64,000 bases of DNA from a virus, in the IMG/VR virus record IMGVR_UViG_3300034198_013268, positions 9,422-73,421 of that record; one strand, written 5' to 3'. The translations under genes were made by a program, and so were the position numbers. This document shows positions 1-64,000 of the stretch, one piece after another (position 1 is the stretch's first letter; every line of letters begins with the position of its first letter). The notes beneath the pieces were generated by a model that ran no database searches, was not told the origin of the DNA, and saw only the letters and a program-made list of their open reading frames with translations.

Positions 1-447
1 TGGCAATGCTGAGTATACGTCCTTGTAGTTGGTCAACGAGAAGTTGCCCTGCCAAGGTGAAGGCATGTTTGCGCCGTTCTGGCCACCCTGAAGGTGCTTA
101 AATTCTGGTGAGTCAAGGAACATCTGACCGATGCTCTTGTAACCGAAGTCACGTGCTGCTGAGTTTAACTGAGCTTCTGCGCTCTTTGCATTGTACTCAA
201 CTGCTACGGATGAGCCACTCTGTGAAGAGCCCCATGCGTCAACTGACTTCATTGATTCAAGACCTTCGATGAGGCTCTTGATTTCACGGATATCGGCCAT
301 ATTGCGGTCGAAAGCTGACTTCTGCTCAGTAGAAACAACAACGGTGCCGTCCTCTACCTTGAATGAGTCTGCAATCGCTTTGTTATCAGCCATTTTGGTT
401 CTGAGTGCGGTTTGAAGTTCGCGCACTCTTGATTCGTCATAAGACAT
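1..447 (-). CDS. Major capsid protein, HK97 family (5' part only; runs off the window edge)
   Basis: Not in the ORF track because it is truncated. ATG at 447 follows an AGGAG RBS. The open frame reads MSYDESRVRELQTALRTKMADNKAIADSFKVEDG...FGYKSIGQMFLDSPEFK...YKDVYSALP, a helical delta-domain-like N-terminus plus the KSIGxxF..S.EFK motif typical of HK97-type capsid proteins. It lies downstream of the portal and protease. Confidence 0.8.
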   Translation of the reverse strand, partial: MSYDESRVRELQTALRTKMADNKAIADSFKVEDGTVVVSTEQKSAFDRNMADIREIKSLIEGLESMKSVDAWGSSQSGSSVAVEYNAKSAEAQLNSAARDFGYKSIGQMFLDSPEFKHLQGGQNGANMPSPWQGNFSLTNYKDVYSALP

Positions 448-586
448 TTTTTCTGCTCCTTTAAAGCAACGAAATTTGGATTTTTTTCAGATACGTCGTC
501 TTAGGTAAGCACCCAGCACCTGTGTCCTCTACCTAATGTACCAAACCTTTTATCTCTGTAGTGGCAGTACCGTTGTAATACAAGGA

Positions 587-769
587 TTAAATTGGTATAT
601 GTAAAGATTTACCAGATTTAATTATCTGCGCAATTTCTGACGCAAGACGCCAGTAAAGGTCTAAGTTTTCTGGTGATTCATTTACGCCAACATCAGATAG
701 GTCTAAATTTCTGTAAGCGGCTATGAATATCTTCTCAGTGTCACTAGCGGCATTGTTAATTTCAAACAT
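587..769 (-). CDS. Small hypothetical protein directly after the 3680-aa polyprotein
   Basis: 60-aa ORF starting 2 nt after the stop of 772..11814. Confidence 0.6.
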   Translation of the reverse strand: MFEINNAASDTEKIFIAAYRNLDLSDVGVNESPENLDLYWRLASEIAQIIKSGKSLHIPI

Positions 770-771
770 TG

Positions 772-3700
772 TTATTTCCCTTTGTTTTCAGGCATATTAC
801 GTACAAAATTGTTAATAAAAGCTGCGCCTTCTGCGGAGTATCTCTGTTGGCGTAGGTCTATGTTGTAGCGCTTTATTGCTTCCGCAACGAGCTTGCTGGC
901 GATACCCTGACGTTTTGAATCTGGTGAAATAAAGACGTTCATGTTTCCTTTTTTCTCAAGAGGAAGGTCTTGAGGGTAGTGATAAACAATTCCTTTTAAT
1001 ATTCCTGAATCATCTCTCCAGAGAAGGCAATCAACCCATTGATTTGGTTTTAAACCATTCCCAGTTCCTTTAAAATAGGAAAGACCAGGAGGGCCTATTT
1101 TTTCAAATTGCTCAGCCTGGCTTTTGAATGGCCACGGCATGCCATTAAGGCTTTCTTCGACATCTTTCCAGGGCTTGCCTTTGAACGTCGGCATCTTGGC
1201 CTTTTCTTCCGAAGACCTGTACTTCTTAAAAGACCCTCCCATAGAAGGGTTGGGAGCAGCCATGTTGCCGGAAATGTTGCCCGTGTTGCTAGCAGAAGAC
1301 GCAGGTTCAATAACACGTCTGTAGCGAATCTGTGTAGAACGAAGTGCTCTGTTTTCTTTGTCCCATGCCAACAGTTCCTCGGGGGTAACGCCTTCACCAA
1401 ACTTGTCTTTGCGCGACTTCTTAATTAGTGCCCTTATTCCGCTCCGTATCTTTTTGTCAGAATCATTTAAATTTCCGTCAAAAATATCGCTCACAGATTC
1501 AGATAGTTTGTTTAAGAATTTGTTTTTTTCATTTTCATCGTACCAGTAGTAACCGTTGCGCGGCCAGTGCGATGCGCCAATTCTTCCTTCGTCGCCCATA
1601 CTATTTCCGTACAGGGATATTTCTGATATTCCTAACTCTCTGTATATTTCTTCGTTGCGTGCGTTTAGTGCAGTTGCTATTCCCAGTCTTTGTGCTCCCG
1701 TTCCAAATCCTTTAACCTCCATCCATTTGTGTTCTGCTTCTGCCGTATCTTTGTCAAAGTACATAACCCTGATAAAGGACCCAACACTATTTTCGTCGTT
1801 AACTCCGCTAGAAGATTTTCCTAAATATTTAGGCAGAATCTGTCCAGATATTTCTATGCGTTTTTTGTTTGGGGGAATAGGGTAGGCTGCGTCATCCCAC
1901 CCTCCATCTCCAGTATCGGTTACTGTCACGGTTAGGGGAACTATATCGAACTTGTTCCCTCTGTTGATTTTTTCCCGGTCTATATAGTCTTTCTGTCCAA
2001 CTATTACGCCAGCAAAAGCCTCTCTCATGGCAGCTTCTATATCTTTATTACTTCCGCCGTCCGCAATGAGTTTTTTTGCTTTTCTAGCTGCAGACCTCTC
2101 GTTTTTTGAGACAGTTTGATTCTCTGCAGATTTTTGTACACCGGAACTTGACATTTTTCCAGTAATGTCGTTTTGCGATGCCCAAATCAAAAGGTCCAAT
2201 GGAAGGTCTTTATCATTGAACTTGTCCATTGCTCCCGGCTGTTTACCTATAACGTCTCTAACTAGTTGCTTATCGGGGTCTGACAAAGCGTCAAAGGTGT
2301 TTTTTAAATCGTCGTCTTCTACGAATTTCTCTGGTTTTCTAACGGTGGGTTCAGCCGGTCTTGCTACGGGTGGTACGTAGTCTTTGATTGATGGGTCTAT
2401 TCTGCGTTTGACCACTGCATCAAAGACTGTTCTGCGTGGAAGCTTCATATCTTCAGCTATCTTTTCAATACTTTTTCCAGCTTCAAAACTTGTCAAAATC
2501 TGACCATCTCGGCTTCCTTTTGAAACCGGTTTTGGGTCTACTTTGATAGTGGGTCGTCCAGCCATTTTAACCGTTTGATTAGTGTCGTCAAAGTCGGCAT
2601 GAACGTACGCAAGCGGGTCGAGTATTTTTAGGGTTCCGCCCTTTTTCTTCTCTGCAAGCAGTTTTCTAGTTGTTATGTCTTCAGAGTCCCAAAGGTAAAA
2701 CTCATCTGCAAATTCAGCCACCTTAGGCATAATCCTGTAGTTGGTATTCATGACTGCCGGAATAAAGCTTGACGGAAGTCTTCTTGGGTCTGTTTGTTGA
2801 CGTGCTTCTACGTTTGAGGTTAAAGCAGATTCTGGAGCAACGTTGTAGTGGGCAACAATGTCATAGCCTTTGGCTCTTGCTGCCGTTAGTGTTCCAAAGC
2901 CTGCGTTGTATTGCCCTGTTGAGTCGTACACAATGTCGAGGCCTTCTTCCAACGCCTTCACAATGGTCATATCAGCTACCGTTTTAGATTCTTCATGAAC
3001 GGCACTAGCCCAGTGAGGGTTACCGGCTGCGTGAAGCTGTCTAGCTTCAGGGAATAATGTTTTTATTTCATCAGCATCAACATGGACTGCCGCATCAGCC
3101 TTAGGAATCCCATGTACCCCAAGGCGTCTGTCTGTTGATTTTCCTGAACCAGCTGAACCACCAACGGAAATAAATTGCTTAGGCCCAGTTTTTTTGCGTT
3201 TTGTGACCGTGGCAATTATCGCATTAACCATTGGCGTATAGGTGTTGTCAAAGCGCTCTTTCCAGATTTTTCGTGTCCCACCAAAAGTGGCCGTCACGTC
3301 TACGGATTCTTCTCCCTGAAGAGGAGCGTAAAACCAAGACGTGTCTAAGGCTCTGGGGTCATTTATTTCTTTATCAGTCAAGTAGCTGGGTGTGTCTAGT
3401 TTTCCAACACGTTTTTGCATTGTGTCATCTATCGGCTGCAGGGGTCCTGCTGACATCTTTCCAGAAATACTAGAACTAATCAGTTTTTTTTTAGAAGCTT
3501 TAGGGCCTCGTCCTCTCGGACTGTTATTAAAACCGCCATCTAGGTAGTCGTCGTCTATTGCTTGCCGTATTGCAGCTTCGTCTTCTGGAGATATTGGAGT
3601 ATCACCGAATCCACTTGCTGGTCCTGGAAAACCACCAGGGCCAGGACGTTTTGGTCTTACACCAAATCCACCAGTGTTTTCACCTGGACCATTCGGTTCA

Positions 3701-6700
3701 TCTGGTTTATCTGGACGTTTTGGCGGAGCACTTCCGGGTGGTCGCTTAGGTTGCGTACCGTACCTAACCCAATCGTCGTACTCGTCAAATTCTTCAGAAC
3801 TCCATGTTCTATTTCGTGGAAATTGTGTGTCTACGGTAAAAGGGGTGTCTGGCCAATCATCGGTCGCAAGTCTTCGATTTCGAGTGCTTGAAACGGTTGT
3901 GTCGGTAGGGTCGTATTGAGGGCTTGCGTCGCTGTCCGATGTAGAGGCAGGACGTCTTGCGGCGTTTGGTTGTGTTCCTCTATATCTATCGTATTGGTTT
4001 CTGGTAGAGGAATTGCTTAAAACCTCGTAAGCTTCGGATAGTTTTTTAAACTCTTCTTCAGCTTTTGGGTTGTCAGGGTTTACGTCCGGATGTGTCTCTG
4101 CGGCTTTTTTTCTGTAAGCTTTTTTAATAACATCATCAGAAGAATCTGGAGCTACGCCTAGGTCGGCATAATAATCTTTATCCTTCCACTGTCGCGGCCC
4201 AGATGTTGCCATTTTACCCGTGATGCTGCCGTTGTTGTTCCATTGTGGAATATTGGGGTAGATGACATTGTTTTCATACGTTACACCGCCAGTTGGAGAC
4301 TCCCTGCCAGCTACTTCATCTATCGCATCAAGGAAAGCTTTATCTTCCTCTTCGGTTATACCCATATAAAAACCATGGCTCTTGTAGCGCGCTCTACCTG
4401 CTGGGTGGTCAAGACTGTAAGAATGGAAATGCTTACTTATTGGTTCGTGACGCTTCCACTCTTCATTATTTTTATCCCAGCCACGCCATGGCCACCGATG
4501 ACGGTCATAGAATTGAGCCAAGCTCATTAAGCGAGTTAACTGCATTGGTCGTACACCGAGTTCGTCTGCTATTTCACCAGTAACTTTGGCTTCGTTTATC
4601 TGAAAACCTACCGGCGCTTCCCTTCTTGCTTTTGCTATGCGCCTATGTGCATACCAGCCTGCATGAAGAGCAAATTCTTCAACATCAGCATCATTTATAT
4701 CTAAAGTTCCTTTTTTGTTTATTTTTTTTGACAACTTTATAGCCCTAGAAGACAACTCATCTAACGGCATGTTTATGTATGCACGTTTTTTATCGTTCCA
4801 GTCGTGAGCTTCTTCTCCAGTATTTACCGGAGGTATTCCCATTTTCCCGGAAATAGATTTTGCTGTAACCCGTCCAAGGTCACGCGCAATTACCGGATTC
4901 ATCCACTGTTCAGGCATTGCGTTGAGAATATTATTTTCTTTAGATTTTGACCCGACCGTAGCATTTGAAGCAACAGCCATTTTTTGTATTGCATGTGACT
5001 GTATGTCTTGCGCGGTACGAATTGGCATGTTGTTTCTTTTAGCAAAACGTATTGTTGATTCGCCATCACTGAGGCGTCTCATCATAGACAATTCTGATGG
5101 CGTCAAAACAGCGTCTCCATAATTTGCTAATGCACGCTTGAAAGCCTGACGACGCTCTTTGTCAAAAGAGCTAATAAATGCCCTGTGGTTTCGAACATGT
5201 GCATTTACCATCGATTCTGGTATGTTTAAGCGCTTTGATGCACGAGATGCTCCGCCGGCCTGATGTGCAGCCATCATGTACGTGTTTTCTTTGGCAAACA
5301 TTGAGTCTATATTGTCAAGATTAAAATTTGCACCGCTACGTTTTGTCAATCGTTCATCAGCGTTTCTTACTTTTGAAAACAGTTTGTCTTCAAAAGAAGA
5401 ATAATCTTGCTCAGACATTCCCATCATGCTGCGCATTTCATCAAACGAAGCGCCGTCAAGTCTACGCAATAGTACTTGCCTATCACCAGCAGATATGCCA
5501 GGAATATTGTGTCTGCTTAAGGCATCGCGATATATTGAGTTAATAGCAGGTTCTGAGGATTCAACAACTTTTGAGTATCTTTCTTGAGCTTTTTGAAGCT
5601 CTTCAGAAGTCATATTAAAAGTTTTTTTAGCTTTAGACATAGGAACTCTGTCATGGGTGAGAGCCATAAAAACTGACCTATCACTATCTTCAAGTTTTTG
5701 ACTAGCTTTGTTAGCCTTGTATCCCATTGATTCCAATAATGTTTTTACGTTATCTGCTGGAACATCGAACTGTTTAGCAATGTCTTCGTAAGATTCGCCG
5801 TTTGTATGCATGAATGCAGTTTTGCGCATGGCGTCGCCGGCTGTCATAAACCCACCAACGCCTTGCCAATTTTGGCCTGGTTTACCTTGCCATTCTGCAT
5901 CTATGGTGGCTTTGCTTCTTCTGTTCATTTCGCTTACACCGGCTTCAGTGAATGGCTTATTAAATAGCGAAGTTCTAGCTTTTTCAGCACGTCTTGATTG
6001 GAACATATTGGGGTCGTCAATTTCAGTAGGTCTATCAACCGGAGGAAGAGACTCAAGGTCAAAAAACTTAATATCTTTTCTACCTGATTCTTTAGCTTTT
6101 TCACGACGAAGAACATTCGCTCTTTTCATTACCTCGCGGTTTCTAAATTTTTGCATCTTTTCTGCGTGAACTAGCCCGTTCCGAATAAACATAGAATCGT
6201 TTTCATAGTCGAGCTCGTCATCTACGGCATCGCGTATCCACGCAACGTGACCAAAACCAGTGGTTATATTTCCATTTGCAATGTCTCGCACTGGAATCCA
6301 TCTTGCACCGACCGCATCATCGGCTGCCTTAAATTCGGCATCAGGACTTACAACAAATTTTGTTGCGTTAACCTCTACGCCACCACTGAATCTTACGTCC
6401 CAGTCTTTTGACTTTATTGTCCCAAGTTCTCTAGTGGAAACGTCAGTCAGATTAGTAGTATCTATTCCTACTTCTTCTAGCAGTTCTCTGCGCGCTGCAT
6501 CGGAGCCCGTTTCTCCTTTGTCTACAAATCCTCCAGGGAGAACCCACATATCGGTGGTGCTAGCTCTATGTGGACCAAACCCGCGTTGAACCATCATCAC
6601 TTCGAGTTCGTTTGTTTCTGGGTTGCGGCGCAGCACTACTGAGTCTGCGGCTCTTTGCATTTGACCTTGGTCTTTGCCTATTACCCAATCGTCAGCGGCG

Positions 6701-9700
6701 TCAGAAGCATCGTAACCAATATGGGCATCGCTCTGATAGGGAATCAGGGCACGACGGCTCCAGCCCATGTTATTTCTTGATTCCGCAACAAGTTCATGTG
6801 TCTCCCACGGTAACGGCCATCCTGCTTTTTGAACCCCAAGCATTTCAGCCGTTGCTGTTCTCATGTCCCTATGAGGGCCACTTAGTGTATTTCCGGTATT
6901 GCGGTCAACAACATAAAGACCCTCAGCCTGCCCGGTAATTGAGTCAAATGTGTTTCTGACCTCGACGTCCAGTGCGACTGGTTTTTCTCCTGTGCGCGGC
7001 TTATATTTTCCAGTGCGCCATGCTCGAGCATTGTCTTTTCTGTTTCTAAGATAATCTGTTTTACGCTTACCCATTAATCCAGTGATGCCAAATGGGTCAA
7101 TTTGAATATCTTCTACTGGAGCACGGTTAAGATAATTGACTATATTGCTGTCCGCAGACTCGGATAAGCCTCTTATTTTTCTTTTTGATGAGCGTACTGC
7201 TGTCGGAACATCTTCTATGCCGCCAGGTATTTTGTCAAGCTCACGAAACATATGACGCATTTCAGGGCTTGCATACCTAAAGGCAACTGTATCTTGATAG
7301 CGTTTTTGACGCCGACCACGCGATGAAGAAATTGCTTCTTTCAGATTCTTGTTGAGACCAGCAAAGTTACTACGCATGCGTTTGTAGATTGAAAAGTTAT
7401 CACCATCAAAATCTCGTAAAATATTTGGGTCACGAGGAACGGACAAACCTAGAGCAGCATTTTTTCCAGCTTGACGCGCTCTATTTTCTGACATATTGGG
7501 GACGGAACTATCGTTACCGCGCATAAACCCGCTAACTCCAAGATTGCGAGCAGTAGAAAGAGCGGAGTCTATTTCTGATTCTATTGCTCTAAGGTCTGAT
7601 ATTTTTTGGTCTGCTGCTTTTGTAATGCGCGCAGTTACTCTTGATGCCCCATCTCCACCTGTTCTGCGAGTCAAAAGCTGGTCGTGCTGCATGAACCAAT
7701 ACAGTGGTCCTCTTATGGATTCTCCAGTATCTGGGTCGTCATATCCAATAAACTGTCTATCAAACCTACGTTGACGATTAAGGTATCTAGCAAAGCTCTC
7801 TTTGTCCGGACGCCATCCCCGCGTCCAAATATCGTTACCATTTTCATCTTGCCGTCCAGTTTTGCGTGCTACTAAACTTGGTGGTCTTTGAATGAGCATG
7901 TTTTTTATGGCATTGCGTATGTTTTTTTGTTCTCTACGTATAGAGTCATACTCAAGGCCAGATTTAGCTTTAACTTCTTCTAGACGGGTTATCTCTTCAC
8001 GAATTTGTCTTTTTACAGTACTGCTATCTGTTCTTTTACGACCAAATTCGTTTCTGATTTTATCAAGTCTTTTTTTCTGATAATCGCCAAATCTCTGACT
8101 AACTCCAGCATCTGCAGTTTGACGTATCCGCGCAAAATCTTGGTTAGAAATGCCGTTGTCAACTGCGTGCATCTTTAAAGCATCGGCAACAATTTTTTCA
8201 TCAAGAATGTTTTCATCTTGTGCTATTTCTGAAAAACTAAGTCCTTGTGATTCAAACAAACTCCAGAAACGAGCTCTTTCTTTTTTAGCTTTTGCACCCT
8301 TGTCAAGCAGTTGAGTTTTTTGTTCTGCTATTTTTTCTTCTACGGCTTTTCTTAGCTCTGCTCCGCTACGTCGCGCGCTTACGTCTACATCAAAATTTTC
8401 ACCGTTTACAATACCCATTGTTGCTGCGCTATAAACGCCAGATGGAAGGGCGTTTATATCAATTGAACCATCAGAGCGACGTGGCAGTGGTCCGCTCATT
8501 TCCTCCATTACAGCAATGAAATCATCCCATGCAAACGTTTCATCAGGACGAACAAGTTCTCCAAGCGGAAGACCATCAATTCCCATGCCGCGAGATAATT
8601 CAGAAGTTCCTTCTCCATCAATAAGTTCGGGTTCTACGTTTTGATAACGCTGCATAATGTGACTATTTGTCATATCCCACCACTCAGGTGAATTTAAATA
8701 GCGTTCAAATACGTCTCTTGGAAGCATTTGAGAATCTGCCTGCGGGTCGTACGGGAGCCCAGTATCAGGATTGATATTCATTGGGTTGTTTCCCCATGTT
8801 GATGGGTCTTCTGGGTCTACGGCAGAAGGGTCATCGCTTCCGGCCCATACCCAGTCCTGGTCGAGATAACCAAAAGCATCCTCAAATGGTTCTTCAGCAT
8901 CCGGCATACCATCTTCTGGTTCCCCAAATTCATCTTCTTCTTGTGGTCGCTCCATCCATCCGGCTTGATACGCAACTTCAAGAAGAGCTTCTTGTTTGTA
9001 GTACCAGTCCTCAATGCGTTGTTGCAGCTCCATTTGTTCTTGTTGAAGCTTTTCACCCTCAGCTTGTATTTCAAGCATTGCTTCTTCCCAGTCTTTTTCC
9101 TGCCATGGCTTTCCGGTAGCTGGGTTGATTGGTGCTGGGTCGTTTACGTCTAGGGTGCCGTTAGCCATTGAATCGAGATATGCAAGGAATTCGTCCACTG
9201 ACATATCGTCCGTGCTTTGTCTTTGACGAATAGCAGGAAGACTTGCACCTTGTGCGGGGTCGGGGACTAAACCATCAGGTCTATTGAGCATGTCCTGAAC
9301 GGCCTGGTCAAAATTGGGGTCATTAGAATCAATGCCTATTTCGTTAATTCTTCGTTCGGCCAACTTGCGCTTAAAGGCCATATCCATATATGTATCATCA
9401 ACAGACTCAAGAATCTCATCAGCCAAAGAACGCCTATCGTTCATGTCTGCACTGGCTGCGGCTACTGTATCTATGACACTTTGAGGGTTTGTCGTGGTTG
9501 GGTCAACTAGCTCTGGCAGAATAAATGTATCCCAAAAATCTGCTACGTCTTCATCTGACATGCCGTTTATATCAAGGCGTGCAAGATATCCATCAGGAGA
9601 ATATTTTTTATATTCATCAAGGAAAGCACCAACAAGGGGGCGTTTAATTTGTGCTGCTTGAGCTAGTTCGTCAGGAGCAAGTGGTGATGTGTTTCTGCTC

Positions 9701-11814
9701 CACATTGGCATTGGTAATCCAGCATTTTTTCTGCCATTTAACGTAAACTCAAATAGTCCGTCAACTTCAGCATCATCCATTGCTCTGATTGCTCTGAAAC
9801 CATCTCGCGCATCGGCAAAATCGGTTAGTGCAAATAGTTCTGGCCCATATGTTGCTAGTTGTGGGTCTGTTGCCCATTCTTCCAGCAGATTTCTTTTCCA
9901 CTTGCGAAGTTTCCACTGCTGCTTTTCTTTAGCAGACATTGGATTATTATTACCAGAAGGTGGCGTCCCAGCCATTCTTCCTGTAATCCCAGCTCCGTAT
10001 ACCTCGCCTGGAGTGCGCGATGTACGCTCTACTCTTGCTGCTCGACGAGTTGCGGCTCTTTCGTTAAATGAAGATTGAGAACCAGCAGATTCAATAGTGG
10101 AGCGCATTGCAGGACGTAGTTTTTGAAAGTCACGTGGTGTATTTGTGTTGTTTGCAATTGTACGCACCTTAAGGTTGGCGTCTCGTGAAGACGGCTTAAA
10201 TCCAAGAACTAGGTCTGAATTGCCGTCTGGTGAAACACCTTCAGGGAACGCTCTAAACAGTTCCCTTTCGGCCCTATCGTCAGCGGGATTGCGACGGATG
10301 TCCTTGTCATTCAGTGCCCACTGAGCAAGGTCGTCCCATGATTTTATCTTTCCATCACGTATTGCATCGATAGCATCTTCACGAATAAACTTTAAGTCGT
10401 TTTTAATTCGTGAGTATGTTTCTGGACTTGAATTTTTAAAAGAATCTTCATTGCGCTTGCGCCGTAAGTTTTCCTTTTTAACAAAATCGGTAACTTCGTC
10501 TCTATAAACATTATATTTTTTGGCAAGAGCATCTACCGAACTCTCTCCATCTTGAAATTCGTTAAATAGTTTTTTCCACGTATCGCCATCAAGTATTGAA
10601 TGTGGTTCATTCTCTGGTTTTTGAACCGGTATTCTTGTTGCTTCAGGTTTTGGCTTAGGTACTTTTGTTTTGGAAAGGTCCTCACGAACGTTGCGAATTG
10701 CACGTTCTGCGCGAACTACCGACGGAGCTATTTCCGGAGTCTGTCCGCTTATTTTGCGTATTTTTGGTTCTTTTTCGCCAGGTTTTTTTGCAAATTGTGG
10801 AAGCCCCATGGCGCGACGACGAAGTTTGCCTGCAACTGTAAAATCAGAACCCGGAGTTGGGTCCGGCATTTCTCTCCAGGTGCCATCAAAAAGAACTCCG
10901 TCGCCGTCAGCATCAGGACGGGTCATTGGATTTGGGTCGCCAGGAATTGGCTTAAATGACCTCAGCGTTCGACGTCCAAGTCTACCGGTGCTTGGTTTTG
11001 TTCCAGCATTAGGTACTTTTTCTCGAGCAATAGCTCTTCCTAGTTTAGAACCTAAAGCTTTAACGTCTAGTTCTTCATAGAATTCAAGGTGCTTTACACC
11101 CCTGGTTGCTCTTTTGCTTGAGGTGTCTATGCTTCCGGTTCCCCAAGAGCCGCTTGATAATTCATTGACCGTTTTTGAACCGGAAGAAATATCCCAAGCT
11201 TTTGCCGGCGAGTAATGGCGAGATTTTTTACCTCGTGAGGTGTCTCTATTTATTCTGTTGTTTAATTTAGAAATAGAAACGCTTGAAAGCTTGCTGTGTT
11301 TGGAATTGGATTTTGAAACATATCCACCACCAATTTTTTTATATGCCATAGCAAGGAGTTGTGCTTTTCTTGCTGTCCATTCGCCTGGCTTGCCCCCATT
11401 TGAGCTGGCCATAATGCGTGCTTTTAGGTTGTCTCTAGCCTCTGGCTTTGTGTAGTTGGAAGCTTTGTTTCTCTGCGGTGTGGCAGTTTCTTGTTTAGCA
11501 GTCTTCTTTTTGTTACGACCGTTAATGGCCCTAAGGTCGCTCTCCAACTGTTGACGCCTGAATCTTCTACCAGAAACACCTTGACCGGTGTATTTTCTAA
11601 AATCAGACTCATTGGTACAGGGCATCCAAGATTCTTTTCCATCCCTATTGTTGTATCTGCGAATGCCAATACAACCAATTTGGCGAGAACGTATTCTGGC
11701 TGAATCTGGGTCACTAAAGACGTCTGGGTCACTAGAACGAACTATTCTAGGGCCGCCAAGGATATCCTTTTTTTCGTCTTCTAGAGTATTTTGTGAGTCG
11801 TCCATTATTTCCAT
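772..11814 (-). CDS. Giant multidomain polyvalent protein (3680 aa): DUF5872-like, HTH modules, Nudix, sigma-r4-like HTH array, DnaJ J-domain, zeta-toxin-like kinase, two GNAT domains
   Basis: Motifs read in the translation: [45 protein letters not shown] (DUF5872-like); Nudix box [23 protein letters not shown]; J-domain DYYADLGV...[15 protein letters not shown]; Walker [11 protein letters not shown] plus VDADEIK; GNAT motifs QRLGIAT and RQGIASKL. Nine [IV]xGxM linkers lie between modules. Confidence 0.85.
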
Positions 11815-11920
11815 CGGCTACGTGGTGCGGAGGCGGGTTTTAGTGCTGCAATACCGGTCAATGCTGCTAACCAATAGTAGCCCACTTGCCTAACATGCGG
11901 GCAAACGTAGAAAGGCTTCA

Positions 11921-12115
11921 TTATTTTTTTGTGCCTTTTTCCAAAATCCATGTTGGATTATTTGAGAGAATTATTGACAAATTAAGTATTCTGCTTTTTT
12001 CTTTGGCTGACTCGATAAAACCCCAGTACACAGGATTGTCTTCGGTTCCCATATTTATGGTCGCGCGCATTTTTTCTGTGCCATCAGGGGTTCTCGCTAT
12101 TACTTTAGGTCTCAT
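11921..12115 (-). CDS. Small hypothetical protein coupled to the 1250-aa protein (possible partner or immunity protein)
   Basis: 64-aa ORF overlapping the upstream stop by 4 nt. Confidence 0.6.
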   Translation of the reverse strand: MRPKVIARTPDGTEKMRATINMGTEDNPVYWGFIESAKEKSRILNLSIILSNNPTWILEKGTKK

Positions 12116-15100
12116 GGCTTGAATACCTCATCCTCTCCGGCTTCTATAACCTCAGAGGCACGAACAATTGGGATGTTTAAAGATTGAGCAATGCGGGAAA
12201 TTTGAATATACGGACCGTAGTCCTCTAGGTTGTCGGGTTTTGTCCAGTCTGGGTCTTCTATGGACTGCCCGCCCTCATCGATGGCAGGCCACTCGGAAGC
12301 TCCACGCCATGGGTCATCGTAGAATCTGTCGTCTACAACTATGTAAGCTACATCACTAAGAGCTACTCCGCCATGAATCTGCGCCTCAGTGTAGTCAAAC
12401 CTTTCGTAGTCACTGTCGCTCTTTGCAAAACTAAGAAGGTCACCCTTGAGTTCCTGACTAAACAGGGCGTGTTTAGTCGGGTTTAAAAAACTGGAAGCGG
12501 TAGAAGCCATAGACAATGAGTCCGACTCCGTCCAGGTCGAGCGACTATTGACATGAGGGTGCATGACTAACTTTATAGGACCATAATGATGCGTGGCGTC
12601 AAGGTTGCTCTCGGTAAGCCCATCAGGAGCGGTGACTCCGTATATTGGGCGTTGCCCTGAAAAAGATGGCAAATACCCAAACAGTGTGAATTCCTGAACT
12701 CGTCGTATGTTGTCCATGCTGTTGCCGCGACTAGTGCCGCTCTCGAATAATGTTTTAAATTTTCCACTTTGAAGCATGTCTAATGTAGCTTGAATTGGCA
12801 TAGCTACGGAAAGCTCAATTGGCAGCTCGTGCGGCTCTACATCGTTAAACTCTGGGGCATTAACAGATATTGCGCTTTGTATGCTTTTTTTCCATTGTTC
12901 TAGCGTTTGCTCTGTGGCCGTATCTCCTTGCCCGGATTTTGTACTTAAAAAATTTGTTTTAAACCCTGCGGTGGTTGCTCTTTGGATTAAACCAAGAGCT
13001 ATCTGGTTTATTTCATTTGCGTGAGGATTTAGTTGAATAAAGTTTTTGACCATTGCGGCTCTTGAGCCTTCACCATCCATTGGTACTTCAGAGAATAGTT
13101 TTGCTTTTACGCCAGTAAGGGCTTCTACGATTGATTGCTCTTCAACTGTTAGCTCCCTGTCTCTTCCTCCCCCAAAACCAAGACGTGACAGAATTGATTG
13201 AAGTTCGCCTGCTTTTTCTCCTACTAGAGCTTTAAAAGCGCTTACGTCTTCGGGCTTTCCAGTGCCCATTTCTCTCACGTCCTCAATAGACGTATATCCT
13301 TTACTAATTACGTAACCGGTCAAATCATTTAGTACGTCTTCAATTTCTGTCGGATAGTTTCCCGGCATTAGCCACTCAAGTGGGGCACCAGTGTCTCTTG
13401 CTTCCTGTACGGACTGAACTGGTTTTGGTCTAACGTCATATGATGACTCAGGCGAGAGCATATGGTTAGATATGCTTTCCGGATTGTCTGGGTTGTATCC
13501 AATATATTCCGCTTCGGTGACTTCGTTTGAGGCTGACATTTTTCCAGTAATATTGCTGCGGGAAACGGCGTCATTTATTGCTTTGGTTGTTTGTTCGATT
13601 GTTATGTCAGGCGATGTCATTGACACAAAGTCGCCATACATCGAATCCGGAGAAAGAAGTGGTGCTCTTTTTTCTTTTACTGCGTCAGATAGCTCTTCTG
13701 CTACGGCTATGTCAGCCCAGTCGTTAATATTTTGCAATTCATTATCATCATAGTTTGCAAAAATATCTTCATCAAAAAACAAAGGATTTTTACTGGTCAT
13801 AGAAGTCTCAAATTTTGCATCTAGGGCGCTTGCCATTTCTCGTATCATCTCAGGAGTCACCATTTTTGAATCAGCAGGAGAGGTTCGGATTTGAAGCTGA
13901 GCTTTCACTGCAATAGCCATTCTGTCCATTGACCTATGTGGATTAGACATTTCCTGTCCAATTACAAGATTTACCGTAGTGGCAAGGCGAGGGCTTTCGT
14001 CTTCTAGCTTTTTTACCGCCTCTTTTGGTGAAACGCTCATAGACAACTCTTCGTCGTATTGCCATGGCATGCCTGTGAAATGTTGACTAAGTGCTTCTTG
14101 TAATTCGGAAATACGGGCCCTGTACTCCTTGAGCATTTTCTCTCTGTCGTTTCCAAGTACGTAACGAATTCCTTTTTGTTTTCCGTCTACAGGGTCGCGC
14201 ATGGTTACGTACGGGTTGCGTATAAACGCCTCAAAGTTAGTCCAAAACTGATACGGATTTGTTTGTTCTGAAAATTGTCCCAGTAAATCTCTGGCAATAT
14301 TTGCTTCTGCTGGACCCGCTACACTGGGGCTTTCTGAGTGGCTAAACAAGGAGCCGTATGGGTTTGTTATTACGGGGTACCCCTTGCCACGTTTTCCCTG
14401 CGCCAACCCCAAGGCGCTCACTTGAGCCCATGTTTTCTTCAGGAAACTTGGAGCCGTCGACCCCTGCATTCCCGGTGAAATATTACCAAATTTTGCATAA
14501 TTTACCGGTTTTCCTTTTTTGTTTTTACTAGGAAATTTAATTCTTGCATGCATTGCTATGTAATGAAGTCGTGATTCTTCGTCGCGCCAGTCGAAAGTTA
14601 CGTCGTTTCCAGCCAGCTCAGTATTGACTTCATCTCTTTTAGCCCAAAGTTCCTTGAACTCGTCATCATATGCAGCTTTGCCGGCTGGAGGTTCTAATTT
14701 TTTGGGTCTTAAACTTACTCCGGATGACCCGCCAAAGCCCGCGTCGAGCTGCGCCTGTGTGCTCGAAGAAAAGCCAGGCAGGGGTTTTTTAATTTCTTCT
14801 GGTTTTTCATTTGGCTCGTCAGGTTTGTCAAGCTCGTCAGGCTCGTCGGCCGACATTTTTCCAGAAATAATACCGTATTTATTCCAATAGTCTTCGTTGC
14901 CTACGCGTATACCGCTAGCCCTAATACTGTTGACCATTTCAGCAAGGGAATCTCTTTCATCGTACATTTGATGAGCTTCAGCTGATTGAGCAATCTTATA
15001 TAGTCTTGGACTATTTATGTTTCCCCTAGGGGTTTGACCATTTATTATTTCTGGATTATCTACCCATTTTTTGTTTTCTAAATCCCATCCAAGCGAAAGT

Positions 15101-15864
15101 GAATACTGCCTGATAGCATTTCTAAGGGTGCTCATATATTTATCATTAGTTTTAAGCTCGTCTAATGATTCACCGGCAATGTTGTACTTATCTCTATAAG
15201 TGTTACTACCACGAGGGATTGGGAACATCCACCAATCAAAATGATTTCTATGAAATGCGTTCCAGTTTCTAGATTTTTCCCATGAGTCAAACAATCTTGC
15301 TTGAGCGTAATGTTCCGATAGGAGTTTATCTATTCCAACAAACTCGGCAGCATTTCTTTCCCTAGCCATTGCCCCCGTTATGGAGCCGGCAACATTTGTT
15401 GGTGTTGGGTCTGGCATTTCACGCCAAGTTCCGTCAAACAATAAACCGTTGTTATTTGCATCAACTCTTGTCATCGGGTTTTGGTCGCCCGTTATTTCAG
15501 CGCTATTTATTGTTCTTCTACCAATTCGACCAAGACGAGGTAGGGCTTTTGTAAAAGAAGGGGCCGGATTGCCGAGACCACCGTTGGTTATTCCCGGAAT
15601 TATTCCTCCACTAATACCGCTAACGGTGTGACCAGCCTCTCCTGGGCTAGAAGAAGGTTTTGCTATGTTTCCGTCTGGTATACCAGCCGAAGCGAGGCTT
15701 CCATCACCTAAAGTATCTATCCCAAGCACACGACGTTCTCTTAGTTTTTCCCAAGATACACGAGTGTTTCCGCGTTTATTTCGCCGTTTTTTTCTTTTGT
15801 CTGATGGCTTAATAAAATCTTCCGACATAAGCCCTACTTCATGCCAAAGTGATATGTATCCCAA
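12112..15864 (-). CDS. Multidomain protein (about 1250 aa): shared leader, OGFr/DUF1810-like domain, unknown module, C-terminal DUF3626-like domain
   Basis: HFDWWMFP motif. C-terminus GKFKTLFESGTSRG...RPIYG...YGPIKLVM...RSTWTESDS...YTEAQIHGGV. Three IxGxM linkers. The true start may be the second Met (MSEDFIK). Confidence 0.8.
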   Translation of the reverse strand: MGYISLWHEVGLMSEDFIKPSDKRKKRRNKRGNTRVSWEKLRERRVLGIDTLGDGSLASAGIPDGNIAKPSSSPGEAGHTVSGISGGIIPGITNGGLGNPAPSFTKALPRLGRIGRRTINSAEITGDQNPMTRVDANNNGLLFDGTWREMPDPTPTNVAGSITGAMARERNAAEFVGIDKLLSEHYAQARLFDSWEKSRNWNAFHRNHFDWWMFPIPRGSNTYRDKYNIAGESLDELKTNDKYMSTLRNAIRQYSLSLGWDLENKKWVDNPEIINGQTPRGNINSPRLYKIAQSAEAHQMYDERDSLAEMVNSIRASGIRVGNEDYWNKYGIISGKMSADEPDELDKPDEPNEKPEEIKKPLPGFSSSTQAQLDAGFGGSSGVSLRPKKLEPPAGKAAYDDEFKELWAKRDEVNTELAGNDVTFDWRDEESRLHYIAMHARIKFPSKNKKGKPVNYAKFGNISPGMQGSTAPSFLKKTWAQVSALGLAQGKRGKGYPVITNPYGSLFSHSESPSVAGPAEANIARDLLGQFSEQTNPYQFWTNFEAFIRNPYVTMRDPVDGKQKGIRYVLGNDREKMLKEYRARISELQEALSQHFTGMPWQYDEELSMSVSPKEAVKKLEDESPRLATTVNLVIGQEMSNPHRSMDRMAIAVKAQLQIRTSPADSKMVTPEMIREMASALDAKFETSMTSKNPLFFDEDIFANYDDNELQNINDWADIAVAEELSDAVKEKRAPLLSPDSMYGDFVSMTSPDITIEQTTKAINDAVSRSNITGKMSASNEVTEAEYIGYNPDNPESISNHMLSPESSYDVRPKPVQSVQEARDTGAPLEWLMPGNYPTEIEDVLNDLTGYVISKGYTSIEDVREMGTGKPEDVSAFKALVGEKAGELQSILSRLGFGGGRDRELTVEEQSIVEALTGVKAKLFSEVPMDGEGSRAAMVKNFIQLNPHANEINQIALGLIQRATTAGFKTNFLSTKSGQGDTATEQTLEQWKKSIQSAISVNAPEFNDVEPHELPIELSVAMPIQATLDMLQSGKFKTLFESGTSRGNSMDNIRRVQEFTLFGYLPSFSGQRPIYGVTAPDGLTESNLDATHHYGPIKLVMHPHVNSRSTWTESDSLSMASTASSFLNPTKHALFSQELKGDLLSFAKSDSDYERFDYTEAQIHGGVALSDVAYIVVDDRFYDDPWRGASEWPAIDEGGQSIEDPDWTKPDNLEDYGPYIQISRIAQSLNIPIVRASEVIEAGEDEVFKP

Positions 15865-16223
15865 TCGCTAAGCTCAATTTTGTGTTTAGCGCAATAGTCT
15901 TGGATGGCTTCATTACGGGTCATTGGTGACTGCTTGTAATCTTGTGCTTCCATTATTTCTTTGGTGTATTCGGGCAGTATTTTAACTACATTGAATACCA
16001 TTTTTTTTTCAAGAAAATCTTCTTCATTTTCTGGTGTGCCGCGCATGTTTAGCGCATCAAGATAGTCAATCATTAATTCTTTTTTTGAAGACAAGCAGAA
16101 AGGTGGATATTCGGCCAGAATTTGAGCATCCTGGAACCCAGCGTTCCATGTTTTTTTTGCTTTAAAAAAAGCGGCTTTATTTGCAGCGCTTAATGTTTCT
16201 GGGTTTACAAGTTTTCTTGCCAT
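15834..16223 (-). CDS. Hypothetical protein directly after the 2228-aa protein
   Basis: 129-aa ORF starting 2 nt after the upstream stop. Confidence 0.7.
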   Translation of the reverse strand: MARKLVNPETLSAANKAAFFKAKKTWNAGFQDAQILAEYPPFCLSSKKELMIDYLDALNMRGTPENEEDFLEKKMVFNVVKILPEYTKEIMEAQDYKQSPMTRNEAIQDYCAKHKIELSDWDTYHFGMK

Positions 16224-16225
16224 TT

Positions 16226-19200
16226 TTATTGCCAGTCCCTATTTCTAATGTGTGGGATTTGCTGACCGTCAGGCATTCTCCAGTTTCGCAGTGCATCACG
16301 GGCACTTCCAAGGTTCCATGTATGGTTTGATTGGGCGATGCCGCTTCTATTGAGTACTCTCACAACGTTACCATTTCCCTTTCCAGTATTTGGATTATTT
16401 GGATTTACTCCAATCAAGCTCTTCCACAGCTGACTTGGAATTATATCTCTTTTATCTAGACCGTCGCTGGATAATCCCTTAGGGGTAATGATTGCATCAA
16501 CCCCCATCATTAGTGCCCAGTTTTCTGGAGCCAAATATGTCAGTGTATGAATTGCTCTATCCAGTTTTTTGTTATGTTCAATTGCGTCTTTGCCCGCTTG
16601 GCCTGGTTGCGAAATGTCTTGTCTTTGTGACGCAATCTGAACCACATAATTGAGTGTTTGCTCAATCCATGCGTTAAGTTTTTGTCTGTATTGAGCGTAT
16701 TCCACTTGCTCAGCTGGCGATGCTCCAGAAGGGGGAAATAAGCCGGACATTATGGAGGAAGGAACTGACCATCCTCCGCTAGTTATTCCTTCTACTGTCA
16801 TCGGTCCATCAGTGGTTGTAAGCCTGTCTATTTCACTTTGCAGACCGTTGGTATCTATCAAACCAGTTACTGGGTCAGGGGCAAATGAATTGGGTGCAAT
16901 GTTAAAAACTCTTGTATCACCATGTCTACTATTTACGCCACCAGGAAAACCTGGAGCTCCAATTGCGTTGACAATAGACCAAATTCCTTCATAAGTAGCG
17001 GAGTTTTGTCCAAATAATCCATCAAGAACTTCTGCTGACATTATGCTTTCTTGAGATATTAAACCAAGCGTCGTACCATCAGTTCCATGCATTTGACTCC
17101 AGCTTACTGGTACGAGAGACCAGTATTCTCCGCGCCCGTGTTGTGACATTCCTTGACCAGGAATAAAACGCTCTCCATTAAGACTTTCTTGAGCCAGCTG
17201 TCCAGCAGTGTATTGAACACCTCTCGACCAACTATCGTTTACTCCTCGAGCTATGATTAGGTGAGTTGGGTTTCCATCGCTATCAACATTGGTAGCCATT
17301 TCTTCTAATTCTTTGTCTGAAAGAAGAACTGGTTTAGAGTTAAATCCACCCCATTCCCACATGCTTCCCATCATCATTGCGTCAGTGTCATGAAACTCTC
17401 TACCAACAAGGTCTGGATGTCCTGCTACCGAACGATTGCCGGCCTTGTACTCCTTATATGCTTCATCCATTAAAGCAAGCGCATCGACATGTTCGTCAGA
17501 TATTTCGTCAATAATTACAGCACCCGTTGTCGGGTCTACTTCTGGAGCATTAGGAAACCCATCAGCACGATGCTGCTGGACAAGTTCTGTTATTTCTTGT
17601 GGACTTCTATTGGGTTGGTTGCTTATTGGAAGTCCGCCATGAGGGTCAAGAACAAACGGGGCATCATCAAAAAACCCAAAGTCTTGCCGTGTGCTTGTTC
17701 CCGACGCTTGTCTGGCACGACGAGCAAGTATCTGCCTATTGAGTCTTTTTGCAACTGATTCTAGGTCTTGTCTCTCTGCTAAAGTAACCGCATCTCTTAC
17801 GTCCGGGTCGTGGACAATGTGAGTATTTAACAAATTCTCCATCTGTTCCATCACGTTTCCGTTTGCCACATACCTCAGAAGAGCAACCCTATTGCCAGGC
17901 GACATCATGTACGTTGCAAGGTCTTGTTCCATTTTATTGGCAGTATAAGAATGAACACCCCTAATTGTTTCAAGGGTTATCTTCCATTGTTTGTCGGCTT
18001 GTGCTCGAAGAGAGTTTAGTTTAGCTTGGTCAATAGGCCCAATCCAGCCTTGTAGGACACCTATTGCTTTAGTGTCGTTATTTTGAAGTGCTTCGGCTAC
18101 GGCGCGTGTTACGTCTTCTAGTTGAAGTGCGGCATTCATGCTTTTTATTGCATCAAGATGTAATTGTCCAAGCCCAGTTTGTCCGTTATCTACAAACATG
18201 TCGCCATCAGGAGTGTAGAATCTTCTATGCGGCATAAAAGGGTCCATGCCTAGTTCTCTTATGTCTTGAAGGGACAGGTTGTCATTAACGGTTGGACGTG
18301 ATGACCCACTTGACGTATCAATGCGCGAAGGGTTTGCCTCATTAGTTGGGTCCATCGGGTAAGGACGGAAAAACCCATTATCCATACGAGAATCACCGGC
18401 TGCTGCAATTACGTCAGCATAGTTACGGTCTACCGATAAACCAGCAAGCGTTCCGCCATTTGGGTCAGAGAAGTCAACTTTTACAAGTCGTGGAAATTCC
18501 TCATTTCTTCCTCCTTGAGCGGTTTTAGTTGCATCAACGGCTTCGTTAAATGTGGGGATTACATCAGTTATTTGTTTCACCGCACGGGGGTCAGTCGTGA
18601 TTTCTAACGCCGGGTTGTCTGCAGAAAGGTCTACACCTGCAGTAATGCGCACATACTGCTTGGGTCTTATGGCCGGGTTGACCGTGATTTGCAATTCCGG
18701 AAAATCTCTGTATCGCCCAGTGGAGGGGTCTACTTCTGGAATAATACTTCTGTCGTAAACGTCAAGAGCAGATGGTTCAAGACCTGATAGGTCCTCAACG
18801 TATAGTCCAGTATTGTTGTCAATGTAGCCGTTTGGCATATAACTAATATTTAACGCTTTGTTTCCTACGCCCGGGTCTAGCGATGGCCCTGTAATTACTC
18901 GCGTTGCTACTCCAGGTGCTTGTGGTTTAATGTCATTAGGACGTACCCATCCTGGTGTACGTACTGTTGCTACTGGTTGGTCATATATGCCAAGACTTTG
19001 CGCAAGACCACCAGAAGAAGACGGTGTGGGCTTATGAGGAGTAAAATTACGTTTTTTCTTTCTATCCACTCCGGTCGGTATTCCAACATCATCTATGATT
19101 GAGTTTCTTAGTGATGGTTTTAAGTTGTTTACCAAAAAGAAATCGTTACTGTTTTCCCATTCGGATAAAACAAGTAGGTTATGCAAGCTTCCAGACCTAA

Positions 19201-22200
19201 TTCCAGAAAGTCTTGGATTTGATTTTTTTAAGTCTTCAAGATAATCAAGAGCTGCATCTTCACTTATTGGGTCATTGGGTCCAATTTTGAGATGACTTCT
19301 CCACTCTGCTCTAAGTGAATCTAGGCTGGTATGGAGGTTTCTGTTTATTCCATCTACAACATGCGCGGGATAGGTCTTGCTTGGGTCAAGGAAATCACCA
19401 GTTGTTGTCTGTGGATACGTTAGTCCGCTTCTTGCCTTGGACCTTTGCACTCCACGCGATGCCATTCTTTGAGGCTGTCTAGAGGCTGGAGCTTTCTTTA
19501 GTCCGCGTTTTCTAAATTTTCCAGTGAGTCTTTCTGTAAATGTAGACTTTTTAGGCTCGTTTATTATCTTTTCCCGCGTTGACTCTCCAGCAATAAGCAT
19601 CATTAGCCTGTCGCCTTTGTTGTCTACGCGTTCAACTACAGACAGAAGGTGCTGACCATCTTCTCCTATTATGTGGGATGACCCACTTACGTTATCAATA
19701 ACCATAACTAGGGGTTTATGGTCTTGCCTGTCGTCGTATACGTAAACTTTATCGTCCATTTCGCGGACAATTGCATGGCCAAGGTTTGATGGAGAACCAG
19801 GAACATCAGGTTTAGAAGGGTCGTTCAGGTCGCGTAGCGCACTGTTATATACCTCGCGCAAGTCATCCTGATGTTCGTTATCAAAGTCCGTTAAGTAAGG
19901 AGTGAATCCTCCAATATTCCTTAAGGCATTATTAAGGTCAAGAATTCTTCCATAGTTATCTGGGTTATCCCGCCATTCATTTTGGTCAACTATTCCAGGA
20001 GTTGGTACAAATCTTAATTGTTCCAGTATGTTGCTCGGGTAAAGTTTCCATATATCGCGAGGGGATGTTGCTTCTTCCGCTCTTGAACTAATCATTGGCA
20101 ACTCGGACAACGATTGAGGAATTGTTATTTTCATTCCCTCTGGAACGCCCTCGTTTCTAATGTCATAACCAACACGGGCTATTCTTTTAGCCAATCTTAT
20201 TCTTAAGTTGTCTGTGGGCTTTGGCATTCTTCCTTGTTCAAGGCGTTTTGCTGCAGCAGATTCACGTGCCCATTGGCGACCTTCGCCGCTCATCCAGCGA
20301 GAAATTATCCCTGGAACTTCTGGTTGGTCACCTCTAATATCACGTCTTATCGGACGCGTATTTTTTCTTTTTGATTTATTACTCCACCAGTTCCCGTTGC
20401 CGGTATTGATGAATTCATCAAGGTATTCTCTGCCCTTAGGAGAGACAAACTGTCCATCAGTATGACGGCCCAAACTCATTTGCCCGGTTATGCCAGTAGA
20501 AGTTTTACCGGTAACAACGTTATGTTCTATGTCTTTTCCGCCGGAGTACGGAGCTTGGCCGTTCATCTCCATGGCCAACATGTCTCCGTCACTATCTAAG
20601 ACCATTGCAAGATGAGAGGCCACACCAGTACTGTATGGGGACGTTACTGGTTCAAGCAAATCATCACGACCGACCAAGGGTCCCACCATTCGGTCGTCTA
20701 ATGCCGTGACCGTTGTCGAGTTGTAACGCTTAGGGTCTACCCAGTATTGCGCCATATCAATTGAAACAACATGTTTTTTGCCGTCTGTGCCAGTCACTAT
20801 GCGCAGAGACATTTCTTCACGTAAGATTCTTTGTTCTTCAGTTTTACCGTCAGACAGCGTGACTACCCTGTAGTTGCTTAGTTCTATGCTTGTATCCGCA
20901 GGAGAAGGTAGGTCACCCGACGGAAAATGTCTATACAAACTGACGTAAGCCCCCCTATCAGGTGCGGTTGGGTTTCCGGAAAGACCATACCCCTCTATCC
21001 CGTTAGCCAATCCTCGTTCGGCAGACACCACGACGTCTTCACCGGGGTCAAACCCGGAATCCAGTATTATCTGGTCGACTAGACCTTTAAACATCTCCCA
21101 CTCTGGAGTTGGTTCTCCTATTTTTGAAGGGGAATAAAATCTTACGTTAGCGGATATGTTTTGCTCTATATTGGAAATAGCATCAGACTCATCAACATTA
21201 ATGTTTTTGAAAAAATCGTGAAGGTTTGCAATTTCGCCAGCAACTTTATTTTCTTTTTTTGATTTTTTATCAACGCGGCGTCTGCTTCTTCTTGTTTCGC
21301 CATCAGCAAGAGGGTCAAGAGAAAGGATGCGCCCTGCCCAGCCCTTTCTTTTTTGTTTGACCGTATTGCTTAACGGGTCAAATGTCAAAATAGTCTTTGC
21401 AATATTTCTACGTCTTGACGGTTTTAGTGAGCCCCCATTGAACGCGTCGTCAATGAGGACGTCCTCGAATGCGTAGTCAACCCAAGCATCTGCAAACTCT
21501 TTATTATCTCCGCTTACACGACGTATGAATTTTTCTGCTTTTCTACGATTTTTAAGAGTGTCGTCTGCGTGGTCGTATTTGCCATTAACTTCCAGGCCAA
21601 GAGCATGTAATTCTTCCCAATCGGATGGGTAAAACCGAACACCCGTATCCATGTCGGCCCAGTCCCCTGTGCCGTTGAGAATATCTTGCCAAGTATATGA
21701 GCGAGTCGCGGCACTAAGTCCTGCAAGCATTTCTTCTTGAGTAAGAAACTTAAATTTTTCTTGTTCTCCAGATGGTGTACCGTTGTGTTTTTTGGGCGAC
21801 CCAAACCAAGGGTTGAGCGTCATTGCTCCGGTTTCGTACAGTTGTCCGGCCATAGGATTAAAGTAGATGGGAAGGTTTTCGTCCCACACGCCACCCTTAT
21901 CACGAAGCTCTTGAGAAATTGTAATTTCTGGTTTTACTTTGCGTGCTCTTCTGCCGCCTTCGGACATGTCAATAAAACCACGCTGTGCAATATCTTGCCC
22001 AACGCGCGACATGCGTAATCCTGCTGCCGTTCTTGCCCGTGCAACCATTGGGGCATTTGGATTAAGTGCGCTATACGTATTTCTAAAAGAAGGATTTAAT
22101 TGGCGGTCGGTCGCTTTTCTTACTCTTCTTTCAGAACGTTTTGTAAATTTTTCAACTCTCCCGGCCCGCACATTGTCAGCGGTTCTTTCGGTAAGTCTTC

Positions 22201-22912
22201 CAGCACGATACAGCGCTCCACGAGGCTCAATGCCTGCGTTGAGTTCGTTCTGACTTCTATCATCTATGGATTGAAGGAATTGACCAAGTCGACGAACCGC
22301 ACCCATAGAGCAGCCGAGACCGAGCCTGTTAGTAAACTGTCCACCATTTAACGTATCTTCAGGGCACCGCCAACCCTGCAGGTCAGTGTCCCATATTGCC
22401 CGCATTCCTTTGACTTGAAGCGTAAGGCTAGATAGTTGCTGCTCGAGCTTAAAGGCTTTTGCCTTGTAAGTTACAGCATGCTGCTTATAAGCCACATCCA
22501 TTGATGCAATCAAAACATCCGTTACTGGAAATGAATAAACTGGTTCAAAGTCTTCAACATCGTCTGGCTCCCCATAGACGTCTTCTGGCGTATCAGATTT
22601 TGTTTCCACAATCTGCAGGAATGATTTTTTTTCAAATTCTTCACTTAGTCTCAGGGCCTCCTCTGGGGAAACAAGCTGAGACAATTCACCCAAATCTACA
22701 GCATTTGCTTTTTTGGGTGATTCGACAAATAGGCTTATATCAAGAGAATTAAAAAGTTCTTCATTTGTGAACTTGGAAGAGTTAGCCCATGTAGCCCATC
22801 GCTCGCCCTGTCCATGTGCGCCAAAAGCACGCATATCACCATTGGGGCTTGTTACTAAAAGAGCAAAGGGCTTACCGTCTATTTTGTCTTTTACGACTGA
22901 AATAGTTTTCAT
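16226..22912 (-). CDS. Giant protein (2228 aa) with RCP leader and a putative C-terminal ADP-ribosyltransferase-like domain
   Basis: Long ORF. RCPEDTLNGGQFTNRLGLGC leader and one ITGQM linker. C-terminal IARGV...GQGMSQHGRGEYW...MGVDAI...VLNRS pattern resembles phage head-associated ART-like domains. Confidence 0.75.
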   Translation of the reverse strand: MKTISVVKDKIDGKPFALLVTSPNGDMRAFGAHGQGERWATWANSSKFTNEELFNSLDISLFVESPKKANAVDLGELSQLVSPEEALRLSEEFEKKSFLQIVETKSDTPEDVYGEPDDVEDFEPVYSFPVTDVLIASMDVAYKQHAVTYKAKAFKLEQQLSSLTLQVKGMRAIWDTDLQGWRCPEDTLNGGQFTNRLGLGCSMGAVRRLGQFLQSIDDRSQNELNAGIEPRGALYRAGRLTERTADNVRAGRVEKFTKRSERRVRKATDRQLNPSFRNTYSALNPNAPMVARARTAAGLRMSRVGQDIAQRGFIDMSEGGRRARKVKPEITISQELRDKGGVWDENLPIYFNPMAGQLYETGAMTLNPWFGSPKKHNGTPSGEQEKFKFLTQEEMLAGLSAATRSYTWQDILNGTGDWADMDTGVRFYPSDWEELHALGLEVNGKYDHADDTLKNRRKAEKFIRRVSGDNKEFADAWVDYAFEDVLIDDAFNGGSLKPSRRRNIAKTILTFDPLSNTVKQKRKGWAGRILSLDPLADGETRRSRRRVDKKSKKENKVAGEIANLHDFFKNINVDESDAISNIEQNISANVRFYSPSKIGEPTPEWEMFKGLVDQIILDSGFDPGEDVVVSAERGLANGIEGYGLSGNPTAPDRGAYVSLYRHFPSGDLPSPADTSIELSNYRVVTLSDGKTEEQRILREEMSLRIVTGTDGKKHVVSIDMAQYWVDPKRYNSTTVTALDDRMVGPLVGRDDLLEPVTSPYSTGVASHLAMVLDSDGDMLAMEMNGQAPYSGGKDIEHNVVTGKTSTGITGQMSLGRHTDGQFVSPKGREYLDEFINTGNGNWWSNKSKRKNTRPIRRDIRGDQPEVPGIISRWMSGEGRQWARESAAAKRLEQGRMPKPTDNLRIRLAKRIARVGYDIRNEGVPEGMKITIPQSLSELPMISSRAEEATSPRDIWKLYPSNILEQLRFVPTPGIVDQNEWRDNPDNYGRILDLNNALRNIGGFTPYLTDFDNEHQDDLREVYNSALRDLNDPSKPDVPGSPSNLGHAIVREMDDKVYVYDDRQDHKPLVMVIDNVSGSSHIIGEDGQHLLSVVERVDNKGDRLMMLIAGESTREKIINEPKKSTFTERLTGKFRKRGLKKAPASRQPQRMASRGVQRSKARSGLTYPQTTTGDFLDPSKTYPAHVVDGINRNLHTSLDSLRAEWRSHLKIGPNDPISEDAALDYLEDLKKSNPRLSGIRSGSLHNLLVLSEWENSNDFFLVNNLKPSLRNSIIDDVGIPTGVDRKKKRNFTPHKPTPSSSGGLAQSLGIYDQPVATVRTPGWVRPNDIKPQAPGVATRVITGPSLDPGVGNKALNISYMPNGYIDNNTGLYVEDLSGLEPSALDVYDRSIIPEVDPSTGRYRDFPELQITVNPAIRPKQYVRITAGVDLSADNPALEITTDPRAVKQITDVIPTFNEAVDATKTAQGGRNEEFPRLVKVDFSDPNGGTLAGLSVDRNYADVIAAAGDSRMDNGFFRPYPMDPTNEANPSRIDTSSGSSRPTVNDNLSLQDIRELGMDPFMPHRRFYTPDGDMFVDNGQTGLGQLHLDAIKSMNAALQLEDVTRAVAEALQNNDTKAIGVLQGWIGPIDQAKLNSLRAQADKQWKITLETIRGVHSYTANKMEQDLATYMMSPGNRVALLRYVANGNVMEQMENLLNTHIVHDPDVRDAVTLAERQDLESVAKRLNRQILARRARQASGTSTRQDFGFFDDAPFVLDPHGGLPISNQPNRSPQEITELVQQHRADGFPNAPEVDPTTGAVIIDEISDEHVDALALMDEAYKEYKAGNRSVAGHPDLVGREFHDTDAMMMGSMWEWGGFNSKPVLLSDKELEEMATNVDSDGNPTHLIIARGVNDSWSRGVQYTAGQLAQESLNGERFIPGQGMSQHGRGEYWSLVPVSWSQMHGTDGTTLGLISQESIMSAEVLDGLFGQNSATYEGIWSIVNAIGAPGFPGGVNSRHGDTRVFNIAPNSFAPDPVTGLIDTNGLQSEIDRLTTTDGPMTVEGITSGGWSVPSSIMSGLFPPSGASPAEQVEYAQYRQKLNAWIEQTLNYVVQIASQRQDISQPGQAGKDAIEHNKKLDRAIHTLTYLAPENWALMMGVDAIITPKGLSSDGLDKRDIIPSQLWKSLIGVNPNNPNTGKGNGNVVRVLNRSGIAQSNHTWNLGSARDALRNWRMPDGQQIPHIRNRDWQ

Positions 22913-24972
22913 TTACCCAATCCTAGTATCTTTAAGAACGTAGCGCGAGAAGACGAAAGCATATCGAGTCTATTTTTAAACATGCTTCCAACTATCTGTA
23001 GGTGAACCTTGTCAGAACCGCTCAGCGCGCCATCTATGACTAGTCTTTGACGCATTTCTTCAAAGTCAAATTCTTTAGCCCTGCTGATTAACTTGTCAAA
23101 CATTAGTACAGCTTGTTTTCTTTGCTCGAGTTTTAACTTTTCAAAATGCTGTCTATACATATTTCTGAGGTCATCCTCAAAAAAATCTTGCATTTCTCTT
23201 CTGATTCTAGCCCTGTTAGACGATGCCGTTCCTTCTGCAAGTCCAGCCATAGGATTTATGGAAGCAATGGCGTGCATCTTGCCACGTACGTTTACGGGCG
23301 CAATAGTTGAAGGGTTTCTTTTGTATGTGTCAAGAAGCCAGTCTGACATTGCTATTCCAAGAACTTCTCCAGCTGGTATCTGTGTGGCGTCAATAATTCT
23401 ATTCTGAGAACCTGACTGAATTGCGTCTTGAGCTTCAGAAATCAAGTAAGAACGACGAGCTCCAGTTCCTGTAACTCTAACTTTTGGAGCTATTAAACCC
23501 ATATATCTTTGCAGCTCTGAAGAAACGGATGCGCCTATGTGGTCATATTGATGTGTTGGGGCTATTTCAAATATTGTTTGACCATCAGCTCTTTCATGAA
23601 GAGTGACGCCGTTTTTAATTTTTCCTGTTTTGTACAGCTTGCTGCGCTTTAAAGCTTCGGCTCTTATTCCGGGAGCAACAAACTCTATAGACCCATTATT
23701 GTTCAAGTGCCTTACGGCACCGGACAAATCATCTATTTTTTCTACTGGTGTAGGGGTATTGGATGATTCTGCACGTCCTTCTACGTGACGATTTTTAGGG
23801 TTTTTAAGGTAAAAAGATTCGTAGTGCCAACGGCGTATGCGTGTTTTTGTATTGCTGCCTGGAAGCTTTACTTCAATTACCTCATTAGGGTCATCAATGT
23901 TAGGGAAGTTTTCGGAGTACCTAATGGCATCTTCCATCTCCGAGGCTACGTATCTAAGACGTGCAGCGGGGTCTCTGCTGTTGTTTATTTCAGCAGCAAC
24001 ATTTACCGTCTTGCCAAGCTTGCGTCTTTCACCAACGGTAAGCGGTCTAGCTTTTTCTATATTTAGTGTTCCGCCGCCTTTAAGTACGTAGCTTATTTTA
24101 TTAATACCAGTATTGGACAAGAGACCGAGTTCTTCAACGCCTATATTTTTTGCATCAAATGCTGTCGTTACGTACGTAGCCCCCTCCATGTCCCTGTTGT
24201 CAGGGATTGTTCTCAGAACGCCAGCCGAAACTACTGGTTCCAAAACAAAACCATCTCGTCTAATCATTCTTGTGGTCGGAACGTCTATCCCAGACATAGC
24301 TTCAAGAATTGTTTTAGTAGCAGAAAGATTTGCATTTCTATTAAATGCTGAAACTTTTGGAATTTGCGGCGCTCTTGATTGAATAACTTCACCCGATATA
24401 TTGAGCGGTTTTACAAGTTCTCCACCTGGTGTTCCATTGCCGCCTCTACCGCCCGCGTTACGCAGGGCATTTCCTATTGCCTGCCCAATTATGTGAGGGA
24501 AATCAAAAAGCTGTTTTCCACAAGTTGAATAAGTTGCGTCAGTAAATCTTCCGCCAAATTGAAAGCCTTCTGGGCATCTAAAACCACGAGTGGGTTTGCC
24601 TGAAAAAAAATGCGGAGTTGGGTGCCTTGGTATTCCGTTGGGTGTTACGGCCTGCCATCCAACGGAACGCGCGGGGTTTCTTGCTACCGAGGCGTTTCCA
24701 GGGGTTATTATACTTCCAGCGGACTGAAGACCTTGCAATATTCCGCTATCAGAAGTAATTGTTCCAACTTTTACGTCGTAGTTTCTTGTTCCACCATTTC
24801 TCTGCATTGCGCATTTAAAAGCTACGGCGTTTGCGCTGTTGTCAAGAGCACGCATAGGAGCATAGAAAGCATTTGGATGCTGTATTGCAAGCGTCGGCGA
24901 AAAGAACCTAGTTCTATAAAATGAAATTTCTGATTTTTGCTCGCAGCAATTAGAAAGAGATACTGTCTTCAT
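22909..24972 (-). CDS. 687-aa protein with RCP leader and a C-terminal HipA/PI3K-like (possibly inactive) kinase fold
   Basis: RCPEGFQFGGRFTDATYSTC leader. SELQRYMGLIAPKV...SDWLLDTYKRNPSTI resembles the HipA-like DxLxxNxDRxxxN motif but is degenerate. Confidence 0.65.
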   Translation of the reverse strand: MKTVSLSNCCEQKSEISFYRTRFFSPTLAIQHPNAFYAPMRALDNSANAVAFKCAMQRNGGTRNYDVKVGTITSDSGILQGLQSAGSIITPGNASVARNPARSVGWQAVTPNGIPRHPTPHFFSGKPTRGFRCPEGFQFGGRFTDATYSTCGKQLFDFPHIIGQAIGNALRNAGGRGGNGTPGGELVKPLNISGEVIQSRAPQIPKVSAFNRNANLSATKTILEAMSGIDVPTTRMIRRDGFVLEPVVSAGVLRTIPDNRDMEGATYVTTAFDAKNIGVEELGLLSNTGINKISYVLKGGGTLNIEKARPLTVGERRKLGKTVNVAAEINNSRDPAARLRYVASEMEDAIRYSENFPNIDDPNEVIEVKLPGSNTKTRIRRWHYESFYLKNPKNRHVEGRAESSNTPTPVEKIDDLSGAVRHLNNNGSIEFVAPGIRAEALKRSKLYKTGKIKNGVTLHERADGQTIFEIAPTHQYDHIGASVSSELQRYMGLIAPKVRVTGTGARRSYLISEAQDAIQSGSQNRIIDATQIPAGEVLGIAMSDWLLDTYKRNPSTIAPVNVRGKMHAIASINPMAGLAEGTASSNRARIRREMQDFFEDDLRNMYRQHFEKLKLEQRKQAVLMFDKLISRAKEFDFEEMRQRLVIDGALSGSDKVHLQIVGSMFKNRLDMLSSSRATFLKILGLGK

Positions 24973-25648
24973 CCAATGGTACCATTCTTGTTTTTTCTAC
25001 TTCGTATCCATGTTCATGTTCCCAGTTGTCATCATCACAGATGTTTTTGACAAATGCTGGTTCCATAGCTATAAAATCTGAAAGCACCGTATATGCATGT
25101 TCCCAGTCTGCTTCTGTCACAACAGGGCTAAAAGTTTCATCAGGAGACTCAATGCCCATAAAAGCTAATGACTTTTTTCCTTCTCTAGATGTAAGTTTTC
25201 TGAGTCTATTATCAAAATCTTTATCCGACCAAAGACTACCATGTATGCCTTTTTTTAGTTTCTTACGGCAGTTCTTCATACCTGGATGATGACATCCTTC
25301 ATTAGGCCACAACCCGGTGGTTTCATGGTGCAACCAAGCACAAATATTATTCAACGGGTAAAGCTCAGGATGGTCAGCCAAAATTACGCGACACCTACGG
25401 AAGCCGCCTTCCTTGCGCATGATTGGACGCCAATAACGGAGAAGGCGCTCAAGGTTGCCACGGCGAGGACCATAGCCATGCAATACGTCTCCGGAGACCC
25501 GTTCCTGAGGAAGAGTATCTGGTACAGCGTTGCTTCCAGTGGGGATTCTGTCACCCATTGCGTTCATTAGGTTCTGGACTCTATCTCCGGCTTTTTCCTC
25601 ATTAGTAATAACTATTTTTGAGTTCATCAGAGTATTGATGATGTCCAT
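24950..25648 (-). CDS. Head-cluster hypothetical protein (232 aa) with Cys/His motif
   Basis: GNLERLLRYW...GGFRRCRVIL...CAWLHHETTGLWP resembles a small module I recall from actinophage capsid-maturation-region proteins. Confidence 0.7.
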   Translation of the reverse strand: MDIINTLMNSKIVITNEEKAGDRVQNLMNAMGDRIPTGSNAVPDTLPQERVSGDVLHGYGPRRGNLERLLRYWRPIMRKEGGFRRCRVILADHPELYPLNNICAWLHHETTGLWPNEGCHHPGMKNCRKKLKKGIHGSLWSDKDFDNRLRKLTSREGKKSLAFMGIESPDETFSPVVTEADWEHAYTVLSDFIAMEPAFVKNICDDDNWEHEHGYEVEKTRMVPLDEDSISF

Positions 25649-25722
25649 AAAATTGGCCTTTGCTGGATTGTTTCTTTTATTAATTGTACGCGCTTATATG
25701 TGCGTACTGTAAGTGTCAATAG

Positions 25723-26070
25723 TTAAATTGAGGAATTGCGGAATATGTCTTTCACCCCAAGGTGTAGTCCATTTATAGCAACGTGTACCTTTTCATTATA
25801 GGGGTTGTACTCTTCCTCAGGCATACCATCGAGTCCTGTACCAAAGTATTTATCTCTCCACTTTTGGTCATCCCAGCGTTCCGACCATAACTCCTGCTGA
25901 GTGGTTGTAACTTCTAGTTTTTCAAGGTCCGACCTGTTGTGGGCAAAATCCCAGAAAGGAACTACGGTTTCTTTTGAACCTATTTTTACTACTCCATTGT
26001 AGTCAATGGCTCCTGGAACAAAATAGAGGGTTGAGCCATCTCCAAATTTGCCAACAAGTACTTTTTTCAT
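25723..26070 (-). CDS. Small hypothetical protein coupled to the 1731-aa protein (possible partner or immunity protein)
   Basis: 115-aa ORF overlapping the upstream stop by 4 nt. Confidence 0.7.
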   Translation of the reverse strand: MKKVLVGKFGDGSTLYFVPGAIDYNGVVKIGSKETVVPFWDFAHNRSDLEKLEVTTTQQELWSERWDDQKWRDKYFGTGLDGMPEEEYNPYNEKVHVAINGLHLGVKDIFRNSSI

Positions 26071-29000
26071 GCTGAAGTACTCGATTTCCTTGAGTTGAGT
26101 ACTCTTTCCATCTCTTGAGCAATTTTTTCTTTTATTTCATCCTGAAGATTAAGACGGATTGCTTTTTCCGCATCCGCAGATTTTGGCGCTCTTGAATTAT
26201 GTGTGCTTGGGGAAAATACGTCTAAGCCGGCCTGGTTTTTAACGGTTAGTCCAATCCCCTTGCCGTCAAGATATTCTTTAAAATTCTTTGCAGCCATGAA
26301 TGTTTCTAGTCTTTTCATGTTTTCGGGGATGTAATTAGCTTCACGGAGGTTTTTTACAGCATCTAGTTTTGCCGAAGATGTAATGCCCATTTTGAGTATT
26401 GCATCATCAGAAAGAGGGTCTTCTTTAAAATTGGCAAAAGACTTAGGTATAGCGTTGTAATCTATAGCTACGTGTTCTATTTCTTCTGGTTTTACACCGC
26501 CGAGGGTTAAGGACTCCATGGGTGCGTGTGTTCTCTCTGTAATTTCCGAACCGTCCGTGTTTCTGCCAGGACGAGTTCTGTGCGCAGAGAAGTCTTTTTT
26601 CCATTTTCCGTAAAGCATTTCAAGCGGGCTTATGTTCCATGTGTCATCGGATTTAACGCCATCGTGCCCGGAATGTATCAATGCTTGCTGTATCAGCTCA
26701 GAGTTATCTGAGTTCATCCCAACAGGTCTAATGTGGTCATTTACGGCATCTCCGTACCCATAAGAGGTTCTAGCAGATACCTCTGGTCTTAATGTTAACT
26801 CAACGTCTCCGTATGTATCTACTCGGCCGCGAACACCATTGGTAGAGGGGGCAAATTCTGGGCTATACCTCTGCGGGTCAGTTCGTCCTGTTTGTGTCAA
26901 TCGGTCAGCAGAGTCTTTCAACTCACTTTCAAGCCAGTCTTGATGAACTACATGACCGGAGATTGGACGCATTTCTTCTGGGGTGTCTGGGTGGATACCA
27001 ATCCAGGCTTCATATTTTTTGCGAATGTTGTTTCCTGTAGCGTTTTTTCTAGCAACTCCAGAATCAATAACGTTTTTTATAGATGCGGAAGGAACTTGTA
27101 TGCGCACGCGAGGGTCTATGCCGGCGTGAAACTCATTTGCTGCAATTCGAACATCCCTAGCTAATGCTTCTTCGCTTGAGTTGGCTATGTACTTCATGAA
27201 ATCAGGGTCGAGTCCGCTTAGTTCGTTTAACATCCCACGGTCAGGGCCGTCTATGTTTGGATATCTATCGCTTGGGTGAATGGGTGAAACATTTTCACCA
27301 TTTGCTAAAGCCTTGATGTGAGATATTCTCTTTGTCAAGCTGTCTGCATAAGGAGTTCTGCGTGTCTGTAGTGTCTGAACTGGGAGGGTTGAAGCACCAC
27401 GCAAAGGACCGTTTATCTCATCTGCATACTTTGTACCTACGTCAGTTCCAAATGAACCACCTTTTTTAACGATGGCTTCTTTGGCATTTTCATTTCTTTG
27501 TGCAACCGACGATGCTGACATTTTCCCAGAAATATTCGAAGAAATTGGCTCGTTTTCGACAGAATCAATTTTACTCCCGGCGTGAAAACGACGTAAATCA
27601 TTGTTCCATTCAAATACGTTTAACCCCACTTGCGGCGTGCGCATAATGCTGGATTCAGGTATTTCATATTCAGTTATTTTTCCGCCAGCCTCTGTGTAAG
27701 CTTCGTCAAATGACTTCTTTTTATCTGTATTTCTAAGCTTTAAGAATTTTTTAACATCAAGAGTTGAGTCGTCATGTTTTACCCCTACTAAACGGCCATT
27801 TTTATTAACGTGCTTGCCACGTTCTGCTGCTACCTTGAGGTCGTCTACTGTTTCTCTTGAGACAAATACGGTGTTGTCAAAAATTGATTCAGCACCTTTT
27901 TCTCCATCATTGGTTATTGTCGTTCCAGTAACTGGGTTTTTTTGACGATGCAGTTTTCCGTCAGGCATTAGAGAGTATTTTGAACCATTCTCCGTAGTGA
28001 ATGACTTCATTTTTCCAGAAACGCCTTGTTCGTAATTGGCCATTTCTTTTTCATAGCGCTGCATATCGTCTTGATATTGTTTGCGTTTTTGTTCAACTAT
28101 TCTTGGAATAGAATCAACATCAAGTAAACCTTGAGGAGTGTCCGGGTTAGTAGCGGCTCGTTCAAGTATGCGCTGGACAACCTCTGCGGAAGCAAGTGCA
28201 TCGGCGTCTGCCGTATGCCAACCACTTCCAAGGTTTACATCAAGATATTCAGCTAAAGGACCCAGGGAACTTGAGGCTTTTTTGGTCCCATCTTTTGCTA
28301 CCTGTACGGGTCCGTCGGGGTTTTCTGGAGTCCATCTTGGCAGTAGCTCATCTGAAAGCGCTTTGCTGTCTATGACTCCAGCAGGAGTAAAACTCATGCC
28401 TTCTTGTGCAAGTACCCTATTGAGAACTTCTAGGTCAAATGGAGTGTACTGACCGCCAAGAATAGGGTTTTCGCCCATGAATGCAATAAGTTCTTCGTGT
28501 GCTTGTTTTATAGTTTTTTGCTGTGCAAGGTAAGCATCCGTAAGTGGTTCTTGAAGGTCGTTTTTAAGATTTCCTTGAGCCCATTCTCCCAATGGGATAC
28601 CTGGATTCATAAAGACATTAAATCTATCTATGACTTTCCCACCACGCATACGAACAGCGCCAAGCTGTACAGGCATGTTTCCATCGGCACCAAATCCTGT
28701 AGTTTCGTAATCAAAGTAAATAATGTCTAGCTTGTTATATCTATCGAGCATCTCTTGATAGCTTTTACACCCTCTAAAAATGTCAATTAGAGAACCCGTC
28801 ATTGGGCCATTATCAGGCTCTCTTGGGCGCGTTGGCTTTGATGCCATCTTCCCAACTATCCCACTAGAAGCGGTCCTGCGTTTCTGTTGGCTATTTCTGT
28901 TTACGGCACTTCTGACCCTATTTGCGTGCAGTGAGTCTCTTTGAAGTTGTTGACCGGTACCCATATGCCCGGAAATATTCCATTGACCTGGTGATATGCC

Positions 29001-31262
29001 ATTCATCCGCTGGCCGATGTCGTTTATTTCCCCGCGTATGCGTGGTTCTTCTGCGGCAACATGTGCCAGCCATTGACCGTGCAATGCATGTGCTGGGCTC
29101 ATTGGTACAAAATTTTCGCTTGGGTATTTTTTTCTGTAGCTTGCTTGTAATTTTGCATCAATAAAAGAATCAACAATGTTTTTTGTTCCAGCTTTTTGAG
29201 GAACTGGAACTACTGGTTGACTACCGCCAAGCTGCCCTCTCAAAAGTCTACTGATACCCATGCTTGTTTTTGGTCCAGTGCTTGGGTCCATGGTTGACTC
29301 GCCAAAAAGTCTCATAGTTGCAAAGTACTCTGCTCTTGCTTCTACGTTATTTGATTTTGCATAATCGCCACCGGCAAGTTCTGCCATTACTGCATGTTCT
29401 TCAGGAGTTACGTTAATGTTGTTAACAAAAGCATCGGTGAAGTTATTATGAAAATTAGCAAGGTCTGTTTCTAGGTCTATTCTTCTATGACCAACTCTTC
29501 CTCCTGTATAATTGCCAGTTTGAAGATTAAATGCAGCCTGCCTAATGGCATCAATACTTGGATGATTCATCGGATTTTGTATTTTTGACAAATCGATTTG
29601 CCATCCTCCAACTTCTACGTTGGGCCTTCTTGAAGTAGCAGGACCTGCTGGGTTTAATGTTCTGAAAGCTGGGTTAATTCCACCATTTGGCAAGATTCCG
29701 TACCTGGTAAGTTGTTGATTATCTAGACCAAGAGCATTTAGTTTATTGCCAAAATCCAGCAAGTGTCCAAACTCGTGAGTTGCTAGATAATGAGCTTTCC
29801 CTTCAAATGAGTGAAGTCTGCCGCTGGCATTGTGAAACTGATTATACGCACTGTTTTCACCTCTGCAAAAAGCAAGCAGAGCGGCTGGGTTTATCTCCAT
29901 CGTTACATGGACTCCGCCTTGGGCTGCCGAGTTGGCTTTTTTTGCTGCTGCTGTTGCGGCTACACCCGCAGACCTTCCGCCAGAAAGAATGCTCGGGGCA
30001 AAAGGTTTGACGCTTATTGCAACTGCAGTAGAAGAATCACCATCTATTTTATCAACGATGCTTAATCTTGTCATCCATCTGGCTGCATCTGGATTATTGA
30101 GCATTTCATTAATTTGCCCTTCCCAGAATGTTGTCATTATTTTTTTAGCTTGTCGGTGTTCAAAAAAACTTAACCCGCCAGGGAGGGCATTTTCAAATGC
30201 TTCGTCTATTTCGTTTGGGTCGACATTGGGCAAAAGTTGCGTCATGATATTCATGAAGTTCTCTTTTATTGATATGTCGCCAATCTCATGATAAGTACCG
30301 CTAGCATCAGGAAAAAGCTGTTTTAAACGTTGTCTGCTAATTCCGCCTTTGGGAGCGTCTCTAGCATCTCCAGTAAATTGATAGTGTAGGTGTTGCGCCT
30401 GGGAAGTCAGGATTCTCCCGCGTAGTATTCTTTCTTGTTCCGACAATTTATGGCTAGTTACGCCAATTACGGAACCCTTAATGTTTTTTCTTTGTTCCCT
30501 TGAACTCCCTTGCATTGCTCCAACAATGCCGTACTCGCCCAGTGCTGTTCTGATTCTACTTCCAACAGGCATCGAAGCCATTATTGATTCAAGTTCTTCT
30601 GGAGCAGCTATCCTTTCGCCCGAAGCGCTATAACGTGTAACGTTTGGCCCCCCATTTTCTATTCTGTCTCCGATTTGCCCTGACATTTGAGCAGAAGCGG
30701 TCATGCCTCTACGAACTGCTCTTCTTGCTGAACCTGCGGCTGTTTGTGGTGTAACAATAAAGCAGTTACTGCCCGTTATGTCGGTGAACTGGTTTGCTGC
30801 TGGAGTCCCTGGAGGGCAGCGCAATTTATTCTTGTCATCAACCCATAGTCCTCGTCCTTGCGCTACTCGGCTAAGTAGCGTGGGCATGCTTTCTTTTAGC
30901 TTGGGGCCAAGTGATTTAAAATCAAATTCATCGAGACTTTTAAATGATGGCGATTTTCTATTGCGCCAAAACTCATCAGTAACATAGTTTTCATATTCAT
31001 GAAGTTCGTTTGTACCAGCTTTGCAAAGAAATAGGTTCTTGCCTGGCGGTACAAGCGGTATCGGGTCGCCTTGTTCCCACGTTTTTATGTACTCTTCGTA
31101 TGGATTGGCAAAATTGGATTCTTTTTCAGCACCTTCTTCTTTTTTGGAAGACGGTGGAGAATCTTTTTTTATTTCATCAGGCACGCTCTTGACTAACGAC
31201 CCATTATTGGCCGCAAATCTTTTTAGTGCTTTATTAGCAAATGAATCTTTGTCCCAGCTCAC
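26067..31262 (-). CDS. Multidomain protein (1731 aa): RCP leader, zincin metallopeptidase, DEDDh (DnaQ-like) exonuclease, unknown module, divergent DUF3626-like domain
   Basis: THEFGH plus YAKSNNVEARAEYF (zincin). YFDYETTG...FDLEVL...WHTADAD (DEDDh). RPISG...YGDVELTLRPEVSARTSYGYGD...ESLTLGGV (DUF3626-like). Five [IV]xGxM linkers. Confidence 0.85.
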   Translation of the reverse strand: MSWDKDSFANKALKRFAANNGSLVKSVPDEIKKDSPPSSKKEEGAEKESNFANPYEEYIKTWEQGDPIPLVPPGKNLFLCKAGTNELHEYENYVTDEFWRNRKSPSFKSLDEFDFKSLGPKLKESMPTLLSRVAQGRGLWVDDKNKLRCPPGTPAANQFTDITGSNCFIVTPQTAAGSARRAVRRGMTASAQMSGQIGDRIENGGPNVTRYSASGERIAAPEELESIMASMPVGSRIRTALGEYGIVGAMQGSSREQRKNIKGSVIGVTSHKLSEQERILRGRILTSQAQHLHYQFTGDARDAPKGGISRQRLKQLFPDASGTYHEIGDISIKENFMNIMTQLLPNVDPNEIDEAFENALPGGLSFFEHRQAKKIMTTFWEGQINEMLNNPDAARWMTRLSIVDKIDGDSSTAVAISVKPFAPSILSGGRSAGVAATAAAKKANSAAQGGVHVTMEINPAALLAFCRGENSAYNQFHNASGRLHSFEGKAHYLATHEFGHLLDFGNKLNALGLDNQQLTRYGILPNGGINPAFRTLNPAGPATSRRPNVEVGGWQIDLSKIQNPMNHPSIDAIRQAAFNLQTGNYTGGRVGHRRIDLETDLANFHNNFTDAFVNNINVTPEEHAVMAELAGGDYAKSNNVEARAEYFATMRLFGESTMDPSTGPKTSMGISRLLRGQLGGSQPVVPVPQKAGTKNIVDSFIDAKLQASYRKKYPSENFVPMSPAHALHGQWLAHVAAEEPRIRGEINDIGQRMNGISPGQWNISGHMGTGQQLQRDSLHANRVRSAVNRNSQQKRRTASSGIVGKMASKPTRPREPDNGPMTGSLIDIFRGCKSYQEMLDRYNKLDIIYFDYETTGFGADGNMPVQLGAVRMRGGKVIDRFNVFMNPGIPLGEWAQGNLKNDLQEPLTDAYLAQQKTIKQAHEELIAFMGENPILGGQYTPFDLEVLNRVLAQEGMSFTPAGVIDSKALSDELLPRWTPENPDGPVQVAKDGTKKASSSLGPLAEYLDVNLGSGWHTADADALASAEVVQRILERAATNPDTPQGLLDVDSIPRIVEQKRKQYQDDMQRYEKEMANYEQGVSGKMKSFTTENGSKYSLMPDGKLHRQKNPVTGTTITNDGEKGAESIFDNTVFVSRETVDDLKVAAERGKHVNKNGRLVGVKHDDSTLDVKKFLKLRNTDKKKSFDEAYTEAGGKITEYEIPESSIMRTPQVGLNVFEWNNDLRRFHAGSKIDSVENEPISSNISGKMSASSVAQRNENAKEAIVKKGGSFGTDVGTKYADEINGPLRGASTLPVQTLQTRRTPYADSLTKRISHIKALANGENVSPIHPSDRYPNIDGPDRGMLNELSGLDPDFMKYIANSSEEALARDVRIAANEFHAGIDPRVRIQVPSASIKNVIDSGVARKNATGNNIRKKYEAWIGIHPDTPEEMRPISGHVVHQDWLESELKDSADRLTQTGRTDPQRYSPEFAPSTNGVRGRVDTYGDVELTLRPEVSARTSYGYGDAVNDHIRPVGMNSDNSELIQQALIHSGHDGVKSDDTWNISPLEMLYGKWKKDFSAHRTRPGRNTDGSEITERTHAPMESLTLGGVKPEEIEHVAIDYNAIPKSFANFKEDPLSDDAILKMGITSSAKLDAVKNLREANYIPENMKRLETFMAAKNFKEYLDGKGIGLTVKNQAGLDVFSPSTHNSRAPKSADAEKAIRLNLQDEIKEKIAQEMERVLNSRKSSTSA

Positions 31263-31280
31263 CGGAATTCCTCCAGATGA

Positions 31281-31526
31281 CTAGACTGCCGGCTCTGTGC
31301 TGTTGTCCTCTGGCGCTGTGTTTGCTTCAGCTACTACAACTTCTTCGACTGCGGCCTCTACGACCACAACCTCTTCAGCTACGGCAGAAACAGCTTCTTC
31401 CACTACTGCAACAACAACTTCTTGAGTTTCGGCTTTTTTACGCTTTTGTTTTTCTACTGGAGCAGCTTGGGCTACGGCCTGTGATGCCTTTTTAGCTTCG
31501 CGTTCTTCAGGGGTGAGTTTTCTCAT
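31281..31526 (-). CDS. Small low-complexity (basic then acidic, Val/Glu-rich) protein
   Basis: 81-aa ORF coupled to the upstream stop, with GGAGGA RBS. Confidence 0.65.
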   Translation of the reverse strand: MRKLTPEEREAKKASQAVAQAAPVEKQKRKKAETQEVVVAVVEEAVSAVAEEVVVVEAAVEEVVVAEANTAPEDNSTEPAV

Positions 31527-33010
31527 TATTCCTCCGTTGTGAGTTCTGATTCGGCAGAAAGAATTTCAAATTCCATCAGTGTGGAAACAAAATTATCCTC
31601 TGCTGATTTTTCGCTATTCTTAGGCATTGCTGAACCGGTTGCCCAACTTCCTGGAATTAGTTCTTCCAACCCGAGGTCAACTGCACGCTTCATGATGTGA
31701 GCTTTTGCTGCTTCTGGGTCTTTTGCTCTACCGAACGCCTGAACAGCATTGCGGAGGTCGTTTTCATCCGCGATTGGATACGAGCCGTCTGGAAGTGCAG
31801 AGCCCTTGCTGGCCATCGAACCACGAGTTTCTTCGCTGTACGCTCGCTTGAGTGCAATCTCTGCAGCTTCTGCTTCGATAGCGCTGGCTTCTTCTTGGGT
31901 GTACTCGTCGTATCCAAGAACTTCACCATCAAGAGAAACAAAAACGTCGTAAGACTTTCCGTTCATTCCCTCAATTTCAACAGCGTAAACATCGTAGCCT
32001 TCAAATACATCGGGCTCTACTGCAACAATATCGCCTTCGACGCTCTTTGTTGCAATCTCTGCTGCTTCTCCAAAACCAATCATGACCTTGTTTTCCAAAG
32101 CTGATTTAACTTGCATCACGTCGTTATTAAGCATGTGCCAGCCCATGACTTCACCGGTAGAACCATCAAAGAAGATTTCTACAGGCTTGCCATCTTTACG
32201 CTCAACGTCAACAACAAAAAGGTCTGCCTCATCTGAGTAGCCAGAGTCAAGAACTTTGCCGCGGAACATATCCTCGGCCATTCCCTCAACTTCGATTAGC
32301 GCCGGCATTCCCTTTTCGGAAACACATCCACCAGGGCATGAATCACAAACTTGCGTTCCGCCTGGGTAAACCTTACGGTCATATGAACAGATAAATGCGT
32401 TCTTGTCAAACTCTGAAGACTTATAACCCATGCTCATGAGGCGACGCTTTTTCATTTGTTCACGTGTTGCCTGAAGCGGGTTGCCCTGAGCATCCTCTTC
32501 TTCCTCGTCCATGCCGTTGTCCATTTCGTCTTCAGCATCCCACTCAGCATCTTCCATAGCAATTGGCGTACGCTTCTTTTTTGGAGCGGAACGACTGACA
32601 TACATATCGCCTTCATCAACCATGTCGTCATCTTCGTGCATCATCTTCATGTCTTCGTCTGCCATCATTGTGCCGTCTGGCATCATGTGTGTTCTCTTTT
32701 TCTTGATAGGCATCCCATTTTCGTCTTCAAGCTCCTCGTCGACTCCGCCGTCGGTGACGTCTTCTGCATCGTATAGGTCATCATTCATTCCAGCATCAAG
32801 AGCCGTGCCCTTGGGTTTCATCACTGGTTTTTTCGAAACAGGAATTTCTGGATTACCAACCATCCCCATTTTTACTTGCTGAGCCAAGGCTCCACATTTT
32901 CCGCAGACCTTAGCGCCTGGCTGATAGCCACATTCGCCCAGGTCTAATCCTTTGGCACAAACAGAAATTTCTCCATCTGCGTTTAACTTAGCTATCGGTG
33001 CGTCAGCCAT
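31526..33010 (-). CDS. Head-cluster protein (494 aa): Cys motifs, acidic tract, PepSY-like repeats, C-terminal DGSYPI module (possible scaffold or internal protein)
   Basis: CGKCGA and CDSCPGGC. Two PepSY-like units (EAAEIATKSVEGDIVAVE...VYAVEIEG.NGKSYDVFVSLDGEVL). ALPDGSYPIADENDLRNAVQAFGRAK...KAHIMKRA module. Confidence 0.7.
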   Translation of the reverse strand: MADAPIAKLNADGEISVCAKGLDLGECGYQPGAKVCGKCGALAQQVKMGMVGNPEIPVSKKPVMKPKGTALDAGMNDDLYDAEDVTDGGVDEELEDENGMPIKKKRTHMMPDGTMMADEDMKMMHEDDDMVDEGDMYVSRSAPKKKRTPIAMEDAEWDAEDEMDNGMDEEEEDAQGNPLQATREQMKKRRLMSMGYKSSEFDKNAFICSYDRKVYPGGTQVCDSCPGGCVSEKGMPALIEVEGMAEDMFRGKVLDSGYSDEADLFVVDVERKDGKPVEIFFDGSTGEVMGWHMLNNDVMQVKSALENKVMIGFGEAAEIATKSVEGDIVAVEPDVFEGYDVYAVEIEGMNGKSYDVFVSLDGEVLGYDEYTQEEASAIEAEAAEIALKRAYSEETRGSMASKGSALPDGSYPIADENDLRNAVQAFGRAKDPEAAKAHIMKRAVDLGLEELIPGSWATGSAMPKNSEKSAEDNFVSTLMEFEILSAESELTTEE

Positions 33011-33414
33011 TAGAATTTCTCCTTATATTGCATAGAACCGGACAGGCAACCTTTTGGGTTGGAACATCCTCCACATGGAGACGTTCGTGATTCTCCCGAG
33101 ACCATGCAGCGATACTTATGCGAATTTTTGTGTTGTTGTATAGGTTTAGCATAACCTATAACTGGCTTGCTCTGGCTGACGTCAACACGTTTTTTGGGTC
33201 GCGTAAACCTGGTTGACTTCTCTTCCAGCAAGGTTTTTTTATCTATTAATAAAGTGTCAACTGTTCCAGTTTTTTCAAGCGAGATTAAGCTCTTGTGGAG
33301 ACAGTCAAGTAATTCCCCAAAATGTGCTGCTTCTGTTTTTTGACCACTGATGAGTGCAGTTTTGAAAAGCTCAGCAATGTCGTCTATTTCACTGATGATT
33401 GACTCTTCTGTCAT
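33010..33414 (-). CDS. Hypothetical protein with C-terminal Cys cluster (possible Zn finger)
   Basis: 134 aa; CMVSG...PCGGCSNPKGC. Confidence 0.7.
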   Translation of the reverse strand: MTEESIISEIDDIAELFKTALISGQKTEAAHFGELLDCLHKSLISLEKTGTVDTLLIDKKTLLEEKSTRFTRPKKRVDVSQSKPVIGYAKPIQQHKNSHKYRCMVSGESRTSPCGGCSNPKGCLSGSMQYKEKF

Positions 33415-33419
33415 GTGGG

Positions 33420-35750
33420 TTATTCTGCCCAGTTTGACAATAAGTTGGTAGTTGCATCAATCGCGGCATTGCTCATCTGAGATACTCCAAGAATTTTGAT
33501 TCCGTCTTCTGTGACGAGAGACTTAATGGAGTGGTATCTTGCCACTTCTTCTAGACACGACTTTGCTTCAAATAGGTTCTGTATGTCAATCGGGAAAAGA
33601 AAAGCATCTAAATCCTGAGTTTCAAATTGAAACCCCGACTTGACGTGAAGGTCAGCAGACTCAGAAATAGAAACATAAATCTCTGATTTTCTACCATGTA
33701 GTTTTTTGGGCGACATAGGCGGCATGCGGTTATTTTTGTATTTTTCAAACGGGTCATCGGGTGGTTCACCGCCACTGCCGCCAGCGGCCGCCATTGGACG
33801 TGGTTTTTCCACAAACGAGGCCGGAAGTCTTTGCGGAACACGCTCAGGAACTGGCCTTGACGGTGCTGGAGCTGGTGTACTAGGACGAGACGGCACAGGG
33901 CGCGGGATTGGTGTTTTCTCTGGCACTTTCTCCGGAACCTCAATTGGCTCATCTGTCTTAGGCATGCGAGGAGCAATTTTTCTTGGAGCAGGAAGATTGT
34001 CGAGACCAGTGGGTCCTGTAACAAAACCGTCACTATCTCCGTCGTATTTTGCTGGTTCCACTCGTACGGCGGCTCTAGCACCACCAATTGTTTGTCTTGC
34101 TTGTCGAGGTAGCGCTTTCTCTAAGGCGTCCAGGGCACTAACTACCGCGTTAGATGCTTCATTTCCATACCAGTCAATGTTAGGGATAGCAAAGCCATCA
34201 CTAAGAAGCTCTACAGTGAATCCGTGATGAAAGCCTATTTCATTAGCCGCCTCAAATGACTCAATATCATCAGATTTAATAAACATATGGATTCCAGGGT
34301 TTTCAGACTTAAAATCATTCCAGGAAGCCATTGGCGTTGAAATGCCGCATGAGCCGCCGCATTCTCCACCACAAGCACAGTCCGACTTTTGCCCACCACA
34401 TGCGCCGCCACAGCCACATGAACCATGGCTTTCTTCGTGCTCTTCGTGGTGGGAGTCATTTATTGGCATGTATACAACTTCAGCCCTAACTGGAGTTGCT
34501 GCCCCAAACATAAAATCAACACCATTGGGAGTGTGATAGCTGCCGCGAAGTGTTTCCGTGTGCCCATCTCTGGTTAAATCAAATACAACAATATTTTCTT
34601 CAGCGCTTCTGATTACTATTTCTCCACCAAAATGAATGCTGATATTTTTAGCAAGAGCACCCATTCTGCCCGCTATAGGGTTTTGCCCCACTTCACCAGG
34701 ACTATAAATAATTTCGTCAGTTTTTTTAAAGATTCTTCTGCCCATACCCCAAAAAAACTTTTCTTCTTCGTTGTCGGGAAATTCTTTAGCATTGCTGTAT
34801 TTTTTTAAAAGGTTTCTTCCTTTTTGTGCCAGCTTTGCTGCATCTTGAGCGTTTTTGGGTACTGGCTCTCCCCATGCTGCGGCAGATAGCGCCAGTCTTG
34901 TCGGTTTGCCATCGTCGCCAACCATTGGTCCTGATGGGTTTGTAAAAAACCGAGTCAGGAACGAACCCTTGCGACGCATTTTCTCAGGGGTGTTTGCAGG
35001 CCCCTTTACGCCTGGCTTAAGATTTGCTCCCTCAGTTCGTTTAAAATACTTTCTTCCGGCTGCCGTGAGGCCGCCATCTGGGTCCTTGAGTGGTTCGTCG
35101 GCGCTCTTTTGGCTGCCGTCAATAGGAATGCAATTAGGAACCATCTTGCCATCTTTGCCTGGCTTCATGCCCAACTGTTCGTAGCCGGGCCAGCATGGTC
35201 CAGAATCTGCAGCTTTCTGCTCGTCAGATTTGATTGATAGCGTGGCTGTTAGTTGATTTGCTCCATGCAGAACTGGAGAAACTTCGTATAGCTCAACTTC
35301 TTTAAGGAGATTGGCTTGTTGACTTGAGTCAAAAACGGCATCAAGTGTTTTGTACCCAATTGACCACTCTTGCTCTTCCCCAAAGAAAGCAACGTTTGCA
35401 AAAGCTTCGCGCCCTTTCTCGGCAGCAAGGTTAAATTGTACTCTTGCAAAAAGTCCGCCAACGCGCTTTTCTCTCATTTTTGCTGGAAGACGAGGGTCGT
35501 TTGGACCAACCTCGTATATCTCAAGAACTTTACCAATTGGCTCATTCCAGTTATGTCCCCAGACAACGCGAGGCTTACGGCGCTTAAGCGATGAACTAAA
35601 GCATCCAGGCAAACAAATGTCACCAACGCTGTCTTTGTTTCCCAATGCTGCCACAAAACATTCAACTAAACCCTGGGCTTGATTTACGTTTACTTGGCCA
35701 GGGATGGACTTGTACAGAGTTTCAGTAAAGTTTGATGTCTGAAATGACAT
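33420..35750 (-). CDS. HK97-family prohead (capsid maturation) protease with long modular C-terminal extension
   Basis: N-terminal about 175 aa has VVWGHNW (His), WSIGY (Ser) and ELYEVSPVLHGAN. It is followed by CWPGY...VPNC, a DUF6321-like GGLTAAGRKYF...RKGSFLTRF module, and Cys/Gly-rich and Pro-rich tracts. Confidence 0.9.
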   Translation of the reverse strand: MSFQTSNFTETLYKSIPGQVNVNQAQGLVECFVAALGNKDSVGDICLPGCFSSSLKRRKPRVVWGHNWNEPIGKVLEIYEVGPNDPRLPAKMREKRVGGLFARVQFNLAAEKGREAFANVAFFGEEQEWSIGYKTLDAVFDSSQQANLLKEVELYEVSPVLHGANQLTATLSIKSDEQKAADSGPCWPGYEQLGMKPGKDGKMVPNCIPIDGSQKSADEPLKDPDGGLTAAGRKYFKRTEGANLKPGVKGPANTPEKMRRKGSFLTRFFTNPSGPMVGDDGKPTRLALSAAAWGEPVPKNAQDAAKLAQKGRNLLKKYSNAKEFPDNEEEKFFWGMGRRIFKKTDEIIYSPGEVGQNPIAGRMGALAKNISIHFGGEIVIRSAEENIVVFDLTRDGHTETLRGSYHTPNGVDFMFGAATPVRAEVVYMPINDSHHEEHEESHGSCGCGGACGGQKSDCACGGECGGSCGISTPMASWNDFKSENPGIHMFIKSDDIESFEAANEIGFHHGFTVELLSDGFAIPNIDWYGNEASNAVVSALDALEKALPRQARQTIGGARAAVRVEPAKYDGDSDGFVTGPTGLDNLPAPRKIAPRMPKTDEPIEVPEKVPEKTPIPRPVPSRPSTPAPAPSRPVPERVPQRLPASFVEKPRPMAAAGGSGGEPPDDPFEKYKNNRMPPMSPKKLHGRKSEIYVSISESADLHVKSGFQFETQDLDAFLFPIDIQNLFEAKSCLEEVARYHSIKSLVTEDGIKILGVSQMSNAAIDATTNLLSNWAE

Positions 35751-35856
35751 GCGTCTACCTTTCGAGCGAACTCTTTTAATGATAAACCGTCAGAACCCTC
35801 TTCAGGTATAACAATTTAAAGGTATTAGTGCCTTTTAGTAAACTGTAGGACTTTTA

Positions 35857-38130
35857 TTAATCTACGCTAAAACGAAGTTTACAGCGGCAGTTCATAGCCA
35901 GGTGAGGCGGAGCTAACGGGTCGCCAGGAAAACGAAGTTCTCCATCATCGAACGTAAATGCACCAGATACAGGAATACTCTTTCCTTCAAGAAGTCTATG
36001 CTCCCCACGTACTTTTGCGTCTTTACGAGTTGCCCATGTTTTAGACGATGCTCCCACTTGTTTTGCGCCAAAGTAAAGGCCGGCGTTATATGAGCTTTGA
36101 CCTTCGTGTTCCGCCATTACTCTTTTCTTTTTGGAAAGAAGATTGATAAAAATTGCCGCAAGAGCAGCTTTCAGCATCCCAATCTTGTCTTCTTCGCTAG
36201 ACAGCGCAGAAGAAATTAATATTGCCGAAGCAACCTCATTGCGGGTTGTGTCGTTTGCTTTGCGTGTTCGCTCTATTTGAGCATCAAGAAATTCTTTAAC
36301 TTCTTCTTCGTCCATCTCTATTGGCATAGATGTCTGCTGATTAACCAAACCAGAAGCGTCCTTAACTATCCCTGAATACACAGGACGAAGGTCTTCTTCT
36401 ATTTGCTTATTCCAAACATTGATATCAAAAATAGAATCAACTTCAAGATTTCCGGCTTCTATAGCTTTGCGAGATTTTGCTCCACTGGCTTTTTCCATAA
36501 CAACGCGTTGCTGTCTTTCAAAAAAACGCTCTAGGTTTCTATCGAGTATTTCTGTCCAGCTATCGGCACTTTGGTCTGCTTTTGTTTCCCACTCCGATAT
36601 TTGTGACCATTCTGCAGTTTTGGTACTCATACCGCCCTGGTCTGCTGAAAGGGCACTAGGAGACCCCTGAGGCATGTTTGCTGCAACACTTTGCTGTTGT
36701 GTGGCCTGTTCTGCCATTAAAGCTGCGGTCATTCCTTCCGCTGGAGATGCTTGTCCTGTGGCGTCAATCATTTGAGGCACGGCTGGAGGCTGCTCTCCCG
36801 GTGGCGGCACTGCACCTTCGGGTCCTGCTGGCATTGCTCCGGCAGCTGCTACGCCAGGCATTCCTGGTTGCGGTGGGGGCTGTGCAGTTGAATCAAATTT
36901 CTTATCCGTATAACCAATTGGAGTCAAGTTAGGGTTGGCTAACATTGCTTGCATTAAATCAGAATCAATATGCTTACGACCTGTTTGCATTCTGTATTCA
37001 TTGCCGCTAATTAAACCGTTTTGGAATTCATCAAGCAAATAGCGTTCGCGCTCCTGCTTGTACAAAATGAGGATAGGGACTTCAGATGTGTCAAAGTCAA
37101 TGTAGTACTCGTCGTCCAACTCATCAAGGGCACGACCAATCAATTCCATGTGGGGAAGCATTGTTTCGTTCCAGAAGACGCGATGTTCTTCTGCGGCGTT
37201 TGAGAATGTTCGTCCTGAAGCATTGCCGATTACTGATTCTGGGACACCAAACGAAGCAAGGATTTCTTCTTTTGTAATCTGGCGCATTTGGATGTAATTT
37301 GCGTCGCGAGGGCTAGCACCGGTATCTACGTAATCAACGCCTTCATCTGAAGAAACAACAGTAATTGAACCAGCACGGTTTACGTTTCCTCTAAACCTGG
37401 CGCGAAGTTCATCCTTATCATCGTCATCAATTTCACCGCGAACAACAATCATTCCACCCGGACGACCATCATTTAAAAGGAAGTTGCGGTTGTATGTCTT
37501 GGATAAGTTTTCAATTTCTATTGCTATTCCAGCAGACTCCAAGGGGGTCAGGGAGAGGTAGGGGTCAAGGGGGTGAGGCTTGCGAACCCAAATAACGTCT
37601 TCCGGTTTTAGGTATATTTTTGTCCCATTGCGCATATCGACCTCAAAGCCGGATACAAATGTTTTTGGGTCAGGGATGGGTGCCGTATGTTGGGGCGGTA
37701 GAAGCTGCAACGCAATAATAGAGCCATCTCGGCCTCGCACTTTCTCTATGAATGCTCCACGGGAAGACATGAGTAACTGGGAAGATAGTCGATAACGGAA
37801 TATGAATGAGTTCTCAGCCATATTGGCTTTGGAGTTCAAAATGTCAAGGATTTTATTGTCCTTATTATCTTTGACAATTTTTCCGTGGGGGGAGTTGTCG
37901 GCACGCAAGATAGCTGGAAGACGACTCTGGTTGCCAGCAATAGCATCGATGCATCGGTTTACCCATGTGACCTTTGCCATTCCCTCTCTGTAGGCGCGTT
38001 CTATGTCCCAAGAATCTTTGTACGGGCGTCCAACCATGCCTGTATTGAAGGCAACAGGCGCACCAGGCGTCATGATAGATTTAGCTTCCGAGTTACCTAA
38101 AGACTTATTGCTACTTGAGTTCCATGCCAT
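35857..38130 (-). CDS. Portal protein (HK97 family) fused to a C-terminal MuF/SPP1-gp7-like head morphogenesis domain
   Basis: WVNRCIDAIA, LSLTPLESA, FLLNDGRPGG, EILASFGVP...TFSNA portal motifs. C-terminal KTWATRKDAKVRGEH...LRFPGDP...NCRC is the MuF signature. Confidence 0.92.
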   Translation of the reverse strand: MAWNSSSNKSLGNSEAKSIMTPGAPVAFNTGMVGRPYKDSWDIERAYREGMAKVTWVNRCIDAIAGNQSRLPAILRADNSPHGKIVKDNKDNKILDILNSKANMAENSFIFRYRLSSQLLMSSRGAFIEKVRGRDGSIIALQLLPPQHTAPIPDPKTFVSGFEVDMRNGTKIYLKPEDVIWVRKPHPLDPYLSLTPLESAGIAIEIENLSKTYNRNFLLNDGRPGGMIVVRGEIDDDDKDELRARFRGNVNRAGSITVVSSDEGVDYVDTGASPRDANYIQMRQITKEEILASFGVPESVIGNASGRTFSNAAEEHRVFWNETMLPHMELIGRALDELDDEYYIDFDTSEVPILILYKQERERYLLDEFQNGLISGNEYRMQTGRKHIDSDLMQAMLANPNLTPIGYTDKKFDSTAQPPPQPGMPGVAAAGAMPAGPEGAVPPPGEQPPAVPQMIDATGQASPAEGMTAALMAEQATQQQSVAANMPQGSPSALSADQGGMSTKTAEWSQISEWETKADQSADSWTEILDRNLERFFERQQRVVMEKASGAKSRKAIEAGNLEVDSIFDINVWNKQIEEDLRPVYSGIVKDASGLVNQQTSMPIEMDEEEVKEFLDAQIERTRKANDTTRNEVASAILISSALSSEEDKIGMLKAALAAIFINLLSKKKRVMAEHEGQSSYNAGLYFGAKQVGASSKTWATRKDAKVRGEHRLLEGKSIPVSGAFTFDDGELRFPGDPLAPPHLAMNCRCKLRFSVD

Positions 38131-38140
38131 ATTTATTTAC

Positions 38141-38308
38141 TTATTCCAGTCCTAGGAGGAGCCCAACTATGCCACAGGCGATTCCTGCAGATATAAAGCC
38201 AACAGACACGTCAATTAAAAACGCGCCGATAGATGTCATAATTATAAATGACCCTATGAGTATATTGGCGCTTGTAGCGCGGGTTAGTCGTTTGAGGACG
38301 TTTTTCAC
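38141..38308 (-). CDS. Small membrane protein upstream of portal (55 aa)
   Basis: Read by hand, below the ORF-track cutoff. GTG start; VKNVLKRLTRATSANILIGSFIIMTSIGAFLIDVSVGFISAGIACGIVGLLLGLE, with two hydrophobic stretches. Confidence 0.7.
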   Translation of the reverse strand: MKNVLKRLTRATSANILIGSFIIMTSIGAFLIDVSVGFISAGIACGIVGLLLGLE

Positions 38309-38381
38309 CGGTGTACCCTGTTTTCCGAATGATTATGTATGGTTTAATACTAGTAGGAAAAATGCTGAACAATAGGATGAT

Positions 38382-39686
38382 ATGACAAATTGGCAAGAAG
38401 TTTTAGAGTACCTAGAACCCAAGAAACCGTCTTTCTGTCCAGAAGAAGCGTCACTAACCCAAAAAGTTTTTTTGAGGACTTACTCAATGGAAGCTCTTTT
38501 TGGCGGAGCGGCTGGTGGTGGAAAAAGTTCCGCGCTACTGATGGCTGCCCTTCAGTATGTAGATATCCCAGGATATTCAGCTATTTTATTTCGTCGTACG
38601 TATGCCGACTTGGCTCTTCCTGGAGCTTTGATGGACCGTTTTAGGTCTTGGATTTCTAATTATGACGATGTTCATTGGAACGCTAATAGCTATGTAGCTA
38701 CGTTTCCATCGGGGGCCAGAATTTCGTTTGGTTACCTAAACAATACAAATGACTACCTTCGTTATAAGGGTTCGGAATTTCAATTTATAGGCATGGACGA
38801 GGTCACCGAAATTAGAGAAGCCGACTATAGATATCTCTTCTCCCGACTACGCCGGCCAAGCACAGGTGAGCTCTCTAAGGTTCCGTTGCGTATGCGCGCC
38901 GCCTCAAACCCTGCTCCCAATTGGGTTAGACAAAGATTTATTGTTGAAGGCGATACCGCTGGTCGTATATTTGTGCCTTCAATGCTTACTGACAACCCGG
39001 GAATTGATGCCGAGTCTTACAGACAGTCTCTCTCTGCCCTGGACCCCATAGAACGCCGCAGACTAGAGATGGGAGACTGGTGGGCTACCAGTCTTGGTAC
39101 ACTCTTTGATAGAACCTCGTTCGTCATAGTCGACCATACCGAAGTGCCGCATGTCACATCAGCCGCAAGAGCAGTTCGTTTCTGGGACCTTGCCGCCACG
39201 GAACCATCTCACTCAAACCCGAACCCTGACTGGACAGTTGGGACACTGATGTTATTTGACCAAGGGATAGCTTACGTCCTGGACATTAAACGAGCCAGGG
39301 TAAAAAACGAGAAAGTAGAACAGCTGGTTGCTCAAACCGCTATTGAGGATGGTCATGCTGTCTCAATTAGAATGGAGCAAGAACCCGGTTCTTCCGGTAA
39401 AGCACTGGTTGACCAATACGCAAGGTACGTTGTACCTGGGTATGACCTGATTGGAATACGACCAACCGGAGACAAAGTGACTCGAGCCAGACCTTTTGCT
39501 GCAGCCGCAGCCAATGGAAACGTACGGCTCGTTAGGGGTCCTTGGCTTTCTGACTGGCTCGATGAATTCTCTTCTTTTCCTGAAGCGGGAGACCATGACG
39601 ACCAAGTTGACTCCGCCGTGGGAGCTTTTACACATTTAGCAGGTTTGGGGTTGCCACAACGACGACCAACCCATATACTCATCTAG
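38382..39686 (+). CDS. terL: Terminase large subunit
   Basis: Walker A GGAAGGGKS, Walker B FIGMDE, ASNP coupling motif, nuclease motifs FWDLA and HDDQVDS. Confidence 0.95.
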   Translation: MTNWQEVLEYLEPKKPSFCPEEASLTQKVFLRTYSMEALFGGAAGGGKSSALLMAALQYVDIPGYSAILFRRTYADLALPGALMDRFRSWISNYDDVHWNANSYVATFPSGARISFGYLNNTNDYLRYKGSEFQFIGMDEVTEIREADYRYLFSRLRRPSTGELSKVPLRMRAASNPAPNWVRQRFIVEGDTAGRIFVPSMLTDNPGIDAESYRQSLSALDPIERRRLEMGDWWATSLGTLFDRTSFVIVDHTEVPHVTSAARAVRFWDLAATEPSHSNPNPDWTVGTLMLFDQGIAYVLDIKRARVKNEKVEQLVAQTAIEDGHAVSIRMEQEPGSSGKALVDQYARYVVPGYDLIGIRPTGDKVTRARPFAAAAANGNVRLVRGPWLSDWLDEFSSFPEAGDHDDQVDSAVGAFTHLAGLGLPQRRPTHILI

Positions 39687-39714
39687 GTAAACCTACTACC
39701 TACCTAGGAGACTC

Positions 39715-40245
39715 ATGAAAAATGAGGACACCCCTAATAGCAATGCGCTATTAGAAAACTGGCAAAATGCCGTTGATACCGTCAATCAAGCAATTATCCA
39801 AATGGATTCGCTATTTAAAGAGATAGCCGATACTCAAGCTATTGAAGAAGTATGCATTCGCATGTCTGACCTGCACTCAATAAAAGCATCAATCGCAATG
39901 GTGTATGACACCGGCGCAAAATTTACAACAGATGCTATGGGCAACCTCGGTGAAGTCAATCTTCCTAATGGAGTAAAGATTGAAAAGAAAACTGGTGCTG
40001 ACCGTAAGACATGGCAGCACGTAGATTTGGCCAAAAATATTGCTAGTCGATTGAGCGACATGTCGGTAGATATGGAAACTGGCGAAGTAATAATGAGTCC
40101 TCAAGAAATGGTTGTTAAACTTCTTGAGTATTGCGCTCCTTCCTATTGGCGCGTAAAAGAACTTGCAAAGATTGGCATTAGCGCGGACCGCTTTTGCGAA
40201 GTATCAGAACCTAAAACAAACATAATTATCCGAAAGGCTAAATAA
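39715..40245 (+). CDS. Hypothetical protein of the recombination cluster
   Basis: 176-aa ORF with AGGAG RBS, immediately upstream of the Rad52-like gene. Confidence 0.75.
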   Translation: MKNEDTPNSNALLENWQNAVDTVNQAIIQMDSLFKEIADTQAIEEVCIRMSDLHSIKASIAMVYDTGAKFTTDAMGNLGEVNLPNGVKIEKKTGADRKTWQHVDLAKNIASRLSDMSVDMETGEVIMSPQEMVVKLLEYCAPSYWRVKELAKIGISADRFCEVSEPKTNIIIRKAK

Positions 40246-40246
40246 C

Positions 40247-40918
40247 ATGAGCAACCTATATAACGAATTATCTAATCCGTTTCCACCCGAGATGGAACGT
40301 GAATTACGTAAAGGCGGTACCGCTCTTACCTATATTCCAGTAAGCGAAGTAATCACCCGTCTTAACAAGGTTCTCGGCGTTGAAAATTGGTCATTTGAAA
40401 TTGTTTCATGCAATCGTGATTCCATTGACCCTGATTACATTGTTGCCCATGCGCGCATTACGTGGTGGACAGGAGAGCCTTCGGGGGTGGTCATTCGTGA
40501 CGGCTTCGGAGGTCAAAAGATTAAGCGCACCAAAGCAGGAGACATTGTAGACCTTGGTGACGAGATGAAAGGTGCCGTATCTGATGCTCTCAAAAAAGCC
40601 GCTCAAACATTTGGAGTAGCTCTTTACCTTGCGCGCTCAGAAGAAGCCATGTATGCAGAAGTCGAACAAGACACAGTAGCAACCCCTCCTACGCCTGCTA
40701 TAAAAGTAGACTCCGAAATAGAGGGTATCTGGGAAGCTTTTATGAGTTTTACAAAGAAATTTAGTCCAGAACAAAAATCAAAATTGCGCGACATGTGGAG
40801 CGAATATAGCGACGGAGCACCAATTCCAAAGCTCAACACCGTAACTATTGAAGAAGCAGAATTCTTGCATGCTAGTGCTGTAGAAATCTCACTGGCAGAA
40901 AACTTCAAAAATGAGTGA
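40247..40918 (+). CDS. Rad52/Rad22-family (Sak-like) single-strand annealing protein
   Basis: LTYIPVSEVITRLNKVLGVENWSFEI...KGAVSDALKKAAQTFGVALYL. Confidence 0.88.
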   Translation: MSNLYNELSNPFPPEMERELRKGGTALTYIPVSEVITRLNKVLGVENWSFEIVSCNRDSIDPDYIVAHARITWWTGEPSGVVIRDGFGGQKIKRTKAGDIVDLGDEMKGAVSDALKKAAQTFGVALYLARSEEAMYAEVEQDTVATPPTPAIKVDSEIEGIWEAFMSFTKKFSPEQKSKLRDMWSEYSDGAPIPKLNTVTIEEAEFLHASAVEISLAENFKNE

Positions 40919-41681
40919 GCCCGGCCAGCTCCCAGAGTACTTATCAGCGTCATCTATTGGCACTTTCCAACAATGCCCATTGAAGTACAAGCTTTCACGT
41001 ATTGACCAAATATCAGAACCTCCAACAATGCAGACGCTAATGGGCAACTTTGTCCATGAGGTCTTGGAAGAGATGTATTCAAACTTTGAGCCCGATGAAC
41101 GCACTATTCAATTAGCTCGTACTATCTGTACGACAATGTGGGAATCAGGGAACTGGGCAGAACGTGTTACACCTTATCTTGGGCGTACCACAATGAATGA
41201 ACTTCGATGGATGTGCTGGTGGTGCATTGAAAACCTTTTTGGAATGGAAGACCCTAAAATAGTAACTCCATCTGGAGTTGAGTGTGAAGTCAACGGTGAA
41301 TTAAATGGCGTTAACATAAAAGGCTTTATTGACCGCTGGAGCGTAGAAAACGGTATTGCAAAAATAACCGACTACAAAACTGGTAAAACACCCAGCAAGC
41401 GATACATGGACGGTAAGTTTTTTCAGCTTACCCTTTATGCCGCAATGCTCGCTAAAGATGAAGAATTTAGTTCATTTAACCTAGAGCTTCTTTATCTAAA
41501 AGATGGAGTACGCCTAGAGGGATATGCCTCTCCTGAGGATATAAATGAAGTAATAACTGTTGTCACAAACGTAAAGGAACAAATAAATAAATCTTATGAC
41601 AATAACGACTGGACAGCAATACCAAGCAAATTATGCGACTGGTGCATATACAAAAAAACAATCTGTACGCATTGGAACTGA
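40911..41681 (+). CDS. RecB/Cas4-like PD-(D/E)XK exonuclease
   Basis: LSASSI..FQQCP, GFIDR, DYKTGK, QLTLYA, C-terminal CDWC...C (possible Fe-S cysteines). Confidence 0.9.
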   Translation: MSEPGQLPEYLSASSIGTFQQCPLKYKLSRIDQISEPPTMQTLMGNFVHEVLEEMYSNFEPDERTIQLARTICTTMWESGNWAERVTPYLGRTTMNELRWMCWWCIENLFGMEDPKIVTPSGVECEVNGELNGVNIKGFIDRWSVENGIAKITDYKTGKTPSKRYMDGKFFQLTLYAAMLAKDEEFSSFNLELLYLKDGVRLEGYASPEDINEVITVVTNVKEQINKSYDNNDWTAIPSKLCDWCIYKKTICTHWN

Positions 41682-41682
41682 A

Positions 41683-42162
41683 ATGAATGACGAGACATTT
41701 GCTCGTATTGTTGCTGAAGAAGTAAAAAACAAAGCTACGCCTAGTCAGCGTGAATACCTAGAGCAACCGCAAAACCGCGATAGGTGGAGACGTGCTCTTA
41801 TCGCTCTTGTGTCAAACCTTCAACAACAAATAGACGACATAGAAGCTGACGAAAAAGAAGATATAGCAAGATACACGGCTATGGGTCGCTCCGGCCTGGC
41901 TCTTTTGTCAGAAACAACATCTTCTTACTCTGAGCGCAAAAACAAGATTGAACGTTTTAAATTTTATGTTAGTTCAAGGCTTGACAAAGTGATGGAAATG
42001 TCTGAAACGTCAGATTTTATTTCACGGACCGAATTATTTGAAAAAGCAATCCGCGAGCACAAATACCTTATGGAACAAAACGATATGGAAGTAACCCCTG
42101 CAGATGAGGCACTTTGGGCAACGCTTGACGGTCGTTGGGAGTTCGATGACATTACTATGTAG
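41683..42162 (+). CDS. Hypothetical helical protein
   Basis: Start taken at the ATG just after the nuclease stop, in frame with track ORF 41596..42162. Confidence 0.75.
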   Translation: MNDETFARIVAEEVKNKATPSQREYLEQPQNRDRWRRALIALVSNLQQQIDDIEADEKEDIARYTAMGRSGLALLSETTSSYSERKNKIERFKFYVSSRLDKVMEMSETSDFISRTELFEKAIREHKYLMEQNDMEVTPADEALWATLDGRWEFDDITM

Positions 42163-42164
42163 TT

Positions 42165-42464
42165 ATGCGTCATAGGTCTAGTAAAAAAGAAGCTGAATAC
42201 AGACTAAGAAGACCATTGGTGGCTCGCCTACTAAAAGAGCGTCCGCTCTGCGAGGCCTGCCCTATATTTGCAAAGCATGACGAGCGCGGAGTCTACGGAA
42301 GAAGACAAAGCGTAGATATTCATGAATTAAAAAGGCGCTCTCAAGGCGGTTCTATTTTAGATGAAGATAATCTTATGGCTGTTTGCAGGCCATGTCATAC
42401 AAGAATTGGAAATTATCCACAGCTTGCTTTTGACTTGGGTTTGTCAAGACATGGATACGAATGA
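42165..42464 (+). CDS. HNH endonuclease
   Basis: CEAC...DIHELKRRSQGGS..DEDNLMAVCRPCH. Confidence 0.88.
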   Translation: MRHRSSKKEAEYRLRRPLVARLLKERPLCEACPIFAKHDERGVYGRRQSVDIHELKRRSQGGSILDEDNLMAVCRPCHTRIGNYPQLAFDLGLSRHGYE

Positions 42465-42506
42465 CCACAAATAAAGATTAATTAACATGAGGTCATCATC
42501 GGCCAA

Positions 42507-42515
42507 TGTTAGTAT
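42507..42515 (+). promoter_or_regulatory. Putative extended -10 promoter (TG-T-TAGTAT)
   Basis: TGnTAnnnT match in the HNH-RuvC intergenic gap. Confidence 0.4.
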
Positions 42516-42618
42516 CAATAAAGCGCGCTAATCCTTCGATAAATAAGGGAGGCAGGTGGTCATAGGTCTAGCGAAACTATTTCGCGGCACAGAGGTTGCA
42601 AATTATTGCCAAGCCCTC

Positions 42619-42656
42619 AAACACCCATCTGCGATGCCGGATGGGTGTTTGCTTTT
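42619..42656 (+). terminator. Intrinsic terminator-like hairpin
   Basis: AAACACCCATC(TG)-loop-(CG)GATGGGTGTTT inverted repeat followed by GCTTTT. Confidence 0.7.
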
Positions 42657-42672
42657 GTTGTAGTCTTTTCTC

Positions 42673-43203
42673 GTGTCTTCCCTTATTGGTCTTGATTTAA
42701 GCCTTACATCAACAGGGATTTCCATAAATGAGCAGACATTAACTGTTAATACAAAAACTCGAGGAGCCGAAAGGCTGCATATCATATCCTCCGAGATAAT
42801 AAACAAATGTCTTGAATTTGACGTTTACTGCGCGGTTATAGAGGGGTACTCCTTTGCTTCCCGGAACAGCCAAGCTCATAGCATTGGGGAGCTAGGTGGA
42901 GCGGTAAGAATGAGACTCTGGGAAAATGGTATCCCCTTTGTTGACATACCTCCAACCTGTAGGGCAAAGTTTGCAACGGGCAAAGGTAACGCCGGCAAAG
43001 GCGAGGTAATTTCTTCAGTTTCAGCAAAGACGGGAATTGTTTTTTCAGGTGCTGGCGGGGATGATGAATGCGATGCTTGGTTGTTGGAACAGATGGCAAT
43101 TAGTCATCTTGGTATTAGTAATTATTCATGGCCGGAGATGCATCTATCTGCATTAAGCAAGATAGATTGGGAAGCGTTAGACAATGCAAGGGAGCAAAAA
43201 TAA
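42673..43203 (+). CDS. ruvC: RuvC-like Holliday junction resolvase
   Basis: IGLDLSLTSTG, VIEG, KFATGKGNAGK, DDECDA. Confidence 0.88.
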   Translation: MSSLIGLDLSLTSTGISINEQTLTVNTKTRGAERLHIISSEIINKCLEFDVYCAVIEGYSFASRNSQAHSIGELGGAVRMRLWENGIPFVDIPPTCRAKFATGKGNAGKGEVISSVSAKTGIVFSGAGGDDECDAWLLEQMAISHLGISNYSWPEMHLSALSKIDWEALDNAREQK

Positions 43204-43544
43204 TGAAAAGAAGCGCACCTATAACACAGGTAGACGTAGAGAACGGGCTTCTATCGTTAATAGAAGATTTAGAAGAAGAAACCGAAGCATTTGAACGTTT
43301 AATTGAAGATGCGGCCAAGAAAGAAGCCCTCTACAAGACCAATTGGGCCAAGGAGTATTTATCTGCAAAGGGCTCAATTAAGGAACGTGAAGCATGGGCC
43401 GACTACAAACTTAGTGATGAAGTTTTTGATTATAAAATTTCTGAAGCGTTAGTAAAAGCAAAACGAGAAAAACTACTATCCGTGCGTACTAGTATTGACG
43501 CTTTACGTACCCTTAACGCAAACGTAAGGTCTCAGGTAAATTGA
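43203..43544 (+). CDS. Hypothetical coiled-coil protein
   Basis: ATG overlaps the RuvC stop and is in frame with track ORF 43128..43544. Confidence 0.75.
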   Translation: MKRSAPITQVDVENGLLSLIEDLEEETEAFERLIEDAAKKEALYKTNWAKEYLSAKGSIKEREAWADYKLSDEVFDYKISEALVKAKREKLLSVRTSIDALRTLNANVRSQVN

Positions 43545-44101
43545 TGAGTTTTGTTTTTGAAAAATCTATTTTAGGTTTAAATGAAATACGACCTGCTCCG
43601 TGGCGGGCTGTGCATGTTTTGAAACCAGATTTAAAAGTTCTTGTTGAATCAATTCGCGAATATGGGTTAATTAACCCAATAGTGGTTCATAAACAAACCG
43701 GGTTAATTATTGACGGCTTTCATAGGGCGGTGGCAATTCAGGGCGACAAGGAACTTTCTAAAATCTATAAAAAAGGAATACAGTCTTTAGTTGTTGAGTG
43801 TTCAGAAACCGATTCAATGCTTATGCATATTCGGCTTAATCGCGCTCGTGGAGGTGTAGTCCTTCACCACCTCTCTCGTCTTGTCAAGCAGATATATCAA
43901 TCTGGAACGCAAAATCTCTACGAACTGGAAGAATCACTAGGCATGACAAGCATGGAGCTAGATGCTCTTTTGGACGGTTCTCTCATCAAGTCGCGAAAAG
44001 TATCGGAACATCAGTACTCTAAAGCTTGGGTCCCAGTTGAGGCACCGGCTGGAAAAGTGGACTCTATGGCTGTTGAGCGACCTCCAAATCCAGACAGGTG
44101 A
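43541..44101 (+). CDS. ParB/Srx-like (IbrB-like) protein
   Basis: SIREYGLINPIVV...IIDGFHR (ParBc) plus HIRLNRARG and YSKAW, reminiscent of IbrB. Confidence 0.8.
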   Translation: MMSFVFEKSILGLNEIRPAPWRAVHVLKPDLKVLVESIREYGLINPIVVHKQTGLIIDGFHRAVAIQGDKELSKIYKKGIQSLVVECSETDSMLMHIRLNRARGGVVLHHLSRLVKQIYQSGTQNLYELEESLGMTSMELDALLDGSLIKSRKVSEHQYSKAWVPVEAPAGKVDSMAVERPPNPDR

Positions 44102-44146
44102 TAGTTGGTGTAAACTGTTGTCGTTGCACTAATTGCGAGGTTTCAT

Positions 44147-44368
44147 ATGGTTGCCCCAAATACGAGCGTTGACTCAGAACTACCATCCCCCACACGTAGA
44201 GAAGCCAGAGGAACAAATTCTGTTGCCCCCTGGTGGAAGAGAGCTGCCTCATATGGCGTTAGACGTCTTGCAGATAGCGTTGGGGGTAGCGGAAGGCAGA
44301 ATACTTCAGCAGGTGAAGGTCGTTCACTGTTGCGGGAGCGCAGAACTGCGCGCCTAAGAGCTATTTAG
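44147..44368 (+). CDS. Small basic hypothetical protein
   Basis: 73 aa with GAGG RBS; fills the gap before the neck genes. Confidence 0.55.
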   Translation: MVAPNTSVDSELPSPTRREARGTNSVAPWWKRAASYGVRRLADSVGGSGRQNTSAGEGRSLLRERRTARLRAI

Positions 44369-44379
44369 TTAGTTGAACA

Positions 44380-45240
44380 ATGCTTGTTTCTGTTTCTGAC
44401 TTAACAAACTACATGGATATTCGTTTTAGCTTGCGTCAGCAAGATGCCGCTGAAATGGTCCTTGAAGGCCTTCAAAGCGAACTTGAGTCGTTCTTGCGTC
44501 GACCCGTTGAAGTTCAAGAATATACTGAAACATACGTAATCCCAACATCGGAACAAGGTTACCCATCTTCTTCTTTCTTTTACGATAAGTCTATTGACAC
44601 TACCGGTCTCTCAATGAACTACATCCAGCCGTCCGTGGTCTTCCCTTTACGAAATAGTCCTGTAATTCAAATTAAAAGTGTTTCAGTTCAAAACTTAGCT
44701 TTGAATAAAATTTACCTTGCTGAGGCAATGCAGAGAGATTCAATAGTAACCAACATAACGCGAAGCAACGATATTCTTACTATAACTTCTCTAAACGATT
44801 TTACAAAAGGGCAGCACGTGACTATAAAAGGCGTGGTTCCTAATGACTACAACATTACGGTCAAAGAAATACTTTCAGTCACTCCAACATCATTTACGGT
44901 CAGTGCAACTAATGTCAATATAGACGCAGGTCCGTATGTTTCTGGTGGTACCTGTTTAACTGCGGGGACTGACTACACAACTCAAAGATGGGGTGTTGAG
45001 CTTTATTACGGATTCCCTAATGACCTTGTAGAGGTTAACTATATTGCTGGTCTTGATGGCGAACAGATTAAAGTATTTAAATTAATGATTCTTCGCGCAG
45101 CCACAAGAGAAATGCAAAATATGCATGATGACGTAGTTGGAGTTAAAGACCTTAACTCTCGTAACGTTGCTCCGCTCGAAACTGGATTTACGGAAAAAGA
45201 ACTAAACGCATTGAAGCGTTGGCGTAGAAGAAGAATATAG
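44380..45240 (+). CDS. Head-tail connector/adaptor protein with an inserted beta-rich domain
   Basis: LVSVSDLTNYM N-terminus and VEVNYIAG...LKRWRRRRI C-terminus are typical of adaptors; located before the neck and sheath genes. Confidence 0.75.
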   Translation: MLVSVSDLTNYMDIRFSLRQQDAAEMVLEGLQSELESFLRRPVEVQEYTETYVIPTSEQGYPSSSFFYDKSIDTTGLSMNYIQPSVVFPLRNSPVIQIKSVSVQNLALNKIYLAEAMQRDSIVTNITRSNDILTITSLNDFTKGQHVTIKGVVPNDYNITVKEILSVTPTSFTVSATNVNIDAGPYVSGGTCLTAGTDYTTQRWGVELYYGFPNDLVEVNYIAGLDGEQIKVFKLMILRAATREMQNMHDDVVGVKDLNSRNVAPLETGFTEKELNALKRWRRRRI

Positions 45241-45702
45241 ATGTCCGTTAAAGCGACGGTGAATATAAACGGTGTTCCGCCAATAGTGCGCAAACTAGGG
45301 GATATGCTGCTAAGAGGTAAGACCTTTACCCCTTTATTTGCTAAGCAAATAGCTGAAATAAAACTAGCGTGGGCAGGAAATTTTACCACTGGTGGTTTTG
45401 CTTCTGGAGGATGGATGCCCCTGGATGCGGGTTATGCAGCATGGAAATTGGTTCGTTACCCTGGGTCTCCCCCGATGGTAAGAACAGGAAAACTTTTTCA
45501 AAGCCTCACGGCTGGAATGACAGAAAGCATCTTTAGCGCAACTCCAAATTCCTACAAAATGGGAACAACCGTTGAGTACGCAAAGTTTCATCAATATGGA
45601 ACTACAAAAATGCCAGCGCGTCAGATAGTATTTGTTCCTACTGAATTTGCCCAGAGGGCAGCAACAGATGCTGCCAATTGGGTAGTACGAGGGGAAATTT
45701 AA
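45241..45702 (+). CDS. Virion morphogenesis / neck protein (Mu gpG, P2 gpS-like)
   Basis: MVRTGKLFQSL...GTTVEYAKFHQYGTTKMPAR. Confidence 0.82.
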   Translation: MSVKATVNINGVPPIVRKLGDMLLRGKTFTPLFAKQIAEIKLAWAGNFTTGGFASGGWMPLDAGYAAWKLVRYPGSPPMVRTGKLFQSLTAGMTESIFSATPNSYKMGTTVEYAKFHQYGTTKMPARQIVFVPTEFAQRAATDAANWVVRGEI

Positions 45703-46316
45703 TGGCCGGCAACTTAATGTTCGGCGCTCAGTTTGCAAAAAGTTTTGTGAGCCAATACCTGAGTGCAGATATTCCACAAAGACTCATTAGGTACAGAAAT
45801 GGGTGGAACCTCGATGACTTAACCCTTCCTGTACCGGTCGACTATTTGACCTATGAGCCGCTTGCTTTAGATGCTTGGCCAATAATAATTACTGTTGCTA
45901 TCAATGCCAAGTCTTTTGACAGATTAGGTTTTGATGGTTGGTCGATGGACCCTCGCTATAGAGTTAAGTACGGCATGCGCACGTACGTTTGGGTAAGAAC
46001 CGAAGGTTCCGAAGAAGCAACGCTTATGCGCGACAGGCTTACAACCGTAGTGCGTTCTGCCCTTTTGGACTATCCATGCCTTCAGCGTGCTGACGACGGC
46101 AATCAGGCCCTAGTAGAAGAAACCTCAATGTCTGAAGAATACTCAGAATTGACTTTGCTCAAAGGTGACAGGGTGCTTGCTGGAGCTTACTTGGGTTATG
46201 ACCTATTATTAGATGAAGTGATTAAGCGGGAAGACCTCGGACCTCCTGTCTCACATTACGATGTCGAAGTACAAGGAACGGGCGACCCGACAGCCACATT
46301 ACCGCTGGAGAACTAA
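45702..46316 (+). CDS. Putative tail terminator/completion protein
   Basis: ATG overlaps the upstream stop; position between neck and sheath genes. Confidence 0.6.
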   Translation: MAGNLMFGAQFAKSFVSQYLSADIPQRLIRYRNGWNLDDLTLPVPVDYLTYEPLALDAWPIIITVAINAKSFDRLGFDGWSMDPRYRVKYGMRTYVWVRTEGSEEATLMRDRLTTVVRSALLDYPCLQRADDGNQALVEETSMSEEYSELTLLKGDRVLAGAYLGYDLLLDEVIKREDLGPPVSHYDVEVQGTGDPTATLPLEN

Positions 46317-46820
46317 ATGGAACATAACGACGCAAATTTTTTTAAAGCACTGCCATCGGTACAAACAGTGCTCCCTAGTGAGTATTTTGGAACAATTCAA
46401 ATACAAAATACTTCCGGTGCAACCCTGCTTGTAACTGATGAAACCTATATGTATCCTCGTTCTGTTGCGTTAGTGTCAATAAATAATGTAAGAATTGAAA
46501 AACTTATAGCTGAAAAAAAAATAAAAGCTAAAATTTTTGAAACTGATGCAACTTTGTCAATAGATGATGCAGATGAAACCGTAGTTGCTGCAAAAAAAAA
46601 GCAAAAGAAAAAAGTTCACCGAGAGTCTTCCTCCCCCCAATCAGCAGAAAGTGCTGCGGATAATGAGCTTCTTGCCGCTTTGATTTCCGGTGAAATAAAA
46701 GAAACAGAACCACAAGTCGATGAAGCGCCAGAAATGGTTGCCGAAGAAGAAAAAATAGATTCAATAGAAACGGTTGAAGGTCTGCCAGAAGACGACGCAA
46801 AAGCGTTACAATCTGAGTAG
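46317..46820 (+). CDS. Hypothetical protein
   Basis: 167-aa ORF with GGAG RBS and an acidic C-terminus. Confidence 0.7.
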   Translation: MEHNDANFFKALPSVQTVLPSEYFGTIQIQNTSGATLLVTDETYMYPRSVALVSINNVRIEKLIAEKKIKAKIFETDATLSIDDADETVVAAKKKQKKKVHRESSSPQSAESAADNELLAALISGEIKETEPQVDEAPEMVAEEEKIDSIETVEGLPEDDAKALQSE

Positions 46821-46865
46821 TCTCAATTCAAATAGCCCTTGTAAAATACGGGGACGGAGGAAGCA

Positions 46866-48326
46866 ATGCCAGGTGTAATCGTCACAACCGCAGTTCGTAC
46901 TGGTCCGGTTAACGTTCAAACTGCCGCAACCGCAACGATGTTCGTTGCCGGTGTAACAGACCGCGGACCAGATGGCCCAAACAATGCATTTTTAGTTTCG
47001 AGTATCTCTGACTTTGAAGCAATATACGGTGGTTACACATCTTCAGGATGGGTTCATCAATCAGTTAATGCTTTCTTTGAAGAGGGTGGCTCACGTGCTT
47101 ACATCTCGCGCGTAGCACCTGCTGACGCAACTGAGGCCGACTGCATCCTTCTTGATGGCGTATTGCCGGTAATAACCCTTACTGCTGCTGGCAAGGGCAC
47201 ATGGTCTCACTCAGGTGTTTTGACCGCAACCGTCACGCAGCCTACCATTACAACTTTCAAGATTCAAATCAAGCTTGATGGTGAGCTTGTCTACTCAACG
47301 AAGACTCATACAACATCTATTGATGCTGTAGAAGAAATTAATAACAGCGAAGTTGCAGCCATTTACGTTACGGCTGCAGATGAAGGCGAAGAGACTATTC
47401 CTGACGCTGTAGCTGCAAAAAACTTCAGCGGTGGAACTGACGGTGCTGCCGTTGCTGCTGCCGACGTTGTTGCTGCAATTGCTTGTTTTAACCAGAATAT
47501 GGGACCTGGGGCAGTTTGCGCTCCTGGATACACAACATCTGACGTTAGAAACGCACTTCTTGAGCATGCTCAAGAAAATAACAGAGTAGCAATTCTTGGT
47601 TTTGACAAAGATATTAGCGTAGACGATGCGATTGCTGAAGCAACTGACTACACTGACCTGCCGGACCAGTCAGAGCGCGCAGCCTTCTTTTATCCTTGGG
47701 TAAAGGTTCCTAACGGTAACGTTACAATGACCATCCCGCCAGAAGGATACGTATGCGCCAAGCGTGCAGAAATCCACAATGGCTACGGCAGCTGGACCCC
47801 ATATGCCGGAGAGCGCACAGAAAGCCGTTACGTAACGGTTCCTGCAGTTGCTCTCAGCAAGACGGACGCACAAAAGCTTGACGATGGCTACATCAATGCA
47901 ATTAAGTTGATTAACAACAAAGCAAGAATCTATGGTGCTCGTTCGGTTTCTTCTGATACCGACAACTTCCGTTTCATTACTTCAAGAGAAGTATTGAATC
48001 AAATTGTTGCAGAAGCCGAAGCGGACCTTGAAAGAATGTTGTTCTTGCCAATTGATGGACGCCGCTCTACATTTGTAGCGGTTGAAGCTGCACTAACAGC
48101 AATAATGGGAAGAATCCGTACTGGTGGCGGGCTTTTTGAAGCCTATGACCAAAGCGGTAAGTTGATTGACCCTGGTTATGTAGTCCAAGTCAACGATGCA
48201 ATCAACCCTTTATCACAATTGGCCACTGGAGTCATCAAGGCAAAAGTAGCAGCTCGTGTTTCTTCTATCGGAGACAAGATAGAAGTGACAATCACTAAAT
48301 CAAATCTAACATCAAGCTTGGCATAA
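46866..48326 (+). CDS. Tail sheath protein
   Basis: MPGVIVTT, AFFEEGGSRAYISRV, AAFFYPWVKV...IPPEGYV, INAIK...RIYGARS. Confidence 0.92.
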   Translation: MPGVIVTTAVRTGPVNVQTAATATMFVAGVTDRGPDGPNNAFLVSSISDFEAIYGGYTSSGWVHQSVNAFFEEGGSRAYISRVAPADATEADCILLDGVLPVITLTAAGKGTWSHSGVLTATVTQPTITTFKIQIKLDGELVYSTKTHTTSIDAVEEINNSEVAAIYVTAADEGEETIPDAVAAKNFSGGTDGAAVAAADVVAAIACFNQNMGPGAVCAPGYTTSDVRNALLEHAQENNRVAILGFDKDISVDDAIAEATDYTDLPDQSERAAFFYPWVKVPNGNVTMTIPPEGYVCAKRAEIHNGYGSWTPYAGERTESRYVTVPAVALSKTDAQKLDDGYINAIKLINNKARIYGARSVSSDTDNFRFITSREVLNQIVAEAEADLERMLFLPIDGRRSTFVAVEAALTAIMGRIRTGGGLFEAYDQSGKLIDPGYVVQVNDAINPLSQLATGVIKAKVAARVSSIGDKIEVTITKSNLTSSLA

Positions 48327-48338
48327 ACGGAGAAAAAA

Positions 48339-48785
48339 ATGGCATACTCAAGTTCACCCAGATACGCACAGAGACAAATACTGGCGAAATGTACCCCCAT
48401 TGCTGGTGCTGGTGCTCCCACAATCAATGACTACTTTGCTCAAATATCTGGAGGCGAAATTACTGCCTCTGTTGAGAAGGTATATCTAGGAGGAGAACCA
48501 TTCCCAACCACCCTTTGCGCTCCATCTGAGGTCGGGGACATCACCCTGACCAAACATTATGCTGACGACATGCAGGCGGTACTCAAGGCCCTGCGTCCAC
48601 TGGTTGGGCGCGCTTACTATTCTATCTCAGTAACTGACGTAGACTGCGGTTTGGCAGCCCATCAAACGCAAAGAACCTATTCGTCGGCCCTGCTTGTCGG
48701 AATGTCTGAGCCAGAAGGTGACGCATCTTCGGGTGCTCCAGTGACTTTTGCCCTTACATTTGCTGTAAACGGTCCTCCAGAATAA
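48339..48785 (+). CDS. Tail tube protein
   Basis: 148 aa directly after the sheath; FAQISGGEITAS...GDITLTK...FALTFAV. Confidence 0.78.
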   Translation: MAYSSSPRYAQRQILAKCTPIAGAGAPTINDYFAQISGGEITASVEKVYLGGEPFPTTLCAPSEVGDITLTKHYADDMQAVLKALRPLVGRAYYSISVTDVDCGLAAHQTQRTYSSALLVGMSEPEGDASSGAPVTFALTFAVNGPPE

Positions 48786-48840
48786 AAAAGTAATTCATTT
48801 ACATTTGTATTGAGGGCACTAGTGTGCTATTGTTCACGCT

Positions 48841-49353
48841 ATGACAAACCTCTACGAAGATTCTGAATTCTCCAATCCCGCTCCGGTAGTAATCCCTGAC
48901 GCGGATATTGATAATGTGTTAGACCAGCTAAAAGCTGTTATTGCCAAAAAGGTAAAACGTCCTGATGTTTTTATCAGCGTCCCTGAACGACCCGGTGTTA
49001 CATTACTAATTAGCCCCAACATCACCCAACAGCAGATTAAGGCTTGGCAAAAAAATGCTGGTTCTGACTCTAAAAATGGAATTGACGCAACAAAGTTTGC
49101 GTGTCAAGTAATCGGACACACAACCGTTGGTGTTTTCCTTAATGACGAAGAAGTTTTTGAAGGCGGAAAACCACTTGGTTTTGCTTCTCCTTCAATTCTT
49201 AAGATGACGGGTGCATCACGAGCGCTTCCAGATGCAGTAATTGCATTCTTTGGTATTGACCCACACGTGGAGGCAGCAGCACTGGCAATCATCGACGCCG
49301 CTGGGTATGGCGACGTAATTGAGCAACAGGAAAACCCTACGAAACAATCCTAG
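48841..49353 (+). CDS. Tail assembly chaperone (G)
   Basis: Between tube and tape measure; ends just after a G GAA AAC slippery site. Confidence 0.75.
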   Translation: MTNLYEDSEFSNPAPVVIPDADIDNVLDQLKAVIAKKVKRPDVFISVPERPGVTLLISPNITQQQIKAWQKNAGSDSKNGIDATKFACQVIGHTTVGVFLNDEEVFEGGKPLGFASPSILKMTGASRALPDAVIAFFGIDPHVEAAALAIIDAAGYGDVIEQQENPTKQS

Positions 49354-49520
49354 AGGAATTAGTAGACGATTCTAGGATTGCGACTGCAGCCCGCCTTGGC
49401 GAGCTATTTGGTTCAGACCCAATAAAACTACTGGATTGCAGCCCTGATGAATGGGTGATACGCGTCGCTTGTGCTAAAGTTATAGAAGCGGACCGCGAGG
49501 CTGCGGAGCGTAAACGCTAA
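49329..49520 (+). CDS. Tail assembly chaperone -1 frameshift extension (GT)
   Basis: The -1 frame is open from GGAAAAC (49329-49335) to TAA 49518-49520: ...YETILEELVDDSRIATAARLGELFGSDPIKLLDCSPDEWVIRVACAKVIEADREAAERKR. It has no ATG of its own. Confidence 0.75.
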   Translation, partial: GKPYETILEELVDDSRIATAARLGELFGSDPIKLLDCSPDEWVIRVACAKVIEADREAAERKR

Positions 49521-49551
49521 TAGGCATTAACGCCTTTAAACTGGGGTTCTA

Positions 49552-52500
49552 GTGGTTGGATTAGGCGACGAGCGCGTCAATATTGAAGTCAAATATGACG
49601 TTGACGGCGAAGAGAAGATACTTGGCGTCCAGGGTCAACTTCTTGCTTTAAATAAACAAGCAACTAATACTTCTTCTGTTTTTGGAAAAATGACAGGAAG
49701 TATGGGTGATGCCGAAACCCAAATGTCAAAAACTGAAAAAGGTGGCGTCCGCCTAACCAAGCAAATGTCTTTGCTCGAAGTTGTTGCACAAAAATTCCTT
49801 AAAGTTTCAAAACTTATTCGCGTTGGCATGGTGGCCATGACGGTCGAGTTTGGAGCAACAGCTCTTGCACTTGTCTCTGTTAATGCGGCTTTCAACATAG
49901 GCATAGGCCTAGTCAAACTATACAAATGGGCTATGCAGGGTTTAGCTGGGACGGTTGCCGCAGTTGGCGCTGCAGTACTAGTAGGAGCGGCGGCTTTTAG
50001 GCAATTTAGTGCCGCAACAGCGGCTTACAACTATAAAGACTCCAAGGTTCTCGGCAGCAGTTTAAGCCAGTCATCAAACATGATGCGCCAAATGTACAAA
50101 GATACAGAGTTGGCTTCATTTGGCATCAAAGCCTTGAGTCAGGCTTTTGCAGCGGCTAGCCAGAGCGCACAAGTAGACCCAAAGATGATTTCGCAATTAA
50201 AGCAAATGTCAGATTTTGCTGCTGCTGGCCCAGACCCCGCAAAAGGTCTTGCTTCGGCGGCTACGTTTCTTGGACTGCTCAAAAAATATAAGACATTTAA
50301 TAAAGAGGTGCTTGGCTCTCTTAGGCAAGTAAGCCCAGAACTTGACCGACTGGTGAAAAGAGGTCAAGTACCAACAGATGCTCAAACTTTTTTAGACCAA
50401 CTTCAATCTGGTGAACTAGCTAAAAAAGCTGGCGTTAGTGGCGCAAATGCAAATATCAAAAAAACCCTATTCGGCAACTTTAAGGCTTTACTTGCCGATG
50501 CGTACACTGAAATAGCGGACTCAGGTCAAAGACTTCTTGCTCCTGTGCAAGATGCAATGAATAAGATTTATTTTGGTCTCAGAAACACTTTTAGAAAAGT
50601 AAGTAACGACCTAGTTGCTTTTGGTAACGGTGGCCTTATTGGGGCATTGACTTCTTTTGCAGACAAAGTAGAGCAATTCTCACTCAAACTATTTAGAACG
50701 TTTCTTCCTCAAGCAAATGGATGGTGGAAAAGAACCGGTGACGTATTTAAGTCAATGGTCAACGACTTCAAAGATGCCAGAGATATGTTTGCTCCAATGC
50801 GCAAGGGCGGCTCTGAGGTTATCCATATGTTCGGAGCTCCGATAGTTCAGGTTTTTAAATCTTTAAGACAAAACATGCAGCATCTAGCTGATGTTGGAGT
50901 CAAGAACGGTCCAAAATTTCAAGCGTTTGGCGATGCTTTGGCTCGTGTTGTAGAAGGATTTTTTAACATGGGTCAAGGCTTCAAGGAAGCTTTTACTACC
51001 GCGCTTCCTGTTTTAACAAGAATTGCAAATGTTCTAGGAACATTGATGGACACTATAGGCAAGGTTCTTGCAGGGTTTAGCAGATTGCTTGGTTCTGCTG
51101 GCGGTACAGCAGCAATTCTCGGTATGGGGTTCCTGGCCCACAAAGGCAAAACATCGATGAAGTCGGGGTTTGGCAGAGGTGCGCAAGGAAAACTAGACAG
51201 TGCCTACGGCATTAGAGAAGTAACAAAGCAAAGTCAAATTGGCAACGGTCTTCCTTTTACTAGTGCCGAAACGGACCTTCCTAACAGTCCTCTTTCTGGA
51301 GCATCAGGTCAGATGAGTGCTGCTTTGCAGCCAAGCGTAGCCGCTCTATCTAGTTCTTCTGCTGCTCAAACTGCTGCTTCTGGAGCAATGCAGTCAGCAG
51401 CCAATTCAATGAACGCACTAACCAGAGGGGTAACGGGTGGAGGCAAAAGTAATGGAGATAGAAGTTATGGAAGTAGTCAATTTGCTACCACTGGAAACGT
51501 CGCTACTGGAAGTCCTGGCATGCCGAGCGGCGGAAACATTCAGATGTTACCAGGCGCAAACGGTCAACTTGTTCCTACGTTTGTTGCAAACTCCACACCC
51601 GCTCCCGGAAGACTTACTCCAGTACAACCTGGGGCAAAGGGGTATATTTCTCCATATGGGGGCCTAGAAAGAAGCGGTCCTCTTAAGCGAGATGCTAATG
51701 GTAATTTAGTTGTTACCAATCGTCGCGTTGGTTCTGGGGTCAGAAGTACAGACCCTGGACAGGGGCGTGGCGCTGCTGAAGCCGACGTAATACGGGCAAC
51801 AAAAGCGGCAAGCGTTACAAGAGGACGCGACCTTGGGAAAAGAATGAACGAATTTGACACTCATCTACAGCAACTTGGCGTTCCGCACCCAGATGACCCT
51901 AGACCATTTATTGGTCCTGCCAAACCTGCTGGTCTAGGTCAAGCTCCAGTCTCGCTCACAAGAAGGCAAAGAATAAAAAACGGTTTTAAATCTGGTCGTT
52001 CATGGGCTTTTGGCGGCAATGGCAGTTCGCTTGGCGGAGGAATTACTGGAGCTTTAAGTTCTAGTCCTGTAACCGGTAGAGTTAATCAAGGATTCTTTCC
52101 AAGAATGGGTCGTAAGTTTACTGGCCAGAGTACAGGTACAGACCTTGGTGGTGGCGCAAAAGGAGCTTTTGCTCGCGTGCTTGGACTTGGTTTTGGCGGG
52201 GATGGCAAGAACGGTAGAACAAGCGCATTTCAACAGGGCTACTTGGCGGAAAAAGAAAAGTTTAAACAAATTACTGGGCTTCAAAAAATGACTGCAGCAG
52301 CAAGATTTAAAGCAGTAAGAGGTGGTCTTAAAAATAGCAGGACCGGTTTGGGTCAAATTGGCGCATTTGCTGCTACTTCGTTGCTTGATACTGGATTTGC
52401 TAAAAAACATATTGACCCCAAGGTGATGCCATATATGCAAGCAGGGGCTGGCTTGATGGCCATCAACCCGGCGCTTGGTGCTGGAGTTGGCCTTGCGGGC

Positions 52501-54390
52501 TACGCAGCCAATGCCAAAACAACAAAGGGAGGGGCCACGATGGGGGCGGCTTCTGGAGCACTTATCGGCGCTGCTGCTGCTTCCTTTATTCCCGGTGTCG
52601 GAACCGTAGCGGGAGCACTAGTTGGTGCAGGAGTAGGTGCCGTTGTTGGGTTTATGAAAGCTAGAGGAAACCAAAAGAAGTTTGCTAAAGCGGGAGCCAT
52701 AGCGGTTGTCGACCAACAGGCTTTTGCGGCAATATACAAAGGATTGGGAGAAATAGTCAAATCTGGTACTACCGTTATTTTGCGTAAAGGTATTGCTGAT
52801 ATGAAAAATTTCAGTGCAGAATTTGGAAAAGTTGGGCAGACAGCGGAAGGAAGAGCCAAGCTTTTATCTAAATATAAAAAAATTCTTACCCCGGACCAAT
52901 TAAAAGAAATGACGGGCGGTATTAGCCACGGAGGGGCCACAAGAAAAGGGGTAGCCACGGTAGCAGAGCGTTCAGACATGTATGCCAAAGTCATGACAAG
53001 GTCGGCCAATCAGTTTGATGACGTCATGAAATCTCTGCGTTTATCTACAGGAATGACCGCTGAAGAAATAAACAACCTTGCCCTCAAGGCAAACGTCAAC
53101 TTATTTAATTCGGAACTAAAACTTTCCGACATAACAGCAAAACTTGGCGTTGGGATGCTTAAAACCGGCAAACAGTTTAAACAGGCGCTGAGAGACGTGG
53201 GTATTGATTCTCTTAAAGTGTTTGACGATTTTACAAAAGCAAAAGACATGACAGATGCCGTGCAGTCGGCAGGAGATGCCCTTCGTGGTGGGAGCACTTC
53301 TCCAGAAGCTTTTATTGATTACTACACAAAAGTTACCGACCTTCTTAACTTTAAAAACCCTGATAATCCAATAGCTAACTTCTTAAAGCGCAGTAAAGGT
53401 TTTAGTGGCGGTGAGGCTTACGGCCCTGGAGGGGCTCTTCGTGGAGTCAAACGAAACAAAAAGTTTGACGCATTGGCAAATTCGGCTCTTGGTAATGAAC
53501 AAACAGATTTAGTTTCAGCCGTTACGTCACAGATTGGTGGAGGACTAACGGGCGCGGGATTTAATTTTGGTAATGCCGAAGGCGGAAGAAACGCCGTAAG
53601 CTCCAGGGTTGCTGCCTTATTTAACAAAGCTAAGGGCGGAGATAAAGCGGCCGAAGCACAACTATTGAAACTTCAGGATACTCTTTCTAAGACGGATGTC
53701 GCTGGAAATGCCATTAACCCATTTGCGGGGGCCAAAACATCTGCAGACGCGGCTGCAATTTTGGAAAACATACTTAGTGGCACTGACGGCGGAGACCCCT
53801 ACAAGAATTGGAACACAAGAAATCTAGGGCCTAGGCCGTCAGCTATGTTCGGCAATCAGGCCATAAACCCAGAAATTGCTGGAAAGAAAAGCCCAGGACA
53901 AAAAACTGACCTTGAGAAAGAAATTGAAAGCGGTTTCTTGGCTGCAATCGACAAAGGCTTGATGGATACGGCAAAGAGCCCTCAATGGTGGGACAATGCC
54001 CCCAAGTGGTGGGAATCAGGCCTAGCGCTGAAGTACAAAGATGACGACCCAAGCCAGGAAGTGATAGGACTTCAGCCTCCGCAAGTAGCAAAGGGTGGAG
54101 TCGTAATGCCTCGCAGAGGCGGAACTCTGGTCAATGTTGGGGAAGCAGGGAGAGCAGAAGCAATTGTCCCCCTTAACGACCCAAGGGCAACGGCACTCAT
54201 GGCGGCCGCAAAACTAGGGAGAGCAAAGATAAACACACTTCCAGCATCTTCTGCCACAACCGGAGGTTCTGCCACTGGTGATACAAATATAAACGTTACA
54301 ATTCATGAGTCCGGCAACCCAAGAGACACCGCATATCAGGTACTTGAGGTACTAAAAGCGCATGCAAAGAATGAAAGACGGAGAAAATAA
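49552..54390 (+). CDS. Tape measure protein
   Basis: 1612 aa, Ala/Gly-rich helical with hydrophobic stretches; C-terminal AKGGVV...NVGEAGRAEAIVPL; follows the chaperones. Confidence 0.9.
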   Translation: MVGLGDERVNIEVKYDVDGEEKILGVQGQLLALNKQATNTSSVFGKMTGSMGDAETQMSKTEKGGVRLTKQMSLLEVVAQKFLKVSKLIRVGMVAMTVEFGATALALVSVNAAFNIGIGLVKLYKWAMQGLAGTVAAVGAAVLVGAAAFRQFSAATAAYNYKDSKVLGSSLSQSSNMMRQMYKDTELASFGIKALSQAFAAASQSAQVDPKMISQLKQMSDFAAAGPDPAKGLASAATFLGLLKKYKTFNKEVLGSLRQVSPELDRLVKRGQVPTDAQTFLDQLQSGELAKKAGVSGANANIKKTLFGNFKALLADAYTEIADSGQRLLAPVQDAMNKIYFGLRNTFRKVSNDLVAFGNGGLIGALTSFADKVEQFSLKLFRTFLPQANGWWKRTGDVFKSMVNDFKDARDMFAPMRKGGSEVIHMFGAPIVQVFKSLRQNMQHLADVGVKNGPKFQAFGDALARVVEGFFNMGQGFKEAFTTALPVLTRIANVLGTLMDTIGKVLAGFSRLLGSAGGTAAILGMGFLAHKGKTSMKSGFGRGAQGKLDSAYGIREVTKQSQIGNGLPFTSAETDLPNSPLSGASGQMSAALQPSVAALSSSSAAQTAASGAMQSAANSMNALTRGVTGGGKSNGDRSYGSSQFATTGNVATGSPGMPSGGNIQMLPGANGQLVPTFVANSTPAPGRLTPVQPGAKGYISPYGGLERSGPLKRDANGNLVVTNRRVGSGVRSTDPGQGRGAAEADVIRATKAASVTRGRDLGKRMNEFDTHLQQLGVPHPDDPRPFIGPAKPAGLGQAPVSLTRRQRIKNGFKSGRSWAFGGNGSSLGGGITGALSSSPVTGRVNQGFFPRMGRKFTGQSTGTDLGGGAKGAFARVLGLGFGGDGKNGRTSAFQQGYLAEKEKFKQITGLQKMTAAARFKAVRGGLKNSRTGLGQIGAFAATSLLDTGFAKKHIDPKVMPYMQAGAGLMAINPALGAGVGLAGYAANAKTTKGGATMGAASGALIGAAAASFIPGVGTVAGALVGAGVGAVVGFMKARGNQKKFAKAGAIAVVDQQAFAAIYKGLGEIVKSGTTVILRKGIADMKNFSAEFGKVGQTAEGRAKLLSKYKKILTPDQLKEMTGGISHGGATRKGVATVAERSDMYAKVMTRSANQFDDVMKSLRLSTGMTAEEINNLALKANVNLFNSELKLSDITAKLGVGMLKTGKQFKQALRDVGIDSLKVFDDFTKAKDMTDAVQSAGDALRGGSTSPEAFIDYYTKVTDLLNFKNPDNPIANFLKRSKGFSGGEAYGPGGALRGVKRNKKFDALANSALGNEQTDLVSAVTSQIGGGLTGAGFNFGNAEGGRNAVSSRVAALFNKAKGGDKAAEAQLLKLQDTLSKTDVAGNAINPFAGAKTSADAAAILENILSGTDGGDPYKNWNTRNLGPRPSAMFGNQAINPEIAGKKSPGQKTDLEKEIESGFLAAIDKGLMDTAKSPQWWDNAPKWWESGLALKYKDDDPSQEVIGLQPPQVAKGGVVMPRRGGTLVNVGEAGRAEAIVPLNDPRATALMAAAKLGRAKINTLPASSATTGGSATGDTNINVTIHESGNPRDTAYQVLEVLKAHAKNERRRK

Positions 54391-55241
54391 TGGCTATCAC
54401 TATAATTGGTAGACAGTGGAATGCCGATTCTGAAAAATTAAAAACTCAAGTTGGGCGACCTATAGATGGCAATGGAAAACGTACGGAAGGTGACTTTCTT
54501 GCAAAACCCGCCGAAAGAAGCATGCAGCAAAAACTTGACCCAGGACTAAATTTTTATTTTGCTGCCCCTCCGGCATCTTTTACCCACGAAGGGTATGGGG
54601 CTGAATTTAATGAAATTAAAAGACCATACAACGTTCCTCTAGTTGATGTTCTTGGTGCCAAAGCGCGAAGAGCTAGTTTTGAATTTCCCTTAATTCAGCC
54701 AGTAAAAAGCAGTGTTGCACAGATTAACTATCCAGGAGATATTGACCCACAAGGGTATGACCAGTTTGGAAACCCTAGGAGCGGAAGAGACTCCATATAT
54801 AGAAGCCGACCTCAGCCGGCAATATCTTCTATTGTTACCTATGACAACTTTTGGTTTGATGTAGAAGACCAAATATCTAGACTTACATCTATGGCAGACA
54901 TGGCAATTCCTATTGGGTTTACCAATTTTCACGATGCGCTGACGTCTTCATATTGGTACATAGACAGTATTACTTTTACTCATTCGCGAGCAAATATTCA
55001 AGGAAAAACAGTAAGCGCTTCCTGCAATATATCCTTACTTGAATTTATACCGTCAAATAAAAAGTTTATTCTTTTACCTAGAATTGCCTATAAAAAGTAC
55101 ACAGTTACCGGCAAGAAAAGAAAAGAAGACGCTAAAGCAGCAGTTAGCGACCCCGACTATTGGTTGTCAGACATATTGGCGGCGGAAGAAAAAGAAGCAG
55201 CACTTGCACGCAGTCGTGTAACAAGCAATGTTACAAAGTAG
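54390..55241 (+). CDS. Putative baseplate tube-initiator protein
   Basis: Position after the tape measure; WYIDSITFTHSR...SASCNISLLEF is tube-fold-like. Confidence 0.6.
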   Translation: MAITIIGRQWNADSEKLKTQVGRPIDGNGKRTEGDFLAKPAERSMQQKLDPGLNFYFAAPPASFTHEGYGAEFNEIKRPYNVPLVDVLGAKARRASFEFPLIQPVKSSVAQINYPGDIDPQGYDQFGNPRSGRDSIYRSRPQPAISSIVTYDNFWFDVEDQISRLTSMADMAIPIGFTNFHDALTSSYWYIDSITFTHSRANIQGKTVSASCNISLLEFIPSNKKFILLPRIAYKKYTVTGKKRKEDAKAAVSDPDYWLSDILAAEEKEAALARSRVTSNVTK

Positions 55242-55246
55242 ACCAA

Positions 55247-56839
55247 ATGTTTAAAAGAGCAAAAAACAGTACTGTCTATCCATCGGGCGCGGAAGCTGGC
55301 ATAAACGAATCAGAAATTCTCGATTACGGGAATATAAATCTTGCGTTTAGGGTGCTCACTAAAAAAGTGGGGATAGAAACGATTCCTTTATTTACGACGG
55401 TACAAATAACCTCGGTAAATGACTCGATGGGTAATAAAACAGTATTCAGCAAAAAAACATTTGCAATTATTCCAACTGTTACTTCTGACAGTGTTGCCTT
55501 TACTGGAAAAGAAGTAAACATTGTTGCAAGTGCAAAAAAACAATTTGCTGTTACGGGTGCTCATTTAGGTATATTTGCTTCGGAAAAATCGGCTAAAAAG
55601 TATTCAAATAAGCTGTTTATTAACTTGTATGTAAAATTTAAATCTAAGCCGCCTAAGGCTGCCAGTCCTCAGTGGTTTTCTGTTCAAAACAAACTTCAAT
55701 CTTATATAGATAAACAAGAATGGGACAGTGTTTCCCCGTTTGCTGGAATACTCTCAATAGCTGACATAACGGACCAAGACCAACAGGCTACTTTTACACG
55801 AAACATTTCTGAAATTTCTGTTACCTATAGCATGGATGAACATACTTCTATAAAAGTCACGTTGACTGACCCAGGTTTTAGAATGACGGAACTCAACTAT
55901 TTTGTACCGCGAAGAGACATGATATATAGAGGGCGCAGGATGGAAATTGCCGACGTTGATATCCAATCAACCGATGGTGCCCCAGAGATAACGCTGACCC
56001 TATGCAGCAAGGCTATTCAGCAGATGAAACGCTCCAAAATGCGTACAAACGTTATAAAGAACATATCTGGTGGTAGCCCATTTGCCTATGCCAGAAATGC
56101 TGCTGAAGCATATGGTCTTGGTTTTATTGGAGACAATAGTAGAAAAGGTCATTCTAAAGACGTTTTTTTAGTTAATGAAAATGGAACATCTGACGAGTCG
56201 GTATGGGAAGTTCTTAGCCGAGCTGCAAAAGCAGACCAAAAAATGGTGTTTGAGATAGATGGAACTTTAATATTTGGAAGCCAAGAGTGGCTTATGTGGA
56301 AGTTTGGAAGCAGTTCATATAAGGGCCCATTTGGTGCCTACGATAAAAAAACCAAAAAACACAAAACAATTCGCAGAAATTTTGTTCCTATTTTCTACCT
56401 TGGTAACTACGCCTATAAAGAAACAACTACGTCTGACCTAATAAAATTAGGGCTTGTTCCGCAAGACTGGGCAAAAAAACAACACATATACGGTACTCAA
56501 CCATTTTTGCTTGATAACTTTCCGTCATTTGAAACTTCTGATAATGACCCGCTAGCCGCTTCTGGCTCCTGTTCTGTTACCATGCCTAATGGAGGGCAGT
56601 TAAGACCTGGGTATACAGCAATAGTCGGGCCCCTCCCTTCTTATTTTTTTGGTGGTTACCTTATTTCTTCTGTCACATTTCAAGAAGGTTCATCGGCTTC
56701 CGCTCGAGTTAGCTTTAGAACCCCTGAAGAGTTAATTAACCAGTGGATAGAGCCCAACCCTCTTCCTTATAGAAAACTTACTGGGGCTTCACCGCTACGA
56801 GACGTTACAAAGAGAAACGAAGGAGTGTACGATGCTTGA
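55247..56839 (+). CDS. Putative baseplate hub protein
   Basis: ISVTYSMD...IKVTLTDPG, ESVWEVLSRAA...VFEIDGTLIFGS, LRPGYT...YLISSVTF; start taken at ATG 55247. Confidence 0.7.
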   Translation: MFKRAKNSTVYPSGAEAGINESEILDYGNINLAFRVLTKKVGIETIPLFTTVQITSVNDSMGNKTVFSKKTFAIIPTVTSDSVAFTGKEVNIVASAKKQFAVTGAHLGIFASEKSAKKYSNKLFINLYVKFKSKPPKAASPQWFSVQNKLQSYIDKQEWDSVSPFAGILSIADITDQDQQATFTRNISEISVTYSMDEHTSIKVTLTDPGFRMTELNYFVPRRDMIYRGRRMEIADVDIQSTDGAPEITLTLCSKAIQQMKRSKMRTNVIKNISGGSPFAYARNAAEAYGLGFIGDNSRKGHSKDVFLVNENGTSDESVWEVLSRAAKADQKMVFEIDGTLIFGSQEWLMWKFGSSSYKGPFGAYDKKTKKHKTIRRNFVPIFYLGNYAYKETTTSDLIKLGLVPQDWAKKQHIYGTQPFLLDNFPSFETSDNDPLAASGSCSVTMPNGGQLRPGYTAIVGPLPSYFFGGYLISSVTFQEGSSASARVSFRTPEELINQWIEPNPLPYRKLTGASPLRDVTKRNEGVYDA

Positions 56840-57095
56840 CCCTCAGGCCCGTTTTACTAACTCCAAAAGAGGCTCTGCCTCACAGGGGGCAGACACGCCC
56901 GGCAACTACCTAGCCAAGGTGGTCAGAACTACTGGTGGGATATATGTTCAGTCTCCCAAAATAGCTTCCAATAAAATATTTGGTCCTTGTCAAGTGTTTA
57001 CTTCAACCTTGCCTACAAAAGGGAAAACCGTACTTATTACTTTTCTGAACAACAGATTTGAAGAAGCCATCATCATTGGGATAAAGCATGCTTAG
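56832..57095 (+). CDS. Putative short baseplate spike (gpV-like OB-fold) protein
   Basis: YLAKVV...FGPCQV...PTKGKTVLITFLNNRFEEAIIIG; located after the hub. Confidence 0.6.
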   Translation: MLDPQARFTNSKRGSASQGADTPGNYLAKVVRTTGGIYVQSPKIASNKIFGPCQVFTSTLPTKGKTVLITFLNNRFEEAIIIGIKHA

Positions 57096-57156
57096 GCATG
57101 TATGTAGAACCTCTCAAAAAGTAATAAACTATTACTACTGAAGGTAGCGAGGAACT

Positions 57157-57450
57157 ATGGACACAATTAAATTTCCCATGTCGTTCGATAAAGGCAGAAT
57201 AGGGTATCTAGTCGAAGGCTCTAGGGATTACTATGCCCAAGCTTTATCTTTGGCTATTCAAATAACGCCTGGTCAACTTCCTCTTGAGCCCATTTATGGC
57301 ATAAAAGACTCCACTTTTGCTACCTTTAACAAATCAGCACTCATCCAGCTGGCGGCTTATTTTTGGCCAGAAATAGTTATCAACGATGCTGTTTCGTATT
57401 TTGACCAACGTCGACAGGCATATCTTGTTGACTTAGACTTCTCGAGCTAG
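57157..57450 (+). CDS. gp25/GpW-like baseplate wedge protein
   Basis: IKFPMSF...ITPGQLPLEPIYGI; precedes the J-like gene. Confidence 0.7.
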   Translation: MDTIKFPMSFDKGRIGYLVEGSRDYYAQALSLAIQITPGQLPLEPIYGIKDSTFATFNKSALIQLAAYFWPEIVINDAVSYFDQRRQAYLVDLDFSS

Positions 57451-57457
57451 GAAAACA

Positions 57458-58942
57458 ATGGCATCCCCAGACTTTCAACCATATATTGACTTAACAATCA
57501 ACGACCAACAACCTGTAGATATTTACAACGAAGCTGTTGAGTACGCAAAACTTGCTTTGCCAGAATTCTCTGCTCGCCCTGGAACGATTGAGGATGCTCT
57601 TCTTCAGGCGATAGCATATGTTGGCTCCACCAACCTTGCCGCAATAAACCGTCTACCGGACGGTCTAATGGAGGGCATTCTTCAGCTTATGGGGGTAACA
57701 AGACTTGAGTCCACGTTTTCAACCGTAGACGTAGAGTTTGAACTATCAGATGATGGTCTTACCATTTCTCCTGAATTTGGTGTTGTGTATCAAACAACAG
57801 ATGGGGACCAAGTCATACAGTATCCATTTTTTACAACTGACTTGCTTGAGGCAGACGTAGATAGCAGCCTTATTTCAACGACCGTTGTCTGCAGCATTGC
57901 CGGAGTGATTCCTTCTCTGCCTATTGGCACGCAGTTGACTATTGCGCAGCCTGATGCAAGTGTTTTAACTTGTACTACTACGTCGCTGGTGACACAAGGC
58001 GACTCAGCAGAAACTGACGATGAATTCTTTTCAAGAGCTACCACCATATTGCAGCTTTTGAATTCGACTCTAGTTACATCTGCGCAAGTAGAAGCATATA
58101 TTTTGTCGACGTACGCAGATGTACATAGATGCAAAGTCTACGATTTAAGAAAAATAATTCAGCACGATGCCGCTGCAGCGAGCAATAATGCAACCAGTAC
58201 TGGGTATACGGTTACTGTTGCTACTGATGCCACTTTTTATGCGGGTGCCGACTTTACTTCTGGTTTATTCAGGGTTATTACTGGCGATTTTGATGGCTCC
58301 GATATTGGGGATGCAACATCTTTCCCAACAGGACATTATGTCCCAACCGGTATAGGTTCAAATAATTTTACTTATACCAATGTTTATTCTGGTTCTGGGA
58401 CAACAGGTCCGGTTGACGTAATAGACATGGCCTCATTGGTTTTGGACTCTCCGACTGAAACACCTGGGTATTTTGCTATTTTTGTATGTGATAAAGATGG
58501 AGACCCTCTCTCCGCTGCGAAAAAACTTGAAATTTATAACGATATAAATTCAAAAATAACTGCGGGATTGAAATTTGTAATTCTAGATGCTTTTATTGTT
58601 GACATTGATTTTATTGTCACAATATCCGTAGCTGACGAATTTGGTGCCGGAGACGTGTCTACCAACCTCATAGATTCTCTTCAGTCTTACTTTTCGCCGG
58701 CAAATTGGCCTAGTTGGAATACGACCCTTCGGGTGTTTGATGTTGTAATTAAGGCAAGTGCTGTTTCTGGAGTTGCCTATGTTCACTCAGTAACAGCACA
58801 GCTCAAGGAATTTACAGACGATGCGCGTCCAGGAAACGAATTGCTAGCTGAGGAAATACTTACTGGTGGAGTAACAAGCGCGTTTGAAATACTATATGCC
58901 GGAATACTTCCACGCATATCTGTAGAAGTTGTTGTTCAATAA
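57458..58942 (+). CDS. Baseplate J-like protein
   Basis: LPEFSARPGTIEDALL, GDSAETDDEFFSR, SGVAYV. Confidence 0.82.
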   Translation: MASPDFQPYIDLTINDQQPVDIYNEAVEYAKLALPEFSARPGTIEDALLQAIAYVGSTNLAAINRLPDGLMEGILQLMGVTRLESTFSTVDVEFELSDDGLTISPEFGVVYQTTDGDQVIQYPFFTTDLLEADVDSSLISTTVVCSIAGVIPSLPIGTQLTIAQPDASVLTCTTTSLVTQGDSAETDDEFFSRATTILQLLNSTLVTSAQVEAYILSTYADVHRCKVYDLRKIIQHDAAAASNNATSTGYTVTVATDATFYAGADFTSGLFRVITGDFDGSDIGDATSFPTGHYVPTGIGSNNFTYTNVYSGSGTTGPVDVIDMASLVLDSPTETPGYFAIFVCDKDGDPLSAAKKLEIYNDINSKITAGLKFVILDAFIVDIDFIVTISVADEFGAGDVSTNLIDSLQSYFSPANWPSWNTTLRVFDVVIKASAVSGVAYVHSVTAQLKEFTDDARPGNELLAEEILTGGVTSAFEILYAGILPRISVEVVVQ

Positions 58943-60174
58943 TGATTGTAAACAGACTATCATTAGGCCAGCAAAATTTAAAAGTTATAAATTCGGGTTC
59001 TAATTGGAGAACAACAAACTTTACACTATACGATTACTCAATTTCCGAAATGTGGCAAAGCTCGGAATTAAGACAAATAGGTTTAAAACCAATAGATGGA
59101 GAACTAGATTCAACAATATATTTGTCAGGAATTCGTGTTTTTTCTCAAGACATTGGCAAAAAAGTTGTTTTTACGTTTGCAATAAAAATAGCAAATGGCG
59201 GTCTTGTCAATGTGCATATATCAGACGACAACAACGCTTTAAACTCTTCTTCTACAGACATACAGATAGACGCAACCACTCCTTCGATTAATATTTCTGG
59301 AGTAGCTTCTCCTCAGTGGAGAATCATAAGGTGTAATTCAATTACGGTTTCTTCAGCTTTTGCTCCTTCTGTAAGTATTGTTATTACTATCAATGGCGTG
59401 GAAACCGGAAACCCTATTTACTTTACTATTCCTACTTTGTACATGAAGAACGATATGTACTTGGACAATCCAGCCATGAGCTACATAGTTCCCAAACTGC
59501 CTCTTGTGCTTAACGAAATAGACATAGCCGTAACAGAGCCGGTCGATAGTCCCATGTGGAGATTTATAGACATAGCGACACAAGGCCTAGCTAAAGCAGT
59601 AGAAGAAACTTTAGATTTTCAATATTTGGATACGTCAGAAAAAGGTAATGTTTCAGGTCCTGGTTCAACGAGTACGCTTGTTCAAACCCCAGAAGCAGAC
59701 TTACCTACACTTATCTGGTTGGCAAAATTTACAGGGACTACACCAGTAACGAGATTTGTTTCGTCTCTGGCTCCATCTGACCCGTTTATTCTTGATGAAT
59801 CAACTCTTGATGGAGTGGACACAATTAGGTTTAGTTCTTACTCAAACCTTAATCCTGTGCCAGTAGACCTTGAGGAACAAAAACGACTTTTGCGTTGGCA
59901 GATAGACAATGCTTATTATGGCAGAAACTCTGGCTCAAAGAACGCCCTTATCAATGCAGCCAAGTTAATGCTTATTGGGTTTAAGAGTGTTGAACTTGAG
60001 TATGACTATGCCATCAATCCTTTTGAAATTACGCTATTAACGTTTTGGTTTGAAACAATTGGAGCCGATGAGACAATGATTGGCAACTCGTCAAGTGTTT
60101 TATTAGAAGCCGTAAACGCAGCAAAACCTCTCGGCGTAAAGCTAAGCCATGTAATGACTGATGAATTAACATAA
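58942..60174 (+). CDS. Baseplate wedge protein (P2 gpI-like C-terminus)
   Basis: LPTLIWLAKFTG, GSKNALINAAK, AAKPLGVKL; follows the J-like gene. Confidence 0.68.
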   Translation: MIVNRLSLGQQNLKVINSGSNWRTTNFTLYDYSISEMWQSSELRQIGLKPIDGELDSTIYLSGIRVFSQDIGKKVVFTFAIKIANGGLVNVHISDDNNALNSSSTDIQIDATTPSINISGVASPQWRIIRCNSITVSSAFAPSVSIVITINGVETGNPIYFTIPTLYMKNDMYLDNPAMSYIVPKLPLVLNEIDIAVTEPVDSPMWRFIDIATQGLAKAVEETLDFQYLDTSEKGNVSGPGSTSTLVQTPEADLPTLIWLAKFTGTTPVTRFVSSLAPSDPFILDESTLDGVDTIRFSSYSNLNPVPVDLEEQKRLLRWQIDNAYYGRNSGSKNALINAAKLMLIGFKSVELEYDYAINPFEITLLTFWFETIGADETMIGNSSSVLLEAVNAAKPLGVKLSHVMTDELT

Positions 60175-60238
60175 GCTTTAAGTCGGGATTGACGCATCTG
60201 CCCATTTATCCATAGTAAAATTGGCAAGGAGGCAGAAA

Positions 60239-60478
60239 ATGTCAGAAGAAGAAGAATGGGCTTTCAGGCAGCAGTTTGAAAGCTTAATCAAGGACATCCT
60301 CCCAGCAAGATTGGTGACGAACTTTATTATTGTTGCCGAAGTTGCAAACGACACGTCAAGTGAATTATCAGTTTCTGTATCAAGTGGGATGAGTCCGTGG
60401 CTAGCTAATGGGATGTTGGAATTTGCTTCCGACATAATCATGTCCGGAGACTGCATCTACCCAGAGGAAAATGATTGA
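60239..60478 (+). CDS. Small hypothetical protein
   Basis: ATG 60239 preceded by AGGAGG. Confidence 0.7.
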   Translation: MSEEEEWAFRQQFESLIKDILPARLVTNFIIVAEVANDTSSELSVSVSSGMSPWLANGMLEFASDIIMSGDCIYPEEND

Positions 60479-60560
60479 ACTATGCGCAATTCTCTTATTT
60501 AGTATGCCCTTGCGGTCTTTCAAGTCAACTACAATAGAATGAGACACGGAGAGGCAAAAC

Positions 60561-60926
60561 ATGATAGCTGGCGTATATAACATATTTTGCGAACAAGGTA
60601 CCACTTTTGGCCGCACTTTTGAGCTCCAGTATCCCGACCCAGTAGACCCATCCATTTTTAATGTGTATGACCTCAGCGGCCATACGGCAAGACTACAGGT
60701 TCGGCGTACGGTTGAATCAAGTAGCACCCTTATTGAGCTAACAACAGAAAATAACGGTATAGAGATAGACGCAGTGCTGGGTAAAATTTTGGTTCAAATG
60801 ACAAGCACTCAGACTTCGGCTCTCACCTCAAGTGGGGTGTACGACTTAGAAATACAAGATGCTGGAGGGAATGTGTCAAGAGTTGTTCAAGGAACATTTA
60901 CTCTTTCCTTAGAGGTAACGCGATGA
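60561..60926 (+). CDS. Virion beta-sandwich protein (tail-fibre adaptor-like)
   Basis: YNIFCEQGTTF...DLSGHTARLQVR...GVYDLEI...RVVQGTFTLSLEVT. Confidence 0.7.
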   Translation: MIAGVYNIFCEQGTTFGRTFELQYPDPVDPSIFNVYDLSGHTARLQVRRTVESSSTLIELTTENNGIEIDAVLGKILVQMTSTQTSALTSSGVYDLEIQDAGGNVSRVVQGTFTLSLEVTR

Positions 60927-61234
60927 GCAATACCGTACCAAACAACGTAAACATACAACAAGACACGCCAAACCAAGTAATTGTTGCGCAAGATGCACCC
61001 AATCAAGTTCTTGTTCGTTCTAGTGGGGCGGCCGGAAATACCAGAAGATTTGTGTTTAATCAAGAGGCGGCACTGGATACGTGGGTCATAACTCACTCCT
61101 TAGGAGGCAAGCCGTCCGTGACCATTGTTGACTCTGCAGATACACATGTATTTGGTGAGGTACAATACAATAGTAATACTCAGGTTACGGTGACGTTCTC
61201 TGTGGCGTTCTCTGGAAAAGCATATCTCACGTAA
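60923..61234 (+). CDS. Small virion structural protein
   Basis: WVITHSLGGKPSVTIVD...FSGKAYL; in the tail-fibre cluster. Confidence 0.65.
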   Translation: MSNTVPNNVNIQQDTPNQVIVAQDAPNQVLVRSSGAAGNTRRFVFNQEAALDTWVITHSLGGKPSVTIVDSADTHVFGEVQYNSNTQVTVTFSVAFSGKAYLT

Positions 61235-61246
61235 GGTAGAGGAAAA

Positions 61247-62557
61247 ATGGCACAAAAATTTCTAACAAATATTGACCTTAATCAAAATCAACTGATTAAT
61301 GCCAAATTTGAGGCACTGGCTACCAACCCATCCTCTGGCAACTTTGAAGGTCGGATGTACTTCAACACGGCTACATATACCCTTATGGTGTATGCCGATG
61401 GCGGTTGGAAGAAGTCAGTTCATTCCATTCTTTCTGGTGGTGGCGCAGGTATTGCTGAAGCCCTTACGGTTTCTGAATCAAATGGCACGGTAACCCTTAC
61501 TCTCAATGTCGCTGATACTGACTCTGCTGGTCTGCTGCCAGCCGCAATGTGGAACATGCTTACCGACGCGACTTCGGACGCAACTGCTTCTAAGTTGGTC
61601 AAAAGAGATGCTAGTGGTAATACTAAAGTTGCCACACCAACTGACGCCAACCATGCTGCCACCAAGGGTTACGTAGACGCAGCTCGCCAAGGTCTTGATG
61701 TCAAGCAGTCTGTAAGACTTGCCACAACGGCCCCAATCAACATCGCCTCAGACCTCGAGGCCGGGGACTCAATTGACGGAGTAACACTTGTTGCCGGTGA
61801 CCGCGTTCTTGTAAAAGACCAAAGCACGGCAACAGAAAACGGTATTTATGTTGCAGTTGCCTCTGGTGCCGGCGCTGCCTCTCGTTCTTCTGATGCTAAC
61901 GGAACTGCAGATACTGGAGAACTAAAGCCAGGAACATTTACTTTTGTTGAAGAAGGTTCGGTCCACGCAGATAAGGGATTTGTTGTTTCCACAAACGGAA
62001 CAATCACTATCGGCTCAACAGCAATCGTATGGACTCAGTTCTCTGGTGCTGGTTCTTTTGAAGCTGGCGATGGTCTTTCCAAGTCCGGGAACACAATCAA
62101 TGTCAACGTAGTCAATGACAGAACAGCAATTACAGGAGATGCAGTAGACATTGCATCAACTTATGTTGGTCAGTCTTCTATTACGACCCTTGGAACAATC
62201 ACTACCGGTATTTGGAACGGCACAGACGTAGCCGTTGCAGACGGTGGTACTGGTGCTAGCGATGCCGCAACTGCTCGCACGAATCTTGGTATCAAGACAA
62301 CTGCCGGTTCTGCTACGACAAGCACATCAAAACTTGCTCGAGTTGCTACTCAAGCATGCGCTGCTCATGCTGGTGGAACCTCAACAACTACGGTTACTCA
62401 CTTGTTTAACACTCTTGATGTAGCGGTGCAAGTTATTGAAGTATCAAGCGGAGCAACAGTCTATGGTGATGTTAGTCGCCCAAATGCTGACACCGTTACA
62501 GTTGTATTGCTAGGAACAATAGCTCTTGGTGACTACAGAATAGTCGTCACAGGATAG
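61247..62557 (+). CDS. Tail fibre protein
   Basis: AATKGYVD..RQGLDVKQSVRLATT, IDGVTLVAGDRVLVKDQ..ENGIY, VAVADGGTGASDAATARTNLG. Confidence 0.8.
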   Translation: MAQKFLTNIDLNQNQLINAKFEALATNPSSGNFEGRMYFNTATYTLMVYADGGWKKSVHSILSGGGAGIAEALTVSESNGTVTLTLNVADTDSAGLLPAAMWNMLTDATSDATASKLVKRDASGNTKVATPTDANHAATKGYVDAARQGLDVKQSVRLATTAPINIASDLEAGDSIDGVTLVAGDRVLVKDQSTATENGIYVAVASGAGAASRSSDANGTADTGELKPGTFTFVEEGSVHADKGFVVSTNGTITIGSTAIVWTQFSGAGSFEAGDGLSKSGNTINVNVVNDRTAITGDAVDIASTYVGQSSITTLGTITTGIWNGTDVAVADGGTGASDAATARTNLGIKTTAGSATTSTSKLARVATQACAAHAGGTSTTTVTHLFNTLDVAVQVIEVSSGATVYGDVSRPNADTVTVVLLGTIALGDYRIVVTG

Positions 62558-62563
62558 GAAAAC

Positions 62564-62752
62564 ATGAAAATCACAGCAGAACAAAAAGCAATGGCAGCAT
62601 CGTACGCAAGAAGCGTACTCGGTGCAGCAGTCGCAACATATGTTGCAACAAACGATATCAAACTTACTGCTAATGCTCTTTGGGCAGCAGCACTACCTGT
62701 TATCCTTCGTTACTTGAATCCAAAAGATACAGCATTCGGCAAAAAAGCTTAA
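62564..62752 (+). CDS. Putative holin (small two-TM protein)
   Basis: 62 aa; SYARSVLGAAVATY...LWAAALPVILRYLNPKD with a basic C-terminus. Confidence 0.6.
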   Translation: MKITAEQKAMAASYARSVLGAAVATYVATNDIKLTANALWAAALPVILRYLNPKDTAFGKKA

Positions 62753-62795
62753 TGCTTAGCCCTGAGGGGCATTAACAAGAGAAACGACCGAGGTC

Positions 62796-63509
62796 ATGGC
62801 TCAGAAATTTATAACCCCTATCGCTATTAAGCAGTTGTCGTCTGCTGGCTCTGACGGGTTAACGATTTATGTAGACCAAGACACTTTTGCAAGACTTCAA
62901 ATTCAGGGTGGCGGTCGTCTTGTTTGGGGCGATGGAGCGAATGCCGGAGATGTAAACCTCTACCGAGACGCGGCAAACGTCCTTAAAACAGACGACACTT
63001 TTAAAGTTCCTGCTCTTTTTATTGATGGGATTGAAGTAGACACAACTGGCGCAACCAGTAATCAAGTTCTTAAATTTGACGGAACTAAGTTTGTTCCTGG
63101 CACTGCCTCAACGGTCGCTTCCCTTGACGACTTAACTGACGTAACAATAACAAGCGTTGCAACCAATCAGGTCTTGCAGTGGAACGGAGCCGCTTGGGTG
63201 AACGCCACCGCTGCAGGTGGAGCAACCATCTCCGACACTGCCCCAGGAACTCCTGTCGCTGGTCAGATTTGGTTTGAATCCGACACAGGTAAAACTTTCG
63301 TCTATTACGATTCACAATGGATTGAAATTGGAGCACAGCCTCTAGGACAGATTGGACCCACCGGTCCGTCTGGTCCATCTGGACCTGCTGGCCCTACAGG
63401 AGCTACGGGCAGTACCGGCCCTACGGGCATTTCTGTTGTTAATATTGATGGGGGCTTCCCATCCACCAATTATGGTGGCATTACTTCGCTTAACGCAGGA
63501 GGTGTTTAA
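62796..63509 (+). CDS. Tail fibre-like protein with short collagen stretch
   Basis: SLDDLTDVTI..VATNQVLQWNG, GQIWFESDTG, GPTGPSGPSGPAGPTGATG. Confidence 0.75.
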   Translation: MAQKFITPIAIKQLSSAGSDGLTIYVDQDTFARLQIQGGGRLVWGDGANAGDVNLYRDAANVLKTDDTFKVPALFIDGIEVDTTGATSNQVLKFDGTKFVPGTASTVASLDDLTDVTITSVATNQVLQWNGAAWVNATAAGGATISDTAPGTPVAGQIWFESDTGKTFVYYDSQWIEIGAQPLGQIGPTGPSGPSGPAGPTGATGSTGPTGISVVNIDGGFPSTNYGGITSLNAGGV

Positions 63510-64000
63510 TGGCTATTCAAATTCAATTTAGACGAGGCACTGCCGCAGAGTGGACGGCTACAGACCCTACTCTTGCAGTAGGAGAACTTGGCGCAGAAAC
63601 TGATACAGGAAAATTTAAGGTAGGTACTGGCACTAGTGTCTGGAGTCTTCTTCCTTATAGTTCTGGTCCTATAGGCGCAACCGGCCCTACTGGTCCTCAA
63701 GGAGTCAGCGGAGTATCTGGCGTCAGCGGCGTATCAGGAGTTAGTGGAGTCTCGGGCGTATCTGGTGTTATTGGAGCAACTGGTCCTACTGGCCCCTCCG
63801 GCGTAAGCGGAGTTTCTGGAGTTAGTGGAGTTTCGGGTCCTTCGGGAGTCTCTGGAGTCTCGGGTGTTTCTGGAGTCAGTGGCGTAAGTGGAGTCTCTGG
63901 TGTATCTGGCGTGTCTGGCGTAAGCGGAGTTAGTGGTGTTCCTGGAGCACAAAATGCTCACGCAACTGTAAAAACAGTTGTTGACACAATGGGCGCAAGC
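63509..64000 (+). CDS. Collagen-like tail fibre with Mtd-N/hyaluronidase-like N-terminal domain (partial, runs off the window)
   Basis: Read by hand: [41 protein letters not shown] followed by G-X-Y repeats. Confidence 0.8.
63701..63942 (+). repeat. 9-bp-period coding repeat, (Gly-Val-Ser)n collagen-like
   Basis: Over 20 GVS triplets in runs, encoded with varied synonymous codons (ggagtcagc, ggagtatct, ggcgtaagc, ggagttagt). Confidence 0.9.

Follow-up and report, generated by a model that had tools for sequence, protein, structure and literature searches.

Giant head-operon proteins of an uncultured tailed phage as candidate modular polyproteins with a recurring junction peptide

Results

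Four giant genes occupy the interval between the protease and capsid genes

The stretch of DNA studied here (the window) comprises 64,000 nucleotides, positions 9,422 to 73,421 of the viral record IMGVR_UViG_3300034198_013268. The analysis covered the whole 73,421-bp contig, whose 64 non-overlapping ORFs encode 23,203 aa, with 8889 aa in four giant proteins and 14,314 aa in the remainder. The contig is probably a fragment of a phage genome, because it stops within an ORF and the contigs of relatives measure 138–170 kb. A packaging, head and tail gene set was recognised, consisting of portal, S78 protease, terminase large subunit, tail sheath and major head protein. The giant genes lie within the head-assembly operon, flanked by the portal and protease genes at one end and by the capsid gene at the other; an earlier sequence-only reading of the window had placed them between protease and capsid genes. 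The principal features are the following.

35857..38130, minus strand: portal protein with a C-terminal MuF-like domain, opening the head operon (Pfam/PHROG searches)
33420..35750, minus strand: 776-aa protein with an S78 prohead protease domain (Pfam, residues 28–171), DUF6321 (222–293) and a conserved C-terminal region; it may be what reads the junction peptide, and in other clades the whole unit heads the giant ORF (Pfam, PHROG)
26067..31262, minus strand: first giant, a putative polyprotein of 1731 aa; six modules and five junction peptides; one module is zincin-like and another, residues 806–1084, an RNase_T-type exonuclease (translation, Pfam, PHROG)
28965..30515, minus strand: zincin-like module (1731-aa protein, residues 250–766) whose HEFGH is found at residue 496; a junction peptide stands at either end, and the module is a rival candidate reader
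16226..22912, minus strand: giant protein of 2228 aa, divided by its single junction peptide into modules of 811 and 1417 aa (translation)
12112..15864, minus strand: putative giant polyprotein of 1250 aa; four modules and three junction peptides, the C-terminal module matching DUF3626 (translation, Pfam)
772..11814, minus strand: putative giant polyprotein of 3680 aa; ten modules and nine junction peptides, with Nudix, HTH array, J-domain and zeta-type kinase; the last module is weakly GNAT-like (translation, Pfam, Foldseek)
1..447, minus strand: 5′ part of the major capsid protein gene (449-aa ORF; whole gene at contig positions 8519–9868), closing the giant-gene interval (phrog_10, E 1.8e-55)

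The closest cultured phages, Brevibacterium phage Cantare and the Gordonia Bendigovirus, share 47% capsid-protein identity. Neither giants nor junction peptide were found in cultured relatives, of which Hanem, one of the closest, was the one scanned; its genes are separate and the peptide is not enriched.

Dividing the 3680-aa protein at its junction peptides yields pieces of 613, 817, 150, 409, 335, 210, 252, 434, 297 and 163 aa, which reproduces the nine sizes previously given for the pieces from 817 aa onwards. Each Pfam match falls within a single piece: Nudix at 1721–1846, HTH-type matches (Sigma70_r4_2/GerE) at 2004–2027 and 2236–2285, DnaJ at 2547–2609 and Zeta at 2875–3028. The zeta and J-domain folds were also recovered by Foldseek. 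Whereas these four assignments of the sequence-only reading stood, its two GNAT labels are weakly founded: the match of the 163-aa last piece to Acetyltransf_7 (E 0.0014) falls short of the cut-off, and Pfam finds nothing in the 297-aa piece. The 1250- and 3680-aa proteins have a leader block in common. For the 2228-aa protein, Pfam/PHROG searches returned no family.

A short peptide recurs in the giants far above chance

Translation of the nine large minus-strand ORFs revealed nine, three, one and five copies of the pattern [IV][STVG]G.M in the 3680-, 1250-, 2228- and 1731-aa proteins respectively. All 18 pentapeptides that had been reported from the sequence were thus recovered at their exact positions (all on the minus strand):

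9973..9987, minus strand: ITGRM, 3680-aa protein, residue 610
7522..7536, minus strand: VSGFM, 3680-aa protein, residue 1427
7072..7086, minus strand: ITGLM, 3680-aa protein, residue 1577
5845..5859, minus strand: VGGFM, 3680-aa protein, residue 1986
4840..4854, minus strand: ISGKM, 3680-aa protein, residue 2321
4210..4224, minus strand: ITGKM, 3680-aa protein, residue 2531; inside low-pLDDT segment 1–39 of the AlphaFold model described below
3454..3468, minus strand: ISGKM, 3680-aa protein, residue 2783; inside low-pLDDT segment 252–293
2152..2166, minus strand: ITGKM, 3680-aa protein, residue 3217; at the beginning of low-pLDDT segment 719–733
1261..1275, minus strand: ISGNM, 3680-aa protein, residue 3514; inside low-pLDDT segment 978–1031
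15367..15381, minus strand: ITGAM, 1250-aa protein, residue 162; straight after the shared leader block
14854..14868, minus strand: ISGKM, 1250-aa protein, residue 333
13537..13551, minus strand: ITGKM, 1250-aa protein, residue 772
20477..20491, minus strand: ITGQM, 2228-aa protein, residue 808
30513..30527, minus strand: IVGAM, 1731-aa protein, residue 246; G-x-M core in 10 of 11 aligned class-A relatives (G-R-L in L067)
28962..28976, minus strand: ISGHM, 1731-aa protein, residue 763; W-N-[ILV]-[ST]-G-x-M in 11 of 11 aligned class-A relatives
28845..28859, minus strand: IVGKM, 1731-aa protein, residue 802
28008..28022, minus strand: VSGKM, 1731-aa protein, residue 1081
27519..27533, minus strand: ISGKM, 1731-aa protein, residue 1244

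Counted against shuffled sequences, the 18 copies in the giants compare with a mean of 0.52 (sd 0.72, maximum 5; 2000 shuffles), whereas all 64 ORFs of the contig hold only two further matches, in proteins of 687 and 1612 aa. The match in the 687-aa protein (22981-22995, minus strand, IVGSM, a 19th copy) looks like a chance occurrence because it is not conserved in relatives. A stricter pattern, [IVL][ST]G.M[SAGT], occurs 13 times in the giants and not once in the other 14,314 aa (shuffle mean 0.11, maximum 2, 2000 shuffles). When all three-residue patterns spanning at most five positions were ranked, I.G.M came first, with 15 occurrences against 0.99 expected (Poisson p 2.5e-13). The flanks noted earlier also recur: the preceding residue is G, S or N in 16 of the 18 copies and the following one is S, A or G in 14. 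All four Gly codons are indeed used, though unevenly (GGA 8, GGG 8, GGT 1, GGC 1).

The peptide is conserved as protein and lies between folds

When the 1731-aa protein is aligned with 15 relatives, the peptide columns are kept within flanks that are gap-rich and substituted. Among 143 distinct copies from 37 relatives' proteins, where G and M were set by the search pattern, position 1 is I in 96, V in 32 and L in 15, and position 2 is S in 85, T in 41, V in 8, A in 7 and G in 2. Position x is free, and the residue following Met is S, G or A in 100 copies. Synonymous codons differ at every peptide position, with I encoded by ATT, ATC and ATA and S/T by seven codons. The variable linkers and varying codons support the claim that conservation acts at the protein level, and the peptide is best regarded as a selected protein signal at module borders, a conclusion that the sequence comparisons support.

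In the giants, no junction copy lies within any Pfam or PHROG envelope, and the exonuclease match of the 1731-aa protein (residues 839–1079) is enclosed by the copies at 802 and 1081. In an AlphaFold model of residues 2501–3680 of the 3680-aa protein, all four copies lie in or at the edge of segments with pLDDT<50, which make up 360 of the 1180 residues. The peptide thus sits at domain boundaries rather than inside domains, as first proposed. A stretch of only 39 aa (residues 767–805 of the 1731-aa protein) is also enclosed by two copies.

Modules are exchanged whole among relatives

Module-to-module BLAST between different proteins yielded 2575 matches, 1418 of which span at least 80% of both modules. 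The exonuclease module is the fourth in the window protein and the sixth in L025, L028, L031 and L037. L082 is without exactly the 297-aa module, and in L086 the zeta module is placed after the GNAT-like one. These whole-module differences, with the same linker flanking shuffled domains, support the view that modules have been gained, lost or reordered between relatives at the junction peptide.

Sister clades carry their own versions of the peptide

Other clades replace the peptide by a version of their own. L047 carries GPVGxM (10 observed, 0.36 expected) and L054 PSGSM (9 observed, 0.33 expected). L109 has GP[VI]GxM, and L045 has P[TIV]A[SA]M, summarised here as PxASM. In L050, L062 and L068 the version is [ED]AGM, with AGM observed 7, 9 and 6 times against 0.6–0.8 expected; [ED]AGM copies were also read directly in L059. 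Every clade version ends in Met, and the next residue is in most cases a small one (S, A, G or T). Such concerted, clade-specific rewriting points to a co-evolving reader that acts in trans.

The S78 protease is a candidate reader

At its N-terminus the 776-aa protein has a Peptidase_S78 domain (PF04586), scoring 43.4 bits against a cut-off of 21, and it also matches phrog_80, head maturation protease, at E 2.2e-25; the protease is of the HK97 type and not of the T4 type. The domain is highly conserved among 21 sequences, and H66 and S130, which we take to be the catalytic pair, are invariant in all 21. In L047, L054 and L062 the domain forms the N-terminus of a chain of more than 2750 aa and is the sole peptidase recognised there by Pfam. 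The 776-aa protein contains one junction-like sequence of its own:

34662..34676, minus strand: IAGRM, residues 359–363 of the 776-aa protein, kept as NP..G[RK]M-G in the window's clade

This site becomes G-R-A in clades that still use Met-ended junctions. It therefore does not co-vary with the junction code, which makes it a doubtful cut site and rules it out as evidence of self-cleavage at a true junction. No counterpart of the junction occurs in the capsid protein, whose conserved Met66 sits in L-E-x-M-[KND]. We know of no S78 protease that cuts after Met.

Discussion

We propose, with a probability of roughly 0.5, that the giants are modular capsid-cargo polyproteins cut at the junction peptide, probably by the S78 prohead protease. 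The four genes would encode chains of independently folding modules, among which are DNA-binding domains, a J-domain and enzymes such as a zeta-type kinase, an exonuclease and a zincin-like peptidase. Flexible linkers between these modules would carry the recognition peptide [G/S/N]-[IVL]-[ST]-G-x-M-[S/A/G]. Inside the procapsid, the phage's own HK97-type S78 protease would cut this peptide after Met, with Gly at P3, Met at P1 and a small residue at P1′. We consider a cut at this bond more likely than the one assumed in the sequence-only reading, in which pieces begin at Met. The four precursors would give about 22 pieces, carried with the DNA into the host. Packaging, cleavage, scissile bond, enzyme and host delivery are steps that we infer, packaging from the position of the genes and the S78 fusion in sister clades. 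That the junction peptide is a proteolytic site at all appears likely, and there is about an even chance that the S78 protease is what reads it. A broader proposal, more tentative and falling somewhat short of even odds, is that a large uncultured family of tailed phages uses a true polyprotein strategy. Its S78 protease would have gained specificity for Met at P1, each lineage would have rewritten the upstream subsites (ISGxM, PVGxM, PSGSM, PxASM, EAGM) in concert at all of its dozens of junctions, and any module inserted between two junction peptides would automatically be packaged, excised and injected.

The cleavage site could also be read by the zincin-like metallopeptidase of the 1731-aa protein, acting in cis or in trans in the capsid, or after injection in the host. 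Lethal factor, Pro-Pro endopeptidases and similar zincins are site-specific endopeptidases, and it is these that the AlphaFold model of the module (pLDDT 74, pTM 0.77) resembles: the best VIA-align match is the catalytic part of anthrax lethal factor (a middling Z of 8.8, rmsd 4.7, 195 residues), followed by Pro-Pro endopeptidases and putative zinc peptidases at Z 5.4–5.6. ESM Atlas offers Peptidase_M90 and zincin clusters, with scores of 0.83–0.87, as leads only. The HExxH residues (H247, E248 and H251 of the module) as well as E392 and E396 are invariant in 15 of 15 aligned orthologues, and the module, found in 28 related loci, is itself enclosed by two junction peptides. Within the window's clade, all orthologues of the first giant have it in conserved form, and the two candidate enzymes are not separable there. 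Embedded zincin-like peptidases are, moreover, predicted to process polyvalent proteins (Iyer et al. 2017, PMC5512222). However, the module has no Pfam match and no Foldseek match at E<=0.001, and its profile (E<=0.01), which may miss diverged or non-homologous zincins, finds a homologue in only one of the five records of other Met-junction clades. Three of the four negative records contain the entire portal-to-capsid interval (60–66 kb), and the S78 protease is present in all. We consider the zincin an unlikely reader of the peptide, though the chief rival of the S78 protease.

Two further readings dispense with cleavage. The peptide might remain uncut as a docking or spacer element, contacting the capsid interior, scaffold or portal or serving as a chaperone signal, while the giants act intact. 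Some giant phage proteins are packaged uncut, such as the N4 virion RNA polymerase (PMC5512222), and clade-wise rewriting would also suit a co-evolving binding partner. Nevertheless, we judge this improbable: five residues, one of them free, with small flanks, in disordered linkers between unrelated domains are typical of a protease site, a docking element needs no repeat at each module border, the 39-aa stretch between two copies is hard to account for as a spacer, and the protease fusion in sister clades fits self-processing. Alternatively, the conserved Met could be an in-frame internal translation start by which modules are also made separately, or a relic of fused genes. Nested in-frame protease–scaffold gene pairs are known from lambda (C/Nu3) and Mu (I/Z). 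Met is the sole invariant residue across clade versions, and the residue after it is S, A, G or T, which is common at protein N-termini. In the window, 16 of the 18 copies use GGA or GGG for Gly against a background of 48%, an excess that codon context does not explain. Predicted anti-Shine-Dalgarno pairing, a measure confounded by the GG with which every Gly codon begins, averages –3.97 for the 18 Mets, –3.52 for annotated starts and –1.87 for other internal Mets. However, real starts of the contig have AGGAG 8–12 nt upstream, whereas the GG of the motif lies only 4–6 nt upstream and immediately adjoins the ATG in EAGM clades. The GGR excess in relatives is small (57% versus 45%, n=143), and in EAGM copies the Glu codon is GAG, giving GAGG, in 6 of 13, under the background of 62%. 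The upstream residues are conserved as amino acids despite varying codons, which a ribosome-binding site would not need, and one concerted motif per clade requires a common reader. Stand-alone homologues of the last module start about 40 residues past the module Met, so that this Met is not their ancestral start. Internal starts, or relics of fused genes, are the least probable of these readings.

If the junction peptide is a cleavage code as we propose, these phages would devote 30–66 kb to a cassette system delivering dozens of enzymes with the DNA, a cargo far exceeding the handful of internal proteins of T4, P1 or N4. The code would offer a simple sequence rule to delimit functional modules in thousands of unannotated giant phage proteins. 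It would also be a natural case of a protease and its site evolving together from clade to clade, and would suggest how phage capsids might be designed to take up chosen proteins. Whether polyvalent proteins are processed, and by which enzyme, becomes a directly testable question.

Polyvalent multi-effector proteins of phages, probably packaged and processed by peptidases, have already been described (Iyer, Burroughs, Anand, de Souza and Aravind 2017, PMC5512222). Like those, the giants join unrelated effector domains (Nudix, HTH, J-domain, zeta kinase, exonuclease) in a phage with portal/terminase packaging. One of the giants includes a putative zincin-like module. The polyvalent proteins are predicted to be packaged, delivered with the DNA and processed by an embedded zincin-like peptidase (PMC5512222). 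That work favours zincins over the prohead protease, and its passages on these proteins mention neither a recurring junction peptide nor clade-specific rewriting of one (PMC5512222). We found no description of the peptide in the literature searched; the main text of Iyer et al. does not contain the word “linker” (PMC5512222).

The cleavage motif of T4/phiKZ-type prohead proteases has Glu at P1, as [LI]-x-E or [SAG]-x-E. The enzymes of T4 (gp21), phiKZ (gp175) and SPN3US (gp245) cut head-internal or ejection proteins at short motifs, in most cases trimming N-terminal propeptides off separate proteins; in SPN3US, Ser is preferred at P1′ and Val at P4, and 13 of 14 mapped sites are of this trimming kind (PMC10052503). 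By analogy, the system proposed here would share with them a capsid serine protease, a short motif with key P3 and P1 residues, a small P1′ and substrates delivered into the host. However, those T4-type enzymes cleave behind Glu, whereas here the protease is an S78 enzyme (HK97-type), Met is invariant in all clades examined and the putative sites lie between polyprotein modules.

In RNA viruses and African swine fever virus, one polyprotein chain likewise yields many products, cut by a protease that the virus encodes at a short code marking the borders of modules. These polyproteins supply a fixed set of replication or structural proteins, whereas the giants hold variable, shuffled accessory enzymes in a tailed DNA phage. 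HK97 gp4, a counterpart of the candidate reader, is small, and its known substrate is the capsid protein's delta domain. Like gp4, the 776-aa protein belongs by its N-terminal domain to Peptidase_S78, and its gene adjoins the portal gene. Unlike gp4, the protease here carries DUF6321 and about 400 more residues (more than 3000 in sister clades), and about 31 kb of cargo genes lie between the protease and capsid genes.

A Met-ended junction peptide recurs in four giant proteins

The pentapeptide [IV][STVG]G.M recurs in the four giant minus-strand proteins of the head operon (3680, 1250, 2228 and 1731 aa). This observation of the sequence-only reading is confirmed: all 18 copies lie where it had placed them, and the residues preferred at the flanks (usually G, S or N before and S, A or G after) as well as the sizes of the pieces between copies stand as described. 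The proposed excess over chance also held, with 18 copies in the four proteins compared to a mean of 0.52 and a maximum of 5 in 2000 shuffles. When all three-residue patterns were ranked, I.G.M came out on top (15 copies, 0.99 expected, p = 2.5e-13). The other ORFs of the contig (14,314 aa) contain two matches to the pentapeptide, in the 687-aa and 1612-aa proteins, and the strict form [IVL][ST]G.M[SAGT] occurs 13 times in the giants and 0 times elsewhere on the contig.

IVGSM in the 687-aa protein and CLSGSM in the 134-aa protein, the latter found only by a looser pattern, are not kept in relatives and were treated as chance occurrences. A generic [GA].M[SAGT] rule proved too loose: of 102 distinct ORFs with 1000 aa or more, just 26 beat their shuffles at p ≤ 0.01. 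Two stretches resembling the junction peptide, MTGSMG at residue 47 and VVGFMK at residue 1031, occur in the 1612-aa plus-strand protein (49552-54390), which occupies the tape-measure position and has no PHROG match.

Genome and head operon

The window covers positions 9422-73421 of a single viral contig of 73,421 bp that lacks a terminal repeat. It is probably a fragment, since one ORF runs off the end and the contigs of relatives measure 138-170 kb. Genes for a tail sheath and a baseplate mark the virus as a contractile-tailed phage.

Order of the head operon and neighbouring genes (window positions)
35857-38130, minus strand: portal with a MuF-like end, at the start of the operon order
33420-35750, minus strand: 776-aa protein, with an S78 (HK97-type) prohead protease at the N-terminus and DUF6321 after it
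Between the 776-aa protein and the 1731-aa giant, minus strand: 134-aa and 494-aa proteins
Next, minus strand: 1731-aa giant, then three smaller ORFs including the 687-aa protein
Next, minus strand: 2228-, 1250- and 3680-aa giants, in that order
587-769, minus strand: 60-aa ORF between the 3680-aa giant and the capsid gene
Gene ending at 447, minus strand: major capsid protein (phrog_10, E 1.8e-55)
Plus strand: terminase, recombination, tail sheath and baseplate genes

The four giants occupy approximately 31 kb at the usual place of the scaffold gene. Searching cultured phages with the DNA of the head region gave no match, nor did the 776-aa and 494-aa proteins match any PDB sequence. The capsid gene was found on seven MAG contigs of mixed phyla, the best of which (85%) is labelled Actinomycetota. 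The 134-aa protein (33010-33414), which follows the protease gene and has no family match, ends in a Cys-rich C-terminus (C-x-x-C ... C) that is conserved in the relatives aligning there (49 tblastn matches overall).

Junctions are conserved and lie at module borders

Related viral contigs numbered 211 in a portal-based search and 326 in one based on the capsid, and each search contributed 80 loci. When the 1731-aa protein was aligned with 15 relatives, the peptide's five positions stood out as conserved amid linkers rich in gaps and substitutions. Among 143 distinct copies in 37 proteins from relatives, the first position is I in 96, V in 32 and L in 15, and the second is S in 85, T in 41, V in 8, A in 7 and G in 2. 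G-x-M follows, with x free and with G and M set by the search pattern, and in 100 of the 143 Met is succeeded by S, G or A.

The expectation that related phages would carry shuffled modules was borne out. When the protein sequences were split computationally at the peptide, the pieces behaved as units, in that 1418 of 2575 between-protein matches covered at least 80% of both pieces. Architectures vary by whole pieces: an exonuclease piece stands fourth or sixth, one relative lacks exactly the 297-aa piece, and in another a GNAT-like piece precedes the zeta piece.

Structure predictions place the peptide at domain boundaries, as had been proposed. In an AlphaFold model of residues 2501-3680 of the 3680-aa protein (81-row alignment, mean pLDDT 69.8), the J-domain, zeta, middle and C-terminal domains are confident, and all four modelled copies fall in or at the edge of segments with pLDDT below 50, which comprise 360 of 1180 residues. 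The model of the zincin-like piece (the HExxH module at residues 250-766 of the 1731-aa protein) is of low confidence at both ends, adjoining the two copies that bracket it. Of the domain assignments made from sequence, Nudix, HTH, J-domain and zeta were reproduced, and the two GNAT calls in the 3680-aa protein are weak.

Other clades carry junctions of their own

The strict motif is limited to one clade. An unbiased count in other clades returned different short peptides, all of them ending in Met and mostly continuing with S, A, G or T.

Met-ended peptides in other clades (loci of related viral contigs)
L047: GPVGxM, 10 copies vs 0.36 expected
L054: PSGSM, 9 copies vs 0.33 expected
L045: P[TIV]A[SA]M
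L050, L062, L068: [ED]AGM, with AGM 7, 9 and 6 times, respectively, vs 0.6-0.8 expected
L059: [ED]AGM, copies read directly
L109: GP[VI]GxM

In L047, L054 and L062, the S78 protease and DUF6321 open the giant ORF itself, and the 776-aa protein of the window corresponds to the first unit of these protease-headed polyproteins. The portal-to-capsid interval spans 45-66 kb in the protease-headed records and in those of L050, L054, L062 and L065; in the latter four it is about twice that of the window's contig. Many other relatives have head-module proteins of 1000-1800 aa with no excess of a Met-ended peptide, so some of the family's large proteins are not polyproteins. G-R-A, considered as an alternative junction in clades that read G-R-A at the IAGRM-like site of the protease protein (residues 359-363 of the 776-aa protein), was weak and inconsistent.

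Proposed cleavage at the junctions and its candidate reader

The cleavable-polyprotein interpretation is partly supported, and we assign a probability of roughly 0.7 to the junction peptide being a cleavage site. Each lineage uses one peptide that is rewritten together at all junctions with Met kept, a pattern that points to a co-evolving reader acting in trans, for which a protease is the simplest candidate. In every variant a small residue (G or A) is separated from Met by one residue of any kind, and another small residue comes after Met. The prohead proteases of T4, phiKZ and SPN3US follow a P3-x-P1/small-P1' rule with Glu at P1, the place taken here by Met. Because the layout is the same, a cut after Met would be favoured, judged purely from that layout. 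Cleavage of ejection proteins by prohead proteases at short motifs is already published (PMC10052503).

The odds that the S78 protease is the reader seem to us about even. In its favour, this enzyme is universal and very conserved, and sister clades encode it fused to their chains. The zincin-like module is the rival candidate: its HExxH is invariant, its predicted model aligns best to lethal factor (Z 8.8) and then to Pro-Pro-endopeptidase-type zincins (Z 5.4-5.6), and Iyer et al. 2017 (PMC5512222) predicted a processing role for zincin-like peptidases. However, Foldseek finds nothing for the model at E ≤ 0.001, and no homologue is detectable in four of five other-clade records, three of which have the whole head interval and EAGM-type junctions. 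In the window's clade the two enzymes always occur together, so that either could be the reader there. Modelling the S78 domain (alignment A2, 21 rows) in complex with a linker of 40 residues containing ISGKM gave a score of 0.00 and a mark of 0.32, and counts neither way.

Met followed by a small residue would also fit an internal translation start at each junction. Of the 18 copies, 16 encode Gly as GGA or GGG, codons whose background share is 48% within the giants and, across the genome, 51% ahead of codons that begin with A. Anti-SD pairing is predicted to be as strong as at annotated starts, a comparison confounded by the same Gly codon. Yet the upstream residues are kept as amino acids with varied codons, and GG sits too near the ATG compared with real starts. 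The GGR bias is also small in relatives (57% vs 45%) and missing from EAGM copies where it can be tested.

Sites in the protease and capsid proteins

The IAGRM-like site is conserved in the window's clade, but some clades that retain Met-ended junctions have G-R-A in its place. It does not co-vary with the junctions, and we therefore do not take it as evidence for self-cleavage by the junction code. The 26 loci with GxM at this site hold 145 motifs in 52,154 aa and the other 15 loci 16 motifs in 37,382 aa (7 of the 16 from L055), in sums that omit loci with less than 1000 aa of downstream ORF, include many near-duplicates and count L010, L011, L013, L022 and L041 (9,617 aa, 20 motifs) as GxM although their SGRMG is offset by one column. 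Co-variation with the junction code was dropped as an argument, since the clades with G-R-A turned out to possess their own kinds of Met-ended junction. Elsewhere in the 776-aa protein, G-[KRG]-M-V-P-N-C at residues ~200-215, just ahead of the DUF6321 match, is conserved in the clades read.

The capsid protein has no junction-type site. Across 24 relatives, its first ~65 residues show high conservation up to an invariant Met (L-E-x-M; residues 1-66, window 250-447), after which comes a variable stretch. This N-terminus may be a delta-domain-like leader, and any cleavage site there would not fit the junction rule.

Relation to known proteins and further features of the giants

PMC5512222 already describes polyvalent phage proteins that are probably packaged and probably processed by peptidases. 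In the main texts searched, we found no description of the recurring junction peptide, the Met-type code or its lineage-specific rewriting. The reading of the giants as polyvalent/capsid-cargo proteins, a known kind of protein, with an explicit, evolvable junction code is partly supported.

Two junction peptides in the 1731-aa protein bound a basic piece of 39 residues (28860-28976; residues 763-801), where relatives keep a piece of 40-54 residues; excision of the piece would yield a free basic peptide. Residues 274-331 of the 3680-aa protein (10822-10995) and 109-162 of the 1250-aa protein (15379-15540) share a 58-column block (58 and 54 residues, 62% identical) with a DxDxDG-like stretch, ending at ITGAM, which is the first junction, or at VAGKL, a degenerate one. 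This block may be a capsid-targeting leader. The N-terminal parts of the 1731-, 687- and 2228-aa proteins have in common the signature R-C-P-x(6,7)-[QR]-F-T-[DN]-x(5)-C, located at ~30821 (residue 148), ~24579 (residue 132) and ~22369 (residue 182), respectively. The 687-aa protein is conserved family-wide, including in relatives without junction peptides. The C-terminal module of the 1250-aa protein (12115-13539) matches DUF3626 (E 6e-9).
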